Assembly: GCA_963699585.1 (NCBI GenBank)
Contig: CAVOUK010000011.1
Coordinates: 125,231 to 189,230 of the forward strand
Reading direction: 5' to 3'
Length of the DNA stretch: 64,000 bases
Origin: Thermodesulfovibrionia bacterium
Lineage (GTDB): Bacteria; Nitrospirota; Thermodesulfovibrionia; UBA6902
This document shows positions 1 to 64,000 of the stretch, in pieces (positions within the stretch are counted from its first letter, which is position 1; every line of letters begins with the position of its first letter). The notes under the pieces are model-generated. The model ran no database searches, was not told the origin of the DNA, and saw only the letters and a program-made list of their open reading frames with translations. The position numbers were made by a program, and so were the translations under genes.

Positions 1-803
1 TGATTCACTTGTTGCAAGTCTTGAAATACCTTAAGTACAACTTTTTTGATTTGATTGTCATCTTGATTAGTGTTTGTAGTGTTTTTTTGGAAAAATAGTC
101 TATTTAGATGATTAATTAAATATAATTTTCTGATTTTTTGTAGTTTGTAGTTCAAACAAACTCTGTAAAAAGAAGGTTCCGGAACTGGTACATTTTCTAT
201 AACAAGAACCCCATCTTGCAACTTTAAGACTGGTTTGCTGTAACCTCCAAATTGATCGCTTTTCATACGTCCGAAGTCATTATTTATAAAAGCAAAAATA
301 TGAATATCATGCTCTAGTTTAGTGCCGTCGCGTTTATACCAAAGATATGCTTGGTCAACTCCATATCCGCCCTGTCCTAAATTAACGGTTTCCAATCGTT
401 TGTTGATAGAAACAAGCAGTTGACACCAATTATGATTATTATCAACCCCATAGCCGAGTGTAAATGAATCTCCGGAGCAAATAATCCGTATCTTATTTTG
501 GGAAGGACTTAAACTAAAATCATTATTGTTACGAAATGATTGTCCGTTTGTCTGAAGATATTTCCCGTGTCCGTACATATCTTCAATATAAACATTCGGC
601 AGATTAACCCAGCCCAACAGCGGATCATATCCAGTATGAAGCCTCTCAGCAAGAGGTTTATTGCTTAAACAACAAATTTGATAAAAGGTAGAGATTGTAT
701 GTGACAAATTTCTGCTTAATAAAACTTCACAAATAAAGAAAAGAAATATTACTGTAATCAGGTTGCAAATGATGATAACGATCAATTGACGTATTTTTAT
801 CAT
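1..803 (-). CDS. SGNH/GDSL-like hydrolase with N-terminal membrane anchor (C-terminus runs off window start)
   Basis: Minus-strand ORF from ATG at 801-803, no stop before window edge (so absent from ORF track). Translation MIKIRQLIVIIICNLITV... has hydrophobic N-terminus and GDSL block 'IRIICSGDSFTLGYGV'. Confidence 0.5.
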   Translation of the reverse strand, partial: MIKIRQLIVIIICNLITVIFLFFICEVLLSRNLSHTISTFYQICCLSNKPLAERLHTGYDPLLGWVNLPNVYIEDMYGHGKYLQTNGQSFRNNNDFSLSPSQNKIRIICSGDSFTLGYGVDNNHNWCQLLVSINKRLETVNLGQGGYGVDQAYLWYKRDGTKLEHDIHIFAFINNDFGRMKSDQFGGYSKPVLKLQDGVLVIENVPVPEPSFYRVCLNYKLQKIRKLYLINHLNRLFFQKNTTNTNQDDNQIKKVVLKVFQDLQQVN

Positions 804-953
804 AGATACATACTATATTTAACATATGACGTGCCGATCTGCAAATTTACAGCACAAATCAACACCATTGAAAACATTCCGACAAGGCGTATCCGGCAGA
901 AAATTTTCAGTTTGTAGAATACCGCATAACCATATCCCCCTCTCCGACCTTTC

Positions 954-1979
954 CTACTCACAATTTTTTTTATACTCCCGCACCCTGGCGAGCATTTTAT
1001 CTTTTATGCCTTCTTCGAGAAAAGAAGCCTCGAATGAATTCATCGCGAGTGTATATATATCATTAACGGTCAAATTGAGTGCCTTGGTTATTGCTAAATA
1101 ATTTTCATTGATATAACCGCCAAAGTAAGCCGGATCATCGGAATTTACAGTGACTAAAAGCCCGCGTTCCATCATTCTTCGTAAAGGATGCTCTTCCAAA
1201 CGGCCTGTTACTTTCAGCCTCAGGTTTGAGAGCGGACAAACCGTCAGAGGTATTCTGCGGCGTATCAGTTCTTCCGTCAGTTTATCGTCATCAAGACAGT
1301 GATTACCGTGATCTATCCGGGACACCTTCAGCAGTTCCAATGCTTCCCAAATATATTTTGCGGGTCCCTCTTCGCCTCCATGTGCTACCGTGAAAAATCC
1401 TGCTTCCCTCGCCCTGGTAAATACATCCTGAAATTTTGAGGGAGGATTGCCGGTCTCCGCGGAATCCAGTCCCACGGCTATGATCCGGTCTCTATAAGGG
1501 AGCGCCTCTTCAAGGGTCTTCATTGCAGCGTATTCATCAAGGTCTCTGAGAAAGCACATTATCAATCCTGTTGATATGCCAAACTTGTATTCAGCATCTT
1601 GAAGAGCTTTGTGAATGCCGTTTATCACGGTTGAAAACTTAATTCCCCGCCCGGTATGAGTTTGCGGGTCAAAGAATATTTCAGTGTGAAGGACATTTTG
1701 TGAAGCGGCCTTTTCAAGATATGCCATCGTCAAATCATAAAAGTCCTCTTCTTTAGTCAATATGCCGGCCCCTTCATAATAAATATCAAGGAAGTCCTGA
1801 AGATTATTGAATCTGTATGCCTCTCTGATCTCCTCTACTGATCTATACCTGATCCGGACATTATTCCTCGTCGCAATTTTAAACATTAATTCAGGCTCAA
1901 AAGTGCCCTCGATATGGAGATGCAGTTCAGCCTTGGGAATACCTTTTATAAAATCTTCAACAGACATTTCTTTTCTCAT
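954..1979 (-). CDS. add: adenosine deaminase
   Basis: 341 aa; metal-dependent hydrolase motifs 'LHLHIEGT', 'SDDPAYFG' typical of adenosine deaminase. Confidence 0.85.
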   Translation of the reverse strand: MRKEMSVEDFIKGIPKAELHLHIEGTFEPELMFKIATRNNVRIRYRSVEEIREAYRFNNLQDFLDIYYEGAGILTKEEDFYDLTMAYLEKAASQNVLHTEIFFDPQTHTGRGIKFSTVINGIHKALQDAEYKFGISTGLIMCFLRDLDEYAAMKTLEEALPYRDRIIAVGLDSAETGNPPSKFQDVFTRAREAGFFTVAHGGEEGPAKYIWEALELLKVSRIDHGNHCLDDDKLTEELIRRRIPLTVCPLSNLRLKVTGRLEEHPLRRMMERGLLVTVNSDDPAYFGGYINENYLAITKALNLTVNDIYTLAMNSFEASFLEEGIKDKMLARVREYKKNCE

Positions 1980-1989
1980 AATAATATTT

Positions 1990-2100
1990 TGTAAAAGAAC
2001 TGTTTAATTGGTTTAATTGGTTGTATTGGTTTTATTGGTTAACTAACTCAACCAATCCAACTAATAAAACTAATAAGACCAGAAATTTGCCCCTTCTGAC
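1990..2100. repeat. ~100 bp palindromic repeat (copy 1) flanking ORF 2101-2643
   Basis: 'gtttaattggtt...ttttattggtt...aactaataaaac-aataagacca' shared with 2644-2772; internally self-complementary (ttggtt/aaccaa). Confidence 0.7.
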
Positions 2101-2643
2101 TTATTCCTTCTTTGCCCCTACAAACCAGTCTTTTTTGTCGCTGAACAACACATTGAATGTTGTGAGTGAACCGTAACAGCGGGTGATATACTGCTGCAGA
2201 TTTACCTTTTCACTGTCTGTAAGGTTCCCGGAGCCATTGATGTTCTGTTCAAGAACGCGGAGCTGATTGCGGACCATTACTATCTTATGGAAAAAGACAT
2301 CAATCGGGACCGACTTTTCCTGCATTCCGGGTTTGCCGGGTTTCATGATCAGCTCTCCTCCATTCCATTTGTCTGAAATGGGGACCATGCCGGCCAAACC
2401 CTCTTCAATGAGGATCTCCCGGATGGTTTCTTTCAATATATTTAAATCCATAGATTGCTCCTGTAAATTTTGTTCCTGTTTAGGCGGAGGATCTGACAAT
2501 TCGGTTTCCGCTTCTGCTTCTGAAAAATACTTGACACCGGCAGTGATAAAGTTGACAATCAGACGATCACCTTCTACACGCACTACTTTGCCGGTCCCGA
2601 AAATATTGTGAAAAACTATCCTGCCTGTATAGAATTCTTCCAT
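2101..2643 (-). CDS. hypothetical protein (180 aa)
   Basis: Intact ORF with acidic/Pro-rich linker; no family recognised. Flanked on both sides by copies of the same repeat. Confidence 0.55.
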   Translation of the reverse strand: MEEFYTGRIVFHNIFGTGKVVRVEGDRLIVNFITAGVKYFSEAEAETELSDPPPKQEQNLQEQSMDLNILKETIREILIEEGLAGMVPISDKWNGGELIMKPGKPGMQEKSVPIDVFFHKIVMVRNQLRVLEQNINGSGNLTDSEKVNLQQYITRCYGSLTTFNVLFSDKKDWFVGAKKE

Positions 2644-2772
2644 AGTTTTAATTCAAGATTAACATAGTTTGGTTGAATTAGTTTAATTGGTTTTATTGGT
2701 TGGATTGGTTGAGTTAGTTAACAAATAAAACAAATAGAACTAATAAAACCAATAAGACCAACAAATCTGACT
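2644..2772. repeat. ~100 bp palindromic repeat (copy 2)
   Basis: Shares outer segments with 1990-2100; central ~20 bp ('ggattggttgagttagttaac') is the reverse complement of the core in copy 1. Confidence 0.7.
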
Positions 2773-3606
2773 CTATTTTAAAAGTTCTTTCCCCCTCCTG
2801 TTGATCGCATAATCACCGGGATCACCAATAAACGGCAGGGCCAGCATCCATGGCAGCGACAAACGCTTTGGGTCTCTGAACTGTGATAAACCGATTGTCA
2901 TTCCTTCATGCCCTGCGGCAGGCTGTGCCCTGTATGTACCCAATAATCTGTCCCACCATGGAAAGTTAAATCCGAAATTACTGTTCGTTTCACGTATTGT
3001 CACTGAATGGTGGACACGATGCATGTCAGGTGTAACGACGAACAGTCTTAACACTCTGTCAAATCCAGGGGGCAAAAGAAAATTACTGTGATTGAACATC
3101 GCTGTGGTATTCAGAACTACTTCAAAAATGAGCACAGCAACTGGTGAAGGGCCAAAGACCGCAACAGCTGCCATCTTGATCCCCATACTGAGATATATCT
3201 CGACAGGATGAAAACGCAGTCCTGTGGTCAGGTCAATATCAAGGTCCGCATGATGCATCATGTGAAGTCGCCAGATGACAGGGACCGTGTGGAACATAAG
3301 ATGCTGCAGATATATAATCAGGTCCAGAATTAAAACCCCTATTGCGACTTCAACCCAGCCCGGCATATTATAGTTATTCAGCAGTCCCCATTGTTTTTCC
3401 TGCGCTATTAAAGACAGGTCTATTGCAAGGAGAGGGTAAATCACTCTTAACGTAACAGTACCGATCAGGACTATACCAAGATTGCCGAACCAGCGGACAG
3501 GCTTTGAAGTTATCAATTTTCGGCGGGGAGACATAACTTCCAGAACTGACATAACAACAAGAGTTCCGAAAAAGAAAGAGAGTCGTATCAGTGCTTCATT
3601 ATTCAT
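2773..3606 (-). CDS. fatty acid hydroxylase / sterol desaturase superfamily membrane protein
   Basis: 277 aa, multiple TM segments, His boxes 'HLMFH', 'HMMHH', 'HRVHH'. Confidence 0.75.
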   Translation of the reverse strand: MNNEALIRLSFFFGTLVVMSVLEVMSPRRKLITSKPVRWFGNLGIVLIGTVTLRVIYPLLAIDLSLIAQEKQWGLLNNYNMPGWVEVAIGVLILDLIIYLQHLMFHTVPVIWRLHMMHHADLDIDLTTGLRFHPVEIYLSMGIKMAAVAVFGPSPVAVLIFEVVLNTTAMFNHSNFLLPPGFDRVLRLFVVTPDMHRVHHSVTIRETNSNFGFNFPWWDRLLGTYRAQPAAGHEGMTIGLSQFRDPKRLSLPWMLALPFIGDPGDYAINRRGKELLK

Positions 3607-3639
3607 GATCTATAGCTCTAAAAAAAGGATGGAATTTGC

Positions 3640-4491
3640 TTAATAAAATTCTTTTAATGTATGCTCTGTTTTTGATGGATCATAGTACTGCTGAACAAGA
3701 GATTTATTCCTGATCACAGATATCCTCTCTTCCAATATCTGCCGGGAATTTCTGTAAATTATCCCAAGTGGGATACGTTCTTCCCATTCAAGGGCTTTTT
3801 TGAATGCCGCAACCCTGTCTTCAGGATTGTATTCGGGCTCAATATGATAAATCCTCTGTTTATACCAGTCATAAGTATTGATCTTATTGAATGTCACGCA
3901 CGGCTGCAAAATATCAACTATTGAAAAACCCTTGTGACTTACCGCCTCTTTTATCAGCCATGTTAAATGTTTCATATCACCCGCAAACCCCCTTGCAACA
4001 AAACTGCAGTCAAGGGCTACAGCCAATGCCATTGGATTAAGCTGCTCGGAAAAAACACCGAAAGGCTGGTTCTTTGTCTTCATCCCTTCCATGCTCGTCG
4101 GAGATGCCTGACCTTTCGTGAGGCCGTATATCTGGTTATCGTGAACAAAAAGTTTTACGTTGATATTTCTCCTGATTGCATGATTCAAATGATTACCGCC
4201 TTCGCCGTAGCAGTCGCCGTCTCCGGCAACTGCCATAACAAGCATCTCATGATTAGCAAGTCTTATCCCGGTTGCAACAGGCAATGTTCTTCCGTGAAGC
4301 CCGTTAAAGGTATTGCATTTGACATAATGGGGGAACTTCCCTGCCTGCCCGATTCCGGACACAATGATAAACTGATGCGGCTCTATGTTCATTTCAATCA
4401 TTGCATTTTTGAATGAGTTAAGAATGCCGTAGTTCCCGCATCCCGGACACCATGAAGGATGCTGCCCCGTGTAATCCTGTAATGTCGGCAT
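3640..4491 (-). CDS. korB: 2-oxoacid:ferredoxin oxidoreductase beta subunit (TPP-binding)
   Basis: 283 aa; N-terminal 'CPGCGNYG' Cys motif and TPP-binding 'GDGD' region typical of KorB/PorB. Confidence 0.8.
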   Translation of the reverse strand: MPTLQDYTGQHPSWCPGCGNYGILNSFKNAMIEMNIEPHQFIIVSGIGQAGKFPHYVKCNTFNGLHGRTLPVATGIRLANHEMLVMAVAGDGDCYGEGGNHLNHAIRRNINVKLFVHDNQIYGLTKGQASPTSMEGMKTKNQPFGVFSEQLNPMALAVALDCSFVARGFAGDMKHLTWLIKEAVSHKGFSIVDILQPCVTFNKINTYDWYKQRIYHIEPEYNPEDRVAAFKKALEWEERIPLGIIYRNSRQILEERISVIRNKSLVQQYYDPSKTEHTLKEFY

Positions 4492-4594
4492 AGGTTTCTC
4501 CTGAATTACGGAATTTCAAATACTAACATCGTTTAAATTTATTATGCTTTACTTTCTTACAGAAAATTATAAACCCTGAAAGGTGAGAATGCAA

Positions 4595-6283
4595 TTAATT
4601 GAATATCAAGTCGCGTGTTTCGTTCTTTGCAAGGACCCTCAGGAAGACCTCCACCATTTTGGGATCAAACTGGGTCCCCGAGCAGCGTTTGAGTTCGGAG
4701 ATGGCAAATTCTCTGCCGGGGGCTTTCCTGTAGGGCCTGTCAGCGGTCATTGAATCAAACGAGTCCGCAACCGCAAGTATACTTGCGCATAAAGGTATAT
4801 CACTGCCTTTGATGCCGAGGGGGTAGCCTTTCCCATCATATCTTTCATGATGATGAAGAATGCCGGGGATAACGCTGTTAAGCTGTTTTATGGGAGCGAT
4901 TATATCAGCGCCCTGAGCGGGATGCTTTTTTATAAGTTCATATTCTTCTTCAGTAAGTTTGCCGGGCTTATCAAGGAGCCCGTCAAAAGTGCCGAGCTTC
5001 CCTATGTCATGCAATAAACCGCACATCCTTACGTGATTTATATCTTTCTCACGCAGTCCCATCTCTTTTGCAATTTCCACTGCATAATTTGTGACCCTTT
5101 CCGAATGACCCTTGGTCCATGGAGATTTGGCGTCAATTGTTGAAATAAGCGACGTTACGGTGCTAATGAGCAATTGTTCAAGGTCTTCATAAAGCCTTAC
5201 ATGTTCAAGAGCGACGGTAATCTGGGACGCAATTTTTTCGGCAGTGGATAAATGTTCGGTAGTAAGCCCTCCATAATATACGGAACCGATATCAACAAAA
5301 CCGAGCATTTCACCTTTGCTGACAAGAGGCACTATCATGGCTGATTTAATCCCAAGCTCATTCTGCTCCTGGTAGTAAGAAAGATTAACGCTCTCTTCAG
5401 AAATTTCAGGTATAACAAGAGGACCCTGTAGCCTCTGAATGTTATTAAAACGGGAATCTTTTATATCATAGGTCTTATCAGTGAATTTCCCAAACCCCCA
5501 TTCCGTGACTGTCATGCGACCATCACCGTTTTTAAGAAAAACAGCAGCCCTGTCACAGGGTATTAATCTGCTTGTCAGGACAATGGCTGTCCTTAAAATG
5601 GAGAATTTATCAATAGAAGACAGGATCTCTCTGTCAAGCCGGGCCATTGCATTTATTGTATCTATCTTATTTGTTAATTCTGTAAGTCTGTCACTGGATT
5701 CCCTGAACAGTTTGCTGTTCTGCAGCGCAATGCCGATGCCGTCAGCCAATCCCTTCAGCAAAGCGAGATCTCTTTGCTCTACTTTCTTGATGGTTGTATA
5801 ATTACCGCACATCATACCGCTCAATTTCCCTCTGAAAGATATAGGGACCAAAAGGGCGCTGTTCATGTTGAATGCTTCAGCCAGGTCATGGCTTATCATC
5901 ATACTTTCTTTTGCATTATCTATAATTACTTCTTCACCGTTCAGGACCTTATCGATTGCCGGAAAGTCACCCGCCTTAAAGGTTATTGACTTTAATATGT
6001 CCTCTTCAGCAGAACTTAGCCCGTATCCCCCTTCAAATATAAAATATTTGAGTCTGTCATCATAGAAGAATAAGCCCATATTGTTGAATTTCAGATAACC
6101 CGGCGTAAAATCCAGGACCTTTCTGACAAGTTCCTTTTCTTCAAGGCTTGTATTAAGTGTCTCGACCAGTTGTAATAAAGATTTTGATGTTTCCGCTTCG
6201 CTCTTTATTTCTTCATAAAGCATTACCATTTTTTCTCGCGGCATGCTTGCGCTCGGTAATGTCGTGGACCAATCCCACGGCAT
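4595..6283 (-). CDS. GAF-GAF-HD-GYP domain c-di-GMP phosphodiesterase
   Basis: 562 aa; C-terminal 'HHHERYDGKGYP' HD-GYP signature, 'HDIGK', upstream GAF-like regions. Confidence 0.8.
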   Translation of the reverse strand: MPWDWSTTLPSASMPREKMVMLYEEIKSEAETSKSLLQLVETLNTSLEEKELVRKVLDFTPGYLKFNNMGLFFYDDRLKYFIFEGGYGLSSAEEDILKSITFKAGDFPAIDKVLNGEEVIIDNAKESMMISHDLAEAFNMNSALLVPISFRGKLSGMMCGNYTTIKKVEQRDLALLKGLADGIGIALQNSKLFRESSDRLTELTNKIDTINAMARLDREILSSIDKFSILRTAIVLTSRLIPCDRAAVFLKNGDGRMTVTEWGFGKFTDKTYDIKDSRFNNIQRLQGPLVIPEISEESVNLSYYQEQNELGIKSAMIVPLVSKGEMLGFVDIGSVYYGGLTTEHLSTAEKIASQITVALEHVRLYEDLEQLLISTVTSLISTIDAKSPWTKGHSERVTNYAVEIAKEMGLREKDINHVRMCGLLHDIGKLGTFDGLLDKPGKLTEEEYELIKKHPAQGADIIAPIKQLNSVIPGILHHHERYDGKGYPLGIKGSDIPLCASILAVADSFDSMTADRPYRKAPGREFAISELKRCSGTQFDPKMVEVFLRVLAKNETRDLIFN

Positions 6284-7131
6284 GCCATTCTTCCTTGATC
6301 TTGATGGCTGAGGTTGAAACTTCTATCGGAAATTCGGTCCCGTCTTTTCTGACGGCTGTAAATTCAACGGTCTTGCCGATGGCCGGGCCTTCTCCCGGTA
6401 ATTTTGAACTTATCGAAACCGTTCTTGTAAGTGCCATGATATTTCAGGGGAGCGAGAAACAGGTGTAAGTCTTTTCCGATGGCTTCCTGCTGCGTGTAGC
6501 CGAATAATCTTTCAGCAGAGGGATTCCAATAGACAATTTTACCCTGATTGTTCATAACAATAATGCCGTCCACTGCCGTTGCTGTAATTGCGCGGAATTT
6601 TTCTTCGCTCTCATACAGTAATTTCACTGTCCCGGTAAGGGCGCGCAGCGGGACCATCCTTAAGAAAACGAACACCGCCAAACCGATAACAAGCCCCAAT
6701 GCCGACAACGGTAAGGTCTTTTTCAAAATTGGACGGGCAGACCGCCTTACCTCGATCCTTGCTACGACATTTCCTGCATCGAACAAATCGTGCGAACGCA
6801 TAATAACGGGGGCTTCAACTGCAGCCGAATTGGACGCAATTAAACTGCCGGTCAGATCAACAATGCGGCGTGAGTCATCGTGGTCCCCGGAAAAATGACG
6901 TGACAGCAATTCTTCAAGCCTGTCCCGTTCATATTTCCAAAAATCAGGATTTTCGCCTATTTTCCCTGAGAGAAAGTATGAAAAGGTCTGCGCTTCAGAT
7001 TCCAGCACCGCAGACTCATATTGATAGCTTAAACCAAAATAAATAAGGGGGAAAAGGACCGCACCTATTGCGGACAAGATGATAGCCATGACATTCGTAG
7101 TCCTGATTATCTTCTTGCTGTTGTCCTTCAT
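6213..7131 (-). CDS. membrane-anchored PAS sensor protein (apparent frameshift near 6400-6440)
   Basis: ORFs 6364-7131 (TM + PAS N-half) and 6213-6437 (PAS C-half) overlap in different frames. Together they form one PAS domain that overlaps the start of the HD-GYP gene. Confidence 0.55.
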
Positions 7132-8015
7132 TTCTTGCCTGACAGGGCGATATATCCTTCTTTGTCAAGTATCGCGCGGCCTTCCCTGGATTTAATAAAT
7201 TCGATAAACTTTTTTGCAGCAGGCACGGCTTTTGGTCCTGTAACCAGAAAGAGTTTTTTATAATACGGATAGGTGCCGTCAGCGACTGTCTGGAGGCTTG
7301 GCGCCACGCCGTTTAACGGCAGCATGTGAAGTTGCCTGTTCTCGGAGATAATCAATGAAAGTGTGGACGTACCGATAGCGCCGCTGATCAGCTCTACAGC
7401 TCCCGCGCTCTCCTGGTCAGTGGGCTCCATTATCATTCCTTCCTGAGACAATGCTTTACGGACGGCTTTATCAATTTCAGGTGACATACTTCTTAAAATT
7501 ACTGTGTCCGAGTCGGACTCCGGACGCAATATCAGTCTGACAGGAGAGCCGTCGGGCCACTTTTTTGTCTCGCCTGCGTATATTCCTGCAATGTCATGAA
7601 GAGTGAGATTAAGCCCTTCGATCTTCCGGGCAGTAACAAATACAAAGGGCGTTATGGCGTATTCTACAGCATCGGCCCCTTTCCGCAGTTCATCTTCCTT
7701 CAGAGACCTGCTGCTTACGGCGATGTCAATAACACAATCAACGGCGGCCTTTATCCCCCCGCTGCTTCCGAGGCTCGGAAGGACATCGATTCTTAAATCG
7801 GGGTTTGTTTTTTGAAACGCCTCTGCCAGTGCCTTAATGCTGCCTAATGCGCTGCCTGTCCCACCTATTACAAGGCTGCCATTGTGATCATACGCGTAAA
7901 GTGATGTGACGGGCAGTGACATATAAATAACAATTGACATAAGCAAAATCGTATGGATAAGCCCTGTTAAATTTGCAGAGATTTTTTTATTATGTTTCAT
8001 ATTATGTTCTCCCAT
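7128..8015 (-). CDS. PstS-like periplasmic substrate-binding protein
   Basis: 295 aa, signal/TM N-terminus, PBP-like_2 fold features; 4 bp overlap with the downstream PAS sensor ORF (operon). Confidence 0.6.
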   Translation of the reverse strand: MGEHNMKHNKKISANLTGLIHTILLMSIVIYMSLPVTSLYAYDHNGSLVIGGTGSALGSIKALAEAFQKTNPDLRIDVLPSLGSSGGIKAAVDCVIDIAVSSRSLKEDELRKGADAVEYAITPFVFVTARKIEGLNLTLHDIAGIYAGETKKWPDGSPVRLILRPESDSDTVILRSMSPEIDKAVRKALSQEGMIMEPTDQESAGAVELISGAIGTSTLSLIISENRQLHMLPLNGVAPSLQTVADGTYPYYKKLFLVTGPKAVPAAKKFIEFIKSREGRAILDKEGYIALSGKK

Positions 8016-8174
8016 ATAAGTTTAATGGGTTACTAAAAAAGTCTGTTAAAATATAACACTTATTTAATCGGTACAAACAGGAATTCCCTTAAGTTGTTTT
8101 CTGATAAGATAACTTTACGAAGTAAAAATATACCGAAGAAGCGGGAGCGGGTTTAAAAACCGACCTTATGAGGC

Positions 8175-9301
8175 TTACACCTGATCAAGACTGGCAAATA
8201 TTTCTTTTAATAATTCATCTACTGTAAAAGGCCTTCCATCATATTTATTAATCCTATACTTGAAGTAATGTCCGGTCTCCGCTCTCATGAGACGTGCAAA
8301 CTGGCCTGTTGCGTTATTCTCTATACAGATAGAGGTCTTTGCATTGTCAAGAACCTTAAGATAATCAAATGTATCTGTTGAAGGAAACGGATAGATCTCG
8401 CTGAAATGAAGCATAGCCACTGAAAATTTGAAATTTGAACATTTGAAATTTGAAATTATCTACAACTTCTTTTATCACACCGTATGTGGAACCCCATCCA
8501 ACGAGCACAATTTCGGGATTTTCATCCGCCATACAAAACAGGCGGTTCTATCTCCTGCTTGATCAGAGGAAGTTTTTTAAAGAGCCTCTTATCCAGCATT
8601 TTAATCCTTGTTTCCGCATCCTCAACGATATGTCCTTCCTCGTCATGCTCGTCACTGTCGGTAACAACAAGATGTTTTGCATCTCCGGGAACTCCGAGAG
8701 GACTTACTCCGGTTTGTGTAAATGCATGACGTTTATATTCAGAAAGATTTTTAAACGCATCCCCTCTCAATCTGTAGTCCGTATATTTAATCCTGTTCAA
8801 ATCAAAATTATTAAATGTCCATTGCGAATCGGCGAGATACTGGTCAAAAATGATAATGACAGGTATCTGATATTTCTCTGCTATATCAAATGCCCTGTTT
8901 GTGAGATAAAACGCCTGCTCCGGCGTTCCCGGCGCAAATATAACTCTGGGAAATTCTCCATGCGCTGTATAGAGAGCAAACTGCAGATCTCCCTGTTCTG
9001 TCCTTGTGGGCAGCCCGGTTGCCGGACCCGGTCTTTGACCGAGCGCAATAACAATCGGAGTCTCTGTCATACCTGCAAGGGAAAGGCCTTCCACCATAAG
9101 CGCGAATCCGCCGCCTGATGTCCCTGTCATGGCCCGTACGCCGGCAAAGGAAGCGCCGAGGGCCATATTAATTGCTGATATCTCATCCTCTGCCTGTTCA
9201 ACAATAATCCCGTATTCTTCTTCCTTGTCAGCAATGTAATTCATTATTCCTGTGGAAGGCGTCATTGGATAAGCGGAGTAAAATTTCAGTCCCGAAGCCA
9301 T
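8175..9301 (-). CDS. korA: 2-oxoacid:ferredoxin oxidoreductase alpha subunit, interrupted by two apparent +1 frameshifts
   Basis: N-part 8522-9301 ('YPMTPST' ... 'PPVLYGG') and C-part 8175-8420 ('ENNATGQ') match KorA. The middle 'MADENPEIVLVGWGSTYGV' is in a third frame. Shifts are at 'ggcgga' (8522-8532, ATGA overlap) and in the 'tttcaaa' repeat block 8425-8455. Confidence 0.65.
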
Positions 9302-9340
9302 TGCGCCAAGAGCTATGGCTTCAACGCCTGCGATTAGCAG

Positions 9341-9366
9341 TAGGGGCGAACGGCCGTTCGCCCCTA
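9341..9366. repeat. REP-like perfect 26 bp GC-rich palindrome TAGGGGCGAACGGCCGTTCGCCCCTA
   Basis: Perfect palindrome 2 bp after the korG stop. The korA reading frame runs through it with no canonical start codon until ATG 9301. Confidence 0.8.
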
Positions 9367-9368
9367 CA

Positions 9369-9920
9369 TTAAACGAACACCTCTCGGCAATTTTTCAATG
9401 CAAAATCATACCCTGCCTGCGCCGACCTGATATTGCCCTGAACAACATCTTCACCCTTTTTGCTGAATGTATTTCTGATTGTTTCAAAGAGCGGACCCGG
9501 ATCCATGCCGAGCATCCCAAGGACCGCTCCTGTAGCAACAGTATTTGACATTATCTTATTACCGCCGTGTTCAACCGCTATGCTTTCAAAAGGGACATCC
9601 AGAAAACAGGGAGCTTCGTGCTTCTCTTTGAATGCTGATGAATCATAAATAATGGTCCCTTTTTCCGTAAGTTCTTTTTCATGCTGCGATATGCTCGCCC
9701 TGTCAAGTGCAACCACTATGTCAACCACGTCTCTTGATGCCGTAACAGGTTTGTCGGAGAATCTGATCTGATAAAAATTATGCCCGCCCCTTATGCGGGA
9801 TTCATAATCCTGATGGGTAAAGACATGAAAGCCTGATTTAGCGAACAGGTGCGCAAGAGTGTCTCCAATTGTCTGAAGCCCCTGCCCTGCCTCACCGCCT
9901 ATTTTAATTGAGTAGTCCAT
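9369..9920 (-). CDS. korG: 2-oxoacid:ferredoxin oxidoreductase gamma subunit
   Basis: 183 aa; 'IGGEAGQG' motif typical of POR/KOR gamma subunits. Confidence 0.8.
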   Translation of the reverse strand: MDYSIKIGGEAGQGLQTIGDTLAHLFAKSGFHVFTHQDYESRIRGGHNFYQIRFSDKPVTASRDVVDIVVALDRASISQHEKELTEKGTIIYDSSAFKEKHEAPCFLDVPFESIAVEHGGNKIMSNTVATGAVLGMLGMDPGPLFETIRNTFSKKGEDVVQGNIRSAQAGYDFALKNCREVFV

Positions 9921-9932
9921 ATTTCAATAGCG

Positions 9933-9953
9933 ATCAGCAATCAGCTGTCAGCA
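9933..9953. repeat. tandem heptamer array ATCAGCA-ATCAGCT-GTCAGCA
   Basis: Three tandem NTCAGCN heptamers upstream of korG; same motif family as 40057-40137 and 54485-54520. Confidence 0.55.
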
Positions 9954-10024
9954 AACACAGATGTTTTTTAGTCATGCCTGCTCTGAAGTAAAAGTTTATA
10001 AATAATGTAGGTTAAGCATAACCA

Positions 10025-10489
10025 TTACAATTTCTTTTTAAATTCACTCAGCCATCTGATATGGCTCTTCTCTTCGTTTATTATCTCGCTTAATACCCCG
10101 TCGTCTCCAATAACATCTTTTAAGCCATAATAGTAAAGCAGGGTTTCTCTCTCAAAGCCAAGTGCGAAATGGACCGCATCCTTCACTGATTTCAGATGCT
10201 CAAGCGCGGGGAGGGATTTATTCTTTCCGAGGAAAAATTCCGACTCAACTATCGCCCTTAAGTATGCTGAGACCTCTTCCGGATTTTCAATATTGCGGTC
10301 TTCCTCTTTATCTCTGAGTTCAATAAATAAATTTTCATGCTGCTGTTCCATTACCGCAAGCGCATCAAACAGGTTTTTCAACTTACTTTCTTTAGTAAAT
10401 TTCTTTGACATACCTGAGTAAAAATCATAACCGAGTTTCTCCGTCTGTACAGCCTGTTCAACAATTTCACGAACTGAGAATTTTTTCAT
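10025..10489 (-). CDS. ferritin-like / rubrerythrin-family diiron protein
   Basis: 154 aa helical protein with E...EQQH / EEKSH diiron-type motifs. Confidence 0.55.
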   Translation of the reverse strand: MKKFSVREIVEQAVQTEKLGYDFYSGMSKKFTKESKLKNLFDALAVMEQQHENLFIELRDKEEDRNIENPEEVSAYLRAIVESEFFLGKNKSLPALEHLKSVKDAVHFALGFERETLLYYYGLKDVIGDDGVLSEIINEEKSHIRWLSEFKKKL

Positions 10490-10503
10490 ATCTTCCTCCT
10501 GAT

Positions 10504-12471
10504 CTATGATTTTACATATTCTTTCTTCTTTAAAAACTTCCTGAGGATTCCGGGGTCAGTAACCGGCTCATGACATGTGTCCCTGAAACACGGGATGATA
10601 CAATCCCTGTCTTCACCGTAAATGATAGTTGTATAAGGGTTGATAAATGAGACAGCAGTCTCAGCCAGTCTGGATGACGGTGAAGCATCAAGCGTAAGCT
10701 TAAGAGAATTAAAGTATGCGTCAAGAGCGCAAAAATAATATCCTGCGTGAATACCGATATCTTTCGCCTTCGTGGAAAAAACTTTCAATGATTTTTCTGC
10801 ATATTTCAGATATTCTTCTTTTTTTGTCATAAAAGAAAGTTTAAGCAGCAGTATTATGCAGAGAGAATTTGCCGAGGGATGCGGAATGTCTTCAATACTT
10901 TTTATCTTCATTCCGAGAAGATGCTCATCTGTATCAATGAAACCGCCTTCATCCTCATCCCACAGGTTTTTTATGCATATCTCCATAATCTCATCTGCTT
11001 TCTGCAGACAGAAAAAATCGCCTGTCACTTCATACGCCGAAATCAGGGCGTCAGCAAGATATAAGTAATCATCTAATACAGCCTTTACTCCTTCAGTGTG
11101 AAAAAGCTGCTTTCCGGTAAAGTGCATTTTCATTACTCTATCAAGACTTTTCAATGCGAATTCTTTCAGTCCGTTGTCCTTTAATACTCTGTAACTCAAA
11201 AGACAGGCTGAAATGAGCATGCCGTTTATTGATGTATATAAGGTCTTATCAATAAATGGCGTCTGCCTTTCATTTCTTGATTTGAGCAATTTTGCTTTTC
11301 CGCGTTTGATCGATCCGGTAATTTCTTTTATATCTTTCCCTGTAGTTTTGGCGATCTCTTCCGCAGTCATAACAGCAAAAAGGACCCTTTTCGACCCGTC
11401 ATGGTGCATCGCCCCTGCCTTATGCATCAGATGAAGGGAGAGTATCCCGTATTCGTCTTCATCGAGTGCTTTCCTGAACTCATCGTCAGTCCATGTGAAA
11501 TATCCTCCTTCATCATCCGGAGTGACATCCGCGTCCTGACTGATATAAAATCCGCCGTCAGGGTCCGAGAGTACATCATTTATAAATTTAATTATTCCCT
11601 GTGCAACTTCCCTGTAAAATTCGTCGCCAAAAACAAAATACGCGCTTATATAATTTCTCAGCAGCCACGCGTTGTCATCCGCCATTTTTTCAAAATGCGG
11701 TATGGTCCAGGACTCATCAGTTGAATACCTGTGGAAGCCTCCGCCGATCTGGTCATAAAATCCGCCCTGTGCCATCGCTGTAAGGGTTTTTCTTATTACG
11801 AGTTCAACAGCATCACTCTGCTTGAGAAAATATCTGTTGATGAGAAATTCCAGCGCCCCCGGCATGGGGAATTTCGGGGCAGTTCCAAAGCCTCCGTTTT
11901 GAGCGTCAAATTGCGAAAGGATGTCCTGAACGGCCTGGTCCAGCAGTGGTTCGTTTATTTCCCCCTGTGCTGCTGGAGAGGTTTTCAATGCACTTATTAA
12001 TTTTTCCGTATATTGAGAGATTTCATCCCGCCTGGTCTTATAAAGCTCAAGGACCGCTCTCAACACTTTTTTAAATCCGGGCCTTCCAAGTTTGTCATCA
12101 GGAGGGAAGTAGGTCCCTCCAAAAAATGGTTTCTTGTCATGGGTCAAAAATACACTGAGAGGCCATCCTCCCCCTGAGCCCATAGCAGCAACCGCCATCT
12201 GATATCTCTTGTCTATATCAGGCCTTTCGTCCCTGTCTATTTTTATGCTTACGAAATTTTCATTGAGAAGCCCTGCTATTTCGTCATCAAAAAAACATTC
12301 CTTTGCCATCACATGACACCAATGACACCATACAGCGCCGGAACTGAGAAATAATGGTTTATTTTCCTTTTCTGCCAGTTGAAAGGCTTCCTCGGACCAT
12401 GGATACCAGTCTATTTTCTGATCGGCAGCATGTTTCAGGTAAGCTGATTTTTCTTTAGATAGCCTGTTCAT
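10504..12471 (-). CDS. thioredoxin-domain protein, DUF255/YyaL family
   Basis: 655 aa; N-terminal 'CHWCHVM' DUF255 signature followed by a long alpha/alpha-toroid-like region. Confidence 0.75.
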   Translation of the reverse strand: MNRLSKEKSAYLKHAADQKIDWYPWSEEAFQLAEKENKPLFLSSGAVWCHWCHVMAKECFFDDEIAGLLNENFVSIKIDRDERPDIDKRYQMAVAAMGSGGGWPLSVFLTHDKKPFFGGTYFPPDDKLGRPGFKKVLRAVLELYKTRRDEISQYTEKLISALKTSPAAQGEINEPLLDQAVQDILSQFDAQNGGFGTAPKFPMPGALEFLINRYFLKQSDAVELVIRKTLTAMAQGGFYDQIGGGFHRYSTDESWTIPHFEKMADDNAWLLRNYISAYFVFGDEFYREVAQGIIKFINDVLSDPDGGFYISQDADVTPDDEGGYFTWTDDEFRKALDEDEYGILSLHLMHKAGAMHHDGSKRVLFAVMTAEEIAKTTGKDIKEITGSIKRGKAKLLKSRNERQTPFIDKTLYTSINGMLISACLLSYRVLKDNGLKEFALKSLDRVMKMHFTGKQLFHTEGVKAVLDDYLYLADALISAYEVTGDFFCLQKADEIMEICIKNLWDEDEGGFIDTDEHLLGMKIKSIEDIPHPSANSLCIILLLKLSFMTKKEEYLKYAEKSLKVFSTKAKDIGIHAGYYFCALDAYFNSLKLTLDASPSSRLAETAVSFINPYTTIIYGEDRDCIIPCFRDTCHEPVTDPGILRKFLKKKEYVKS

Positions 12472-12871
12472 TCATACAAACAACTACTGAATCTTCAGTC
12501 CCGAATTTATTTGGAACATATCTTTCGGCAAACCAGTCATTTTCCCAACGGTTGGAGTCAACAAGATATCTGAATCTGTATTCCCTGTTACAGGCAAGGT
12601 CCAGAGTTAAAGTGAAATCGCCGTTCTTCAGTTTTTTCATCCTGTTTTCAGTCATATTCCAGTTATTAAAATCACCGACGATAGTGACCATCTCAGCGTC
12701 CTTCGCAGCTTCCTTGGGCAGCCTGAATGTGACCTTGCAAATATTGTCTGATTTCAAATACTGTTTTTTCAGACTTTTTGTCTCAGCGGTTGTTTTAGGT
12801 TTAACAGTCAATTTCTTTTTCACAGGCGCAGCAGCAGCGCTGTGTGCCTTTTTCTCGATAGGTTTTTTCAT
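12455..12871 (-). CDS. CBM48 / AMPK-beta glycogen-binding-domain protein
   Basis: 138 aa; Lys/Ala-rich N-terminus then 'VTFRL...VTIVGDFNNW...FTLTLDL...YRFRYLVD' (isoamylase N-domain-like). 17 bp overlap with the upstream gene. Confidence 0.5.
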   Translation of the reverse strand: MKKPIEKKAHSAAAAPVKKKLTVKPKTTAETKSLKKQYLKSDNICKVTFRLPKEAAKDAEMVTIVGDFNNWNMTENRMKKLKNGDFTLTLDLACNREYRFRYLVDSNRWENDWFAERYVPNKFGTEDSVVVCMNEQAI

Positions 12872-12937
12872 TTTACCCCTCCATCCTGCATTTACAGGAT
12901 TTATTGCCTTTAGTTTATTTCTTATTTTATACAGCTG

Positions 12938-13783
12938 TCATATCTGTTTGATAACATTATACTTGCTGTTGAGTAAATTGCCAAGTCTTAAGAGATGTTT
13001 TTTCTCCTCTTCAGCAAGAAGGTCAAATATTTTCTGTGTATCTTTATTTTCCAGTTTATTAAATATTTTCAAATAGAGATCGAGTGAATTGGTCTCAAGC
13101 TGGATGGAAAATTCAAGGATATCAGTGAGATCTCTTTTACTTTCATTCAGCCATTTCATGGCTTCATCCATCGATAAGCCGCCCTCTATTGTGCCGGATA
13201 AATGTTCTTCTCCATATTTGCCGTTTTCAATACCCATTCCTTTAATGTGCATATATTCCTGAACAAGTGTCTCCTTGTGTTTTTCCTCTGCTTTGACCAG
13301 AGAAGCGAACACACCTTTTGATTCCTCATCTGCTACCGCATCTTTCACACTCTCATAAAATCTGCGGGTCCCGTCTTCAAGAGACCACGCCATTGTAATG
13401 AATTCCTCTGTTGTCTTTCTTCCTTCAATTAAGTACATCCCGGACTCATACTGTCCTGTAGCTTTCAGACCGTTCCATGCATCAATTCCGCCTTTAACAC
13501 TGTACACTTTATCAAACCCCTGCCCTTTTAATAACGACGCAGCCGACCTGCTGCGTACCCCTCTTTGTCAATATGTGATTATAGTCCTGGAAGGGTCCAA
13601 TTCCTTCATTTTATCCGGGATGCCTGACATTGGCATCAGGACAGCTCCGGGGAGATGCTCCGCTTCATATTCCTTTGGTTCACGGACATCAAGCAATACT
13701 GCATTTTTATTCTCAGAAAGCAACTGCTTTGCCTCATCAGGGCTTACCGTATCAACTCTGTTAAAAATATCTGTCAGCTTCAT
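12938..13783 (-). CDS. candidate selenoprotein: rhodanese-domain / ferritin-like (rubrerythrin-type) fusion with in-frame UGA (Sec) at 13568-13570
   Basis: ORFs 13568-13783 (rhodanese N-half ending '...TIITY') and 12938-13507 share one frame, separated only by TGA. Read through it gives 'TIITY-U-QRGVRS...VYSVKGGIDAWNG', i.e. TGA at the catalytic-Cys position of the rhodanese CX5R loop. A hairpin lies 11 nt downstream (separate feature). Confidence 0.55.
13530..13560 (-). promoter_or_regulatory. SECIS-like stem-loop downstream of in-frame UGA
   Basis: mRNA: UGA-caaagaggggu-ACGCAGC-AGGUCG-GCUGCGU. 7 bp stem, apical loop with GGU, starting 11 nt after UGA; resembles the E. coli fdhF SECIS upper hairpin (GCAGGUCUGC). 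Confidence 0.5.
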
Positions 13784-13865
13784 TTAACCCTGTTTATTAC
13801 CATAAGTTACTGACAGCATTATCATTGCAATCACCATTACTCTCATTCTCTTCCATTGATTTAAA

Positions 13866-14117
13866 TTATTTTCCTGCAAAGTTCTTTATGAACTCGCTTA
13901 TCTGAAAACCAAGCGGAATACATTTTATCCCGTCCATACATTCGTCGGCGTCTTTTTTCTCAAGATGCGTTACGAGTCTGTGTGAATTTTTCTCAAGTTT
14001 AATATCATATGTTTTCAATTGCCGGTTAAAATCAAGACTGACAGAGATGCCCTGCTGTTCGATCTCAGGATACATCTCCATTATCTTGTCCTTCAATGCA
14101 ACATTCGTATAACCCAT
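13866..14117 (-). CDS. hypothetical small protein (83 aa)
   Basis: Strong RBS AAAGGAGGAG before the ATG; family not recognised. Confidence 0.5.
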   Translation of the reverse strand: MGYTNVALKDKIMEMYPEIEQQGISVSLDFNRQLKTYDIKLEKNSHRLVTHLEKKDADECMDGIKCIPLGFQISEFIKNFAGK

Positions 14118-14132
14118 TTTCTCCTCCTTTGG

Positions 14133-14188
14133 TAGGGGCGAGGCGCTGCCTCGCCATTCTTATTGGGCGACCCATCGGGTCGCCCCTA
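14133..14188. repeat. REP-like compound GC-rich palindrome (TAGGGGCGAGGC-GCT-GCCTCGCC ... GGGCGACCC-ATC-GGGTCGCCCCTA)
   Basis: Two nested hairpins bounded by TAGGGG/CCCCTA, intergenic between 13866-14117 and 14216-14701. Confidence 0.75.
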
Positions 14189-14215
14189 TGAGCTTTTAAA
14201 TCACGCCGACGGTGT

Positions 14216-14701
14216 TCAGCCTTCCACTATGCTGTGCTCATCCCACATGAACCAGTTCCCTGTATCCATTAAAAAATTATATGTATTTTCAAAGATGGCG
14301 TAATGCTGTTCTTCTTCACTGATCAGCTTCTGAAAAAGCGTCTTTTCCTTCTCTGTTTTTGCTTCTGTCATAAGTTTTCTGTAGAATTCGATACCTTCTT
14401 TCTCCATCTGCATGGCAATCTTGAACGCCTCCAGTTCGTCGGCAGTAGCCCGGACTTTCTCCATCATTTTGTCTTTCATAGTCTCAAAAACTGTTTTGAT
14501 GTTATTCATGGGGTGAACATCGTCCATCTGAATTTCGAGTCCCTGCAGAAGCTTGTTGACTATTGCAAGGTGGCGTTTTTCATCTACGACTATGGTCTCG
14601 AACATCTTTTTACCGGCAGGATATTGCGTCCTGCCTGCTGCTTCAGTGTAAAACCTTATAGCGTCCGTCTCCATCTTCCTGGCTATTTCAATTGCATTCA
14701 T
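14216..14701 (-). CDS. rubrerythrin-like diiron protein (no rubredoxin domain)
   Basis: 161 aa; paired 'E..H' ferritin-like motifs (DEKRHLAI, EEEQHYAIFE). Confidence 0.65.
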   Translation of the reverse strand: MNAIEIARKMETDAIRFYTEAAGRTQYPAGKKMFETIVVDEKRHLAIVNKLLQGLEIQMDDVHPMNNIKTVFETMKDKMMEKVRATADELEAFKIAMQMEKEGIEFYRKLMTEAKTEKEKTLFQKLISEEEQHYAIFENTYNFLMDTGNWFMWDEHSIVEG

Positions 14702-14746
14702 TATTAACCCCTTTGTTTTGGGCCAACAGCTGCGCTATTGACTGTT

Positions 14747-15244
14747 TTATTGATATATTTTCACAAGTTTTAATCTTAATTTCTTAAGATACTCAACGTG
14801 CTTAACTTCCTGTTCCATCATTTCCCTGAAAATAACCCTGGCATTCGTGTCGTTCGCATCCTGAGATAATTTATGATAAAGATTGTACGCCTTGCCCTCT
14901 ATCTCCATCGCTAATGTCAGGGCCCCCATTTCGTCCTTAATTGCATATTTTTCAATTTTTGCCTCAAGGTCTTTTACAGGGATCCCTGCTTCTGTAAACG
15001 GGGCTTCTGCTCCGCTGCTGAATTCCTCAAAGCTTTTTATCCCCTGTTCTTCGTTTATTGACTGGTATAAATACTGAATGAAATCCATGTGTTTTTTTTC
15101 CCAGTCCGCGAGCTCCAGAAATATTTTCTTTGCATCACTGCTGCTCGATTTCACGGATGCATCATTATAGAACTCTTTTGTCCCTTTTTCCATGAGAAAT
15201 GCTTCAATAAGCGACTGCAGTAAATTTTCTTTACCGGTGATCAT
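14747..15244 (-). CDS. ferritin-like / rubrerythrin-family protein
   Basis: 165 aa; 'EKKHMDFIQYL', 'EQEVKHVEYLKKL' motifs. Confidence 0.6.
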   Translation of the reverse strand: MITGKENLLQSLIEAFLMEKGTKEFYNDASVKSSSSDAKKIFLELADWEKKHMDFIQYLYQSINEEQGIKSFEEFSSGAEAPFTEAGIPVKDLEAKIEKYAIKDEMGALTLAMEIEGKAYNLYHKLSQDANDTNARVIFREMMEQEVKHVEYLKKLRLKLVKIYQ

Positions 15245-15267
15245 TAATGTTTAATTCTCCTTTCTGA

Positions 15268-15693
15268 TTATTTTCCACCAGTGTCAGCATAAAGGTCATA
15301 TAATGCCTTTCCGATAAAAAAATCTCCCCACGCGATCCCTATATCCGGCAGGGTTGATTTGAGAAACCATTCTCCTGCCGGTACAGCCTTTGCGGTAAAT
15401 TCAGCAATGCTGTAATGGGCCATGAAAACAGTGCCATAGATAACGATCATGCCGTTCAAAAGATACCCGTAAACACATGTTTTTCTCGATGTAAAAAGAG
15501 CTGTAACCGCTACTACATCGATGACAGGAAAAATGAACGAAAGAAATCTTGTGCTGTCAAACCTCACAATTTCAGGATTAATCTTATCATGGACCATGAA
15601 ACCATGAATTCTGTAATGAAGGAGTAATCCGGAAACAGCAAGGAGAAAAAGTGCTGTCAATAGTGCTCTTTTAGCATTCATAATTATGATCAA
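15268..15693 (-). CDS. hypothetical integral membrane protein (TTG start)
   Basis: 141 aa, 4 predicted TM helices; TTG start overlaps the stop of the upstream small ORF (TTGA). Confidence 0.5.
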   Translation of the reverse strand: MIIIMNAKRALLTALFLLAVSGLLLHYRIHGFMVHDKINPEIVRFDSTRFLSFIFPVIDVVAVTALFTSRKTCVYGYLLNGMIVIYGTVFMAHYSIAEFTAKAVPAGEWFLKSTLPDIGIAWGDFFIGKALYDLYADTGGK

Positions 15694-15794
15694 AATACAA
15701 ATTTAGCTATATGCCCCAGATATAAAGTCAGGCTTACCATAATGATATGGAGAATCCACCAGCCAGGCCTGTATCGCATAAAATATTTCAGCAT
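15690..15794 (-). CDS. small hydrophobic peptide (34 aa) MLKYFMRYRPGWWILHIIMVSLTLYLGHIAKFVF
   Basis: Below the ORF-track cutoff. Shares 'RPGWWI(L/I)H...Y.LGH' with the adjacent 39 aa ORF; stop overlaps the start of 15268-15693. Confidence 0.45.
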   Translation of the reverse strand: MLKYFMRYRPGWWILHIIMVSLTLYLGHIAKFVF

Positions 15795-15795
15795 T

Positions 15796-15915
15796 TCAAC
15801 TCCATAGAAAATGTCCGAGTGTATACACCGTTGCTATTCCCAGAAGGTGGATTATCCACCATCCGGGCCTTAGAAAACCTATTCTGTTTCTGTTGAAAAT
15901 TTTTTTTCTCTCCAT
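15796..15915 (-). CDS. small hydrophobic peptide (39 aa) MERKKIFNRNRIGFLRPGWWIIHLLGIATVYTLGHFLWS, paralog of 15690-15794
   Basis: Tandem paralogous small ORFs, TGAAATG junction; conserved RPGWW motif. Confidence 0.45.
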   Translation of the reverse strand: MERKKIFNRNRIGFLRPGWWIIHLLGIATVYTLGHFLWS

Positions 15916-16159
15916 CTAAGTCCTCCCGAAGCCTTCTTATGATTCAACGTTACGAACTTTCTCAGACATATGGCATTAAAAAAAATCAACTTCTAAAAAA
16001 ATATTATCACATACGGTGAGAATGTCAACTGCCGGATCTCTTGACCGGAAAAGAGATTCGAACGCAGCATTAAATAAAAAAAACACATTTATGGAGCATT
16101 AACTCCATAAATGTGTTCATGATGTTTCCTGCCTGTAAGCTCTATTGGTATTTTTCAGC

Positions 16160-16408
16160 CTATTCCAGTATTTCAAGGACACAACGCTTGCCGAGTTTGG
16201 ATCCGGCTGCGCTCAGTATGGTCCTTATTGCTCTTGCTGTATTCCCCTGTTTGCCTATGACTTTCCCGATATCATTTGTAGCAACACGCAGTTCAAAGAC
16301 AACAGTCCGTTCTCCATCAATCTCAGATACTACAACCTCCTCAGGCGAATCTACCAGAGACTTTGCAATTAATTCAACAAGTGTTTTCATATCTACCTCC
16401 ATAAGCAT
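16160..16408 (-). CDS. KH-domain RNA-binding protein (YlqC/UPF0109-like)
   Basis: 82 aa; '[16 protein letters not shown]' KH GXXG motif. Confidence 0.7.
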
Positions 16409-16659
16409 TCGGGCTGCTTCATGCAGGCCCTGTTTAAAAGTTTACTTACAACGTTAGCTGGTTGTGCTCCGCATCCAATTCAGTATTTCTGATATGTGAT
16501 ACATATTATCATAACAGCATAAATATTCAAACAATAATTCATACTGTATATATCGCTGTTGATTTGACCCTGTTGTTTTCTCTGACTGATTTCATCAGAC
16601 TGTTCTGCTCCTGTCTTGACTGTCTATGGCTGAAATATATCTTTAAAATGATTTGAATT

Positions 16660-17601
16660 TTACATTAAAGCTATTAATTTTTTAAAATATTTTATTGTCT
16701 CCTTCAATCCGTCTTCAAGTTTAACTTTAGGCTCCCATTTGAATTTGCTTCTGGCAAGCTTTATATTGGGTTGACGCTGTATGGGGTCATCATACGGCAG
16801 CGGCTTGTAAATTATTTTAGATCTGGACCGGGTCAATTTGATGACCTTTTCAGCAAGCTCAAGTATTGTGAATTCATCCGGATTTCCGAGATTGACCGGA
16901 CCTGTAAAATCATCAGGAGATTTCATGAACCTTATGAACCCCTCGATCAGATCATCCACATAACAGAAACTCCTTGTCTGACTTCCATCGCCGTAGACGG
17001 TAATGGACTCTCCCTGCAAGGCCTGCATAATAAAGTTGCTTACAACACGGCCGTCATTAGGATGCATTTTGGGCCCGTAAGTATTAAATATCCTCGCAAC
17101 CTTTATTTTCAGTTTATGCTGGCGGTAATAATCGAAGAAAAGTGTCTCAGCGCACCTTTTGCCTTCATCGTAGCATGAACGATAACCGATGGGATTTACA
17201 TTGCCCCAGTAAGCTTCCGGTTGCGGATGAATTTTTGGATCACCATAGACCTCTGAGGTTGACGCCTGAAAGATCTTTGCTTTGACCCTCTTTGCAAGTC
17301 CAAGCATATTAATGGCCCCATGGACCGACGTCTTTGTTGTCTGGACCGGGTCAAACTGATAATGGATAGGTGAAGCGGGACAGGCAAGGTTATATATTTC
17401 ATCTACTTCAGCATAAAAAGGGAAACAGATATCATGTCGGATCACTTCAAACCTGGGATTATTGAAAAAATCTGAGATATTTGAACGCCGGCCCGTGTAG
17501 AAATTATCAGCACATATAACTTCCTGCCCTTCTTTAAGCAGTCTGCCGCAAAGATGCGAGCCGAGAAATCCAGCGCCGCCGGTTACCAGTATTCTCTTCA
17601 T
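16660..17601 (-). CDS. NAD-dependent epimerase/dehydratase, UDP-glucuronate decarboxylase (UXS)-like
   Basis: 313 aa; '[14 protein letters not shown]' Rossmann motif and overall UXS/ArnA-like sequence. Confidence 0.8.
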
Positions 17602-17861
17602 ATTGTCTCCCTTTATATTTTAGAAAAAATAAATGATATATTAACATAATCTCATTATTCTGAAAATATATTTTATCCCGTCAGATTTCATAATTACTAA
17701 TTAAAAGGTATAAACTTTCATGTCTTTAATTGAAATTTACCTATAACTCTATTTATCCGTCAATTATTCATTACTCATTCATCATTATTAATTATTTTCA
17801 GTATATTGACGGAGATTTATAAAACGGGTAATATAAACGGATAATTTATCCAATGAAAATT

Positions 17862-17935
17862 TGGGGAGTCGTCCAACGGCAGGACGGCAGCCTCTGGAGC
17901 TGCTTATAGGGGTTCGAATCCTCTCTCCCCAGCCA
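17862..17935 (+). tRNA. tRNA-Gln (anticodon CUG)
   Basis: Cloverleaf: acceptor UGGGGAG/CUCCCCA, D-stem GUCC/GGAC, anticodon stem GCAGC/GCUGC with loop CUCUGGA, T-loop UUCGAAU, encoded CCA. Confidence 0.7.
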
Positions 17936-18040
17936 TATTAAGACTAGTCAGGATTAGAGGCAGTAAGGAGTTAGGAATAAAGAATAATTCTTTTTCTTAA
18001 CTAATTCTTATCCCTTAATCTCCTAATTGCTGTCTTTTCC

Positions 18041-18113
18041 GGTCCCATCGTCTAGAGGCCCAGGACATAGCCCTCTCAAGGCTAAGACACGGGTTCAAAT
18101 CCCGTTGGGACTA
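18041..18113 (+). tRNA. tRNA-Glu (anticodon CUC)
   Basis: Strong similarity to bacterial tRNA-Glu (GUCCCAUCGUCUAGAGGCCCAGGAC...); anticodon loop CUCUCAA; T-loop UUCAAAU. Confidence 0.7.
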
Positions 18114-18174
18114 TTTAAAAGAGCCGGATTAACTGTTAGGGGATAAGGATTAAAAAAAAGGAGAAAAACTAATT

Positions 18175-19236
18175 ATGTCAAAAACGTACAATATTGCAGT
18201 GATAGCGGGTGACGGAACAGGCCCTGAAGTTATTGCAGAAGGTTTGAAGGTACTGAACGCTGCTTCGGGCAAGTTTGGATTCAAACTCAATCTGACAACA
18301 TTCGATTTTGGAGGGGAAAGATATTTAAAGACAGGTGAAACACTGCCTGACGGCGCTATTGATGAACTTAAAAAATTCCATGCTATTTATCTCGGCGCAA
18401 TCGGACATCCCGATGTAAAAGCAGGGATACTTGAGAAAAATATTCTGTTAAGATTGAGGTTTGAACTCGACCAGTATATAAATCTCAGGCCTGTAAAGCT
18501 TTACCCCGGCATTGACTGCCCCTTAAAAGGAAAAGGGCCTGAGCATATAGATTTCGTTGTAGTACGTGAGAATACAGAAGGCCTTTATGCCGGCGCAGGA
18601 GGGGTGCTTAAGAAAGGTACTCCTGATGAGGTGGCTGTTCAGGAATCAATAAATACAAGAAAAGGGGTTGAGCGCTGTATACGCTTTGCCTTTGAATATT
18701 GCAAAAAGAGAAAAAAGATGAACAAACTCACACTCTGCGGAAAGACAAATGTCCTTACCTTTGCATTTGATCTGTGGGAGAGGGCCTTTTATGAAGTTGC
18801 AAAAGAGTATCCGGACATAAAAGCCGATTACGCCCATGTAGATGCGATCACGATGTGGTTTGTGAAAAATCCTGAATGGTTTGACGTGATCGTGACAGAC
18901 AATATGTTCGGCGATATTATCACAGACCTTGGCGCCATGATCCAGGGAGGGATGGGAATTGCCGCAGGAGGGAATATAAATCCGGAGGGCGTTTCCATGT
19001 TCGAACCGATCGGAGGCTCTGCGCCGAAATACAAAGGAAAAAACATGATAAACCCGCTTGCCGCCATCTGCGCAGGAGGCATGATGCTTGAGCATCTCGG
19101 CGAGGAAAAAGCCGGGAGAGCTGTTGAAGACGCTGTAATAAAGGTCACCGGAAAACATCTGAAGAGTCTGGCAGCAGGACAGATGGGTCTTACTACAACA
19201 GAAGTTGGAGACCTTGTCGCAAAATATCTTTCATAA
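18175..19236 (+). CDS. leuB: 3-isopropylmalate / tartrate dehydrogenase family (isocitrate-DH superfamily)
   Basis: 353 aa; 'IAVIAGDGTGPEV' and 'NMFGDIITDLGA' signatures of beta-decarboxylating dehydrogenases. Confidence 0.75.
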   Translation: MSKTYNIAVIAGDGTGPEVIAEGLKVLNAASGKFGFKLNLTTFDFGGERYLKTGETLPDGAIDELKKFHAIYLGAIGHPDVKAGILEKNILLRLRFELDQYINLRPVKLYPGIDCPLKGKGPEHIDFVVVRENTEGLYAGAGGVLKKGTPDEVAVQESINTRKGVERCIRFAFEYCKKRKKMNKLTLCGKTNVLTFAFDLWERAFYEVAKEYPDIKADYAHVDAITMWFVKNPEWFDVIVTDNMFGDIITDLGAMIQGGMGIAAGGNINPEGVSMFEPIGGSAPKYKGKNMINPLAAICAGGMMLEHLGEEKAGRAVEDAVIKVTGKHLKSLAAGQMGLTTTEVGDLVAKYLS

Positions 19237-19245
19237 AATACAGGA

Positions 19246-20272
19246 GTGAATATGTTAAAGAAAAAGGACAAGTATGTGGTTGCCGTTGTCGGCGCCACAG
19301 GAGCAGTCGGCAATGAAATGGTTGCAGTTCTTGAGGAAAGAAATTTCCCGGTAGAAAAACTCAGGCTTTTTGCATCCGAACGTTCAGAAGGCAAGATCAT
19401 GAACTTCAATGACAAGCCTGTAACTGTTGAGATACTCACAGAGAAGGTTTTCAAGGGTATAGACATCGCCCTTTTTTCTGCGGGTGCAGAGAGAAGCCTT
19501 CACTATGCCCCGATCGCTGCAAAAGCCGGGTGTGTTGTTGTTGACAACTCAAGCGCCTGGAGGATGGACCCTAAGGTGCCGCTGGTGGTCCCGGAAGTAA
19601 ATCCGCATGATCTTGAATGGCACAAGGGAATAATAGCAAATCCGAACTGTTCCACCATACAGATGGTCGTTGTTCTGAAACCAATTCACGATGCGGCACA
19701 GATAAAGAGGGTTGTTGTTACAACATTCCAGTCTGTTTCAGGCACCGGTAAAAAAGCAATGGATGAGCTTTTAAACCAGACTTCGGACCTACTCAACTTT
19801 AAAGAACCCAAACCGCTTGTGTATCCTCATCAGATCGCCTTCAACTGTCTTCCTCAAATAGACAAGTTTATGGACGATGGTTATACAAAAGAAGAGATCA
19901 AGATGGTAAACGAAACCAAAAAGATCATGGGTGATGATTCAATAAAGGTCACTGCTACTACTGTCAGAGTGCCGGTCTTCAGAGGGCATTCAGAGGCGCT
20001 CAATATCGAGACACAAAAGAAGCTCACTGCAAATGAGGTAAGGGCCCTGCTTTCCAAAGCGCCCGGCGTCATTGTTTACGATGTTCCTGAAAAAAATGTA
20101 TATCCGCTTCGCCACTCTATGCGCCGGAAAAGATGAAGTCTATGCAGGCAGGATAAGAGAGGACAACACAATTGAGAACGGCATCAATATGTGGATAGCC
20201 GCTGATAACCTGAGAAAAGGCGCTGCCACAAACGCAGTGCAGATCGCAGAAACATTGATAAAGATGGCGTGA
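19246..20272 (+). CDS. asd: aspartate-semialdehyde dehydrogenase with one apparent +1 frameshift (~20103)
   Basis: ORF 19246-20136 matches Asd and ends prematurely. The C-terminus '[14 protein letters not shown]...[15 protein letters not shown]' continues in the next frame (ORF 20072-20272). Deleting one base in 'ccgc' restores it. Confidence 0.75.
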
Positions 20273-20276
20273 ATCA

Positions 20277-20338
20277 GGGGTAAGGATTATAGGGGTAGGT
20301 GTTAGGAGTCTGATGTAGGGGCGAGGCGGGCCTCGCCC
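20277..20338. repeat. 3'-end composite repeat: GGGGTAAGGATTATAGGGGTAGG + REP-like hairpin GTAGGGGCGAGGCGGGCCTCGCCC
   Basis: First part recurs at 54094-54127; second is a REP-family hairpin (stem GGGCGAGGC/GCCTCGCCC). Confidence 0.7.
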
Positions 20339-20365
20339 TTTAATATTAATTATCAAAGGAGAAAC

Positions 20366-21686
20366 ATGCAAAACGTTGATTACATAATCCGTGCCGATTA
20401 CCTTCTCACAATGGAGGGGGACCTTTCGGTTATTAAAGACGGGGCTGTCGCAGTCACCGGAAGCGATATTATTAGATACAGGGACGTTCTCTGATATTTC
20501 TAAAAAATACACTTCTAAGAAATTATTAAGCGGAAAGAACAAGGCGGTATTCCCCGGTTTAATAAACACCCACACTCATGCGGCAATGGTATATTTCAGG
20601 GGACTTGCAGACGACCTGCCGTTAATGGACTGGCTCCAGAACCATATCTGGCCTGCTGAGGGGAAATGGATGAGTGAAGAATTTGTGGGCGATGCCGTTG
20701 AACTCGCCTGCCTCGAAATGCTTAAGGCCGGGGTCACTACTTACACTGACATGTACTTCTTCCAGAACGCTGCCGGTAAGAAGCTTGAAAAGATCGGCAT
20801 GAGAGGGGTGTTGGGCGCAGGGGTGATCGATTTCCCGTTCACCGGATATGCTGCGTCGGTCGAAGATTATTTCACAAACGCCGAAAGACATATCAACAAC
20901 TGGAAGGGCAGCGAGCTTGTATTACCCCTGCATTGCGCCTCATGCAACCTACACCTGCGGCCCTGATAATTACAAAAGGTCCAATGAGATATCTGAGAAA
21001 TATAATGTCCCGATACATACGCATCTTGCCGAAACACAGTTTGAGGTCGCAGAATGCCAGCGCCGTTACGGTAAGACACCCTGTTGAATATCTTGAAGGC
21101 ATGGGGCTTCTTTCAGAGCGGTTGTCGGCTGCGCACTGTGTATGGCTTACTGATAATGAAATTGAACTTCTCGCCAAGAAGAAAAGTGGGCGTAGCTCAT
21201 TGCATCGAAAGCAATCTGAAGCTCGCCTCGGGGTTTGCTCCAATAGCTAAAATGCTGAAGGCAGGAATTAAGATCGGTCTCGGCACCGACGGCGCTGCAA
21301 GCAATAATGACCTGAGCATTCTGGGTGAAATGTCGACAGCTGCAAAAGTCCATAAAGCTGTCTCTGGAGACCCGACCGTCCTTGACAGTAAAACAGCGCT
21401 TTTGATGGCAACGAGGAACGGCGCGGAGATACTCGGACTCGGAGATAAAATAGGCTCCATAAAGCCCGGTAAAAGAGCGGACCTTGTTATCGCCGATCTT
21501 GATCAGCCCCATCTGATGCCGCTATACGATATTTATTCACACATAACCTATTGCCTGCGTCCTTCTGATATTGAGACCGTTATGGTAAACGGGAAGATTG
21601 TAGTTGAGAATGGAAAACCGACAACTATGGATGAAGCAGAGATAATGGACAAGGCAAGGGTCTGGCAGGAAAAGATCAAAAGTTAA
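20366..21686 (+). CDS. amidohydrolase, MtaD/SAH-deaminase-like, broken into 4-5 frames
   Basis: Segments 'INTHTHAAM', 'APHATYTC', 'HTHLAET', 'VEYLEGMGLL', 'GVAHCIESNLKL', 'GLGTDGAASNN' lie in successive frames. Each junction is repaired by removing one base at a short homopolymer (tt, ccc, aaaa). Confidence 0.6.
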
Positions 21687-21776
21687 GTAATTAGTTTTAA
21701 TATTTACGTTGACAGTAAGCCTAGGGTTTGCCGCCTTTCCCTTATCTTATGACCCTTCATTTTCGTCATGTAGTAA

Positions 21777-22381
21777 TCAAGGTCGCAAGCGCTCCATCTC
21801 CTGCCGCATCTCCTTTTTATTGTCGCAAGGTGGAGGCATTCTCATATCGCCGCGCATCATACACCCTATCATCGGAGGTCCCATATCGGGATCAATTTCC
21901 CGCAACTCTTTGAATTTATTCCTCTGCTCAGGCGTTAGTTTGGATTTAGTTTCTTCTATCGCCCTGATGAGAGACAGGTGTATTTCAGTCTTTAGAGTCT
22001 CTATCTGCTTAAGTTTTGCCACGACCGCCTTCATGTCAACAATATCCTTGTCAAGAAGGTCTGTCAGCTCAATTCCGGAGATATGTTCATCGGCATTCTT
22101 CTTAATCATCTCTTTCATTAATCTGCTTTTGATCTCTTTTATTGCTTCTCTCTGTTTTTCGTCCAGACCCAGGCTCATGAGATGTTGCCAGACCGGATGC
22201 TCCACTTCCGGCATCACCTCCATAATTCCTGGCCCGGCATGTCTCATAGGCTGCATCATAGGCTTGCCCTCTTCGACGTCTCCGGGTATACCCTTATAGC
22301 CGCGCATCTCTGAGTTTGAATTGTATGCTCCGACGAACATCATAAGAGCTGCAATAATACTAATGACTATTTGTTTTTTCA
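21777..22381 (-). CDS. Spy/CpxP/ZraP-family periplasmic stress protein (LTXXQ motifs)
   Basis: Signal peptide MKKQIVISIIAALMMFVGA; 'LDEKQREAI', 'LTPEQRNKF' LTXXQ repeats; His/Met-rich. Confidence 0.6.
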
Positions 22382-22467
22382 TTTGTTTTCTCCTTTTCCT
22401 TCTTAATCTCAGCGTCATAACGAACGCCGTTCTTATAAGTAAAGGATAGCAAGTGACTATGGCTCAA

Positions 22468-22488
22468 GTATGGAAGAAATGAGGAATT
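22468..22488. repeat. direct repeat (copy 1) GTATGGAAGAAATGAGGAATT
   Basis: Near-identical copy at 24009-24030; together they bracket the EF-hand gene and the IS3 fragment. Confidence 0.6.
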
Positions 22489-22650
22489 CCGTTTATCAGG
22501 GAAAGATAGTCCGCACACTACTGAATCGGAGGGATGCTTCATGGGGAAAGTAAAAGGTCGCCCTTTTACTTTCTCCCAGAAGCCCGCAGCGCTTCATGAT
22601 GTGATTAACCGTTTAGTTTAGCGACACCTGCCTGTCAGATGTCGCCGCTG

Positions 22651-23400
22651 TTATGCTTGAAAGTTTACCAGAGAATATGTATCCCCGCTGCCTGCCTTAT
22701 TGCCTAAGGTCTCAAGCAGTTTCGATATATAGTCTTTGATGGAGTTTGTTGAATCAGTGTCCCCTGACTTGCTGTCAGATGACTGGTTGTTCAGCAAATC
22801 AAGCAGAGATGACATTTGGTCCTGACCCATGTTCATGCCATAGGTTGACATGGCATTTTGCATACCAGCCGGCGGAGTTGGAGCATTGTCCTTCATGAAG
22901 CTGTCCATCTCCTCCATACTTAATGAGTTGTCGCCATCTGTGTCATACGTGGAAAAAACGTCATCCACATCTGTGGATTCACCCGTTCTTTCACTGATAT
23001 GTTTGGCAAAGTCTTCAAATTCCGACTTGTTAATGCTGCCATCACTGTCACCGTCGATCTTGCTGAACAGGTCTTCTAATGGGTTCTGCATTCCCTGGCC
23101 ACCCATTAGACCATTTATTGGAGGCGGCGTAGGCGCATTGTCCTTCATGAAGCTGTCCATCTCATCCATACTTAAGGATTTGTCGCCATTTGCATCGTAC
23201 TTGGAAAAAACGTCTTCAGCACTCTGGGAGTTGCCACTCATCTCCGACATTTTCTTCGCAAGTTCCGAGAATTCGGCCTTGTCGATCCCGCCGCTGCCGT
23301 CACTGTCGATCTTGCTGAACATCTTTTCCTTAAACTGCTGCATCGACTGGACGCCCATTTGGCTTCCAAAATTTAACGAACTACTGATACTGCTTATCAT
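22651..23400 (-). CDS. EF-hand calcium-binding repeat protein (internally duplicated)
   Basis: 249 aa; four 12-residue loops (DSDGSGGIDKAE, DANGDKSLSMDE, DGDSDGSINKSE, DTDGDNSLSMEE) in two ~100 aa repeats. Confidence 0.65.
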   Translation of the reverse strand: MISSISSSLNFGSQMGVQSMQQFKEKMFSKIDSDGSGGIDKAEFSELAKKMSEMSGNSQSAEDVFSKYDANGDKSLSMDEMDSFMKDNAPTPPPINGLMGGQGMQNPLEDLFSKIDGDSDGSINKSEFEDFAKHISERTGESTDVDDVFSTYDTDGDNSLSMEEMDSFMKDNAPTPPAGMQNAMSTYGMNMGQDQMSSLLDLLNNQSSDSKSGDTDSTNSIKDYISKLLETLGNKAGSGDTYSLVNFQA

Positions 23401-23644
23401 TTGTTATCTCCTTTCTTTTTGCTCGAAGCGCTGCGAATTCGGTGCGATGTTATAATTTGCAGATTAATAAATTATGGGACCACCTCCTTTCACTGCTTCT
23501 TTTCAGTCAGCCTTCTTTTTGAATCTCCGGACATGTTTCTTTTTTCGCTTGCGATTTGAATAGTAAGAGCAATTTGATTGCCACTTTTATGGATGGAGAG
23601 GACAAATTCGCATGTCCCCTGTCTGGATAAGTTACCTTTGATAA

Positions 23645-23845
23645 CTACTCTTCGCGCTTCCCCGTACGCCTCTTGTCTTCAAATATCGATGACGCCTGTT
23701 TCAGTAATGCGGATTTCCAGTTCTTAATCTGGTTGGGATGAAGGTTGTATTGTGCCGCCAGCTCGGTCAAGCTTTTCTTCCCGCAAATTAATTCTGTGAC
23801 GACCTTTGCCTTAAACGACCCGGCATATGTTTTGCGATTTTTCAT
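23645..23845 (-). mobile_element. IS3-family transposase OrfA (HTH) remnant
   Basis: 66 aa 'KAKVVTELICGKKSLTELAAQYNLHPNQIKNWKS' matches IS3/IS911 OrfA N-terminus; no OrfB follows. Confidence 0.6.
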
Positions 23846-24008
23846 TATTCCGTAACTTAATCACCGGGAGAAAAATGTGTTTCCAGGTCATTCCCGGTAT
23901 ATTTTCTTGCTGATATCTTCTTAGCCCGGGGCGAAACTTTTTCCCGTGCCGTAGAAAATTTTTCCTGTTTTACCGATTAATTTAGAGTAGCAGTTGAACG
24001 TGACCGAA

Positions 24009-24030
24009 TTATGGAAGAAATGAGGAAATT
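24009..24030. repeat. direct repeat (copy 2) TTATGGAAGAAATGAGGAAATT
   Basis: Matches 22468-22488. Confidence 0.6.
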
Positions 24031-24099
24031 ATGAAAGAGATAAAATGAGTGTGGTTATTCGGTGAATGCGTGATATAAAATTATATATAAGCTTCAAGG

Positions 24100-25500
24100 G
24101 TGACTATGAAGATCGGCATTGCACATCGGTTGTTTCTCTCAATCCTGCTGGCTGCTTCTCTGGCTGTCATCTGTATATTCCTGATCATGCAGTGGAACAT
24201 TAACAGTGGATTCATGCAGTACCTCAAAGTCCTTGATCAGGGAAGATTGCAGCAACTTGCCGGGAGACTGGGAGAGACGTATGCCGAGCATGGGAACTGG
24301 GATTTCCTGAGGGATGATCCGATGCCGTGGATCATGCGTCTTATGGCCGAGAGGCATGATAGTGACATTGCGCCCCCTATCCCTCCGCCGCCGCCTGGTG
24401 GACATCACCCTCCGCCGCGTTTCATCGTATTGAATGCAGAGCGGAAGCCGGTCTTCGGGAGCCGCATCGAGGCAGAGGACATTGATTTCACACCAGTTGT
24501 CCACGACGGCAAGACAGTCGGTTACGTTGGTCTCCTTTCGCCAAAGCACTTTCTCAGTCCACCTCAGCTTGAGTTTCTGAAGCGGCAGAAAGCGACTCTT
24601 ATCATCGCAGCATCCGGTATGGTATTGATGGTTGTGATAGTCTCCCTTCCACTGTCAAGCCGTCTGGTGCGACCGATCAAGGCTATGGCAAATGCAACCC
24701 ATAATGTTGCGTCAGGAGACTATACTACTCGTGTCTCAATAAATTCTTCGGATGAGATAGGACAGCTTGCGCGTGACTTCAATGCCATGGCGCTGGCTCT
24801 TGAAAGGAATGAGAAGGCGCGCCGTCAGTGGGTCGCCGATATCTCCCATGAGCTGCGGACTCCCCTGTCCGTGCTGCGGGGCGAGATCGAAGCACTCATG
24901 GAGGGGATCAGGAACACTACTCCTGAAAGCATTCGTTCACTTCACACAGAGGTAATGCGCCTTAATCGCCTTATCGACGATCTTTACCAGCTTGCCCTCT
25001 CCGACGTCGGCGCCCTATCCTATCATAAGGAGGAGCTTGATCTGCCTGAGCTTCTTGGTGATTCCGTAGAATTATATCGCGCCGAGTTTATCAAAAAGGG
25101 CGTAACTTTAACTTTCGATGTCTCTCAGGGATCGAGATTGACAGCATTCGCCGACCGTGAGCGGCTGTATCAGCTCTTCGGCAACCTGTTAGACAATTCA
25201 TTAAAATATACTGACGCAGGAGGGAAACTTGCCGTCCGCCTCTCATGCAGCAATAATAAAGCTGAGATTGAATTCCAGGACTCTGCGCCCTCGGTTTCCG
25301 AGAGCGATCTGGCCAGACTCTTTGACCGACTGTACAGGGTCGAAGGGTCGCGAAGCCGGGCCTCAGGCGGCGCAGGGCTCGGTCTTGCAATCTGCAAAAA
25401 TATCGTTGAGGCGCATGATGGGACTATCTATGCCCATCTTTCGCCATTGGGCGGAGTGATGATAGTAGTTACAATACCTGTTGCCGTGAGGTGCGCGTGA
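24100..25500 (+). CDS. sensor histidine kinase (TM-periplasmic-TM-HAMP-HisKA-HATPase), CpxA/BaeS-like
   Basis: 466 aa; H-box 'ADISHELRTPLS', N/G boxes; Pro-rich periplasmic stretch PPIPPPPPGGHHPPP. Confidence 0.8.
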   Translation: MTMKIGIAHRLFLSILLAASLAVICIFLIMQWNINSGFMQYLKVLDQGRLQQLAGRLGETYAEHGNWDFLRDDPMPWIMRLMAERHDSDIAPPIPPPPPGGHHPPPRFIVLNAERKPVFGSRIEAEDIDFTPVVHDGKTVGYVGLLSPKHFLSPPQLEFLKRQKATLIIAASGMVLMVVIVSLPLSSRLVRPIKAMANATHNVASGDYTTRVSINSSDEIGQLARDFNAMALALERNEKARRQWVADISHELRTPLSVLRGEIEALMEGIRNTTPESIRSLHTEVMRLNRLIDDLYQLALSDVGALSYHKEELDLPELLGDSVELYRAEFIKKGVTLTFDVSQGSRLTAFADRERLYQLFGNLLDNSLKYTDAGGKLAVRLSCSNNKAEIEFQDSAPSVSESDLARLFDRLYRVEGSRSRASGGAGLGLAICKNIVEAHDGTIYAHLSPLGGVMIVVTIPVAVRCA

Positions 25501-26180
25501 GCCGAAACGTCCTTATTGTCGAAGACGAGCCGAAACTTGCGAGTGTGCTGTCGGATTATCTGAAGGCCTCCGGCTTTGAACCGTCCTGCCTCGGAAACGG
25601 GGCTGAAGTTGTCCCCTGGGTCAGGGAGCATAAGCCCGATCTGGTCCTTCTCGACCTGATGCTGCCGGGACGCGACGGCATAGAGGTCTGCAAAGATATC
25701 CGCACATTCTCACGTGTGCCTATAATAATGGTGACGGCGAGGATTGAAGAGATCGACCGCCTGCTGGGACTTGAGCTCGGCGCAGATGATTACATCTGCA
25801 AGCCTTTCAGTCCCCGTGAAGTGATCGCACGGGTCAAGGCCGTCCTGCGCCGGACGCACGACGGGCAGACGATGCATGCGCAGGGTCTTGTCCTTGACGG
25901 TCATCGTTTCCGTGCATCGCTGCACGGCCGTGATCTGGGACTTACCGCAGTGGAGTTCAAGCTGCTGCAATTCATGATGTCTAACCCCGGACGCATTTTC
26001 AATCGCCAGCAACTTATGGATAAAATCTATCCCGATGATCGCACCGTCAGTGACCGCACCATAGACAGCCACATTAAGAAATTGAGGAGAAAGATCGAAG
26101 CCGTTTCTCCTGAAGAAAGGCTCGTCCACGCGGTATACGGTGTCGGCTATAAATTCGAGACGGACTTAATGGAAGGGTAA
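25491..26180 (+). CDS. OmpR-family response regulator
   Basis: 229 aa; receiver 'LIVEDE...DLVLLDLMLP' and winged-helix C-terminus; 10 bp overlap with the kinase. Confidence 0.85.
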   Translation: MRVSRNVLIVEDEPKLASVLSDYLKASGFEPSCLGNGAEVVPWVREHKPDLVLLDLMLPGRDGIEVCKDIRTFSRVPIIMVTARIEEIDRLLGLELGADDYICKPFSPREVIARVKAVLRRTHDGQTMHAQGLVLDGHRFRASLHGRDLGLTAVEFKLLQFMMSNPGRIFNRQQLMDKIYPDDRTVSDRTIDSHIKKLRRKIEAVSPEERLVHAVYGVGYKFETDLMEG

Positions 26181-26639
26181 CGCATTTTATTTTCCCGTGT
26201 AACCCCTCAGTTATGTGGAATGAAGAATTTGGTGGAAGAGAGAGGCGATATGTGTTTTGGGATTTACAGCAATTTAATTGAGGATGTTTTTCAGGATTGA
26301 TTCGAGGAAGACAAAAGGGTCGCACCTTGACATTGGACGCTCTTCCCTGAAATCTCCTGCTTCCTCTCCAGACTCCTTAAATACCCTTTCTTTTTCATTT
26401 TGCTTCCCTCCTTTTGAATTTTTTTCGTGACAAATGCCACACGGGAAGTTTATAATTTTCTATTAGCGGATTCCGGGTTCTTTTTACTGATTCCTCTACG
26501 TAGTATAGATATCGTTGTACGATTACAAATAAATGGTGATAAGAATAAAGGGGATTATCGTCCTATAATCGTGAAATATCTGCTCATTCGGGCAGATGAT
26601 AATAAGCTCTGAAGAGGAGAAAAAAAGGAGGATTCTACG

Positions 26640-27170
26640 TTGAAAAAAATACTGATGCTGTTGACACTGGTTTTTTCGGTTTACCTGAGTGGATGCGCTA
26701 CCGTTCCGATGGCCACTACCGAAAACGACCAACTACGAAAGCAATTTTCTGCACCGGTAGAAGGGAAAGCGGGCGTGTACATTTACAGGAATTCAAATTT
26801 TGGCTCTGCGCTTACGAAGACGGTATCCATTGATGGACAGTTAGTGGGAGCAACGGCCCCAATGACTTACTTCTACAGAGAAGTCTCTCCAGGTAATCAT
26901 ACGTTATCTACGCAGTCCGAATTTGGCAACAACGATCTCATCGTTGCAACCAATCCAGGACTGAACTATTTTGTGCGACAGTACATCAAGATGGGCGTTT
27001 TTGTTGGAGGCGCTAATTTGGTGTCAGCTGGGAGCATCCGGCAGTTCAAACCGAGTCACTATCTTTTGACGGACCCCGTTAGCCACAGATGCTCCCATTG
27101 CCATTTATGTATCTTATTCCATAAAGAAGGCTGCTTGTTCTTATTCCTTATTTTTACTTTGATTTTTTAG
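26640..27170 (+). CDS. lipoprotein (possibly DUF2846-like), C-terminus possibly frame-disturbed
   Basis: Signal peptide + lipobox 'LSGC'; C-terminal 40 aa are Cys/His/Phe-rich junk-like read-through. Confidence 0.4.
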   Translation: MKKILMLLTLVFSVYLSGCATVPMATTENDQLRKQFSAPVEGKAGVYIYRNSNFGSALTKTVSIDGQLVGATAPMTYFYREVSPGNHTLSTQSEFGNNDLIVATNPGLNYFVRQYIKMGVFVGGANLVSAGSIRQFKPSHYLLTDPVSHRCSHCHLCILFHKEGCLFLFLIFTLIF

Positions 27171-27414
27171 TATAGACCCCGTACTCCTCAAAAACTGATC
27201 CGTAATGTTAATAATTTTCTTTGTCAAAGGGATTTCTCAATAAAATCGCTATATTTTGCTCGGCATCGGCACCGGCAATTGCATTATTTATTGCGTGAAT
27301 TCGACGTAGGGAAATAGGGTCAAGTCTTGCATCTTGAAATCGGGGTTAATTTTCAAGAGAGTAATTTGCTAAGATAGCGGTAATTTATTGAGGGGACAGG
27401 ACATGGCGAGACCT

Positions 27415-28185
27415 TTAAGGCTTTGTGTCCATGTGGAGGTCTGAAAGAGGCTTGAGATCGACGGAAACTTCAAATCCCGGATCAACACCAGTAAGCAGCA
27501 GCAACAGGCGTTGTGGGCCTGGGGTGATACGGAAAAACAGACTTCCTTGAGTTTCTTGACCCGGTTGGATGGTGATGGGCAGCACCAGACACCGGCGATG
27601 AAATTCTGATTCGACCTTCTTTTTCGCATCTACATTTGCAAAAATGGTTACTATACCGATAATCGGCAAAGCTACAAGAGCCGCTACAGGTGCCGCTGCT
27701 GATGCAACAGCGGCACCTGAAACAAATGCTGACCCTCCAGAAACTAGAGCAATGCCGCCAACCAGTGCGCCTGTCATTACTGATGCAGCCCCAACTTTGA
27801 GCACAACTCCGGTCTTCCCCGAATCATAATTCTCGATCCATGTCTTGCTCTGCTCCTGAAGCTCCCATGGATTATCCCACGATACGACCGGATTGCCCTG
27901 AAAATCTATCAGCGTAGCAGATGTCAAAGTAACCGGATGTTCGCCGTTGTTTGTAATCGACATCATGTACTCATCCCAGTAGGCATCACGCTTCCAGGAA
28001 CCCGGTCCACCAAAGATGATGACAGTATTTATAAGAGCATTAACGGAATGAGCCTCGGCACCCATGTTGAGCGGCACCGGAGGCGGAGTGTCCTCACTGG
28101 CCATTTTATACTTTGCGGAAACACAACTGGTGAGCGAAGAAAGAATGATTAAAAATACCAATGAGTTGCTAAGCTTTTCCCGCAT
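27415..28185 (-). CDS. hypothetical lipoprotein with Gly/Ala-rich TM segment
   Basis: Likely start at MREK... with lipobox 'LTSC'; no family recognised. Confidence 0.4.
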   Translation of the reverse strand: MREKLSNSLVFLIILSSLTSCVSAKYKMASEDTPPPVPLNMGAEAHSVNALINTVIIFGGPGSWKRDAYWDEYMMSITNNGEHPVTLTSATLIDFQGNPVVSWDNPWELQEQSKTWIENYDSGKTGVVLKVGAASVMTGALVGGIALVSGGSAFVSGAAVASAAAPVAALVALPIIGIVTIFANVDAKKKVESEFHRRCLVLPITIQPGQETQGSLFFRITPGPQRLLLLLTGVDPGFEVSVDLKPLSDLHMDTKP

Positions 28186-28266
28186 ATGATCTACGACAAA
28201 AGTTCTGCGTTGAAAGAAAAGAAAACGCCTCTTTATCATGTGAAAAGTTTATCACAAAAATGAATC

Positions 28267-28350
28267 TTGGGGTATGGGGTCAGGCTTGACTATTGCGGTT
28301 TCAAATGTCAATAATCAAGTCTGACCCCTTGCCACCCAATCATACCCCAA
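28267..28350. repeat. 84 bp imperfect palindrome upstream of the toxin-antitoxin operon
   Basis: 'TTGGGGTATGGGGTCAGGCTTGAC ... GTCTGACCCC..CATACCCCAA' arms. Confidence 0.55.
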
Positions 28351-28420
28351 CCATACATATTGACGACGATTGAACATTCAGGCCATATTTGGTACTATTA
28401 ATGGACTGGAGGTGACGACT

Positions 28421-28708
28421 ATGAAAATCAAAGAAGACATTAAACCTATTTCTTACTTGAAGTCTCGTTCTGCTGACTTAATATCCCAAATCAACGAAAC
28501 TCACAGACCGGTGATAATTACTCAGAATGGTGAACCGCGTGCAGTTATTCAGGACGCGGAGTCCTATCAGAAAACGATCAATTCTCTAAACTTGATGAGA
28601 ATATTGGCGCATGGGGAAAAAGCCATTCAAAAAGGGGACACCATAAAACAGGAAGACCTTTTCAAGCAAATTGACGAAAAATTAATGAAAAGAAAGACAC
28701 GCAAATAG
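28421..28708 (+). CDS. Phd/YefM-family antitoxin
   Basis: RBS GGAGGTGA before ATG; 'ISYLKSRSADLISQINETHRPVIITQNGEPRAVI' typical Phd/YefM. Confidence 0.7.
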   Translation: MKIKEDIKPISYLKSRSADLISQINETHRPVIITQNGEPRAVIQDAESYQKTINSLNLMRILAHGEKAIQKGDTIKQEDLFKQIDEKLMKRKTRK

Positions 28709-28711
28709 ATC

Positions 28712-29035
28712 ATGAAAAGATTCGGGGTTGAGTGGGCCCAGCCGGCGAGTAAAGATTTAGAAAACATTATAGACTATATCTCCCAGGACAATGTTGATAC
28801 TGCTATTACCATTTTCGAGAAAATAAAATCAAAATGTAACACATTGAATCAATTCCCCGATAGAGGCAGAATTGTTCCAGAACTGAAAGCATACGGCATA
28901 TTGAGTTATCGAGAATTAATCATTTCACCTTGGCGAGTTATCTACAGGACATCTGATCAAAAAGTTTACGTTCTTGCTGTAATTGATTCAAGAAGAAATA
29001 TGGACGATATTTTAATAGAAAGGTTTTTATATTAA
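28712..29035 (+). CDS. RelE/ParE-family toxin
   Basis: 107 aa directly after the antitoxin; 'SYRELIISPWRVIYRTSDQKVYVLAVIDSRRN' RelE/ParE-like. Confidence 0.7.
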   Translation: MKRFGVEWAQPASKDLENIIDYISQDNVDTAITIFEKIKSKCNTLNQFPDRGRIVPELKAYGILSYRELIISPWRVIYRTSDQKVYVLAVIDSRRNMDDILIERFLY

Positions 29036-29040
29036 ACTAT

Positions 29041-29095
29041 TGCGCTTAATGTCTCCTGCAGGCTCTTTACATCCTCGACATTAAAGATTTTGACC
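29041..29095. repeat. duplicated copy of the fabD 3' end (~85% identity to 29729-29783)
   Basis: 'tgcgcttaatgtctcctgcaggctctttacatcctcgacattaaagat' vs fabD terminus 'tgcgtttaatgtctcttgcagactctttgcatcctcaacattaaagat'. Confidence 0.7.
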
Positions 29096-29214
29096 CTATA
29101 CACTCCTTTAAAATGCAAAAATGCTTAAAAAGGGATTCGTTATCATTCCTTCTCAAGAAATCATTTCATATTGCCGAAGAGAACGACAAACAATAAACTC
29201 AACAGGAGGCAATT

Positions 29215-29622
29215 ATGGCATTTGTACAATGGAGTGACCAACTCAGTGTAGGCATTAATGTGATTGACGATCAGCACAAAAAGCTTGTTTCCATCATTAA
29301 TAGACTGTACGACGCAATGAAAAGCGGAAAGGGAAGTGAAATCCTCGGTGACGTTCTGTCAGAGCTTATTGAGTATACTAAATATCATTTTTCTACTGAA
29401 GAGACCCTGATGAAGAACAATGCTTATCCGAACTATCAGTCACATAAATCATTACACTCAAAGTTTGTCGAAAAAGTGATGGATCTTGAACTGGACCTGA
29501 AGGCAGGGAGAATTGCACTGTCAGTGGAGGTATTTCATTTTCTCAAGGACTGGCTTGTAAATCACATCCAGGGAGAAGACAAGAAGTATGCCCCTTTTCT
29601 GACCAAGGTAACTGTAAAATAA
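29215..29622 (+). CDS. bacteriohemerythrin
   Basis: 135 aa; 'WSDQLSVGINVIDDQHKKL', 'HF..EE', 'H..KF' hemerythrin His/Glu ligand pattern. Confidence 0.8.
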   Translation: MAFVQWSDQLSVGINVIDDQHKKLVSIINRLYDAMKSGKGSEILGDVLSELIEYTKYHFSTEETLMKNNAYPNYQSHKSLHSKFVEKVMDLELDLKAGRIALSVEVFHFLKDWLVNHIQGEDKKYAPFLTKVTVK

Positions 29623-29721
29623 CCAGTGAGAAAGTGTGAAAGCTCGTAAGCGCGGAAGTGAAGCAAGAAGGCTGGCAAGCCTGCAAGCTGGTGAGCTGAC
29701 TAGCGGGGAAGCCCGTAAGCG

Positions 29722-30657
29722 CTAAGACAATGCGTTTAATGTCTCTTGCAGACTCTTTGCATCCTCAACATTAAAGATCCTCACATTTCCCTCTATCCTC
29801 TTTATAAGCCCGGACAAGACTTTTTTAGGTCCGACCTCTATAAATGTATCAACCCCGCTTCCAACCATGACCTTTACAGAATCTTCCCATAAAAGAGGTT
29901 GATTAAGCTGACGGACCAGTGATTCCTTGATCTCCCGAGGATCTTTTAAAAAGGCAGCGTCAGCATTATTCACAATCGGAATTTGTGCCGGATGCAACGG
30001 GGTGTTATTCAGCAATACCGCGAGTCTTTCCGATGCTCCCTTCATAAGGGTGCAGTGTGAAGGCACAGACACGGCAAGCGGAATCGCCCGTTTTGCTCCT
30101 GCATTTTTTGCAAGTTCTATCGCCTCTTCAACGGCATTCTTTTCACCCGCAATAACTGTCTGTCCGGGACAATTATAATTTGCAGGAGCTGCGTAACCGG
30201 ACCGGACTGAAGCGCATACTTTAACTATCGCTTCTCTTTCGAGTCCTATAATTGCGGCCATCAAACCTTTGCCTTCCGGCACCGCCTCCTGCATATATTG
30301 CCCTCTTTTCTCCGTGATCTTCACTGCGTCTGCAAATGGAATAACGCCTGCAGCAGTTACAGCGGTATATTCGCCGAGGCTGTGGCCCGCTATGCAAAAA
30401 GGGGTGATGCCTTTTGCAGAGAGGACCTTAAATGCAGCATAACCGGCAGTAAGAAGACACGGCTGTGTCCTGAAGGTTTTATTCAGTTCATTCTCAGGCC
30501 CGTTGAAACTGAGTCCGGCAACATCATAACCCAAAGCGTCAGATGCTGTTCTGTATATTTCTTTTACTTCCTCAAAATTATCATATAGATCTTTTCCCAT
30601 TCCGACATGCTGCGACCCCTGACCGGGGAAGACAAAGGCAATTTTCATTTTGATCAT
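29722..30657 (-). CDS. fabD: malonyl-CoA:ACP transacylase
   Basis: 311 aa; 'FVFPGQGSQ', 'GHSLGEYTA' active-site motifs. Confidence 0.9.
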   Translation of the reverse strand: MIKMKIAFVFPGQGSQHVGMGKDLYDNFEEVKEIYRTASDALGYDVAGLSFNGPENELNKTFRTQPCLLTAGYAAFKVLSAKGITPFCIAGHSLGEYTAVTAAGVIPFADAVKITEKRGQYMQEAVPEGKGLMAAIIGLEREAIVKVCASVRSGYAAPANYNCPGQTVIAGEKNAVEEAIELAKNAGAKRAIPLAVSVPSHCTLMKGASERLAVLLNNTPLHPAQIPIVNNADAAFLKDPREIKESLVRQLNQPLLWEDSVKVMVGSGVDTFIEVGPKKVLSGLIKRIEGNVRIFNVEDAKSLQETLNALS

Positions 30658-30744
30658 GACCTCCTGAAATAATAAGACTGCCTGAAAATTATACCTTTTG
30701 TTTTAGCCTAAATCAACGAATCGGCCTTGACAGCAAAAGCGCGG

Positions 30745-30840
30745 AAGTGAAGAAGCGCGGAAGCCTGGAAGTGTAGGAGTCATCCGTTGCTTCATCACTT
30801 CATCACTTCATCACTTCTTCGCTTCAGCACTTAACAGGTT
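30745..30840. repeat. intergenic repeat block (gcgcggaagtgaag x2, aagcctggaag, CATCACTT x4)
   Basis: Direct and inverted short repeats; 'gcgcggaagtgaag' also at 29651-29664 and 'aagcctgcaagc' relatives at 29676-29689, 50205-50222, 54145-54160. Confidence 0.55.
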
Positions 30841-30997
30841 TTTTGGCCATGGCTTGCTCCAAATAATAATTTACAAATAAACCGGGCTAATGTAATGCGT
30901 CATTTTAGCCGAATAATCATATATATGAAGCAAGTATCTCCTTATCGATACTATATTAATTTATTAAACAAAATGGTCAGGACGGTACAATAATTTT

Positions 30998-31648
30998 ATG
31001 TTAGTCAGATATTTCATGACTCCCGAAATAATTACGCTTTCTCCTGAACAAGGATGTCTTGAAGCATTACATTATCTCAAGAGACATCACATCCGGAGGG
31101 CCCCGGTACTGAAAAACGATCAGCTTGTTGGAATGATAAGTGAGCGGGACCTGTATCGCGTTCTTCCGCGAACACTTTTACAGGCCTCCCAGGAAGGTGA
31201 AGCAAGTATAAATATATCTGTTAAGGATGTTATGACAACTCATGTCCAGGTTGTAAGTCCAAACGATCACCTGGAAACGGCTGCGTTCCTGATGCTTAAA
31301 CACAAGATCGGGGCCATGCCTGTTGTAAAGGACGGACAAATTAAAGGGCTTATCACTGAATCGGATATTTTCAAAGCCATGTGGAACATCCTTTCCCACA
31401 AGACCAGCTGTCGCATACTATTTTTTGATAAAGACCAGGATACGGACAAAGAGCCAAACGATTACATAGAATTGTGTTTAAGGCATCATTGCGTGGTCCA
31501 GACCTTTTTATCATGCCCCAAACCGGATGGCGGATATATGCACTACCTCTGCGTCCAGGGAACAGGCATTGATAACCTTATTAACGATCTATGGTCTCAT
31601 TCCTGCGAAGTCATTATTGTAGAGAAAGGCACTAATACAAAAGATTAG
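30998..31648 (+). CDS. CBS-pair domain protein with C-terminal Cys/His-rich domain
   Basis: 216 aa; two CBS motifs ('PVLKNDQLVGMISERDL', 'MPVVKDGQIKGLITESDI'). Confidence 0.7.
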   Translation: MLVRYFMTPEIITLSPEQGCLEALHYLKRHHIRRAPVLKNDQLVGMISERDLYRVLPRTLLQASQEGEASINISVKDVMTTHVQVVSPNDHLETAAFLMLKHKIGAMPVVKDGQIKGLITESDIFKAMWNILSHKTSCRILFFDKDQDTDKEPNDYIELCLRHHCVVQTFLSCPKPDGGYMHYLCVQGTGIDNLINDLWSHSCEVIIVEKGTNTKD

Positions 31649-31659
31649 CTGAAAGAACG

Positions 31660-32856
31660 TTAAATCCCTTTTATTTCCTTTATCTTCCTGGTCAGCATCG
31701 GTACTATCTCAAACAGGTCTCCGACAATGCCATAAGTCGCAACATTGAAGATCGGGGCTTCAGGATTCTTATTGATGGCAATTATTATGTCTGATGACTG
31801 CATGCCGACAAGGTGCTGGACTGCCCCTGAAATGCCGCAGGCAAAATATATTTTTGGATTGACCGTTTTGCCGGTCTGCCCGACCTGATGACTGTATGAA
31901 ATCCATCCTTCGTCAACAGCAGCCCTTGATGCGCCCACAACTCCGTTTAATGCCAGTGCAAGCTCTTCAAGCAATTTAAAACCTTTTTCTCCAACTCCCC
32001 TTCCGCCTGCAACGATAATTTCTGCCTCATGAAGGTTCACGCTGATCCCGGAAACTTCCTTGACCGAATCTGTTACTTTTGTCCTTGAAGAAATGTTATC
32101 CATTTGTACATTGAGAATTTCGCCTGTCCTGTTTTCATCATAAGTGCCCCGCTTCATCACGCGCGGCCTGACGGTTGCCATCTGAGGACGATAATCAGGA
32201 CAGAGGATCGTTGCCATTATATTGCCGCCGAATGCCGGACGCACCTGAAGAAGATTTTTAGTCTCTTTATCTATCTCAAGTGAAGTGCAGTCTGCTGTCA
32301 GGCCTGTTCTGAGCCGTGCTGCGACTCTTGGGATAAACGATCTTCCTACCGGTGTCGCTCCAGCAAGGACAATGGATGGCTTCTGTTCATTGATCACCCT
32401 GGTGAGGATATCGGCATAGGGACCATCGTTAAATTTAATCAACTCAGAATCACTGCACAGGTAAACCCTGTCAGCGCCCCATTTGATAAGTTCCTTTGCT
32501 TCCGATTCATCAGCGCCGAGCATCACAGCCAGCAGCTTTGTGCCGAGTTCATCAGCAAGCCTTCTGCCGATCCCGAGAAGCTCAATAGAAACCGGGGCCG
32601 CCTTCCCTTCCCTCTGTTCTGCAAAAACAAGCACGTCTTTATAATCTTCAAGCTGACTGCTGAAAGCTGAACGCTGAACGCTTTCTTCTGTCTCGTATAT
32701 CGCTCCCTCAGGACATACCGATATGCATGTCTTGCAGTAATTACAATATTCATTGATAAATGCCTTCCCCTCTTTCATCACAATAGCGTCAAACGGACAG
32801 GAGCTTAAACAGGTTTCACACCCTGAACACTTTTCAATTCTGACAACTATAGACAT
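31660..32856 (-). CDS. etfA: electron transfer flavoprotein alpha subunit with N-terminal 2x[4Fe-4S] ferredoxin domain
   Basis: 398 aa; '[12 protein letters not shown]' and '[12 protein letters not shown]' ferredoxin motifs followed by EtfA FAD-binding region. Confidence 0.8.
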
Positions 32857-32884
32857 TAGTATTCCCTCTTCATTCGCCTTAGGC

Positions 32885-33667
32885 TCATATGCATTTGATA
32901 TTCCTCAGTTCAGTAATTAAGGCATTTACCTGTTCTTCCGGTGCGCCTTCAATAATTTTCCTCTCTGCCTTTATCTGGGGAGCAAAGATATTCTTGACCT
33001 GTGTGGGTGAACCTTTTAATCCGAGATTGTTCTCGTCGGCCTCTATTTCAGCCTTGCCCATCTTTTTTATTACGGCCTTTTTAGCAGCCATCTTCCCTTT
33101 TAACGAAGGCATCCTCGGCTGGTTCAATTCTTTTACTGCCGTGAGTAATACCGGAAGAGAAGATTCCACGATATCGTATCCTTCATCCATGAGTCTCTGC
33201 ACCCTGATATAATTATCTTTAACTTCTTCAACTTTTCTTATGTATGAAATATGCGGAATACCTAAAAATTCCGCTGTCTCAGGGCCCACCTGTGCGGTAT
33301 CACCGTCAATAGCCTGCTTGCCGCAGAAGATAATGTCAGCGCCGAGCTTCTTTATCGCCTGTGCAAGTGTATATGAAGTCGCCCATGTATCGGAGCCCGC
33401 AAAAGCCCTGTCTGAAAGAAGCACCGCCTCATCAGCTCCCATGGAGATCGTTTCTCTGAGGGCTGTTTCCGCCTGCGGCGGCCCCATGGTAAGAACGGTG
33501 ACCTTGCCGCCAAGCTGCTCCCTTATCTGAATTGCCGCCTCAAGGGCGTGAAGGTCAAAAGGATTGATGATGCTCGGGACCCCTTCCCTCATAAGGGTGT
33601 TTGTCTCCGGATTGATCTTTATCTCCGCTGTATCCGGGACCTGTTTTATGCATACTATGATGTTCAT
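32885..33667 (-). CDS. etfB: electron transfer flavoprotein beta subunit
   Basis: 260 aa; 'MNIIVCIKQVPD' EtfB N-terminus. Confidence 0.85.
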   Translation of the reverse strand: MNIIVCIKQVPDTAEIKINPETNTLMREGVPSIINPFDLHALEAAIQIREQLGGKVTVLTMGPPQAETALRETISMGADEAVLLSDRAFAGSDTWATSYTLAQAIKKLGADIIFCGKQAIDGDTAQVGPETAEFLGIPHISYIRKVEEVKDNYIRVQRLMDEGYDIVESSLPVLLTAVKELNQPRMPSLKGKMAAKKAVIKKMGKAEIEADENNLGLKGSPTQVKNIFAPQIKAERKIIEGAPEEQVNALITELRNIKCI

Positions 33668-33848
33668 TTATTTCTCCAGAACATTTATTTAATAATGACA
33701 AAATAAAACAATAACAAAAAACTACAGGAAATTATACGACCAGAATTGGTGTGTATTATACGATATTAAATTTAGTTAGGTCTACCCTGACAGAAAAGTC
33801 GCAAAAGGGAATCCTGAACTAATCGGGGGAAGATCACAATAATGTGTC

Positions 33849-35903
33849 TTAGCTGCGCAATTCGGCGTTAAGTGTGTTTTTGAGTCTCTCGACGATAGTG
33901 GAGTGCAGGGAATCAACCTCTTCGTCAGTCAAGGTCCTGTCAGCGGCCCTGTAACGAATGGAAAAGGCGAGGCTCTTTTTGTCTTCAGGAATTGGTTTCC
34001 CTGTATAAATATCAAATAATGTTACTGCTTCAATGAGATTTGAAGCAACACCCGATATTTCCCTGTTCACCTGTTCAACCAACACCTCATTTGAAACTAT
34101 TATTGCGACATCTCTTTCAACATAAGGGAATTTCGGCAATGACACAAACGTTGTTCCGGATGATACATGTTCAAGTAATTTCTCTAAATCGTAAATTTCA
34201 AGTATGGTCAGGCTGCCTTTAATGTCAAATGACTCCGAGACGCGGGGATGGATTGTACCGAGTGAGCCTGTCTTCTCTCCATTTACAATTATGTTGCACG
34301 ATTTGCCCGGGTGAAGGTATGGCTCTATCGAAGACATATCCTGTACTAAATGGTATTGTTTTATTTTTAAGTCCCTGAAAAGATTTTCGAGTACGCCTTT
34401 TAGATCATAGAAACCGTCATGTTTGTTTTCCCATAACATTGCTGACTTATTATTATTAGAGATTGCAGCCATCTGAACGATTTCATTCGGCAGTTTCCGG
34501 TCCGAGGGAAGAAAGACCCTCGACACCTCAAAAAAACTGATATCTTTTTCTCCACGGTTCAGATTTAAACTTACATTATTGAGCAAAGCCGGTATCAGAC
34601 TGGTCCTCATCGCTGATTCCTCTTTTCTCAAAGGATTTTTTATGAAAACCAGATTTCTTCTTTTATCATCAGACGGTAAATTTAATTTATCAAGTGTGTC
34701 AGGCTTGAAGAAACTGTAATTTATCGCTTCTGAAAATCCTGACCTTATCATGGAATTTTTTGTGGTCCTGATCATGTCCTGCCGTTTATTTACAGGAGCA
34801 GGCTGCATCTTGATGCACGGCAGCGTGGCAGGAATTTTATCGTAACCGTAAAGTCTTGCAAGTTCCTCTATTACATCCATATCTCTCTGGATATCCTGTC
34901 TGAAGCCTGGAGGAGTTACAATATACCCCTCCCCTTCCCTTTTAGTTTCAAAGCCAAGGCTGTTCAATATTTTTTGAACAGATGATTCTTTAATTTCAAT
35001 ACCGAGGAGTGAATTTATCTTTTCAGTCCTGATAAATATTTTTTTAAGCTCATAAGGCTCCGGATAAATATCGGTCAGGTTTGAAACCCTCCCTCCCGCA
35101 ATTTCAGCGATCATTTGCGCGGCCCTGTCAAGCGCCTTTGCAACATTGTCTATATCAACTCCTCTTTCAAATCTGTATGAAGACTCGGAAGTAATATTCA
35201 GCGCCTTGGATGTTCTCCTTATTGAAGCAGGATGGAAATATGCGCTTTCAATAAGTACGTTGACCGTTGATAAAGAAACTTCGGTGTTCTGTCCGCCCAT
35301 GACCCCGGCTAAAGCAACAGGCTTTTCCGCATCCCATATCAGCAGCATATCTTTGCTTAATTTTCTGTCTTCATCATCAAGTGTACGGAAGCTTATTTCC
35401 GGACCTGCTGTCTTGACCACAATTTTCTGTTCAGTAAGTTTATCGAGGTCAAAGGCATGGAGGGGCTGCCCCATTTCCAGAAGTACATAGTTGGTAACGT
35501 CAACTATGTTATACGAAGCCCTGAACCCATGAGACTCAAGACGTTTAATAAGCCATGCAGGGGAAGGAGCAGGTTTCACGCCGGAAATTGTCCTTGACGC
35601 ATATCTTTTACAAAGCCGGGAATCTTTTATCTCAATTTCAGGACCTCTGCCTTCCTGTTTCAGTACGTCAATTGATATAGCTTTAAAAGGAACTTCCAGG
35701 ATCGCTGATATTTCACGGGCAATTCCTTTAATGCATAGACAGTCGGGCCTGTTTGGAGTTACATTGATATCAAGTAAGGTATCACCTTCGATATCTTCCA
35801 TACCTTCAACTTCAAAACCTGCCATGGTAAGGGCGTGGGCCAATTCCTTTGGCGAAAGTTTAAAATCTGCAAATTCCCTGAGCCATTTGTAAGACGCCTT
35901 CAA
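33849..35903 (-). CDS. pheT: phenylalanine--tRNA ligase beta subunit (short form, lacks N-terminal tRNA-binding OB domain)
   Basis: 684 aa, TTG start; B3/4, B5, FDX-ACB domains recognisable. Confidence 0.9.
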   Translation of the reverse strand: MKASYKWLREFADFKLSPKELAHALTMAGFEVEGMEDIEGDTLLDINVTPNRPDCLCIKGIAREISAILEVPFKAISIDVLKQEGRGPEIEIKDSRLCKRYASRTISGVKPAPSPAWLIKRLESHGFRASYNIVDVTNYVLLEMGQPLHAFDLDKLTEQKIVVKTAGPEISFRTLDDEDRKLSKDMLLIWDAEKPVALAGVMGGQNTEVSLSTVNVLIESAYFHPASIRRTSKALNITSESSYRFERGVDIDNVAKALDRAAQMIAEIAGGRVSNLTDIYPEPYELKKIFIRTEKINSLLGIEIKESSVQKILNSLGFETKREGEGYIVTPPGFRQDIQRDMDVIEELARLYGYDKIPATLPCIKMQPAPVNKRQDMIRTTKNSMIRSGFSEAINYSFFKPDTLDKLNLPSDDKRRNLVFIKNPLRKEESAMRTSLIPALLNNVSLNLNRGEKDISFFEVSRVFLPSDRKLPNEIVQMAAISNNNKSAMLWENKHDGFYDLKGVLENLFRDLKIKQYHLVQDMSSIEPYLHPGKSCNIIVNGEKTGSLGTIHPRVSESFDIKGSLTILEIYDLEKLLEHVSSGTTFVSLPKFPYVERDVAIIVSNEVLVEQVNREISGVASNLIEAVTLFDIYTGKPIPEDKKSLAFSIRYRAADRTLTDEEVDSLHSTIVERLKNTLNAELRS

Positions 35904-35919
35904 CTAAATCTCCTAATTT

Positions 35920-35975
35920 GTAGGGGCAATCCCCTGTGGTTGCCCTGAATAAGGGCGGGTTAAAACCCGCCCCTA
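35920..35975. repeat. REP-like GC-rich palindrome (GTAGGGGC ... GGGCGGGTT-AA-AACCCGCCCCTAC)
   Basis: Fills the pheS-pheT intergenic gap; bounded by GTAGGGG/CCCCTAC. Confidence 0.75.
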
Positions 35976-36992
35976 CTAAAACTGTTCCAGAAACCTTTTA
36001 TCGTTTTCGTAAAACAATCTGATATCATCAATGCCGTATTTGAGCATCGCAACACGTTCTATGCCCATCCCAAACGCAAAGCCGGTATATTGTTCAGGAT
36101 CGTATCCGGCCATTTCGAATACTCTCGGATTGATCATGCCGGCGCCGAGTATCTCCAGCCAGCCGGTTTTTTTACAAACATTACATCCCGCGCCTTTGCA
36201 AATGACGCAGGATATGTCAATCTCTGCGCTCGGTTCAGTAAACGGGAAAAAGCTCGGCCTGAAACGTAATTTTGTGTCAGGCCCGAACACCATATGAATA
36301 AAGACTTCCAGAACTCCCTTCAGGTCGCTCATTGCGATATTCCTGTCGACCATAAAACCTTCAAGCTGGTGGAACATCGGTATATGAGTTACGTCGGCAT
36401 CGCATCTGTATACCTTTCCCGGTGCGATAACTCTTAACGGCGGGGCATTTTTTTCCATGACACGCACTTGAACGGATGAAGTATGTGTTCTTAATACAAC
36501 ATCTTCTGAAATATAAAAAGTATCCTGCATATCTCTCGCGGGATGGTCCCTGGGCATATTAAGGGCTTCGAAATTATAAAAATCGAGTTCAACCTCGGGT
36601 CCTTCCTCGACATGGAACCCTAATGAACTGAATATGCCGATGATCTCATCAAGGACCTGTGTTGTGGGGTGAAGACGTCCGTTTGGTATATAGAATCCGG
36701 GGACGGTAACGTCAATGCGCTGCGTTTGGAGGGTCCTGTTTAATTCAAGGGTCTTGAAAGCTGCTTCATGTCTGGCAAGCAGGTCCTCAATGTAGATTTT
36801 TGCTTCATTAAGGATTTGCCCGTATTCGCGCCTGTCTTCCTGGGGAATTGAACCGAGGGATTTTAATTTGCCGGTAAGAATACCTTTTTTGCCAAGGTAT
36901 TTTATTTTTAAATCCTGAATTGATCTAAGGCTATCAGTTTTTTCTATTTCCTCCCCGGCAAGGTCCTTTATGGATTGGATGTCATTGAGCAT
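35976..36992 (-). CDS. pheS: phenylalanine--tRNA ligase alpha subunit
   Basis: 338 aa; class II aaRS motifs; 11 bp overlap with rplT. Confidence 0.9.
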
Positions 36993-37341
36993 TCCCTTTT
37001 TTAACCATTTCTACAAGGCTGTTGAAGGCCTGCGGATTGCTGTAAGCCATATCTGCAAGGGCTTTCCTGTTTAATGCAATATCCTGCTTTTTGAGTTTAT
37101 TCATGAATTGACTGTAAGACATTCCAAGGGCCCTGACTGCCGCATTGATCCTGATGATCCATAAGGACCTGAAATCTCTTTTCTTCAACCTTCTGTCTTT
37201 ATAGGCATAAGTCAATGCCTTATCAACCGCCTCTGTTGCGATCCTGTACAGACGGCTCTTGGACCCGTAATAGCCTTTTGTCATCTGGAGAATCTTCTTT
37301 CTTCTCCTTCTTGTTTTAAAACCACCTTTTGCTCTTGGCAT
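36982..37341 (-). CDS. rplT: 50S ribosomal protein L20
   Basis: 119 aa, '[16 protein letters not shown]...'. Confidence 0.9.
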
Positions 37342-37382
37342 TTATACTTACCTCCTGAATTAGCTTTTTAAATTCTTTTTAT

Positions 37383-37454
37383 GTCATTCCTGCGAAAGTG
37401 TAGGGGCAATTCATGAATTGTCCCTACTGGATTCCGCATCAAGTGCGGAATGAC
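37383..37454. repeat. REP-like nested palindrome (GTCATTCC ... GTAGGGGCAATTCA|TGAATTGTCCCTAC ... GGAATGAC)
   Basis: In the rpmI-rplT intergenic region; inner near-perfect 28 bp palindrome starting GTAGGGG, outer 8 bp inverted repeats. Confidence 0.7.
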
Positions 37455-37558
37455 AGCAGTGTTATATTTTTTTAAAGCAAACGTAATTATACAATAATTA
37501 TCGAAAAATATGAATACTTGTTATTTAAATTATTAGAGAGAAACTAAAGTGGTTGAAT

Positions 37559-37756
37559 TTAATAAGGCATCATTTTGATAATGTGAACAAAATTTGTCTT
37601 ATGGACCATTCCGCTTTTTCTCAGATGTTTTGTCCTTTTAGAGGACTTGTGTGTCAAAATATGGCTCCTGAAAGCCTTGCTCCGTTTAAACTTGCCGGAT
37701 GCGGTCTTCCTGAACCTCTTGGTAGCTCCTCTATGTGTTTTCAGCTTTGGCATTTT
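37559..37756 (-). CDS. rpmI: 50S ribosomal protein L35
   Basis: 65 aa '[33 protein letters not shown]...'; ORF-track entry 37559-37810 is an upstream extension. Confidence 0.85.
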
Positions 37757-37796
37757 ACCTCCCGATTCTTCATATTTCTCACTTTTAACTTCCCAC

Positions 37797-38294
37797 TTAT
37801 TTTGGCACAAGGACCATTGTCATGCGGTTGCCTTCCATTTTTGGCGCCTGCTCGATATTGGCTGTCTCTGAAAATTCTTCTGTGATGCGTCTAAAAACCT
37901 TCTGAGCAATTGATGCATGAACAATCTCTCTGCCTCTGAACATCATGGTGATCTTTGCTTTATCTCCGTGCTCCAGGAATCTTTTCAGATGATTCATTTT
38001 GAAGAGCAGATCATGTTCATTGATCTGCGGTCTGACTTTTATTTCTTTCAAGGATATCGTTTTATGCTTTGTTGTATTCTTCTTGCCTTGCTGGTAACGA
38101 TACTTTCCGTAATCCATTATCTTGCAGACAGGCGGTTGTGCAGCCGGCGCTACTTCTACAAGATCAAGGTCATGCTCCAATGCGAGCTTTAAAGCACTGC
38201 GTATATCCATTACACCCAATTGACTTCCGTCATGACCTATTACTCTAAGTTCTTTTGCCCTTATCCAACGATTTATCCTTAACTCTTTTTCTAT
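37797..38294 (-). CDS. infC: translation initiation factor IF-3, likely AUA start
   Basis: The conserved N-terminus '[28 protein letters not shown]' lies in frame upstream of the TTG/ATG in the ORF track. The only start-like codon is ATA, 5 nt after AGGAGG, directly following the thrS stop (TAG within AGGAGGTAG). Confidence 0.75.
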
Positions 38295-38296
38295 GA

Positions 38297-40039
38297 CTAC
38301 CTCCTGTTAGAGATTTCATCTTTGAGAAAAGTTGTCAAATTATCCAAAGACATTTCTCCAACATTTTCTCCGTTTCTCTTTCTTATATTAACCGCATTGC
38401 TCTCCATTTCTTTATCGCCTATTATACACATATAGGGAGTTTTTAATACAGCGGCCTTCCTTATTTTATAGCCTATTTTCTCGTTCTCTTCATCCATATC
38501 GGCACGTATTCCAGCAGCAATTAAAGATTCTTTTATTCTCCTGCAATATTCTACATGTCTTTCTGAAATAGTCAATATGGATATTTGCACCGGAGAAAGC
38601 CATAATGGAAAGGCCCCGGCATAGTGTTCGATCAGCACTCCGAAGAAACGCTCCAGCGATCCCATAAGCGCACGGTGTATCATAATGGGTCTGTGGTCCC
38701 TGCTGTCTGTTCCCCTGTATGTTATGTCAAGTCTTTCCGGTATATTGAAGTCAACCTGTATTGTGCTGCACTGCCATTGCCTTCCAAGGGAATCTCTGAC
38801 CTTTATATCGATCTTGGGGCCGTAAAATACGCCTTCTCCCGGGTCCACTTCATATCTTAATTCCTTCTTTTTGAGGGCGTGTTCCAGTGCCCCTGTCGCC
38901 TTTTCCCACGCCGCATCGGTCCCAACATATTTATCAGGCCTTGTTGAAAGATAGATATCATAGTCCGAGAATCCAAATGTTTTAAGGACAAAAAGCGTAA
39001 ATTCCAGCACCTTTAAAACTTCTTCCTCTATCTGATCTTCCCTGCAGAATATGTGGGCGTCATCCTGAGTGAACCCGCGGACCCTTAAGAGTCCGTGAAG
39101 GACCCCGGAACGTTCATACCTGTAAACAGTGCCGAGTTCCGCAAAACGCAGAGGCAGTTCTCTGTAGCTTCTGAGATGACTTTTAAAAATAGATACATGG
39201 AAGGGACAGTTCATCGGTTTTATTTCATATTCAAGCCCTTCAATTTCCATCGGCGAATACATGTTCTCTTTATAGAAATCAACATGGCCTGTCTTTTTCC
39301 ACAGATCGAGTTTTGCCATATGCGGAGTATAGAGAATTTGATAACCGGCCTTGTAATGCTCATCAAGCCAGAAATTTTCTATGGCCCTTCTGATCACGGC
39401 GCCTCTTGGATGCCACAGCACCAGTCCGGCCCCTATGTCATCATTCATACTGAAAAGGTCCAGCTCTTTTCCAAGCCTCCTGTGGTCTCTTTTCCTGACC
39501 TCTTCAAGAAATTCGAGATGCTTTTTCAGTTCATCCTTTGCGGGAAATGAAACACCGTATATGCGCTGGAGCATTTTGTTCTTCTCGCTGCCGCGCCAAT
39601 ATGCGCCGGCAACATTCAGAAGCTTGAATGCCCTGACTTTCCCTGTGGATTCCAGATGCGGGCCGCGGCAGAGGTCTGCAAAATTTCCCTCCTCGTAGAT
39701 GGAAACCGTTTCTTCAGTGATCTCATTGATAAGTTCAACTTTATATATTTCGCCGCCTTCCTGAAAAAATTTCAGGGCCTCTTCCTTGGGCATATCTTTC
39801 CTGATAAAAGGTTTATTGGCCTTTATGATCTCCTTCATCTTCTCTTCGATACGCGGCAGGTCTTCCTGTGTGATGGCATGCCCGCAATCAAAATCATAAT
39901 AAAAGCCGTCTGCTATTGCAGGGCCTATTGCAAATTTTGTGTCCGGGAAGAGTTCTTTTACGGCATGCGCCATAATGTGGGACGTGCTATGACGGTAGAC
40001 CTCAAGAAATTCTTTATCTTTTTGTGATGAGTCTGAAAT
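38297..40039 (-). CDS. thrS: threonine--tRNA ligase (lacks N1/TGS domain); start likely ATT at 40037-40039 rather than ATG 39973
   Basis: 558 aa from ATG. An in-frame upstream extension 'ISDSSQKDKEFLEVYRHSTSHI-MAHA' restores the editing-site motif (E. coli 'LEVLRHSCAHLLGHA'). ATT sits 5 nt after the strong SD AAGGGAGG; no ATG/GTG/TTG is available. Confidence 0.8.
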   Translation of the reverse strand: MSDSSQKDKEFLEVYRHSTSHIMAHAVKELFPDTKFAIGPAIADGFYYDFDCGHAITQEDLPRIEEKMKEIIKANKPFIRKDMPKEEALKFFQEGGEIYKVELINEITEETVSIYEEGNFADLCRGPHLESTGKVRAFKLLNVAGAYWRGSEKNKMLQRIYGVSFPAKDELKKHLEFLEEVRKRDHRRLGKELDLFSMNDDIGAGLVLWHPRGAVIRRAIENFWLDEHYKAGYQILYTPHMAKLDLWKKTGHVDFYKENMYSPMEIEGLEYEIKPMNCPFHVSIFKSHLRSYRELPLRFAELGTVYRYERSGVLHGLLRVRGFTQDDAHIFCREDQIEEEVLKVLEFTLFVLKTFGFSDYDIYLSTRPDKYVGTDAAWEKATGALEHALKKKELRYEVDPGEGVFYGPKIDIKVRDSLGRQWQCSTIQVDFNIPERLDITYRGTDSRDHRPIMIHRALMGSLERFFGVLIEHYAGAFPLWLSPVQISILTISERHVEYCRRIKESLIAAGIRADMDEENEKIGYKIRKAAVLKTPYMCIIGDKEMESNAVNIRKRNGENVGEMSLDNLTTFLKDEISNRR

Positions 40040-40056
40040 ATAAACCTCCCTTAATT

Positions 40057-40137
40057 AGCTATCAGCCATTAGCTGTCAGCTTTCAGCAAAAACAGGACTA
40101 ATTTTTTGCTGATGGCTGACTGCTGATAGCTGACAGC
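40057..40137. repeat. inverted arrays of TCAGC heptamers (TATCAGC-CATTAGC-TGTCAGC-TTTCAGC ... GCTGATG-GCTGACT-GCTGATA-GCTGACA)
   Basis: Direct 7-mer array, 20 nt spacer, then the complementary array; sits between tRNA-Val and the thrS RBS. Confidence 0.65.
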
Positions 40138-40147
40138 TTTTTAAAAA

Positions 40148-40222
40148 TGGTAGGCACGAGGGGGATCGAACCCCTGGCCTCTTCCGTGTCAAGGAAGCGC
40201 TCTCCCGCTGAGCTACGCGCCT
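40148..40222 (-). tRNA. tRNA-Val (anticodon GAC)
   Basis: Reverse complement folds as a cloverleaf: acceptor AGGCGCG/CGUGCCU (one G-U), D-arm GCUCAGCGGGAGAGC, anticodon loop UUGACAC, T-loop UUCGAUC, encoded CCA. Confidence 0.7.
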
Positions 40223-40324
40223 TCAAAAAATATAACAAGAACCTGTATGACATTGAAAATATATTTGAATAGATGTTTCTTTGTCAAGGCAGGAGCCGGT
40301 CAACTTTATTTCGGCATTGGACAT

Positions 40325-40363
40325 AAAAAGTCCCTCTGGGAAAATATACTCAGAGGGACTTTT
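40325..40363 (-). terminator. rho-independent terminator downstream of cspA
   Basis: AGTCCCTCTG-loop(12)-CAGAGGGACT, 10 bp stem, followed by a T-run on the minus strand. Confidence 0.65.
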
Positions 40364-40371
40364 GCGGTTCA

Positions 40372-40572
40372 TTAAATTTTATTCACATTAATTGCGTTAG
40401 GGCCTTTGGGACCCTGTTCGATATCAAAACTGACTGAATCACCTTCGGCAAGGGTTTTAAAATCGCTGCCCTGGATCGAAGAATAATGAACAAAAACATC
40501 ACCGCCCTCATCATTTGTTATGAAGCCAAAACCTTTAGCTTCGTTAAACCATTTTACTTTTCCTGTTGCCAA
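40372..40572 (-). CDS. cspA: cold-shock protein
   Basis: 66 aa '[14 protein letters not shown]...DVFVHYSSI' RNP motifs. Confidence 0.9.
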
Positions 40573-40784
40573 CTTCTTTTACCTCCTTATTAGGGCTTAA
40601 GCAAATAAACAGATTTGCTTCCTTAACAACCACAAATCCAGATATCATTACGGTTGTTCTAAATACTTTTAAAAATCTTTTTTACGAGAAAATATAATGT
40701 CATTTTCTTTCACTAAAAGTCAATAAAAAAATGAATGCTTTCGTTATGTTGTCTAATGTGAAAATAATTTAAAATTTGACACGC

Positions 40785-41657
40785 TCAATAAACGATGCTG
40801 ACTGCATCCCGGACAACATCGATCCTGACCGGCAGGGTCCCGAAATAATCTCCGTCTGTCTGAACATGGACCGTGCCATCAGATACTATTTCTGCCTCCG
40901 TAGTTTTAAAATATGAAACATCATCAAAGCTTAAGTGTTTTCTTCTGAGCACCCCGATGATAAAACGCAGCAGGTCTCTCCGTGATCTGCTCTTTAAAAC
41001 ACAAACATCAAGCAGCGGCTCTGTAATGGATGCATGCGGAGTGACAGAAAAATACCCGCCGTAATTTCCGGCATTTCCGATAACAACAGTATATCCGGTC
41101 AGTTCACATGCCGGTGTTTTGATTTTAATAAGTGAGGGACCGTATTTCATGAAGACTTTTAATCCTGCAGCAATGTGCGCCGCTTTACCGGATATTTGCT
41201 TCAGTAAATTCCTTCTTACACTCAGTACAGTCTCACCGTCAAAACCAATACCTGCCATTAAAGTAAAATATCTGCCGTTGATCCTTCCAAGGGTTATTTT
41301 TCGTGCAGTCCCTGTCAATGCAAGCTCAGCCGCTTTCTTTATGTCTTCCGGTATCTTCAGTTCTTTGGCAAGGACATTTGCTGTTCCGGTCGGGACCAGA
41401 GCAAGGGGTATGCCGGCAAGGCTGATATTTTCTGATGAAAGAAGACCGTTGAGGACTTCGTTGAATGTTCCGTCCCCTCCGGACACTATAATACGGTCCG
41501 AGTCACAATCGTTCTTTGCGTATTCAAAGGCATCCCCCCTTTTTTTCGTAACAAATGTCTTCAGGCCCGCTTCTCTGCTTAACAGCGATTCGATCTCGTG
41601 TATCGATCTGTGTGCCTTATTTCCTGCTGAGGGATTTACGATGAGACTTACGTTCAA
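40785..41657 (-). CDS. diacylglycerol/lipid kinase (YegS/DAGK_cat family)
   Basis: 290 aa; 'IIVSGGDGTFNEV' catalytic-domain motif. Confidence 0.75.
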   Translation of the reverse strand: MNVSLIVNPSAGNKAHRSIHEIESLLSREAGLKTFVTKKRGDAFEYAKNDCDSDRIIVSGGDGTFNEVLNGLLSSENISLAGIPLALVPTGTANVLAKELKIPEDIKKAAELALTGTARKITLGRINGRYFTLMAGIGFDGETVLSVRRNLLKQISGKAAHIAAGLKVFMKYGPSLIKIKTPACELTGYTVVIGNAGNYGGYFSVTPHASITEPLLDVCVLKSRSRRDLLRFIIGVLRRKHLSFDDVSYFKTTEAEIVSDGTVHVQTDGDYFGTLPVRIDVVRDAVSIVY

Positions 41658-42435
41658 AAATTTCCTTTAATGTCATGGCCCCTTCACAGGGTTTAATATT
41701 GTCAATCAGGACAGGGACCATCTGCAGGTATTTAATAAGTTCTTTTACCTCTCCGCCGGTAATGAAAAAGGCCCTGCCTCCATACGGGATGCCTCTTTTT
41801 TTAATGTGCGGAAGCCTGATATATCCAAAAGCACGTGATGCAATATATCCTGTTGTATAATTAGGGTCATCAGATATGCATAATTCCCCAAGGACCATCG
41901 GGTATTTATGGACCTTGCTTGCCAGGACAAGGGCCTCTTTTACAGTATCATTATTGATGCCGAGTTTATTTAATTGTCTTGAAAGGGCTGCATCTGCTTT
42001 TTTTGTTATGCCCATGCGTGTCACCCTCACACCGCGCAAAAGGTCAGGCTCAAGCCTTACCCCTTCAATATCCATAAGCATGGCGCCTCTCATTGTAATA
42101 CCGATTGTAAGGGATTTAAATGCCTCATCTATTGCCCTTTCAGTTATGCCGATATGTGAGAGAATTTTAAAGACGGCTTTCTGTACCGCCTCAGGATTAC
42201 CTGTTTTCAAAGTACAAACCGGGAGAGAAGAAATTTTACGGGGCTTCTCTTTAAGCTCCTCTATTGTAAGGCGTATTTCATCCGCCCTTCCCTTCTCATG
42301 TGTAAGGGCCCTTCCGGTATATTCTTTAACAATATCTATAATATCGTCCTTTTCATATATACCTTCGGCGCCGGATGAATGAACACCATTTTGGGCCGCC
42401 CTCATTCTTACGCTGTAATGCAAATATTTTGACAT
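41617..42435 (-). CDS. bioW: 6-carboxyhexanoate--CoA ligase (pimeloyl-CoA synthetase)
   Basis: 272 aa; matches BioW blocks 'YSVRMRA', 'ALVLASKV', 'ELCISDDPNYTTGYIA', 'RAFFI'; immediately downstream of bioB. Confidence 0.7.
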   Translation of the reverse strand: MSKYLHYSVRMRAAQNGVHSSGAEGIYEKDDIIDIVKEYTGRALTHEKGRADEIRLTIEELKEKPRKISSLPVCTLKTGNPEAVQKAVFKILSHIGITERAIDEAFKSLTIGITMRGAMLMDIEGVRLEPDLLRGVRVTRMGITKKADAALSRQLNKLGINNDTVKEALVLASKVHKYPMVLGELCISDDPNYTTGYIASRAFGYIRLPHIKKRGIPYGGRAFFITGGEVKELIKYLQMVPVLIDNIKPCEGAMTLKEIFERKSHRKSLSRK

Positions 42436-43406
42436 TATATTTCTAACCCCATGTCATTGATCATCTGTAAGTCTTCTTCAGGTCTTTTACCCTGCGTCGT
42501 GAGGTAATTTCCGATCAGCAGCCCGTCAGCGCCCGCAAAAAATATATAGGAATTCAGCTCCCTTAGAGTCTGAGGCCTGCCGCCGCAAACCCTTATCTCG
42601 GAGCCGGGGAGTATAAGCCTGTAGACCGCTATTATTTTCAGCGCTTCCAACGGACTTAATAATTTCGAATCTCCCAACGGTGTTCCGTTTACGGGTGTTA
42701 AAAAATTTATCGGCACAGATTCAATGTTCAATTCTTTAATTGCAAATGCCATATCAATACGGTCTTCCCATGTTTCACCGAGTCCGAAGATACCGCCGCT
42801 GCATACTGAAAGTCCCAGCGATTTTGCAGCCTCAATGGTCTTTATCTTTTCCCGGTACGTATGAGTTGTGCATATTTCACTGAAAAAAGCCTCTGATGTT
42901 TCGAGGTTATGATGATATCTGTAAAGCCCCGCATCTTTTAATTGAGCAAGCTGCTCTTTTTCAAGCATTCCAAGGGTGGCGCATGGCAGAAACCCAAGGT
43001 CCCTGATCTCAGAAATAAATGTGCATATATCTTTCAATTCCGGATCTGAAGGCTTCATCCCGCTTGTAACAATGCAGAATCGCCTGGCCCCGTGTTTTTT
43101 TGCAGAATTTGCTGCATCCAGGATTTTCTCTTTATCGAGCAAAGGATGTATATTTACAGATGTTTTACTATGTGCAGATTGCGCACAAAAAGAGCAATCC
43201 TCAGGGCATGTGCCTGATTTAGCATTGATAATTGAGCACAGATCAACCTTATTGCCTCTGAATTTTTCCCTTACCCTGTTTGATAAGGTGAAAAGCTCAT
43301 AAATTTCAGCGCCTTTTCTCTCTGACATTTGAAGGGCAGTCTGCCTGTCGATTCCCTGAACATTATGCATAGCTGTCTTATGTGTTTTTTCCTCTGTAAT
43401 TAGCAT
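42435..43406 (-). CDS. bioB: biotin synthase (radical SAM)
   Basis: 323 aa; 'CPEDCSFCAQS' radical-SAM cysteine motif and BioB C-terminal region. Confidence 0.9.
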   Translation of the reverse strand: MLITEEKTHKTAMHNVQGIDRQTALQMSERKGAEIYELFTLSNRVREKFRGNKVDLCSIINAKSGTCPEDCSFCAQSAHSKTSVNIHPLLDKEKILDAANSAKKHGARRFCIVTSGMKPSDPELKDICTFISEIRDLGFLPCATLGMLEKEQLAQLKDAGLYRYHHNLETSEAFFSEICTTHTYREKIKTIEAAKSLGLSVCSGGIFGLGETWEDRIDMAFAIKELNIESVPINFLTPVNGTPLGDSKLLSPLEALKIIAVYRLILPGSEIRVCGGRPQTLRELNSYIFFAGADGLLIGNYLTTQGKRPEEDLQMINDMGLEI

Positions 43407-43699
43407 GTGCTATTATCTACATGAAAATAGGAAGTTGTCAATAAGTAGTATTATTCTGAAAAATGATAAAGCGCTAACGGAGAGTAATGATGTCATTAAG
43501 ATTAAGATATGCGATTATAAGACGTATTATCAATATGCATTACCAAGCCGAGGTTATTAAAGTAATCATGTTATGTCAGGATCTATTCAACTTTATTTTG
43601 TTCCGATGGATGCGTGTTACTTTGATACATTCTGTTCTCACAGTTATGTTGAAGCGGTACACAATCCACTGTCCTGTATTAATCGTTATTTAACCTGAT

Positions 43700-45290
43700 T
43701 GTCATCAATCCACAGAAACATTCTCATGTCAATAACTGCACACGGTCAGGTTTTGCAGTATTAACTCATCCCTGAGAGATAAAGAGATGCTTGAATGAAC
43801 CGGTGGCAAATAAGTTGCGGCTCATGATTAGTTACTATGTGAATGAAATTTAGGTCCGCGATCCTTATGCAATAGGCGGATTACTTAACGATGTTACTCT
43901 AAATCGGTTTACAGTTCGGATGCAGTCTGTATCATCACATCGATGCAATTGTTATGCTACTGCGTCCTGCAGGATGGCTTTAGAAAAAGACTGCCGTCGG
44001 CACCAGGGTAACAACTGAGGTATCATCACAGTCTGTAAGTTTGGACAGTGAATCCGACCTGAAGATCTATGGAATCAGAAGGCTACAAACTAGGCCTTTA
44101 GGAGCTGATCACCGACTAATCTCATGTACTCGTGTTTTGAGCAGATAACTAACGTAGCTATGCGACAATCAACTCCACTCCGTAATTGGCTCAATATCAA
44201 CCCGTTGCTCCATCCAGAATTCAGCACACTACCATGAACCCGATCAACGTGATTATAACGTTTGTTCAGGGTTCACTTTTTAAATAGCGACAGATCATTA
44301 ACACCGTCTCCAGAATGTTGGCGAACAGTATCGAACGTCTGACAATCTGCCTGCTAGATCATGACACTTGTATAGTCAGTACTGATGCTGCAGTTGAGAC
44401 CATCATAGCAGAAATGACTCCACTGCACCGGGAGTGATAGCTCAAACCGTTGCATAGAGGCTGCTTCTGGCCGTTTGAACTCGAGGCACGACCCAGTCAA
44501 TACCTTAACCGTCACCGGTCAATGACGTTTATACGACCAACTCTTAGAATTTAGATTAAGGCCACGATGTAACGCTACTACCTGAAGCATCAAATATCTC
44601 GGTCACTTTCACCGGACTCACCCCTTATCCAGTTCTATGCCTGTAAGTGCGATTAACATCCATGTGGTTCAGTAGTTACCCTGCTTTCAAGATAAATCCA
44701 CTATCATCGTGACACTGTTATCCAGATGTCACCAAGTGACAAACTTCACTAACGCAAGCCAATCGATCTCGTAAGTGCTGATATAACATGTGTAGCTTCA
44801 ATGGGTACCCTGCTTCGGATATCCATAAGTCATTAGCGCCGTCTGACAGATCAATGTCAGACAAAAGTTCGTATGCAAACGGTGCAATAATAAAGTAACT
44901 ATTTAGCAAAAGTGACAATTATGTAATCACTGTTTTAGCATATTCAATCCTCCAGTATGAATCGTAAGATTAATGAGCATATTGACACCATATCAACCAG
45001 GACATTGATAGCATACAATTGATTGTAACTACAATGAGACTTCTATCTAGAGGATTCTGAGCTCTGAAGCTCGAAATAGGTCAATTATCTGACATTCTAC
45101 TAAGGCAGATGCGTCTTATCTTAATGCTTATAGGACTTTAAACAGTATTTATCGATATCTCCACTCTTATATAACAGAGTGCCTACTGTCAATAATATGA
45201 TCAGTATGTCAAACTCGGTTATTTCAACTGGGAATTCACAGACAACTTATCCATATTTACTAAGATCCGATCAGTTTATGTTATAATTTT
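43700..45290. other. ~1.6 kb ORF-free, random-like region (unexplained)
   Basis: No ORF >66 aa in any frame between bioB and the flavin reductase gene; frequent stops in all frames. No repeats, RBS-led ORFs or obvious long-range pairing seen by eye. Confidence 0.5.
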
Positions 45291-45328
45291 ATGATAGGTT
45301 GACTCTATCCTGCGAACGGAGTCAAGAA

Positions 45329-45790
45329 ATGAACGATTTTGAAAAGGCATTTGGAAAGATCCAAAACGGTGTTTTTGTTGTAACTACAAAACATGGAGAT
45401 AAAGCCAATGGAATGACTGCGGTATGGGTGGCACGGGCGTCCTTTAAGCCGCCCATGCTGTCCGTTGCCATTGGTAAAACACGGTATAGTCATGAGCTGA
45501 TAAAAGAAAGCGGCGTCTTTGCAGTGAATATTCTTTCTGAAAAACAGATAGCACAGGGAAAACTTTTCGGTTTCAGATCCGGTAGGATAACCGACAAATT
45601 AAAAGATTTTGAATATACAACAGGCAAAACAGGTTCTCCAATACTTAAAGATATTTCAGGGTATCTTGACTGCAAGGTTGTCAAAACATGCAATGCAGGA
45701 GACCATACCATCTTTGTAGGTGAAGTCCTTGATGCCGGATCTTATAATAACAACCATCCGCTTCTATACAGACATGATGATTTCTTTTAA
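45329..45790 (+). CDS. flavin reductase-like FMN-binding protein
   Basis: Start MNDFEKAF...; split-barrel flavin reductase-like pattern 'GVFVVTTKHGDKANGMTAVWV'. Confidence 0.7.
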   Translation: MNDFEKAFGKIQNGVFVVTTKHGDKANGMTAVWVARASFKPPMLSVAIGKTRYSHELIKESGVFAVNILSEKQIAQGKLFGFRSGRITDKLKDFEYTTGKTGSPILKDISGYLDCKVVKTCNAGDHTIFVGEVLDAGSYNNNHPLLYRHDDFF

Positions 45791-45800
45791 GGGAGGTCTT

Positions 45801-46316
45801 ATGAAAACCATAAGTTCAAAAATAATACTTGTTGTGTTATCTGCTGTCATCCTATCATGTGCTCCGGGAAGATATTTGAGAACAGAAGTGGCCGCGCCTT
45901 CCGAGATTACGGGAAACTATATTTTAATGCTTTATGGGGGCCGATACAGCGATGACATAGAAAATGTAGCAATTCTTGATAAAGAGGGAGATCCGTATAC
46001 CTTTGAGATATTTGCACGTCCGGATAATTATACAGTACATGTAAATGTCCCTGCAAAAGAAGTCCTCGATGAAGCACAAAAGTTTGTCCGCACCCACAGG
46101 TCTTTCCTGAGATCAAAACTCAGCAGGATTATTGGTCCCAATGGGAATGTTATAGGATATGAATTGCGTCCGTTATATCAAATGCTCGAATTTGGTTCTT
46201 CTGATGTCCTTTCAATAAATTACAGGATTAAGGACAGTAAGGTTATCGTCGATATACGGCCAGGCCAGGAAGTTGAACACAACGAACCATTTTTATTCAG
46301 AAGAATGAATAAGTAA
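45801..46316 (+). CDS. hypothetical lipoprotein
   Basis: RBS GGGAGG before ATG; signal peptide with 'ILSC' lipobox. Confidence 0.5.
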   Translation: MKTISSKIILVVLSAVILSCAPGRYLRTEVAAPSEITGNYILMLYGGRYSDDIENVAILDKEGDPYTFEIFARPDNYTVHVNVPAKEVLDEAQKFVRTHRSFLRSKLSRIIGPNGNVIGYELRPLYQMLEFGSSDVLSINYRIKDSKVIVDIRPGQEVEHNEPFLFRRMNK

Positions 46317-46328
46317 TAAAAGATCCCC

Positions 46329-47636
46329 ATGCCTGTCACAATTTCTTTTCATGGCGGAGTTGAAACCGTTACCGGTTCATGTCATCTTGCTGAATGCGGA
46401 GGGGATCAATATCCTTGTCGACTGCGGTCTTTTCCAGGGATGACCTCACGGACTGAAGAAAAGAATTTTGATGATTTCGGGTTTGATCCTTCATCTTTAG
46501 ATTATCTTCTGCTCACACATGGGCATCTCGACCATTGCGGCAGGATTCCGTTACTTGTGAAAAAAGGCTTTAAAGGCAAGATCGTTTGTACTTCAGCTAC
46601 ATATGATATCGCAAAAATTATCCTCCTTGACACTGCCAGAATACAGGAAGAAGATTTTGAACACTGGAAAAAGATAAAACGCCGTACCGGAGATTTACAG
46701 CGTGACCCGCTTTATACAACCCTTGAGGCCCTTGACTCCCTGCGATATTTTAATCCTGTAGACGGATATGACAAACCTGTTAACTTAAGCGGAAACATAA
46801 CGGCAAATTTCAGAGACGCGGGACATATCTTCGGCTCTGCATTTATAGAGGTCGATATCAAAGGGTATGGCAGGGTCATATTTTCGGGCGACCTCGGCAA
46901 CAGGAACAAGCCTATAATCAAAGACCCTTCATTTCCGGACAAGGCGGATTTTTTAGTAATTGAAGGCACCTATTCAAACAGAAATCACAAGAACATCGAT
47001 GAATCCGTTCAGGAACTTAAGCAGGCGATCATTGATACCTTTAGAAAAGGCGGCAATCTGCTGGTCCCTGCTTTCGCCATAGAAAGGGCCCAGGATATAC
47101 TCTATTATTTAAGAGAATTCCAGGAGAAGGGAGAGATCCCCTCCTGCAATGTCTTTCTTGATTCACCAATGGCGCTCAATGTTGCTGAAATCATGCGGAG
47201 AAATCCGGGGTATTTTGACCAGGAGACCGCAAAACTCTTTCAGGAGAAAAAAGACCCGTTTTCCTTCCCGGGCCTGAAGCTGATCAGGACCCAGGAGGAA
47301 TCCAGGCAGATCAATTTCATCAAGAGCCGCGCTATCATCATTGCCGGGTCAGGCATGTGCACAGGGGGAAGAATAAAGCATCATCTCAAGCACAACATCT
47401 GGAGAAAAGAATCTTCGATCGTTTTTGTGGGATACCAGGCTGAAGGGACCCTCGGAAGAGAGATAGTTGACGGTGAAAGAACAGTGAAGATCTTTGAAGA
47501 TAGATTCAAAGTAAATGCACAGGTTTATACAATCGGGGGCTTTTCAGCCCACGCTGACAGGGACACCCTTATAGATTGGTTAGAGCATATCAATGGATTG
47601 GAACAGACTTTTCTTGGTGCATGGAGAAAGAGATAG
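46329..47636 (+). CDS. MBL-fold beta-CASP RNA-metabolising hydrolase (RNase J-like), with a compensating +1/-1 pair near 46390-46450
   Basis: 'LLTHGHLDHCGRIP' motif; the expected 'GGINILVDCGLFQG' is encoded in the alternate frame between two G-runs (gggg/ggg). Confidence 0.7.
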   Translation: MPVTISFHGGVETVTGSCHLAECGGDQYPCRLRSFPGMTSRTEEKNFDDFGFDPSSLDYLLLTHGHLDHCGRIPLLVKKGFKGKIVCTSATYDIAKIILLDTARIQEEDFEHWKKIKRRTGDLQRDPLYTTLEALDSLRYFNPVDGYDKPVNLSGNITANFRDAGHIFGSAFIEVDIKGYGRVIFSGDLGNRNKPIIKDPSFPDKADFLVIEGTYSNRNHKNIDESVQELKQAIIDTFRKGGNLLVPAFAIERAQDILYYLREFQEKGEIPSCNVFLDSPMALNVAEIMRRNPGYFDQETAKLFQEKKDPFSFPGLKLIRTQEESRQINFIKSRAIIIAGSGMCTGGRIKHHLKHNIWRKESSIVFVGYQAEGTLGREIVDGERTVKIFEDRFKVNAQVYTIGGFSAHADRDTLIDWLEHINGLEQTFLGAWRKR

Positions 47637-47733
47637 TCTGCTTTCATTTCAGAAAGTGCTGCTTGAAAGAAAAATATCTGATATAGGTACGCATCCCCCG
47701 TCTGCATGAATCTTTTTTATTACAGGGTAGCCA

Positions 47734-48306
47734 ATGAAACTGAAAATAGGAGTTATGGGAAGTGCAAGTTCCAAGGTGTCCAAAAAATATATGGACATTG
47801 CCTACAAGCTGGGCCGAGCCATAGCAAAGAATGATTGCATAACTGTAACAGGCGCATGTCCCGGCCTCCCGCTTGCTGCCGCCAACGGAGCAAAAGATGA
47901 AGGCGGACTAGTAGTTGGCATCTCCCCTGCCCTCAGTATCCTGGAACACAGGAATAAATATCACTCACCAACCGAGCACCACGATGTTCTGATATTTACA
48001 GGCAGCGGATTGATGGGAAGAGAGGTGGTAAACATACGCTCATCGGACATAGTGATTGTCATTGGAGGCAGGTCAGGAACGCTGGGAGAATTTTCTATTG
48101 CCTATGACGAGGGGAAACTTATCGGAGCGCTCCTTGGCACAAACGGCATCACTTCGGAGATCAGCAATCTTGTTAAACTCATCAGGAAAAAAACCGGTTC
48201 TAAAATAATCTACGATAACGACCCTGATAAACTCGTAAATGCGCTCTTGCAATATTACGCAAAAAAACATTACAAACGGCCTTCCTGCTTTCATGTTGAA
48301 GAATAA
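47734..48306 (+). CDS. LOG-family / TIGR00725 protein
   Basis: 190 aa; 'IGVMGSAS', 'VVIGGRSGTLGE' Rossmann-like LOG motifs. Confidence 0.65.
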   Translation: MKLKIGVMGSASSKVSKKYMDIAYKLGRAIAKNDCITVTGACPGLPLAAANGAKDEGGLVVGISPALSILEHRNKYHSPTEHHDVLIFTGSGLMGREVVNIRSSDIVIVIGGRSGTLGEFSIAYDEGKLIGALLGTNGITSEISNLVKLIRKKTGSKIIYDNDPDKLVNALLQYYAKKHYKRPSCFHVEE

Positions 48307-48356
48307 ATACGTCAGCAATGACAGCCCTGAACCGTTCAACCGGCCCGGACTAAACA

Positions 48357-49815
48357 CTAACCTCTGGTCAGGATCTCCAGCTTTTTGATGATCGCTCCGG
48401 GCTCAGCAGCAACCTTTTGGGGACGAATGGTTTTAATATCTATTCCTTCCAGATTCTTTACGGAAGGACATTGCGGTATGGGAATATCAGGATAGTTTCT
48501 TCTGAAAATCAGGAAACTTCGCAGGCGATGCGGTCTCAAGGACCACGATAATTGAATTATCACCGCTGAAATACTGCCGGTATCTGAAGGACGCCGCCAC
48601 TCCTATCACTCCATGGGGTTCGAGAACAATATTGTTTCTCCGCCAGAATCTTACGATATGGGCCTCGATGTCCTCGTTAGTGATGATGTCCTCAACAAAA
48701 ACATCTTTACGGAGGCGCTTCGCCACCGCCGGGGTAATGCTTCTTTTTCCTGAAAGGATATCAGGTATGTTTTCCGGAACTTCTCCGTATAAAAAGAGGA
48801 TACGTTCAAGGTTGGAGGGTACGGAGATATCCATGGAATTCGCAAGCGTATACTTATTGCTGAGACTGCCGGAGGAGGAGCCTTTGCCTACAATGTTCGC
48901 AAATATGTTATTGGCGTTTGTACCCGCAATAAATACCTGGACAGGAAGCCCCATTCGCTTTGCTATCAAACCTGCGGTCAGATTGCCCAGATTTCCTGAC
49001 GGCACTGAAAATATAATATTCTGGTCCGGGAACTTCTTTTTAAGTTCCTTCCAGATATAGAAGTAATAAACGGTCTGCGGCAGAAGCCTCCAGACGGAGA
49101 TGGAATTGGCCGATGTGAGATTAAAACGTTCACGCACGTTGTTATCATTAAGCAGGCCCTTGGCTAATCGCTGGCAGTCGTCAAAATTTCCATCCACCGG
49201 GACCGCAAGGACATTTCCCGTTATGGAGAGCATCTGTTTTTCCTGGACTTCGGAAACCCTGTCAGCAGGATAGAGGACCAGGACATTCGTATTGGGCAAA
49301 CCGTAAAAGGCTGTTTGTATAGCAGTGCCGGTATCCCCTGATGTGGCGACGATAATGGTAGAGTGTCTCTTTTTAACCGAGAGATAGTGACTTATCAGTC
49401 TTGCCAGAAACCGTGCGGCAAAATCCTTAAAACTGCACGACGGCCCCCTGTCTAAACGGGCAATTACAAGCCTGTTGTCATCTATGGCTTCCTCAACCGG
49501 TATATGTATATCACTGTATGCACCGTCACAAATGTCCGCAAGGACATTATCCGGGATATCGTCCTGGGGAAGAAAGCCTCTCATTATCACCCATGCCAAT
49601 TCACTGTAAGAAAGACCTGATAAATCATTAATTGCCGCCTCGTTAAAACAGGGCAGGCCCGCGGGCATAAAAAGCCCGTAATCGGATGCAAGCCCCCTAT
49701 CGAGAACAAAACCCCATTTATAGCGGTTCTTCCCTTCCGGGTCCCGGGTAGAGACGAACATGTGCTCGCCTGCAGAACAGGCCGGCAATAATTGTTTCAG
49801 TTTATTAATATCCAT
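48357..49815 (-). CDS. thrC: threonine synthase (long form), C-terminal +1 frameshift near 48490
   Basis: ORF 48487-49815 has the PLP 'SFKD' lysine motif. The C-terminal ~40 aa ('YPDIPIPQCPSVKNLEGIDIKTI...') continue in ORF 48357-48563 after deleting one A of 'aaa'. Confidence 0.8.
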
Positions 49816-49915
49816 CTAAGTTTTTTTATAAAACAGGCTACGTGATTATAATACAGATAATAACAATTTATTAAAAGTATGCCATTGGGTCAAGGTCTTA
49901 TAATTCATAAAGACC

Positions 49916-50158
49916 TTAACAGCTTTCGATAATAACACCGCAATCTTCACATCTATACCTTTGCACCCCTTTTTCCTCCTCCGCTACCTCTTCAAAGTCA
50001 TATCGCTTCTCACTGCTTGCCTCAAAGCATTCAGGACAAAAGCCCTTTCCAAGTTCATCAGCTTTGATTGTCAGGTGACAGTACCTGCATCGCATCCTTT
50101 TTTTCTCTACAGGCAACAATACGAGATTATTATGAAGACATGAAGTCATGATATTCAC
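49916..50158 (-). CDS. zinc-ribbon protein (two CxxC pairs x2)
   Basis: 'CRYCHL...CPEC' and 'CEDCG...C' motifs. Confidence 0.5.
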   Translation of the reverse strand: MNIMTSCLHNNLVLLPVEKKRMRCRYCHLTIKADELGKGFCPECFEASSEKRYDFEEVAEEEKGVQRYRCEDCGVIIESC

Positions 50159-50172
50159 TCCTTACCTATCAC

Positions 50173-51064
50173 CTATGACCTATTACCCATTTGCGGGCTG
50201 ACCAGCTTGCAAGCCTGCAAGCTTCCCGCTAACTCAAGTGTCACCCACTTATTATCGAAAGACTTCTCATTCAGGTCAAGTCCTGCCTTCCGGTAAGCAT
50301 CAGCTACCATATCCTCTTCTCCTGCAAGTATACCTGAAAGGACAACGATACCATCCGCGCTCAGATGAGATACAACTTCAGGGACGATCTCAATTAACGT
50401 ACTCGAAATAAGATTTGCGATGATGACGTCAAACGTTCCTTCAACAACAGAGATGCCGCCTTCTTTTACCTCAATATTTCCTGTCCTGTTAAGCGTGATG
50501 TTTTCCCTCGCGGCATTAACAGCGATCGGGTCGGTATCAACTGCAACAATGTGTGAAAACCCCATCTTCGAGGCCCCGATCGCGAGAATTCCCGTACCGG
50601 TGCCGATGTCAAGAAGGCTCTTTCCGGCATGCGCCGGCGGTAAGTTTTTCTATGCGTGCAAGACAGGTCCTTGTGGTTTCGTGATGGCCTGTTCCAAAGG
50701 CCATTCCTGAATCGATCATGATAGTGATACGCCCTTCTTCGGCCTGCTCCCACGGAGGAATAATTGTGACGGCATTACCGGCATTGATAGGTGTAATGCC
50801 TTTTTTCCAGACCTCATTCCAGTCCTGCGCCGGGAGCATTGTATGCGTAAAGGAAAAAGAAGGATCAAGACCGGAAGATTCCAATACCCCCCTGAACGAA
50901 TTAAGCTCGTCGCAGAGGAGCTCGATATTGTTTGTATGTTCAAAATATGCGCGAAGCGTTTCACCATTTTCATACAGTCCGAGAGAACCCAGCTCTTTCA
51001 GTTTGTATGTAAGCGCATCCAGCGATACATCCGGCACAGTGATGATAAATTCGTAATATTCCAT
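50173..51064 (-). CDS. prmA: ribosomal protein L11 methyltransferase, +1 frameshift near 50575-50600; 3' end extended by a dispersed repeat
   Basis: N-part 50609-51064 ('GTGHHETT') and C-part 50173-50565 join via 'PAHAGKSLLDIGTGTGILAIGASKMGF' in the alternate frame (extra A in 'gaaaaa'). The last ~18 codons are encoded by the aagcctgcaagc/ggtaatagg repeats. Confidence 0.8.
50192..50232. repeat. ~40 bp dispersed repeat (GCGGGCTGACCAGCTTGCAAGCCTGCAAGCTTCCCGCT), copy at prmA 3' end
   Basis: Related copy at 51131-51172, so prmA is bracketed by direct copies; shorter relatives at 29676-29689 and 54145-54160. Confidence 0.6.
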
Positions 51065-51130
51065 AATAAATTATAACAGTAGAGAAAAAACTTTTCTCAT
51101 TGCTGAGAGCTGCCTTTCAGCCTTATGGGC

Positions 51131-51172
51131 TTTCCCGCCTGTCCAGCTTGCACGCTTTCAAGCTTTCCCGCT
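51131..51172. repeat. ~40 bp dispersed repeat, copy upstream of prmA
   Basis: 'CCGCCTGTCCAGCTTGCACGCTTTCAAGCTTTCCCGCT' aligns with 50192-50232 with a few mismatches. Confidence 0.55.
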
Positions 51173-51236
51173 GGTGAATAACTTTCCTTGTCAAAAAATT
51201 ACCAAAATGGGTAAAATGAATTGCAAAGACGGGTGA

Positions 51237-52364
51237 ATGTATATGCAAAAAATTATTAACACACATGATTTCTTCTCTCTTTCGTCATTTCTGAACTACC
51301 AGCTTTCCGGAACTCCCATTAACTGGAGAGCTGTCCTGATGCTGATGCATTCTGAGAGCCTCACGCCGAAAGATGAGGAACATGTGCTTTCCGCCCTGAT
51401 GTATCTGGTCGAGGCATACGGCCAGCAAAAAAGACGGCTGGGGCCCTTTGCTGTTTTACATCCTATAAGGACCGCTGCAATCTTAACGCGGGCCTCAGAC
51501 TCCCCATCCATACTTGATCTGCTCACGACTCTGCTCCATGACAAGAATGAAGACATTACTGAAGGCAAATACAGCAAGGATGACTGGGAAAGACTTGAAA
51601 GCATGTATCAGCAGATCATAGAGAAAATTGACAGCAGGCAGAACTGGTTTTTAAACGAGCGAATCCATTTCCTTTCAAGGCTGCAGAATGAAACATACCG
51701 TCAATATCTGAGCCGGCTTATCAGGCAGGCGATCCAGACCCCCGAGCTTATACGTGTCAAGCTTGCCGACAGGCTTGATAACACCCTGGACCTCCGGATG
51801 GACCTTCACGAAGATAATTCAGGGGCAGAGTCTTACAAACTGATATTTGACGCACTTTTTGCAGATACTTATAAAGGGCCTGATACAATAAATCCATATC
51901 ATACAAAGGGAAAGATCAAAGGCTCTATGAGATTATACGCGCTCTTCAAAAATGCGGTTTTCCTGTCGTATCTGCGCTCCATGAACTGCGAACTTGACGA
52001 GCCATCCCGTAAACTGTTTTCTTCATTGGCAACGGCCAGCATCAATGAGGCCCAGAACATACTGCTCCATATTTTCAAGTTCCATCTGAGAGACCCGCAA
52101 GAACAGAGGTCTTTGCTTCTCAGCGTCATGGATTACTGCAAAGAGGGCTGTCTTCGTCGTAAAGACAGCAGCTGCAATACCCGTCTGGACGGGATTTTCA
52201 AAAATACATTTGATTCAGAAAACAAGGAACAGCTCAGGGACAATCTGGACGTGCTTTACAGAGATAAAGAACTGATGGCGGAAGCATCCATAGTTTTCAC
52301 AGCTATCTTTACGAATTTTCTCAACGACCAAAACTTCAGCATTGAAAGTTTAACAGCCGGTTGA
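51237..52364 (+). CDS. RelA/SpoT-type HD (hydrolase) domain protein with ~200 aa C-terminal extension
   Basis: 'VLHPIRTAAIL...LLHDKNED...' and 'IRVKLADRLDNT' match the (p)ppGpp hydrolase HD domain; no synthetase domain. Confidence 0.55.
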   Translation: MYMQKIINTHDFFSLSSFLNYQLSGTPINWRAVLMLMHSESLTPKDEEHVLSALMYLVEAYGQQKRRLGPFAVLHPIRTAAILTRASDSPSILDLLTTLLHDKNEDITEGKYSKDDWERLESMYQQIIEKIDSRQNWFLNERIHFLSRLQNETYRQYLSRLIRQAIQTPELIRVKLADRLDNTLDLRMDLHEDNSGAESYKLIFDALFADTYKGPDTINPYHTKGKIKGSMRLYALFKNAVFLSYLRSMNCELDEPSRKLFSSLATASINEAQNILLHIFKFHLRDPQEQRSLLLSVMDYCKEGCLRRKDSSCNTRLDGIFKNTFDSENKEQLRDNLDVLYRDKELMAEASIVFTAIFTNFLNDQNFSIESLTAG

Positions 52365-52422
52365 GAGGTTTTTCAGAAAAATGGTATTATTAACCTGAAT
52401 TTTAAAAAAGGAGAGAACGAAT

Positions 52423-52524
52423 ATGGCAAAGTCACAAGAAGTAAAAAAAGAGTCCAAGAAAAAACCGCAGAAGACAGCTAAAGAGAAGAAGCTCGCTAAG
52501 ATGGAAAAGAAAAGAAATAAATAG
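52423..52524 (+). CDS. small Lys-rich protein (33 aa) MAKSQEVKKESKKKPQKTAKEKKLAKMEKKRNK
   Basis: Strong RBS AAAAGGAGAG 7 nt upstream; below the ORF-track cutoff. Confidence 0.4.
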   Translation: MAKSQEVKKESKKKPQKTAKEKKLAKMEKKRNK

Positions 52525-52538
52525 CCGGCAGGATCTAT

Positions 52539-52703
52539 CTATTTCTTTTCGAGAGCGCTGAAAATCTTATTGAAGATATTTCCCGGACACAGCTGAAATA
52601 CCGGAAGGTCCAGCCTGTCTGATTGCGCAATGAGTACGGTCTGGCTTTGGGTCCGGGGCGATTGCCCTTCTACGCCGGTTATGTAATGGATTATCACTAT
52701 CAT
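52539..52703 (-). CDS. small hypothetical protein (54 aa)
   Basis: RBS AGGTGAG before ATG; its leader is the GGTAATAGGTAATAGGTGATAGG repeat. Confidence 0.3.
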   Translation of the reverse strand: MIVIIHYITGVEGQSPRTQSQTVLIAQSDRLDLPVFQLCPGNIFNKIFSALEKK

Positions 52704-52714
52704 CTCACCTGCAA

Positions 52715-52739
52715 CCTATCACCTATTACCTATTACCTC
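52715..52739. repeat. CCTATCACCTATTACCTATTACCTC repeat (second copy at 50165-50188)
   Basis: Near-identical 24 bp motif at two minus-strand gene boundaries. Confidence 0.6.
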
Positions 52740-52813
52740 TTCAACATTGACTTGCCTGATGGGTTTGATATACTCGTGATTGAGTGCATATTTTGTTGAA
52801 ATGAGATTAAGAA

Positions 52814-54107
52814 ATGAGAACGATCATTACAATTTTGATATTCTCTCTTTTTATATGTATCCCGGATCCTGCATTATGTTCTCCTGCTGTACCACAAGAT
52901 GACACTTCATTCAATGAGAATAAAATTTCAATCTATTTTTTCAGGGGAGAGGGATGCCCGCATTGCAAAAATGAAGAACGTTTTCTTGAAGTAATGAAAG
53001 CTGAATATCCTCAACTGGAAATCAACTCTTATGAAGTATGGTATAACGAGGCAAACAGAGATTTCCTGCAAAAAATGACGAATGGCGGCCGGGATAAAAC
53101 TTACCGGTGTGCCGGTTACATTCATTGATAAAAAAGTATTTGTGGGTTTTTCAGAAAATATCGGTCAGGATATTAATGAAATTATTCGATATTGCATGGG
53201 AAACCCTTGTATAAGCCCCTTGGATATACTAAATAAAAGGCCTGAACAGGAAGAGCAGCAAACGATATCACTTCCTTTTGTGGGAAATCTTGATACTTCG
53301 AAAATTTCACTGCCTTTAATGACAATAATCCTCGGAGGACTGGACAGTTTCAATCCATGTGCCTTCTTTGTGCTTTTCTTTTTACTAAGTTTATTAATAT
53401 ACACAAGGTCCAGGAAAAAGATGCTCCTGATCGGCGGGATATTCATATTCTTTTCCGGACTTATTTATTTTTTATTTATGGCTGCCTGGCTTAATTTTTT
53501 TATTCTTGCCGGAAACATTGTCATCATAACCGCTATTGCCGGGATAATAGCACTGGCGGTTGCCGGAATAAATATTAAAGACTATTTCTTTTTTTCAAAA
53601 GGCGTCTCTTTGAGCATCCCTGAAGATGCAAAGCCTAAATTATTTGAGCGCATGCGGAATTTAATCAAATCCACATCTATTCCTTCGATGATCGCAGGGA
53701 CGGTTGTACTTGCAATTGCAGCCAACACCTATGAACTGCTCTGCACAGCAGGTTTCCCAATGGTATTTACCCGGATATTAACTTTACACAAGCTTACATC
53801 TCCGCAATATTATCTTTATCTCCTGCTGTATAACATTATCTATGTTATTCCTCTGTTCATAATAGTTCTTATTTTCTCAGTCACCTTAGGCGCTAAAAAA
53901 TTAACAGAATGGCAGGGACGCAAGTTAAAGCTCTTATCAGGACTTATGATGCTTTTGCTCGGTCTTGTGTTAATCATAAAACCGGCTTTACTGAATAATG
54001 TATTTGTGGCTTTTGGACTGCTTGCATCAGTATTGGTCATTTTTACAGCAATTATCTTTTTAACCAGGAGATATCTGCCGAATATAATAAATGGGGGTAA
54101 GGATTAA
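52814..54107 (+). CDS. DsbA-like thioredoxin domain (CPHC) fused to DsbD/CcdA-like polytopic membrane domain; +1 frameshift near 53085
   Basis: Signal peptide, 'GCPHC' active site, then 'GGLDSFNPCAF' and 'LLCTAGFP' (DsbD/CcdA TM1/TM4 Cys motifs). The two ORFs join as '...LQKMT-MAAGIKLTGVPVTF' after removing one A. Confidence 0.6.
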
Positions 54108-54160
54108 GGGGTACGGGGTAAGAAGGGCGAAAACGTGAAAACTGGAAAGCCTGCAAGCGG
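54094..54160. repeat. 3'-end composite repeat (GGGGTAAGGATTAAGGGGTACGGGGTAAG ... GGAAAGCCTGCAAGCGGC)
   Basis: First part matches 20277-20308; second part belongs to the aagcctgcaagc family; overlaps the last codons of the DsbA/DsbD-like gene. Confidence 0.6.
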
Positions 54161-54165
54161 CTGTC

Positions 54166-54399
54166 TTATGATTCTGAAATTATCTCGCAGGCATTGACGA
54201 GCTTGCGTACAGCAAAGTAGACCTTTTTCCGGTCTATGATTCCAGGGTCATATTTGATATCGATGATCTCTTCGGTATAATTTACAGACACATCAAGTAT
54301 TCCCTCTGTCTCTGCAAGAAGCTTCTTCATGTCCTCCGCGCATCCGGTGCAGACGATCCCTTCTACCTTGAGCTTCATTTCCTTAATATCTTTTTCCAT
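54166..54399 (-). CDS. heavy-metal-associated (HMA) domain protein, CopZ-like
   Basis: 77 aa; 'GIVCTGCAEDM' metal-binding motif. Confidence 0.7.
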   Translation of the reverse strand: MEKDIKEMKLKVEGIVCTGCAEDMKKLLAETEGILDVSVNYTEEIIDIKYDPGIIDRKKVYFAVRKLVNACEIISES

Positions 54400-54620
54400 T
54401 TAACTCTCATTATCCATGGTGAATTCTGTTCCAATGGTTGCAGACATGGAAGACTGTGGAAGAATTTCTATACGACACCTCTAAATAGTAGTCAGTAGAC
54501 AGCAATCAGCAGTCAGGGAAAGAAAAACAGCATAATTGCTTTGAAGCAAAAATGTAATAATACTTTTGTCGATTATAGAAATTCTGGAACAGGCTTTCAT
54601 GTCGTCGGGTTAGCTTACGA

Positions 54621-55532
54621 TCAGAAAAGCCCCTCTACTGACAGATATCGTTCACCTGTGTCGTAACAGAAGGTAAGGATACGGCTTCCTGCCGGAACAT
54701 CCATTATTTTTTTCGACACAGCCGCCAGAGAAGCGCCAGAAGAGATGCCGATAAATATCCCCTCCTCCCTGGCACATCTTTGAGTATATGAAAACGCTTC
54801 ATCTTTTGATACCTGTATAATACCGTCCAGAATTTCCTTTCTCAGGATGCCGGGTACAAAACCTGCCCCTATACCCTGTATGGGATGGGGGCCGGGATCA
54901 CCGCCGCTCAGAACCGGTGAAGCAGCTGGTTCTACGGCAAAGACTTTCAGTTTTGGGAACTCTTTTTTAAGGATTTGCGCGCATCCGGTTATGTGTCCTC
55001 CTGTTCCGACTCCGGTTATCAAATAGTCGATGCCCTCAGGAAAGTCCTTCAGAATTTCCTGAGCAGTAAACTTTCTGTGGGCTTCAGTGTTTGCTTCGTT
55101 CTCAAATTGCTGCGGCATCCAGGAATTTTCGATTTCCTGTGCCATTTCCGTGGCCTTATCAACCGCCCCTTTCATTCCTTTCTCTCTTGGAGTCAGTACG
55201 AACTCTGCCCCATAAGTGGACATCAGCTTGCGGCGTTCGATAGACATGGACTCAGGCATGACAAGTATCAGCCTGTATCCTTTAACTGCAGCGACCATTG
55301 CAAGTCCTATTCCTGTATTGCCGGAGGTTGGTTCAATTATAATGCTGTTCTTTTTGAGAATACCTTTGTTCTCTGCATCCTCGATCATCGATAATCCGAT
55401 ACGGTCCTTAATGCTTCCTCCGGGATTTGAACGTTCCAGCTTCATCCAGACTTCAACATTATTACTGAACAGTTTATTGATCCTTACGTGGTCCGTGTTT
55501 CCGATAGTTTCGAGTATGTTTTTGACCCTCAT
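54621..55532 (-). CDS. cysK: cysteine synthase A (O-acetylserine sulfhydrylase)
   Basis: 303 aa; 'PGGSIKDRI' PLP-lysine motif, 'GTGGHITG'. Confidence 0.85.
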
Positions 55533-55648
55533 TTAGTCCTCCTTAATATTGTTTAAATAAATAAAACGTATTCTTATTATGCATATTATACAAATGCAAG
55601 GATATTTTTTTGTAAAGTTCAATTCACTGTGATATTATTTAACACCTC

Positions 55649-57163
55649 ATGGCCATTGCACAAAACGATATAATTTATTTTATCCTCACCGACCGTTTTT
55701 ACGGAAAACCCAACCCTGCCATCCTCCAGGGAATAGACCGGAATGACCCATTCGCTTTTCACGGCGGCAACATTGACGGTATTATTGAAAAGATCCCCTA
55801 TCTGAAAAACCTCGGCATCACCGCGCTGTGGATCACACCGGTCTACCTGCAGATGCAAAGCCCGCGGATCAAGGCGCAGCCTTACCATGGATACTGGACA
55901 CTGGATTTCAATACTGTTGATCCCCATCTTTACATAGACAACGGAAGATATCCTGCAGGCAGCAAATTATATGTAAAGGACCTCGCAGACCGTCTTCATG
56001 AAAATGATATCAAACTTATTCTCGACATGGTAGTGAACCACGTGGGATATGATCACCCCGGCAGAACCAATTCAGGGCCCAATCCTACCCCTATCCGGGC
56101 ACACTGGTTCAATCAGCCCGGCCTGGACAGCAATCAGGATGTCATTGAGGGGGAGCTTGCAGGGCTGCCTGACCTTGACCTGGACCAGCTTGATGTTATT
56201 GATTACCACATAAATACAATAGCCTCATGGATAAAGGAAACGGGCATCGACTGCATCCGTATGGATACCGCCAAACATGTTGAGCGGGGATTCTGGAATT
56301 ACTTTAAGACACAGATCAGGGGCAGATTTCCTGAAATAGCAATGATCGGAGAGGCACTGGTTTATGATATAGATGATCTCACCAATTATCAGAAATTCTG
56401 GGGATTTGATTCGCTGTTTGATTTTCCTGTTCAGCAGGCAATGGAAAATGTGTTTATTTATGGGGCCGGCATGACAATATTTCATTCCCCTTTTGACATG
56501 GGCGCCGGGATATTTGAGAAAGACTCCATGTATTCAAACCATAACAGACTTGTGAGTCTGCTGGATAACCATGACCTGCCGGGCCGTTTTATAACCATAG
56601 CACGGGACCATTTCTGGAATGATCTGAGGATGGCTGCTGATATACTGAAATTAGCGCTGACACTTATGTTTACTTCAAGAGGGATACCGCAGATATATTA
56701 CGGGACTGAAACAGGAATGGAAGGCGGACCTGACCCTGACAACCGAAGGGATTTTATGTGGGAAAAGATCGGTCCTGATAACGGGGTAAGACCCGAATAC
56801 GCACTTGAAAAAGAGATCTTTGACCACACGAAAAAACTTGTCAGATTACGCAGAGAGCAGGAGGCCCTGTACAGCGGTATTTTTGTTTGCCTTTATGTAG
56901 ATTATTTCCTGATGGTTTATCTCAGTTATTCATTTGACAGTATTGCAATAACTGTTATTCACAACGGCACGCTTCCTATGAGTGATTACGTTAAGATTGA
57001 AATCGAACCTAACGGGAAAATACCTTCACGCATTAAAAACAAGCTCCGGAATGAGGACCTTGTCTGCCAATTGACAGGCGAGAGGGTGAAGGTTACAGAC
57101 GGTTCATTCAGCATTAGAATGAACAGGAAAAGTTCTTTTGTGCTTATGGAATCAAACAGCTGA
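55649..57163 (+). CDS. GH13 alpha-amylase family glycoside hydrolase
   Basis: 504 aa; 'ILDMVVNHVG', 'GIDCIRMDTAKH', 'NHD' conserved GH13 regions. Confidence 0.8.
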   Translation: MAIAQNDIIYFILTDRFYGKPNPAILQGIDRNDPFAFHGGNIDGIIEKIPYLKNLGITALWITPVYLQMQSPRIKAQPYHGYWTLDFNTVDPHLYIDNGRYPAGSKLYVKDLADRLHENDIKLILDMVVNHVGYDHPGRTNSGPNPTPIRAHWFNQPGLDSNQDVIEGELAGLPDLDLDQLDVIDYHINTIASWIKETGIDCIRMDTAKHVERGFWNYFKTQIRGRFPEIAMIGEALVYDIDDLTNYQKFWGFDSLFDFPVQQAMENVFIYGAGMTIFHSPFDMGAGIFEKDSMYSNHNRLVSLLDNHDLPGRFITIARDHFWNDLRMAADILKLALTLMFTSRGIPQIYYGTETGMEGGPDPDNRRDFMWEKIGPDNGVRPEYALEKEIFDHTKKLVRLRREQEALYSGIFVCLYVDYFLMVYLSYSFDSIAITVIHNGTLPMSDYVKIEIEPNGKIPSRIKNKLRNEDLVCQLTGERVKVTDGSFSIRMNRKSSFVLMESNS

Positions 57164-58723
57164 CAATTGTTCAGATTCCATGGCTATCCTTATGAAAGTC
57201 TCTACTACTTCAGGGTCAAAGTGAGTACCGGCGCCGGATCTTATATGCTCAAATACTTTTTCTGCCGGCCACGCAGGTCGATAGGGCCGGTCTGATCTTA
57301 ATGCATCCCAAACATCTACAACAGCAAAGATCCGTGCAGCAAGAGGTATCTCCTTGCCTTTTAACCCCCTGGGATATCCTGTGCCATCCCATTTTTCATG
57401 ATGATAATATGGTATGTCAATGGCAGGCTCCAGATAATCTATTTTAGACAACATGCTAAAGGCATACTCGGGATGACGTTTCATGATGGTCCATTCTTCA
57501 TCTGTTAAAGGGCCCGGCTTCAGCAATATGCTGTCAGGCACTCCCATTTTACCTATATCATGCAAAAGAGCTCCTCTCTGCATGTGTACAAGTTTTGAAT
57601 CTTCTATGCCAAATGCCTTCGCTATCGTAATGGTCATTTCAGTGACCCTCTGAGAGTGTCCTTCAGTTTCTCTGTCTCTCATGTCCAGGGCATGGGACCA
57701 CCCTTCGATAGTTGTATCGTAGGCGAGCATAAGTTTAAAATTTATCTGCTGAAGCCTGTCAAAGAGAATGGCATTGTCTACGGCGTTTGCCGCCTGATTT
57801 GCGATTGTCTTGAGAAAATCCAGCCACTCCGGATCAGAACTTAAGGGTTTCCGATGAAAGAGCTCTATAACGCCCAATAACTGGCCTTTTGCAATAAGAG
57901 GTACTGCAAAGTATGAGACAAAATTTTCATTGACAAATAATTTTGAACGTTCAAAGCCTTCAGGTTGCTGCCTGAGATCAGGAATACTCACAATGCGTCG
58001 CTCTTTTGCGGCCAGGCCGGCGTTGCTTTCACCCAATTTCAATCGCGTATATTTAAGTGCATTTGAACGGAAACCTTTGCTGACCACATAGTCCAGGATA
58101 AGGGTTTCCTGTCTTAAGAGAAGTATAGTAGCTGCATCAACGCCTAATTGATTGATGACCTGACTGATCAAATGTTCAAGAGTGAAATTAAGGTCCAGAC
58201 TTGCATTGATAGCTGTTTCAATTGAGTGAAGGACATGGAGCCGGCTTAACTGAAGCTGAATGGTCTCCTCAGCCCTTTTGCGTTCGGAGATCTGCTCTTC
58301 CATGATCTCCACAGTTTTTGAAAGTTCAACAGTACGTTCTTCTACTCTGTATTCCAACTCATCATGGGCCTTTATTAATCTTTCTTCGGCCATCTTACGT
58401 TCAGTTATTTCAGTCTGTTTTGTAATTAAAAGGGCGTCTATTTTATCGCTATATTCCACTAATTTGTTCATGGCGGTATAAGATATTTTCTTGATCAGAA
58501 AAATAATGCCTGCCATAAGCCCCGACAAAACTATCAACAAGGTTATAACAGAATTCATTGGAATATAATCCAGCAATGAAGTGAGAAATTTCGTATTTAC
58601 AAGTATGAGGGTGGAAATTATCAGGATGACGACCAGATTGAGGAATCGTATATTCTGCTTTACTGCATTAATAACATGTTCTTTATTATATTCGAGTTCC
58701 ATTGCCATCTTCATAAAAATCAA
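57152..58723 (-). CDS. membrane-anchored coiled-coil/GAF/HD-GYP phosphodiesterase
   Basis: 523 aa; 'HHEKWDGTGYP' HD-GYP signature. Confidence 0.8.
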   Translation of the reverse strand: MIFMKMAMELEYNKEHVINAVKQNIRFLNLVVILIISTLILVNTKFLTSLLDYIPMNSVITLLIVLSGLMAGIIFLIKKISYTAMNKLVEYSDKIDALLITKQTEITERKMAEERLIKAHDELEYRVEERTVELSKTVEIMEEQISERKRAEETIQLQLSRLHVLHSIETAINASLDLNFTLEHLISQVINQLGVDAATILLLRQETLILDYVVSKGFRSNALKYTRLKLGESNAGLAAKERRIVSIPDLRQQPEGFERSKLFVNENFVSYFAVPLIAKGQLLGVIELFHRKPLSSDPEWLDFLKTIANQAANAVDNAILFDRLQQINFKLMLAYDTTIEGWSHALDMRDRETEGHSQRVTEMTITIAKAFGIEDSKLVHMQRGALLHDIGKMGVPDSILLKPGPLTDEEWTIMKRHPEYAFSMLSKIDYLEPAIDIPYYHHEKWDGTGYPRGLKGKEIPLAARIFAVVDVWDALRSDRPYRPAWPAEKVFEHIRSGAGTHFDPEVVETFIRIAMESEQLSAV

Positions 58724-58865
58724 AGCCCCTAGGCTGAACTTTTATCAGTATGCCAATCTTATCGGATTTTGTACCAAGAACTTAAGGGGTTACCTTCATT
58801 TTTCCACTTAAAACAGATGGCATGCGAGACAGAGGCCGCTTCCCGAGTCGTCAATCCGAAGCAAT

Positions 58866-59262
58866 TTACGTATTCCCGATCTGCCATGCGGGTCGTGGCA
58901 GGTTGTGCATTCCGCTCACTGCGGTCTCTCTGGATTCTCCGACGATGGGGAGCTTATCCTTGTCACCCGAAACGTAAAAACGCTTCCCCTCCATAGTAAT
59001 GTTGTGATTTATCGTTTTAGGGTTAAATTCCAGAGGCGAGGACTTGATCGGATGGTGTGCCATTTCAGCAACATCATGACAGGATTTGCAGAGTTCCGAC
59101 TGATCAGGAATTACAAGCGCAGCGGATTTGGAATCAGGTTCGGATGACAGATGGCAGAAATCGCATTTACTGCTCAGGCCAGCTATGAACTTCATCGAAG
59201 GTCACGCCATGAGCGTTTAAAGCAAATGAGAGAAACAACGATAATATAAAAAACAAGCTCAT
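58866..59262 (-). CDS. periplasmic dihaem c-type cytochrome; signal peptide in a different frame (frameshift ~59195-59205)
   Basis: ORF 58866-59195 has two CxxCH motifs (CDFCH, CKSCH). Upstream ATG 59262 encodes 'MSLFFILSLFLSFALNAHG' but is +1 out of frame. Confidence 0.55.
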
Positions 59263-59339
59263 ATGAATAAATAATTTTGCCACAAAACTTCCTTATTCAT
59301 AACAAGTAGGTAATAAAATTATATCACATGTTAAGCGTT

Positions 59340-59760
59340 ATAGGAGGTCCTCGATGTATTTGAGAATTACGGCTTTGACCCGCGAATACGCTTGCCACTT
59401 ATTGGACCACCCAACAATGCACTGATCAGGCACAAATCGAACGCTCCGGCCACCAGCGGCACAAGCCCGACAATGATGAACTGAATAATAATACATTATG
59501 CTATTCTAAATGGTCCTTCATGTGGCCATCAAGACTTTGATCCTGATAAACAATGCAGTGCGAGTCCCATTCCAGTGGCTAGCTGTGTGTACCCCCAGCC
59601 GATTAGACCAATGCCAGCAACTATCCGTGTAATTCGACCGGCTGGACTATTAACGAATCGAGGCAAAACCTGAACGACCAAACGACTCAGCGATGCTAAG
59701 TAATGAAAAATATTAACAAATAAAAATCCATGACACCAGCGTTACATAATAGTATCCATG
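59340..59760. other. ~0.4 kb ORF-free, random-like segment
   Basis: Same impression as 43700-45290: no ORFs, balanced composition, no repeats; flanked by AT-rich stretches. Confidence 0.35.
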
Positions 59761-59815
59761 AACAGAAGAACTTTTTATGAAAGAGATTGATTCATCGGGT
59801 CTTCTCTTTTTCTAA

Positions 59816-60085
59816 GTGAATAATTGTATCTATCTTGGTACTCCTGCTCTTCAATCTTTCAGGTTAAAGATCAGGCTAAATGATTTAGAAGAATTACTTG
59901 AATTTATCTATCAGAAAACAGATAAAGAAAAAACAACTGGAAAATTGCTCCTTTCAGTAGATGAAATACCTGATTTGATTGAGACAATAAATAGATTAAT
60001 TGAAGAAAAAAAATCAAAGGTGAAATTTAATTTTTCAAGTGATGAATTAAAAGAAATAGTAGATTTTATAAATATAAAGCAATGA
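59816..60085 (+). CDS. hypothetical AT-rich orphan ORF (89 aa)
   Basis: Local GC visibly below the window average; Lys/Glu/Ile-rich product; no family recognised. Confidence 0.35.
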   Translation: MNNCIYLGTPALQSFRLKIRLNDLEELLEFIYQKTDKEKTTGKLLLSVDEIPDLIETINRLIEEKKSKVKFNFSSDELKEIVDFINIKQ

Positions 60086-60207
60086 TTAGGGTTTGGCCTT
60101 TCCGAACACCTTATGCCTATTCTCTCAAATCATTTCAATTCTAACTTTCAGGAAACAATAAACATCTCAGGGGTCTTTTAATTTAAAAAGATAACGGCAA
60201 GATCATT

Positions 60208-63200
60208 CTATTCTAATTTAAAATCGACCCGGCTGTCTTTGACCTTCTCCTTTTGCTCCGGTTTGAGAGATTTCGGCGTTATGAGAAATACCCTTTCCTG
60301 CTCTACCTGGTCCGATTTCAGTATGTAGTCTTTTATCCTGAGGGAACGCTGTGATGCAAGCTGCCTGAGGTCGTCATCTTTTACCTCTATGTGGGTCAGC
60401 ATGAGTTTTTCCATCTCGGGTACGGGCAGGTCTTTTGCCATGCCGATGAAGTTTCTCGGTTTTGGAAATTTCTCTTCTTTGTAAGCCATCTTAAGGTATT
60501 TCGGGTATTCATCCGTTTCTATTTTGACCTCATCTACCGGAACAGCAGGCTGTCCTTTTTTTATAATATCCTTCAATTTCTGGGCCCTGATCTTCTTGTG
60601 AAAGAGATACTGTATCAACCCTTCCCGGTCTTTTTCAGGGTCAACAAATCCCTCTATATCAAGTTTGAGATTCGGCCTGTCATGAAGCACCTTTACCAGG
60701 GTATCGAGTTTTTTCGCCCCCTCAGCAGTTATATCGTAACTGCCGAAATCAAACTCCATATAACCGAGTTCCTCCCCTCCTCCAAAGATCGCCCCCAGGA
60801 GCGCAAAAGGAGAAGTCGCGGCCTTGACGAGAAGATTCAGGAGTATTTTGATCACTATACTGAAGATGCTGAACTTGGGATCATCGATCTCCCCTGTGAC
60901 CGGGATGTCGAGGTCTATCCTCCCCTGCCTGTCTTTTAAAAGCGCTATCGCAAGCCTCACCGGCAGTTTCGTTGCATCAGGGCTTTCAACCGTATCGCCG
61001 AGCGTGAACTGGTCGAGAAAAACATTGTTTTGAGAATCAAGTTTTTTCTTAACGATAAGGTATTTCAGGTCCAGTGAGAGTTTGCCTTTTTCGATTGTAT
61101 ACCCGATATACTTGCCGGAGTATGGCGTCAGGGAACTCAGGTCCATGTCCTTGAAATCCACTTTAAGGTCAACAAGCAGGTCTTCTTTTAACGGGTTGAT
61201 CCTGCCGGTTATTTCGAGCGGGGCATAGTTCTCGAGTTTCCCTCTCAGGTCCACGTCTGCAGTTGTGGCCTCTTCAGAAGAAAGTCCCGATACCCTTCCG
61301 CCTATTTCAAGCATATTGACTGAATAGACAGGTTTGATATGATTGTCCGAAAAATTTACCGCTCCTCCCTGCAACGTGAGATTATCAATCTTCACCGGCG
61401 GCACAGGTTTCTTTTCCTGGGCAGCGTCAGTCTTCTCTTCAACAGGCGGCTTCTTTGCCGCTTCTTCCTCAGCAGGCTTATTGGACTGGACGATCCCCTG
61501 AACATTGAGCGTGCCGTCCTCGTTCACTATCAAACGTGAATAAAAATCAGTAAGCGCGATCTCTTTAATATTCACATGCAAGGGATTGTAACCTGCATCA
61601 ATGCCGCTGAAATAAAGAGACTGCCATTTCAAAAAATCATCAGCATTCACCTTGTCGACGGACGCAAAATCCTGTAAAGCTGCCTCCCCCTTAAATGCCG
61701 CCTTTATTCCGGCAGCTCCCGTATCGCTGACAGAGAGATTCCCTTTTGTCATTACACTGCCGCCAGTGACGATGATTTTGATCTTATCCGTAAAATAGGG
61801 TTGGAAGGGGCCGATCTCCACACCCTTAAGGTTCAACGCGATGTTCGCTGAAAGCGGATCGATACCCAGTGTCCCGCTTGCGGAGACAGAGCCGGTCTTA
61901 TTCAGTTTAAGAGAAAGCGAGACCTTGCCCTTTTGTTTCTTGCCGGTTGAAAGGTCCGCCCCTTTGACCTTTATCTGCCCGGCAGTAATTTTTACCGGTT
62001 CCGACGGCACGAGGTCTTCAAAATTTACGGTATACTTCTCCGCCAGTAAGTTTTTCAGGTTGATCAGAAATGGTTTTTCATCCTTCTTTACAGCAGGGGC
62101 AGGCGGCTTTTCATTAATTTGCGCGGACGGTAAAAGTGTCTGAACATTAAGTTTTCCGTCACTCAGACGGCGGAGGTTAAAAATGCCTCTGTCTGTTGAA
62201 ATATCGCCGACGGTGATCTCCCTGTTTGTCAGATCTATGTCGGTATCTTTAACATTGAATGCAGGGATAGAGAGAAAATCATAATCGTCCCCTCTTTTCC
62301 GAAGCTTCAGGGAATTCAATGTTGCGGACAGGGCCGACAGCTTCACATCCGGAACATCTGCGGGTTTTTTAAATGAATATTGTGTGCTGAAGTCCAGCAC
62401 GGCATCTTCAATATCAAAGAGTATTTTGTCCCTGTAGTAAGGCGAGTACTTTTTCAGAAGGACCTGTTTTAATCCGATACTGCCGTCGGATGAAAGCGGG
62501 TCAAGTGAAAATTCCCCGTTCAGCGTTACGCCCTCCTGCGATTCGGTCTGCAAGGCCAATGCTACCGCTGACTTTCTGTCCTTAATGTTGCTGAAATGTT
62601 CGACCTTGACATCTATTTTCTCAACAACTGTTTTGAAGTCCTTATTGTCCGTAAAATCCGAGAAAGAGAGTTTACCCTGTGCGATACCAATCTCATCCGC
62701 TTCAATGACAAGAGGCAGGCTGCCTTCATCCTTTGGCGCGGCCTTTTTTTCTTCCTGCTCAGGAATGAGTGACTGAAGATTTATCCGTTCCGATTTCTCC
62801 CTGACAACATTAACTTCCGGGGCATTCAATGAGACCTTGGCCAGGTGTATCTTTTTCATCAAAAGGTCAGCATCTGCGAAAGCGATGTCCAGAAGCAGGT
62901 ATTTTTACAAGGGGATTCTTTTCGCTGTCTGTAATATCTATTTTTTTAAACAGAATATTTCCTTTAAGGGAAATAACAGGCGGCCTCTCCTTTAATTGCA
63001 AATAAGAAATTAAACAGTCGACATTGAGATAAGCTGAGTTGATCCTGTAATCCATCTTTAATGGGATATATCCGAGATAATACGGGATATCCAGATCTTT
63101 TATTTGCACGTCGAATATGGTCTCACGCGTGTCTGCGAATGGCTTTGTCTCTCCTTTCAGTGAAATCTGCCTGTCATTCAGCTTTGCCTCAAAGGACGGA

Positions 63201-63796
63201 GTAACATATGAATCAACATAATGCGGAAGGTTTGACAAAAAGGGGATAACAGTATTGATATCGCTTAAGGAATGCCTGGTATGCTTAGGCAGATCATTAA
63301 ACTCTATTTTACCGGCAGTTATAAATATATTGTTAAGGGAATACTTTAATGGTTCGGACTTTGTCATGGTCTTATGCTCATCAGATTTTGCAAGATCTGA
63401 AAAGTTGTAAGACAGGTCTTCATTACGAACAATATGAAAATAAGGTTTACTGACCCGCAATTCGCTGAGGATCACGCCTCTTTTAAATATCGACATGGTC
63501 TGAAGATTAACATAAAGTTCATCAATAGAAAGAAAAGTCTCAGGACCGTTCCTCTCTTTTATCTCTAACCCCTGTATATCAACCGAGAGCATGAAAGGAT
63601 TAACTTTTATCTTCTGAATGGCAACAGTTCGCTGGAGGTTTTCGGAAAGTTTACTGAGCAGTACCGACTTTATGACAGGAGGGAGAATTAAGAATCCTGT
63701 AATTGTGAAAATAACAAGAAGGATAAGCGACCATTTTAAATATTTTATAGAACGGGGCGATGACCTTAACTCCTTAACTGATCTGACAATATCCAT
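60208..63796 (-). CDS. large AsmA-like/DUF748-type envelope protein (N-terminal TM anchor), +1 frameshift near 62862-62900
   Basis: ORFs 62867-63796 (TM anchor) and 60208-62862 (884 aa) are adjacent in different frames. Removing one G of 'tctgga' joins them as '...KIPAS-DIAFADADLLMKKIHLAK...'. Confidence 0.55.
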
Positions 63797-64000
63797 AAAT
63801 CCTCGAGATGGTCACATTTCCCTGCAATTTTCCAAATAATAATATAATTGTATCACAGCTTTATTTACATTATACCTGACTGATTTGCGTGGGACCTCAC
63901 AATTTTTTTTAAGAATTAAAGTTTTTTCTGCATATTTCCGAAAAGATTTTTGAGAAGATCAGTTTTTTGGATAATATATATAGATAGAAACAAAAATATA

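Follow-up and report, generated by a model that had tools for sequence, protein, structure and literature searches.

The stretch of DNA analysed here, a window of 64,000 nt from a Thermodesulfovibrionia bacterium of the phylum Nitrospirota, contains five GC-rich hairpin loci (A to E), which comprise seven hairpin units in 64 kb and all lie between 9 and 38 kb. All five loci put forward in a preliminary description were verified, with slightly corrected coordinates. Locus A, reported there as a 26-bp palindrome at 9341, is in fact a perfect palindrome of 28 bp, and of the loci, all of which had been taken as intergenic, four are indeed so, but copy A lies inside a coding linker. The gene names assigned to the surroundings stood up to Pfam, which verifies POR, POR_N, pheS, pheT and L20 as neighbours, while rpmI was recognized from its ORF translation. 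By position in the window, the features are the following.

9340..9367, no strand assigned: copy A, a perfect 28-bp double-foot REP GTAGGGGCGAACGGCCGTTCGCCCCTAC, equal to GTAG-GGGCGAACGG/CCGTTCGCCC-CTAC (GGGCGAACGG being the left half and CCGTTCGCCC the right half)

9385..9385, minus strand: an extra base, G on the coding strand, compared with the relatives L206 and L208, which puts gamma and alpha out of frame (from alignment and DNA comparison)

14132..14155, plus strand: copy B, unit 1, foot GTAG and hairpin GGCGAGGC-GCT-GCCTCGCC

14165..14189, minus strand: copy B, unit 2, inverted, foot ATAG and hairpin GGGCGACCC-GAT-GGGTCGCCC

20270..20314, plus strand: the stretch connecting asd with copy C, 45 nt from the asd TGA stop to copy C, missing in strain M (contigs L201 and L206 taken together)

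20315..20338, plus strand: copy C, a single canonical unit, foot GTAG and hairpin GGGCGAGGC-GG-GCCTCGCCC

35920..35945, plus strand: copy D (pheS-pheT), unit 1, foot GTAG and GGGCAA-TCCCCTGTGG-TTGCCC, with a large loop

35953..35976, minus strand: copy D, unit 2, inverted, foot GTAG and hairpin GGGCGGGTT-TT-AACCCGCCC

37383..37454, no strand assigned: the outer inverted repeat, GTCATTCC...GGAATGAC, which encloses copy E in the rpmI-rplT spacer and belongs to a different family

37400..37427, no strand assigned: copy E, a 28-bp double-foot REP GTAGGGGCAATTCATGAATTGTCCCTAC with one mismatch

At every one of the five loci, a GC-rich hairpin comes after a common foot, GTAGGGGC[GA]A. The string TAGGGGCRA occurs eight times in the window against 0.82 matches expected, a count that none of 100 shuffles reached, whereas bare GTAGGGG is weakly enriched (8 vs 3.6 expected) and GTAGGGGCGA at up to two mismatches gave 31 matches in the window vs 30.5 expected, that is, no enrichment. 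The family signal thus resides in the exact 9–10-nt foot. This foot reads GTAG at A (on both strands), B1, C, D1, D2 and E, and ATAG at B2, and the stem base GGGC...GCCC is found in six of the seven stems; at B1, the base consists of two G-C pairs because the perfect stem GGCGAGGC...GCCTCGCC starts one base later. Three forms can be distinguished, namely a single unit (C), inverted dimers with their feet outside (B and D), and 28-bp double-foot palindromes of the type GTAG...CTAC (A, which is perfect, and E, with its one mismatch). All five form strong RNA folds, with energies between -18.5 and -35.3 kcal/mol and z-scores between -3.2 and -5.5 (copy A, -23.9 kcal/mol, z -5.1). Scanning the window for GC-rich perfect hairpins yielded no further family copies, and a half-site at 2112-2121 was rejected as a copy, being without an inverted partner and within the last codons of an ORF. 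Rfam at the gathering score found three tRNAs and nothing else in the window, and a literature search for the DNA strings and the encoded peptides returned nothing relevant.

Copy A occupies the interdomain linker of a fused gamma-alpha 2-oxoacid:ferredoxin oxidoreductase gene on the minus strand. It had been suggested that this copy displaced or created the start of korA, which does not hold: in homologues, gamma and alpha are fused into a single gene and joined by the linker ...CSFS-AAPLAKPK-MLIAG..., and in two relatives, L206 and L208, in-frame translation of the palindrome yields the gamma-alpha linker. Copy A translated in the alpha frame gives VGANGRSPL. The apparent korG stop (9369-9371) and a korA without a start are instead due to the single extra base at 9385. 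That base is probably an assembly error, considering that asd in the window likewise bears a 1-nt insertion and that splits occur elsewhere in related long-read contigs. A true korA pseudogene is possible, and conceivable because no korB gene follows korA, but the asd frameshift makes an assembly error the simpler reading. For annotation, korG and korA amount to one fused gene with a translated REP linker. As to more distant relatives, site A holds a decayed 28-mer in L209 and possibly a collapsed foot pair in L330.

Copy B as a whole (14132-14189) has a rubrerythrin gene on one side and an 83-aa ORF on the other. Its two hairpins, earlier called nested, lie side by side (14137-14155 and 14165-14185) as an inverted, head-head dimer with outer feet GTAG and CTAT and a 9-nt spacer, and those of D are likewise adjacent. 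Copy C is found downstream of asd, 28 nt ahead of the start of the next gene, and the 45-nt stretch at 20270-20314 contains the loose repeats aggggtaagg and ataggggtaggtg. Copy D (35920-35976) is a 57-nt feet-outside dimer with a 7-nt spacer; it fills the pheS-pheT spacer, and the foot of its unit 2 shares a G with the TAG stop of pheS. Units of the D1 type also occur in L065, L066, L103, L050 and L039. Copy E, which is the commonest allele elsewhere among the matches listed, is nested, as had been described for 37383-37454, in that a 28-mer sits inside a different inverted repeat; L205, L126 and L122 have elements of the outer type, without the 28-mer, in the corresponding operon spacers. The occurrence of GGAATGAC at 23887 was rejected as a second copy of this outer family, there being no hairpin at that place. 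In the window, D sits at a stop codon and C follows one, B and D come just before ribosome-binding sites, E is embedded in another palindromic element, and A lies in frame in a tolerant protein linker.

Between close strains, family copies are gained, lost or changed, as supported by contigs of close relatives that encode an identical L20 protein. Strain M, compared base by base with the window at 92–97% nucleotide identity, carries five loci in 38 kb; it has a GTAG hairpin after its hemerythrin gene that is not in the window. At site B, the same unit 1 is found in L206, where the unit 2 foot is GCAG, and is missing, together with the rest of the dimer, from L207. At site D, L200 and L203 have the dimer, L204 has an enlarged version, and L201 and L202 lack it and have a 16-nt spacer; the dimer is gained or lost as a whole. 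The junction is without a clean insertion signature because, besides the element itself, 2 nt next to it distinguish filled from empty alleles. Copy E is perfect in L200 and L202, has GCAG...CTGC feet in L201 and L203, and is missing in L205. At site A, the window has ACGGCCGT, L206 has TTCATGAA, and L208 has yet another, third perfect palindrome, and site C of strain M has a different stem top (GACCC-GCC-GGGTC), with the foot there providing the TAG stop of asd. Close strains differ in hairpin tops or feet at sites A, C and E, and the alleles of A and E include perfectly symmetric palindromes. In 80 more distant pheS loci (637 kb), the foot was not above chance in any.

The family is by no means restricted to the window, as a pattern scan of other genomes gave at least 125 matches in more than 25 phyla, and viral contigs contain the same 28-mers in a similar pattern among the matches listed. 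Of the genome matches listed, 93 of 125 are 28-mers (chance, 1 in 31) and 68 are perfect palindromes (chance, 1 in 256). The 28-mers of other genomes are often identical to each other in unrelated contexts, that of copy A recurs unchanged in at least four of these genomes, and inverted dimers similar to B and D are found in L036, L050, L110 and L119. Complete chromosomes have one or two strict-pattern matches each among those listed, apparently few.

At 6 of 119 genome loci, picked by the palindrome alone, a RAYT-like gene either contains a copy or has one at most 200 nt away. The encoded proteins match Pfam Y1_Tnp and, in the Protein Data Bank, best 4ER8, a TnpA_REP (E = 0.013); their best NCBIfam match is REP_Tyr_transpos, at 64–70 bits, which is under the curated cut-off of 80. 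The subclass 2.4 motifs PNH[IF]H, WQ and YIxNNP are visible in the RAYT sequences from six genomes, homologues bear the JGI name 'REP element-mobilizing transposase RayT', and in most of them the loop that follows the HuH motif holds the palindrome, also when the query lacked the palindrome peptide. The preliminary description had advised looking for a RAYT gene; in the window itself, none of subclass 2.4 is present, and tblastn with RAYT proteins matched the palindrome alone. Neither the contigs of the relatives nor the 80 pheS loci from further afield contained one of this subclass, and tblastn was without a match across 90 related loci and detected no RAYT among 120 viral loci. Y1 genes occur nearby only in L202; these belong to another type, and the GTAG foot does not flank them. 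Exact-protein look-ups of pheS, korG, the 154-aa rubrerythrin-like protein and P0002 gave no match.

Taken together, the common GTAG foot and GGGC stem base, the turnover between strains and the copies that flank and interrupt RAYT genes elsewhere bear out the earlier view of dispersed REP-like palindromes, and we consider it highly probable that the five loci belong to a GTAG-footed REP family of the TnpA_REP subclass 2.4 / RAYT group 4 type.

A different account would have the copies spread or be renewed without a dedicated transposase, through template switching at quasi-palindromes, short-homology gene conversion or an RNA-mediated route, the last of which was once proposed for cyanobacterial small dispersed repeats. 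What speaks for it is the symmetry of the changes, as nearly every difference between alleles in one arm has its counterpart in the other, which extends to the centre and the feet (GTAG/CTAC to GCAG/CTGC), and one and the same site carries different perfect palindromes in close strains. The nesting of E in another element, the short loose repeats adjoining C, and a lineage in which no subclass 2.4 RAYT lies near any copy (in the window and the relatives' contigs) agree with it as well. Template switching, however, restores symmetry and cannot seed a new site such as D, and a transposase-independent origin is unnecessary in view of the tight association of RAYT genes with copies elsewhere and the published link to subclass 2.4. 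On this evidence, we regard such an origin as unlikely.

Still less probable, in our judgement, is that the hairpins are host-selected structural RNAs (terminators, attenuators or mRNA-stabilizing 3′ hairpins) that resemble one another by convergence. Strong RNA folds at all five loci would suit such a role, as would the position of D abutting, and of C following, a stop codon, and T-rich runs do follow one strand of B and the extra copy of strain M. Yet what the copies have in common goes beyond GC-rich stems to an exact foot of 9–10 nt, and no T-run follows A, B, D or E in the direction of transcription, the sequence downstream of C being just UUUAAUAUU. D and E, moreover, lie within the rpmI-rplT-pheS-pheT cluster and A within a coding linker. 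Being without T-runs and inside operons, these elements are not typical intrinsic terminators, a possibility that the preliminary description had raised against its own proposal. D and B are also missing in close relatives with the same flanking genes, and identical 28-mers recur in unrelated settings across the phyla. A further idea, that a dimeric DNA-binding regulator uses the perfect 28-bp palindromes as operators, would fit the near-perfect dyad symmetry of A and E with their conserved outer halves, but the sites follow genes, separate cistrons or lie inside an ORF and are not at promoters, the palindrome centre varies freely, B, C and D do not share this dyad form, and copy presence and sequence vary between strains, which leaves this idea scarcely credible.

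Under the preferred reading as subclass 2.4 REPs, a cognate RAYT encoded elsewhere in the genome would bind the folded single-stranded hairpin and, by analogy, might cut and rejoin DNA under the guidance of the GTAG foot, and in doing so could spread or replace REP copies. Such a reaction in vitro is known for the TnpA_REP enzymes of E. coli, Stenotrophomonas and Marinomonas; the cleavage mechanism and perfect-palindrome REPs are treated in PMC8266576. Any effect on the host would be a side effect, candidates being the protection of upstream mRNA and a dampening of translation termination where the hairpin abuts a stop codon.

The alleles at sites A, C and E suggest, tentatively, that resident REPs may also be renewed or swapped in place, besides being inserted and lost. 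We think this somewhat doubtful from the sequences compared; possible routes would be RAYT-mediated strand exchange between two feet, or conversion from other copies. If renewal in place did occur, these strains would constitute a natural record of REP turnover. The present/absent and swapped alleles of the close relatives also offer, for an uncultured lineage, modest natural data on how REPs come and go, and naming the hairpins as subclass 2.4 REPs corrects the annotation of the region.

Several known systems invite comparison. The small dispersed repeats (SDR) of Nostocaceae, from the work of Elhai et al. in 2008, are reportedly 21–27 nt long, with an RNA intermediate proposed, and are said to show nested insertions, an association with short tandem repeats and compensatory changes. 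The window copies resemble them in being very short, nested, repeat-adjoining and marked by compensatory changes, a likeness by description alone and not by sequence. With the REP/BIME elements of E. coli (4ER8) and the REPINs of Pseudomonas, they share a GTAG guide 5′ of the hairpin, inverted doublets as a unit and a related HuH/Y1 enzyme. In contrast to the window copies, however, E. coli REPs are imperfect, bulged and of subclass 2.2. Copy numbers in those systems reach hundreds per genome, and the RAYT-like proteins are distantly related to the E. coli-type TnpA_REP (E = 0.013 to 4ER8).

The GTAG superfamily of Di Nocera et al. 2013 (PMC3733652) includes feet-outside dimers, TAG-supplying feet, GYAG variants and intragenic REPs. 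The window copies are like it in their GTAG foot with GYAG variants, in head-head dimers a few bases apart, in sub-families with alternative complementary stem residues, in a foot serving as TAG stop (site C of strain M) and in REPs within gene linkers or termini, and the large-loop unit D1 is comparable to its GTAG-15 family. The foot is described as unpaired in that superfamily, while A and E each have two feet that pair with one another, and the supplements of that paper contain none of the window's REP sequences.

Quentin et al. 2018 (PMC6006769) described 'canonical long' and 'double foot' REPs for subclass 2.4, as well as REP insertions inside tnpA_REP. The window copies agree with these in the 5′ GT[AG]G foot, the stem base of three G-C pairs, the GT[AG]G...C[TC]AC form and the scatter over many phyla; the palindrome inside RAYT genes and the broad spread over phyla, which we considered as possible novelties, are both in that study. 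Unlike there, the host is a member of Nitrospirota, outside the phyla emphasized by Quentin et al., and hairpin tops at one and the same site differ between close strains. Earlier publications had already described the foot, the double-foot form, the link to RAYT and copies inside genes, and the window copies are not a new kind of system but an ordinary, though clear, further example of an already described REP family.

All five GC-rich hairpin loci picked out in the preliminary description, which was made from the sequence alone, exist in the window and have the gene neighbours named there:

Copy A, 9340-9367, korG-korA junction: perfect 28-bp palindrome.
Copy B, 14132-14189: two side-by-side hairpins, feet outward.
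Copy C, 20315-20338: one foot and one hairpin.
Copy D, 35920-35976, pheS-pheT spacer: two side-by-side hairpins, feet outward.
Copy E, 37400-37427, rpmI-rplT spacer: 28-mer with a single mismatch, lying within an unrelated inverted repeat (37383-37454).

The dispersed hairpins stand as described, but those of copy B, reported as nested, are adjacent with their feet (the GTAG-type tetranucleotides at the hairpin base) outside, and the palindrome of copy A measures 28 bp, not 26 bp. Common to all loci is the foot GTAGGGGC[GA]A, and TAGGGGCRA occurs eight times in the window against 0.82 expected, a count reached in none of 100 shuffles. Looser forms of the foot motif are not enriched in the window, where a scan for GC-rich perfect hairpins returned no additional family member. 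Folding is strong at all five loci (z-scores -3.2 to -5.5).

The motif is not confined to the window. When one genome per species was scanned with GTAGGGGCRA-N(4-34)-TYGCCCCTAC, at least 119 loci from more than 25 phyla matched (including cyanobacteria, Chloroflexota, Bacteroidota, Desulfobacterota, Planctomycetota, Nitrospirota, Patescibacteria and Omnitrophota), and viral contigs present a similar picture of 28-mer palindromes. Because about 100 matches are expected by chance, the raw count is uninformative; the form of the matches is informative. Among the matches listed, 93 of 125 are exactly 28 nt long, 68 of 125 are perfect palindromes, and the dominant centres are TTCATGAA (29), CGCATGCG (9), GGCATGCC (6), AAAATTTT (6) and ACGGCCGT (4); in this same set, 28-mers identical to copy A occur in four other genomes, and copy E lies one base off the commonest allele. 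The large-loop first unit of copy D is found again in several phyla.

Clustering the ORFs of the 119 listed genome loci revealed one family that overlaps the palindrome in six of them, the palindrome lying within the gene, at most 200 nt from it, or both. This family matches Pfam Y1_Tnp, its best NCBIfam model is 'REP-associated tyrosine transposase' (RAYT; 64-70 bits, under the 80-bit cut-off), and among solved structures E. coli TnpA_REP (4ER8) matches it best. Each database search returned about 8000 RAYT-like homologues, named RayT at JGI. In a first search, whose query contained the palindrome peptide, most homologues carried the palindrome in the loop following the HuH motif, translated as VGANGRSPL, VGATGRSPL or VGAIHELPL, or in another frame as RGDRPVAPT. 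Repeating the search with a motif-free query to remove this bias, we found that the nearest ~35 homologues lack the palindrome and that most of the next ~80 bear VGAIHELPL-type or derived repeats. Many homologues (P0174, P0127, P0175, P0303-P0337) have loops expanded by repeated half-palindrome peptides (VGANGNSPLTHT three times, IHELPIHELP..., DNVDNVDNV); therefore, the in-gene REP appears to seed tandem expansions. Separately, the close relative L202 carries at 9044-10355 a pair of Y1 transposase genes belonging to a different RAYT-like type (PLRIEYxGAxYHV...NHYHLI). Their borders carry gggtcaagtcttgcatcttg repeats instead of the GTAGGGGC foot; one of the two genes exceeds the NCBIfam REP_Tyr_transpos cut-off (98 bits), and neither has a counterpart in the window.

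The REP interpretation in the preliminary description was right, given the shared foot, the hairpins, the turnover between strains and the RAYT association in other genomes. Copies A-E are best read as non-autonomous REPs that a subclass 2.4 RAYT, its gene lying elsewhere in the genome, would process; the action of such an enzyme in this genome is what we infer.

Relatives' contigs were chosen by an identical L20 protein, and further ones via an 83-aa ORF; L201 and L206 represent one strain, M, with 92-97% nucleotide identity to the window. At site D, the window, L200 and L203 carry the dimer, L204 carries an enlarged one, and L201 and L202 have an empty site (ttTAGattgaaggagatttagTTG). At site B, strain M has the same dimer with the foot GCAG in place of ATAG, and L207 has no dimer. 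At site C, strain M carries GGGCGACCC-GCC-GGGTCGCCC right at the asd stop, the foot providing TAG; the window has a TGA stop, 45 extra bases and then a unit with a GAGGC/GCCTC top. Site E is perfect in L200 and L202, has feet altered on both sides (GCAG...CTGC) in L201 and L203, and is replaced in L205 by an intact GGAATGAC-type dimer. Three alleles occupy site A (ACGGCCGT in the window, TTCATGAA in L206, GCAGGGGCGGTCCATGGACCGCCCCTGC in L208), those of the window and L208 perfect and that of L206 off in one foot only. Strain M also has a GTAG hairpin 3' of the hemerythrin gene that the window lacks. In 80 pheS loci of more distant relatives (54-79% PheS identity), the foot does not exceed chance level.

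A less likely rival, transposase-independent symmetrising by template switching or conversion, could account for the mirrored changes and may renew copies in place. That the hairpins serve mainly as terminators or stabilisers fails, since they lack U-runs, lie inside operons and an ORF, and differ between strains. Operator sites do not fit the positions of the copies.

Copy A had been proposed to displace or create the korA start, which the junction in relatives contradicts. Most homologues of 70-90% identity are gamma-alpha fusions (linker ...CSFS-AAPLAKPK-MLIAG...), and in L206 and L208 translation continues in frame across the palindrome. The window carries a single additional base at 9385, and taking it out gives ...KNCQRCSFNVGANGRSPLLLIAGVEAIALGAMASG...; copy A is therefore a linker that is translated and does not act as a start-site module. 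Two further breaks in the alpha part, near 8530 and 8420, leave three frames (window 8150-9400, minus strand); the second falls inside a short repeat rich in AT (aatttcaaat...), at which strain M carries another insert. A 1-nt insertion at ~20105-20115 likewise splits asd in the window (YPL|RHSM... versus YPLPTLCAG in strain M), and asd of strain M is split at a different place. Given these breaks, the simplest reading is that those in korA and asd are probably assembly indels. A decaying korA is possible, because no beta-subunit gene (TPP_enzyme_C) follows it in the window or strain M; one does in L209 and L330. The linker of L209 (1753-1800) is a decayed 28-mer matching at 17 of 28 positions, and that of L330 (3334-3380), GTCGGACCCCTAAC (VGPL...), resembles two collapsed feet, which suggests either the remnant of an old REP or a target resembling a foot at the site; from such decayed or collapsed versions, the REP at site A would be old.

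Other repeats lie nearby. A second palindromic family, GTCATTCC...GGAATGAC, occupies rpmI-rplT or pheS-pheT spacers (window 37383-37454, L205, L126, L122) both within this lineage and in relatives sharing 65-75% PheS identity; its window copy is broken by 28-mer E, and GGAATGAC is weakly enriched in the window (6 versus 2.4 expected). A third type, of AGCTGWCAGC / GCTGATAGC words, forms an 87-nt palindrome adjoining tRNA-Val at 40057-40143 of the window, a place taken in strain M by unrelated sequence rich in AT; similar words lie 5' of korG (9925-9962) and, in L207, at site B. The region 21718-29127 (~7.4 kb versus ~1.5 kb in strain M) encodes an EF-hand protein, a histidine kinase and response regulator, DUF2846 and a Phd/ParE toxin-antitoxin pair; GC reaches 0.53 at 24-26 kb, and the untranslated stretch 23460-23860 looks like a transposase remnant.

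The repeat family has already been described, so its interest here is modest; only the swapped alleles among strains might merit more work. Feet-outside dimers, GYAG foot variants, feet supplying TAG stops and intragenic REPs were reported by Di Nocera et al. 2013 (PMC3733652), and Corneloup et al. 2021 (PMC8266576) showed that GTAG guides cleavage at CT and that a second REP group consists of perfect palindromes. TnpA_REP subclass 2.4, equivalent to RAYT group 4, was defined by Quentin et al. 2018 (PMC6006769), who place it in a range of phyla, among them cyanobacteria and Bacteroidetes, with REPs of a 'canonical long' type (three G-C pairs at the stem bottom) and a 'double foot' type (5' GT[AG]G and 3' C[TC]AC). 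Its motifs NH[IFV]H, WQ and YIxNNP are also borne by the RAYT proteins from the palindrome loci found here.

Follow-up and report, generated by a model that had tools for sequence, protein, structure and literature searches.

The locus examined here raises the question of whether two adjacent minus-strand open reading frames (ORFs), separated by a single TGA, form one selenoprotein gene in which that codon is decoded as selenocysteine (Sec), or whether the TGA is a stop, a mutation, an assembly error, or a reassigned sense codon. We analyzed the locus within the whole 64-kb stretch of DNA in which it lies, referred to here as the window.

Gene structure and position of the TGA

The ORF coordinates bear out the arrangement described in the initial annotation, namely two minus-strand ORFs in the same frame parted by one TGA. 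The first ORF (13783..13571, minus strand) comprises 71 codons from the ATG at 13783-13781 and is closed by the TGA at 13570-13568. Past this codon, the same frame is open for 209 further codons until a second TGA at 12940-12938, the terminal stop of the fusion gene. Apart from the internal TGA, the 281 codons contain no stops and no frameshifts. The features of the gene are as follows:

12938..13783, minus strand: complete rhodanese / ferritin-like diiron fusion gene of 281 codons, with which full-length homologues (about 280 aa) align end to end
13568..13570, minus strand: internal UGA, codon 72 (U72, putative selenocysteine), in the Cys column of the homologues
13472..13744, minus strand: rhodanese homology domain, residues 14-104 (Pfam PF00581, 84.2 bits against a cutoff of 22.2, E 9.6e-24)
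12968..13414, minus strand: ferritin-like (erythrin-type) diiron-carboxylate four-helix bundle, residues ~124-272 (Pfam PF02915)

The read-through peptide is ...DPSRTIITY-U-QRGVRSRSAASLLKGQGFDKVYSVKGGIDAWNG..., and the Pfam rhodanese match crosses the TGA, confirming that reading through this codon restores the rhodanese domain. In PDB profile searches, the rhodanese part matched GlpE, PspE, and rhodanese fusion proteins. The fold was examined on the AF2 model (pLDDT 89.5) of a homologue, P0002, which is 55% identical to the window protein; this model superimposes on the rhodanese structures 3tp9, 3gk5, and GlpE (1gmx) with an rmsd of 1.3-2.0 A.

The active-site loop reads U72-Q-R-G-V-R77-S78, which fits the C-X4-R/T pattern of the six-residue rhodanese loop with U in place of C (C/U-X4-R), and its G75, R77, and S78 are invariant across the fusion family. 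The initial annotation had assigned the loop to the CX5R type, and this must be corrected to CX4R; CX5R is the seven-residue loop of Cdc25 or Acr2. The window protein has no Cys, while most Cys forms of the family have exactly one. As far as can be read from the sequence, Sec72 is very probably the sole Cys-type residue of the 281-residue product, placed at the first position of the active-site loop U-Q-R-G-V-R-S.

The C-terminal half of the product was identified as a rubrerythrin/ferritin-like diiron domain, as had been proposed, by a Pfam Rubrerythrin (PF02915) match (39.8 bits, cutoff 22.8; E 7.4e-10) and by conservation of all six ligands. The predicted diiron ligands, in the order E, ExxH, E, ExxH, are E136, E166xxH169, E230, and E260xxH263, and each is kept in 91-92 of 92 fusion family members. 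This part retrieved the PDB entries 1vjx and 2fzf in profile searches, and it forms long helices in the AF2 model of P0002. A rubredoxin-like Fe(Cys)4 domain is absent from the window protein. Because it lacks this Cys4 domain, and indeed any Cys, the predicted protein is not a rubrerythrin proper.

Recurrence of the TGA and selection on the downstream frame

Whether relatives carry Cys or Sec at the TGA position, a question posed by the initial annotation, was addressed by alignment. The U72 column holds Cys in 58/58 full-length homologues, placing the TGA at the catalytic Cys position as had been claimed, and all 33 truncated database calls begin past this column. At the DNA level, the codon is TGC or TGT in each of 29 Cys-form genes, and it is TGA in 14 further examined sequences that represent 12 distinct genes, at identities down to ~35%. 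The lineages with TGA among the sequences examined include Nitrospirota, Desulfobacterota, and others; Desulfonema limicola and species of Desulfotignum and Desulfobacula are among the carriers. TGA followed by an open frame of ~205 codons was found in L001/L002, L003, and L004-6. A scan of a genome collection with a generic rhodanese peptide pattern, whose listed matches omit the window's genome and its closest relatives, placed TGA at this codon in at least 11 species-representative genomes (L010, L011, L012, L015, L016, L018, L022, L024, L029, L032, and L037). The downstream frame is intact in the TGA forms, save for L037, which has a stop at codon 128. The presence of the TGA in independent assemblies of several lineages rules out a sequencing error or a truncation private to the window.

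Upstream of the TGA, dN/dS is 0.22 against L001 and 0.20 against L003; downstream, the corresponding values are 0.17 and 0.11. Over the 20 codons that follow the TGA and precede the earliest possible restart codon, dN/dS against L003 is 0.09.

The fusion family comprises hundreds of clusters at 50% identity, and the TGA form makes up about a third of it as sampled (33/91 database calls; 15/44 genes at the DNA level). On a rough NJ tree of the family, the TGA and Cys forms are intermixed, with at least ~10 changes between them.

A SECIS-like hairpin downstream of the TGA

The initial annotation had pointed out a 7-bp stem with a GGU-containing loop 11 nt past the TGA, and both its sequence and its spacing are as described:

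13537..13556, minus strand: SECIS-like hairpin with a 7-bp stem (ACGCAGC/GCUGCGU) and a 6-nt loop (AGGUCG)

ACGCAGC occupies 13556-13550, AGGUCG 13549-13544, and GCUGCGU 13543-13537. The spacer is CAAAGAGGGGU (13567-13557), the loop begins 18 nt past the UGA, and the hairpin falls inside codons 76-82 (V-R-S-R-S-A-A). The folding energy of the region is -12.6 kcal/mol, which is not significant relative to shuffled sequences (z = -0.94), so the significance of the hairpin comes solely from comparison with homologues.

This comparison was made in a fixed register between TGA genes and those Cys genes that encode the same R-S-x-x-A-A residues. A stem of at least 5 consecutive bp is present in 13 of 15 TGA genes versus 1 of 19 Cys genes (Fisher p 1.4e-6). 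The two TGA exceptions, L029 and L032, have register-shifted hairpins with the loops GUG and GGUGG, and the one Cys form that retains the hairpin is L009 (TGT). Within clades of the NJ tree, hairpin presence follows the TGA. The contrast persists where the peptide itself is matched: for ITYCQRGVRSRSAA, the Cys genes use AGA-AGC-AGA-TCN-GCN-GCT (ending in GCA-GCT in L087 and L088), which yields no stem and no GGU, whereas the window uses CGC-AGC-AGG-TCG-GCT-GCG, a codon set not used by Cys genes with the identical peptide. The fixed-register, matched-peptide, and within-clade contrasts all uphold the claim of a SECIS-like hairpin, the stem being specific to TGA forms.

RNAalifold applied to the 15 TGA-form sequences gave an invariant consensus stem of 5 bp and no compensatory covariation, in line with what a stem inside conserved codons should show. 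The hairpin overlaps conserved codons, and part of its conservation is driven by the protein. G is kept at loop positions 2-3, as expected of bacterial SECIS elements. Rfam yielded no SECIS-type match, whether the whole window was searched at gathering thresholds or 13480-13620 with permissive settings; given Rfam's poor coverage of bacterial SECIS elements, this result is uninformative. Similar to the E. coli fdhF SECIS, the window hairpin lies just past the UGA within the coding region and has a small, G-containing apical loop (GGU), and its core GCAGGUC resembles that of fdhF, GCAGGUCUGC. Its shorter stem (5-7 bp), in which we see no bulged U, sets it apart from the fdhF type.

Stop codon usage, Sec machinery, and assembly quality

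Across the window, TGA is the terminator of 11 of the 30 Pfam-supported or long ORFs, the fusion gene among them. Because TGA ends ordinary genes here, recoding would be local to the fusion gene. Of 24 candidates with an in-frame TGA in the window, none beyond the fusion looks like a real selenoprotein gene.

The search for Sec machinery covered the 64-kb window, and its result applies to the window alone. ARAGORN detected no tRNA-Sec in the window (only tRNA-Gln, -Glu, and -Val), and Pfam searches of 20 further large ORFs detected no SelA, SelB, or SelD there. Published support for such machinery is at the phylum level only: in Nitrospirae, selC has been found embedded in selB (PMC13188914). 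Deltaproteobacteria are described as rich in selenoproteins, rhodanese selenoproteins among them (PMC1976440).

We would also like to note that the assembly shows indel-type errors nearby, with the POR gene shifting frame at least three times. The window also contains a split DUF748 gene and a small cytochrome gene with an internal deletion.

Interpretation of the TGA and its alternatives

The Cys column, the recurrent TGA, purifying selection, the TGA-specific hairpin, and the local character of the recoding together argue that the two ORFs are very likely one selenoprotein gene, with the UGA at codon 72 decoded as Sec through SelB and the SECIS-like hairpin. During translation, UGA codon 72 would be recoded to selenocysteine, with the hairpin (stem CGCAGC/GCUGCG, G-containing loop AGGUCG) acting as a bacterial SECIS element. 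By analogy with known systems, SelB-GTP-Sec-tRNA(Sec) would bind the hairpin apex and so reach the ribosome while it pauses at the UGA. We infer SelB dependence, selenium incorporation, and the chemistry of the fusion protein discussed below.

A nonsense mutation may instead have killed a Cys-type rhodanese fusion, leaving the two ORFs as decaying remnants, and the broken POR, DUF748, and small cytochrome genes nearby would suit such a history. It is nevertheless very improbable, as the same codon is TGA in the 14 other sequences, dN/dS is 0.1-0.2 on either side of it, and neither a second stop nor a frameshift is found across the 281 codons; conservation effectively refutes a pseudogene. Similarly improbable is an error of sequencing or assembly at a true TGC or TGT codon in an ordinary Cys-rhodanese fusion. 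Indel-type errors do occur in this assembly, and most of the family is of the Cys form, but the errors observed are indels and not substitutions, the same TGA is present in L001, L002, and L003 from independent JGI, Logan, and ENA assemblies, and the window carries the TGA-specific codon set in the hairpin.

A real or leaky stop without Sec is unlikely, if somewhat less so. The locus would then yield two polypeptides, a 71-aa fragment and a ferritin-like protein starting from the GTG at 13507, or a read-through product with Trp or Cys inserted by near-cognate decoding. The lack of tRNA-Sec, selA, selB, and selD within the window agrees with this, as do the shortness of the hairpin and its non-significant energy, and a hairpin following a stop could favor other types of read-through. 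However, the 71-aa rhodanese fragment would stop short of the active-site loop and contain just half of the fold, and the 20 codons before the restart, with their low dN/dS against L003, encode the invariant G-x-R-S-x-x-A-A loop and a helix. Moreover, the lineages in which the UGA stands for the catalytic Cys are known users of Sec, and the G kept at loop positions 2-3 fits a bacterial SECIS. Reassignment of TGA to a sense codon throughout the genome, for example to Trp or Gly (genetic codes 4 and 25), has nothing in its favor besides the in-frame TGA itself. It has next to no chance of being correct: the stop codon usage described above, including that of the fusion gene, refutes it, and the fusion is alone among the real genes of the window in having a TGA within its frame.

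Genomic neighborhood and proposed function

The Sec-decoded fusion gene favored here is flanked by the following genes:

10025..10489, minus strand: stand-alone 154-aa ferritin-like protein of the rubrerythrin family; synteny kept in L001 and L003
10504..12471, minus strand: DUF255 / Thioredox_DsbH thioredoxin-fold protein, 655 aa (Pfam PF03190, E 1.1e-68)
12455..12871, minus strand: CBM48-domain protein, 138 aa, downstream of the fusion and conserved beside both TGA and Cys forms
14216..14701, minus strand: stand-alone 161-aa ferritin-like protein of the rubrerythrin family; synteny kept in L001 and L003
14747..15244, minus strand: stand-alone 165-aa ferritin-like protein of the rubrerythrin family; synteny kept in L001 and L003

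The cluster of four ferritin-like genes and a DUF255 gene reported in the initial annotation is thus present, made up of the three stand-alone genes, the fusion with its own domain, and the DUF255 gene. The DUF255 protein has one CHWC motif, at residue 49, and its gene adjoins the fusion also in L003, L087-L089, L040, and L059, making the protein a candidate redox partner of the fusion. In Desulfobacterota, the neighbors of the fusion include a ferritin, a rubredoxin-type gene, cytochrome bd, and AhpC. Literature searches on DUF255 function returned nothing relevant.

We tentatively propose that a Sec redox or carrier residue is coupled to the diiron site and recycled by the DUF255 protein, in defense against oxygen and peroxide or against reactive sulfur. 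Sec72 would be a strongly nucleophilic residue with a carrier or redox role, and the Se-S or Se-OH intermediates formed on it may be coupled to the diiron site of the partner domain. The neighboring thioredoxin-fold protein, through its CHWC motif, would recycle the Sec, and the ensemble would be part of the oxygen/peroxide or reactive-sulfur defense cluster of an anaerobe. The proposal draws entirely on domain content and neighborhood, and we regard it as possible rather than probable.

Relation to known selenoproteins and rhodanese fusions

A 2026 catalogue lists rhodanese-like domain-containing selenoproteins in forms 1-5, of which forms 2 and 4 are each described as a 'rhodanese-related sulfurtransferase' with the motif UxxG (PMC13188914). 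Like the window protein, forms 2 and 4 have Sec for the catalytic Cys in a PF00581 domain. The motif is U-Q-R-G in the window, and U-x-x-G occurs in all 15 TGA forms. Occurrence in Deltaproteobacteria/Desulfobacterota also fits earlier reports (PMC1976440). Forms 2 and 4 are catalogued with PF00581 only, and no rubrerythrin/ferritin partner is mentioned for them (PMC13188914). Their reference sequences, MBM9537886.1 and MCY3690685.1, did not turn up when NCBI accessions were looked up for ten clusters of the fusion family. Against the models of form 3 (NF041203, LYCAU) and form 5 (TsoB, NF045694), the window protein scored 43.3 bits and 27.7 bits, below the respective cutoffs of 115 and 805.

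The rhodanese structures nearest in sequence and fold include persulfide-handling fusions, namely persulfide dioxygenase-rhodanese (5ve3), CoA-disulfide/persulfide reductase-rhodanese (3icr, 3nt6, and 8a56), and metallo-beta-lactamase-rhodanese (3tp9). In these too, a single-Cys rhodanese is joined covalently to a redox or oxygenase domain that depends on a metal or a flavin. The window fusion differs from them in its partner, a ferritin-like diiron four-helix bundle, in the N-terminal position of its rhodanese, and in its catalytic residue, predicted to be Sec. Rubrerythrin/erythrin-type proteins (PF02915; TM1526, PDB 1vjx; the MbfA erythrin domain) share the four-helix bundle and ligand set, and the window fusion, like them, sits among other rubrerythrin-family genes. 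In contrast to rubrerythrin, the predicted Sec-rhodanese domain fills the place of the electron-transfer domain. Our literature searches retrieved no description of a rhodanese-rubrerythrin/ferritin-like fusion. Sec-rhodaneses are already catalogued, and the diiron fusion is the part for which we found no published description.

Implications

The TGA forms of this family have consequences for annotation, as public records split these genes into a "rhodanese" of 71-73 aa and a truncated "rubrerythrin/hypothetical protein". The family also offers many natural Sec/Cys pairs, some with identical active-site peptides, in which the hairpin toggles purely by synonymous codons, providing a clean system for studying SECIS evolution in constrained coding sequence and the minimal requirements for SelB binding. 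It may be, although we hold this with limited confidence, that the fusion represents an uncatalogued selenoprotein family, a selenium-iron redox module of Sec rhodanese and diiron domain working with DUF255, in which Sec and Cys have been interconverted often and the hairpin gained and lost via synonymous codons.

A predicted Sec at the active site suggests that the redox or chalcogen-transfer chemistry is a demanding one. The findings point to a widespread uncharacterized enzyme that joins a rhodanese to a diiron domain and has a conserved DUF255 partner. If the proposal is true, anaerobes could have in the selenium-iron module a novel kind of enzyme that processes peroxide, oxygen, or persulfide.

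The rhodanese-diiron fusion gene and its in-frame TGA

The initial annotation had described two same-frame minus-strand ORFs split by one TGA, with a short hairpin 11 nt further on. The sequence matches this description, with the elements located as follows:

13783 to 13568, minus strand: first ORF of the fusion gene, from the ATG (13783-13781) through 71 codons to the TGA (13570-13568)
Beyond this TGA to 12938, minus strand: 209 further in-frame codons up to a second TGA (12940-12938)
13556-13537, minus strand: SECIS-like hairpin (a SECIS being the RNA hairpin that directs selenocysteine, Sec, insertion at UGA), ACGCAGC / AGGUCG / GCUGCGU, after an 11-nt spacer from the TGA

Reading through gives the peptide ...DPSRTIITY-[UGA]-QRGVRSRSAASLLKGQGFDKVYSVKGGIDAWNG..., in which a Pfam rhodanese domain spans the TGA (residues 14-104, E 9.6e-24) and a Pfam Rubrerythrin-family domain makes up the C-terminal half. 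The active-site loop, earlier given as CX5R, is in fact the six-residue rhodanese loop (C-X4-R), reading U72-Q-R-G-V-R77-S with U72 the proposed Sec. At the N-terminus is a rhodanese of the standard single-domain type; its PDB profile matches include GlpE, PspE and YgaP, together with rhodanese domains that occur as fusions to persulfide dioxygenase, CoA-persulfide reductases and a metallo-beta-lactamase. By the same kind of search the C-terminal domain matched TM1526-type ferritin-like diiron proteins (1vjx, 2fzf); a rubredoxin-like domain is absent, and the diiron ligand set is complete (E136, E166xxH169, E230, E260xxH263) and kept in 91-92 of 92 sequences. The AlphaFold model of P0002, a homologue with Cys at the active site and 55% identity to the window protein, is confident (pLDDT 89.5, pTM 0.86) and consists of an alpha/beta rhodanese domain, which superposes at 1.3-2 Å on the PDB rhodanese structures, followed by a long four-helix bundle.

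Homologues with Cys or TGA at codon 72

Searching with the read-through protein retrieved a family of ~280-aa rhodanese and rubrerythrin fusions, along with many database calls of 160-205 aa labelled rubrerythrin only. About 130 of the best 150 clusters at 50% identity were single-stretch matches of ~280 aa, and 797 clusters had E <= 1e-30, a count that takes in multi-rhodanese proteins too. As to which residue homologues carry at the TGA position, all 58 full-length members in the alignment have Cys (motif TYC-x-x-G-x-R-S), and all 33 short calls begin downstream of that column. DNA was fetched for short calls at ~89% (loci L001/L002), ~60% (L003) and ~36% (L004-6) identity, and in each a rhodanese fragment of 71-73 aa had been called just 5' of an identical in-frame TGA, with the frame open downstream. 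A scan of species-representative genomes gave ~35 more full-length loci among the matches listed, 11 with TGA at this codon and the others with TGC or TGT. The TGA carriers were Thermodesulfovibrionales, Nitrospiraceae, a Bacteriovoracaceae-labelled MAG, Desulfotignum, Desulfobulbaceae, Desulfonema limicola, Desulfobacteraceae, Desulfobulbales, Desulfopila, an uncultured deltaproteobacterium and Desulfobacula. The Desulfobacula MAG locus (L037, 993-1918) differs from the other TGA forms in having a second stop at codon 128, for which a frameshift, an insertion or a misassembly in the MAG may be responsible.

The recurrence of the TGA in L001-L006 and the 11 scanned loci excludes both a sequencing error and a truncation private to this genome. 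Purifying constraint is seen on both sides of the codon, with dN/dS against L001 and L003 of 0.22 and 0.20 upstream, 0.17 and 0.11 downstream, and 0.09 against L003 for the 20 codons between the TGA and the first possible restart codon. Reassignment of TGA was likewise rejected, as TGA terminates 11 of 30 well-supported window genes, the fusion gene included; of the 23 other in-frame-TGA candidates in the 64-kb window, none is a plausible gene.

Evidence for the hairpin as a probable SECIS

The hairpin is the RNAfold minimum free energy structure downstream of the TGA (-12.6 kcal/mol), but this energy is not unusual relative to shuffles (z = -0.94), so the hairpin by itself is no evidence. The stem lies in protein-conserved R-S-x-x-A-A codons, so a conserved RNA sequence is in itself no proof, and RNAalifold detected no covariation in it. 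The test was accordingly made on synonymous codons, with TGA and Cys genes set side by side in one fixed register in which codons +5/+6 pair with +9/+10. Of the listed genes that share the RS..AA residues, 13 of 15 with TGA form an unbroken run of 5 or more base pairs, nearly all of them using CGC-AGC...GCU-GCN, versus just 1 of 19 with Cys (Fisher p 1.4e-6). The two TGA exceptions have register-shifted hairpins, GAGCCGC-GUG-GCGGCUC in L029 and one with the apical loop GGUGG in L032. The Cys genes L087 and L088 encode the window's exact peptide, ITY-C-QRGVRSRSAA, with the codons AGA-AGC-AGA-TCN-GCN-GCT, which form no stem and place AGAUCN where AGGUCG would be; CGC-AGC-AGG-UCG-GCU-GCG is retained in all three TGA genes of the clade to which the window belongs. 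TGA and Cys forms are intermixed on a rough NJ tree, with at least ~10 changes, and within clades the hairpin tracks the TGA, which meets the objection of non-independence among the sequences. In every TGA form, loop positions 2-3 carry G (AGGUCG, CGGGCG, CGGGUG, and so on). The loop lies 18 nt past the UGA, a spacing inside the range that bacterial SECIS predictors use, and its GCAGGUC core resembles that of E. coli fdhF.

The one Cys gene with such a stem, a TGT form in Nitrospiraceae bin398 (L009, CP070737.1, 3001-3834), retains a full 6-bp SECIS-type hairpin and is sister on the tree to the TGA form L012; it is probably a recent Sec-to-Cys conversion, its hairpin being a relic SECIS.

Sec machinery

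No tRNA-Sec was found in the 64-kb window, where the tRNAs are tRNA-Gln, -Glu and -Val only, and none of 20 further large ORFs scanned there is SelA, SelB or SelD. Taxonomy lends indirect support. The closest relatives are Thermodesulfovibrionia/Nitrospirota, and a 2026 review gives selC as embedded in selB in Nitrospirae (PMC13188914); the remaining TGA forms are in Desulfobacterota. Deltaproteobacteria are known to be selenoprotein-rich, and in one well-studied example rhodanese selenoproteins rank with the most abundant families (PMC1976440).

Genomic context and proposed role

The initial annotation also placed the gene among ferritin-like genes and a DUF255 gene, and the neighbourhood agrees: three stand-alone ferritin-like genes, a CBM48 protein and a 655-aa DUF255/Thioredox_DsbH protein are encoded nearby, all on the minus strand. 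The DUF255 protein has a thioredoxin fold and one CHWC motif. It is the obvious candidate partner. In the window, in L003 and in the Cys-form loci L087-L089 its gene lies downstream of the fusion, either directly or past the CBM48 gene; it overlaps the fusion by 8 nt in L089, and in two distant deltaproteobacterial loci it is immediately upstream. In L001 (10984-11277) the DUF255 gene is just 97 aa, compared to 655 aa in the window and L003, with the thioredoxin-like N-terminus kept and the large C-terminal part lost. Desulfobacterota neighbours of the fusion include ferritin, a rubredoxin-type gene, cytochrome bd oxidase, AhpC and flavodoxin.

The window protein has no cysteine and most Cys forms exactly one, so the fusion lacks an internal resolving thiol. 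Its chemistry would be either that of a persulfide-type carrier or reliant on an external thiol partner. A tentative suggestion is that the fusion helps defend the cell against oxygen, peroxide or reactive sulfur; the Sec/Cys of the rhodanese loop would then trade sulfur or electrons with the diiron centre, and the DUF255 protein would recycle it.

Two window proteins without Pfam or NCBIfam matches are syntenic with the ferritin-like cluster: an 83-aa protein (13866-14117, minus strand; L001-L003) and a 141-aa predicted membrane protein (15268-15693, minus strand; L003). In relatives, the space separating the 83-aa gene from the fusion holds an intact gene for a small secreted CxxCH (monohaem cytochrome c-like) protein (L001 9344-9649, 101 aa; L003 5366-5677, 103 aa). 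All that the window keeps is a remnant (13784-13879, minus strand) in which the signal-peptide start MRVMVIAMIMLSV runs straight into the C-terminal TYGNK, a sign that the middle of the gene was deleted.

The pyruvate:ferredoxin oxidoreductase gene (8199-9920, minus strand), a single 575-aa ORF in L001, is in pieces in frames -3, -1, -2 and -3, with at least three frameshifts within 1.7 kb, reflecting either assembly indel errors or gene decay. The POR and PFO-beta genes, adjacent in L001, are separated in the window by ~3.7 kb (comparison region 4595-8015, minus strand) holding a GAF/HD-GYP-type protein (4595-6283) and two more ORFs, an insertion or rearrangement relative to this close relative. 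A DUF748/AsmA-like gene (60208-63796, minus strand) is split by an apparent frameshift into ORFs of 309 and 884 aa in different frames, and the PheT (684 aa) and ThrRS (558 aa) ORFs look short at the N-terminus.

Relation to known Sec-rhodaneses

A 2026 review describes five Sec-rhodanese forms, two with the motif UxxG (PMC13188914). The window protein shares this motif with those catalogued UxxG proteins (forms 2 and 4), and by motif would be form 2 or 4 in that classification. Sec at the rhodanese catalytic position is already catalogued, and the fusion gene would be one more Sec-rhodanese. Neither of two reviews (one being PMC13188914) mentions a rubrerythrin or ferritin fusion of a Sec-rhodanese, and a full-text literature search found no paper on a rhodanese-diiron fusion. 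No NCBIfam model reached its cutoff (best GlpE, 71 bits vs 102), with the selenoprotein models NF041203 and NF045694 far under theirs. That the fusion represents a variant architecture missing from the catalogue is a realistic possibility.

Overall, the original observation is confirmed and the selenoprotein interpretation supported; on the sequence evidence, the fusion gene is very probably a SECIS-dependent selenoprotein gene. GenBank labels TGA forms as truncated hypothetical proteins (e.g. RJQ56094.1, RJQ47257.1). The case corrects annotation in an uncharacterised family, and will be no surprise to selenoprotein specialists.

Follow-up and report, generated by a model that had tools for sequence, protein, structure and literature searches.

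The bioB-flavin reductase interval

The window, that is, the whole stretch of 64,000 nucleotides that was analysed, contains the gene bioB (42435-43406, minus strand) and, divergently oriented to it, a flavin reductase gene, the true start of which is the ATG at position 45329 on the plus strand. The longest ORF in the central portion of the intergenic span (43700-45290) comprises 66 amino acids (44718-44918, minus strand), which is the limit given in the original prediction, and the longest one of the entire 1.9-kb span, 43407-45328, comprises 68 amino acids (43487-43693). Over 1877 nt (43410-45286), no stop-to-stop frame of at least 90 codons is open. This gap ranks first in the window, the runner-up measuring 1006 nt, and its length is exceptional also in a wider context, with 1124 nt as the biggest comparable ORF gap in 964 kb from 80 related bioB loci. 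Stop codons occur 31 to 48 times per approximately 530 codons in the six frames, while the base composition (A.30, C.22, G.19, T.29) predicts 31; a density close to that of random sequence had been noticed correctly. When the gap was tested for a 3-base periodicity, none was found. The description as random-like thus holds for the stop density, but not in the strict sense: pure random sequence is rejected by the significant k-mer structure found in G-tests on di- and trinucleotides (p = 0.003 and 0.0002, resp.). The second-largest ORF-free gap of the window (59202-60207, core 59282-59754) is k-mer atypical, too. Its minus-strand translation yields a weak match of the YgaP-like transmembrane type that is interrupted by stops and falls short of the Pfam cut-off (E 6e-4), and it may be another small gene remnant.

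Comparison of the k-mers with those of the rest of the window reveals an atypical signature of the gap. The odds ratios are 0.85 for AA/TT (versus 1.17 elsewhere in the window), 0.81 for CC/GG (versus 1.12), 0.93 for TA (versus 0.72), and 1.04 for AC/GT (versus 0.73), and the dinucleotide delta* amounts to 178, compared to a maximum of 125 among the other 1.5-kb chunks. A Markov model trained on the remaining window fits the gap worse than a model of independent bases, the top anomalous segment by Markov scoring being 43822-45307; the genome signature is retained in the other intergenic regions of the window. These properties, together with an odd shortage of mononucleotide runs, would be compatible with a non-native or artificially altered stretch, such as a contaminant, a vector, or DNA mutated in silico. 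However, blastn against plasmid and phage collections returned no match, and the comparison with sister strains given below renders a foreign origin very unlikely.

A functional non-coding element located between the divergent operons and transcribed, be it a regulatory spacer or a large structured RNA, would agree with a length that is unusual among bacterial non-coding DNA, with folding z-scores of -2.4 to -2.8 in a small number of 150-nt minus-strand windows, and with a promoter-like site at 43908-43935 on the plus strand. The covariance models of Rfam, however, detect no known RNA in the gap: a search of the window at gathering score gave no match and no tRNA, and a search of 43300-45400 at E<=10 gave three chance-level matches only. 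When 150-nt windows are folded, the z-scores average about 0 for the plus and about -0.7 for the minus strand, which is indistinguishable from the background of the window (-0.46, sd 1.48, from 36 other places), and a terminator-like site was sought in the gap without success. With OLE, GOLLD, ROOL, and HEARO RNAs and with ORF-less group II introns the gap shares size and lack of ORFs, but neither a covariance-model match nor excess fold stability nor conservation as an RNA. Moreover, the sole homologues of the sequence are protein-coding, and it is absent or replaced in close strains. A large non-coding RNA, as had been envisaged, is therefore highly improbable, slightly more so than foreign DNA.

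Searches of the gap for direct, inverted, and tandem repeats revealed neither tandem nor CRISPR-like arrays and only short two-copy repeats at chance level, and a motif search likewise yielded chance-level pairs only; the initial impression that repeats, tRNA-like folds, and CRISPR periodicity are missing is borne out. The remnant of an insertion sequence or MITE was considered and rejected, with terminal inverted repeats lacking at the borders and six-frame searches being empty. The six-frame translation of the gap matched no Pfam family, and a concatenated six-frame query against 5.8 billion proteins retrieved nothing at E<=10. The latter searches would have remained empty because the gene family concerned is rare and the remaining pieces are too short.

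A strain-variable slot between two promoters

BioB places the window in the Nitrospirota, where it is Thermodesulfovibrionia-like, with the best representative genome being 74% identical. Among the 80 bioB loci of the representative-genome set (<=74% identity), only the approximately 40-nt bioB promoter is conserved in the gap, and no remnant of any of the upstream genes of these distant relatives was found there. When the flavin reductase was used to scan metagenomes, the best matches reached 76% identity and were not syntenic.

The conserved bioB promoter (43407-43453, minus strand; scan score 11/12) is kept across 10 relatives. It consists of a -35 box TTGACA (43441-43436), a spacer of 18 nt, and a -10 box GATAAT (43417-43412). 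Since the ATG of bioB at 43406 lies 5 nt past the -10 box and a Shine-Dalgarno sequence is lacking, the arrangement suggests a leaderless bioB mRNA. The promoter motif at 43404-43445 (TTATTGACAAC ... GATAAT) is conserved across Nitrospirota relatives, and the conserved spacer between its two boxes could contain an operator. With a strong promoter directly upstream of the gene, bioB requires only about 40 nt of the gap.

Closer relatives became accessible through the BioB protein. A protein search retrieved the protein of the window at 100% identity within a 90% cluster of 14 members, and the contigs of the cluster members served as sister loci. In their flanks, 92-97% of the nucleotides are identical to those of the window, and L117 comes closest with 95.4% and 97.3%. 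The gene order SLOG, beta-CASP, flavin reductase, slot, bioB, bioW, DAGK is common to L117, L118, and L121; L120 and L119 lack at least one of those genes but agree in their order. In a comparison of the window with L117, short GCTTG/CAAGC-like tracts at 50198-50232 and 51134-51142 differ in copy number, which looks like simple-repeat length variation.

These strains differ in the DNA that separates the two divergent promoters, that of bioB and that of the flavin reductase gene; this space is a strain-variable slot. In L117, it accommodates an intact gene for a secreted MopE/CARDB protein of 524 amino acids, and in L120, a 420-amino acid version of that gene on a frameshift-prone assembly, in which no flavin reductase gene was called. 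The slot of L118 contains four genes, namely, those for a rhodanese, a trypsin-PDZ protease, and two more; L119 has a MazE/PIN pair, and L116 (1-9500) carries VapBC together with a type III CRISPR-Cas system with a CARF/Card1 effector. In L121, the slot is empty of genes, and the distance from the flavin reductase gene to bioB is 384 nt. Toward bioB, the flank homology with the sister strains stops at 43445-43471, and toward the flavin reductase gene it stops exactly at 45268, where the conserved upstream region and ribosome-binding site of the latter gene (45268-45328, plus strand; 88-93% identity to L117 and L118) form the right edge; the bioB promoter forms the left one. With its fixed borders at two conserved promoters and unrelated cargo across strains of one species-level group, the slot resembles a strain-variable islet or integration hot spot, from which it differs in that no integrase, tRNA attachment site, or direct or inverted repeats were seen when its borders were inspected. 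Exchange of the cargo probably proceeds via homologous recombination in the flanks.

As this synteny shows, the flavin reductase gene adjoins bioB in several strains, which answers a question raised in the original prediction. An assembly chimera, joining two unrelated regions via junk sequence, would accord with the more distant relatives, whose bioB genes (50-74% identical) are not accompanied by a flavin reductase gene. Close strains, however, have the same neighbours on both sides of the slot, and bioB of four more distant relatives is directly flanked by a homologue of the gene that follows the flavin reductase gene, so that the likelihood of a chimera is next to nil. The gene in question (45789-46316) has no Pfam or NCBIfam match; its homologues in L024, L044, L051, and L057 immediately precede bioB and are read in the same direction, which hints at a function related to biotin.

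Probable remnant of a secreted-protein gene

The gap of the window contains a disrupted copy of the gene that is intact in L117. Blastn aligns 44732-43814 with L117 8276-9288 (E 2e-57; 69% identity in 1045 columns, including 158 gap columns), and in a MAFFT alignment the two sequences are collinear on the minus strand of the window from the ribosome-binding site through the start codon to approximately position 43677. The remnant (43677-44947, minus strand) thus measures about 1271 nt, compared to 1575 nt of the intact gene. Its retained ribosome-binding site, GGAGGA (44953-44948), aligns with the GGAGGA located 5' of the start codon in L117, while the ATG itself is replaced in the window by TTG (44947-44945), immediately followed by a 1-nt deletion. 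Tblastn recovers amino-acid islands on the minus strand at 44891-44808, 44815-44750, 44582-44487, 44338-44276, 44039-44016, 43993-43874, and 43850-43824. They stand in order, with shifting frames and internal stops, as exemplified by SGDGVNDLSLFKK, DGANDLWISEAG, LTDCDDTS, and VTSLSNPP, and further by IIAPFAYELLSDIDLSDGANDLWISEAG, TFDT-VRQHSGDGVNDLSLFKK, and RVTSLSNPP. The position of the remnant matches that of the intact gene, which lies in the flavin reductase-bioB slot of L117 and in the corresponding slot of L120. Of the origins initially proposed for the gap, it is therefore the old pseudogene graveyard that is essentially borne out, in the form of a frameshift-riddled copy of a 524-amino acid gene of which sister strains carry an intact version at this locus. 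A decayed gene detected by homology had been named in the original prediction as a refutation, and its recovery speaks against the RNA idea.

Homology and synteny with a sister-strain gene also bear on the question of foreign DNA. Derived changes are held in common with L121, and transitions lie above the 1:2 ratio of uniform random substitution. In addition, the intact cassette of L117 is itself atypical in composition, with odds ratios of 0.95 for both TA and AC/GT versus 0.72 and 0.73 elsewhere in the window. The suspicion of non-native sequence was justified insofar as the slot carries strain-variable cargo of atypical composition; homology and synteny with sister strains speak against a contaminant or an altered stretch.

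On either side of the remnant lies further non-coding DNA. The segment 43454-43676, to which no strand was assigned, is a diverged copy of a bioB-upstream intergenic segment recognized by multiple alignment in L121, L123, L119, and L116; blastn of 43683-43300 against L121 4672-5027 gives 79% identity with 30 gap positions. Its dinucleotide signature is similar to that of the core of the gene remnant. The boundary formerly placed at about 43700 accordingly lies near a real junction at approximately 43677, and the dinucleotide signature is equally odd on both sides. At the other end lies the segment 44954-45267, again without strand, for which blastn and tblastx against all fetched loci gave no match. 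By its composition and run statistics, it is likewise short of mononucleotide runs, and it presumably once served the dead gene as its 5' region.

The intact protein of L117 has a signal peptide, two repeats of about 145 amino acids, a Cys-rich MopE metal-binding motif (Pfam score 30.5 bits), and a CARDB domain (33.2 bits). Only four full-length homologues of it exist among 5.8 billion proteins, and they share 72-77% protein identity. Within the gene, L117 and L120 differ by 14-17% of their nucleotides, with a slight excess at third positions, compared to about 5% in the flanks. Judged from these sequences, the MopE/CARDB gene is rare, fast-evolving, and deeply allelic. Because the homologues are so few and so divergent, deep divergence of alleles explains much of the nucleotide difference of 31-37% between the remnant and the intact genes.

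The remnant also shows traits of known bacterial pseudogenes. Mismatches in the MAFFT alignment are evenly spread over the three codon positions (0.39, 0.36, and 0.37), the ratio of transitions to transversions is 0.87, and some stop codons derive from substitutions (e.g., GAA to TAA). A deletional bias in bacterial pseudogenes was reportedly described by Kuo and Ochman in 2010. The remnant contains 42 deletion runs versus 9 insertion runs, an excess in the same direction as the deletional bias of bacterial pseudogenes (Danneels et al. 2018, PMC6054270). Homology and synteny with an intact gene in close relatives, loss of the start codon, numerous frameshifts and stops, deletions far outnumbering insertions, and evenness over codon positions are all in line with a bacterial pseudogene. 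The difference lies in the extent of the damage; pseudogenes of free-living bacteria are usually purged fast, whereas this remnant is far more decayed than is typical.

Evidence on the decay also comes from L121, a short-named JGI contig that was assembled separately and holds approximately 100 nt of the same remnant. Compared with L117 and L120, a 16-nt deletion, a 7-nt deletion, and 17 substitutions are common to L121 and the window. These shared derived changes place at least part of the decay, as a real event, in the common ancestor with L121, which itself would represent a later stage of a pseudogene, with almost everything deleted. The strains thus suggest a series from intact (L117, L120) via decayed (window) to nearly deleted (L121).

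Real decay and possible consensus error

Some features of the remnant go beyond what neutral decay predicts. Runs of at least four identical bases occur at 5.6 per kb in the gap; L117, L120, and the remaining window have about 20 per kb, and even mononucleotide shuffles of the gap segment contain about 13.6 per kb. The ratio of observed to expected homodinucleotides in the gap is 0.86, a value reached by none of the context-free decay simulations, of which 1000 were started from the L117 gene for each of four levels of substitution. Under gap-friendly scoring, identity at aligned pairs rises to 86%, but approximately 180 indel events (about 131 deletions and 50 insertions) are then required in the remnant, far over the one indel per roughly 10 substitutions that mutation-rate data lead one to expect (PMC6054270). 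In the window's copy of the bioB-upstream segment, seven small insertions are present, while four relatives have none among themselves. Both the indel load and the shortage of runs exceed the prediction for a neutrally decaying pseudogene, and the damage may be partly technical.

Irregularities are also found in the neighbouring genes, where single-base insertions exclusive to the window occur in the conserved beta-CASP and thrC genes, in sequence on which five other strains mutually agree. In the beta-CASP/metallo-beta-lactamase gene (46329-47751), they are located near 46388, 46440-46444, 47608, and 47685. Those at 46440-46444 amount to net +3 and garble about 20 codons around a conserved VDCG motif; the ORF is shortened to 435 amino acids, compared to 467 in five sister strains, and a patch of substitutions unique to the window is present at about 47570-47700. 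This disruption would be either real early pseudogenisation or an assembly error. In the threonine synthase gene thrC (48487-49815, minus strand), the insertion is found near 48499, 9-12 nt before the stop codon, and changes the last few codons. The left flank of the gap is almost free of indels, with 2 in 9.6 kb. Taken together, the run shortage, the indel excess, and the window-only insertions in neighbour genes suggest that consensus errors inflate the apparent decay.

Carried to its full extent, this argument would mean that the organism possesses a more or less intact, truly divergent allele, and that the reading frame was destroyed in the consensus only. At a locus where reads of co-existing strains carry different cargo, a possibly long-read assembly could not have been polished properly, by which small indels would have been added and mononucleotide runs shortened. 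A run shortage beyond context-free decay and an excess of 1-nt indels relative both to L117 and to the intergenic segment of the L121 family speak for this, as do the frameshifting insertions in beta-CASP and the one near the end of thrC. The degraded stretch is, furthermore, bounded exactly where the strains diverge, that is, at branch points of an assembly graph, and one JGI sample contains two strain types; the bare "contig_N" names of several related contigs may be taken in the same sense. Homopolymer indels are named as a known weakness of nanopore consensus sequences in a passage of PMC9262707. On the other hand, specific deletions and substitutions of the window recur in the separately assembled L121, stop codons have arisen by substitution, and the mismatch of 13-19% at aligned pairs is well above the per-base nanopore read error, which a passage of PMC13087279 puts at 1-2%. 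The near absence of indels from the left flank also counts against an artefact, and the errors in the neighbour genes are insertions outside long runs instead of the expected deletions within runs. An artefact overlying an intact gene is, on balance, unlikely, though it is the most serious competitor of a dead gene. Considerably less credit is given to the possibility that the extra damage is real throughout. It would require a lineage-specific mutation process that shortens runs and produces 1-nt indels almost as often as substitutions. Such a process would show only in unconstrained DNA such as this remnant and would now be starting to affect neighbour genes such as beta-CASP as well.

Summarizing, the gap is best explained, with reasonable though far from complete confidence, as a pseudogene remnant in a strain-variable slot. 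A gene for a secreted MopE/CARDB protein would have occupied the slot that separates the bioB promoter from the divergent one of the flavin reductase gene. In the lineage of the window, the start codon of a divergent allele of this gene would have been lost first, and the allele would then have been eroded by substitutions, in-frame stops, and numerous small deletions until no frame remained open. The lineage of L121 would have lost more, with only about 100 nt of the remnant left. The remnant and the non-coding DNA flanking it would accordingly be dead DNA without present function. As such, the gap is an already known kind of thing, either an ordinary pseudogene or, in part, an artefact of the sequencing consensus, and no new RNA or element.

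The biological weight of the finding is slight, a candidate large non-coding RNA being replaced by the routine explanation of a dead allele. The frameshifted conserved neighbour genes flag possible problems of consensus quality in the assembly. Searches of representative genomes, Rfam, and Pfam and the six-frame protein search all missed the remnant, which was revealed by the sister contigs; an ORF-free, random-looking stretch in a MAG should therefore be compared first with the contigs of sister strains.
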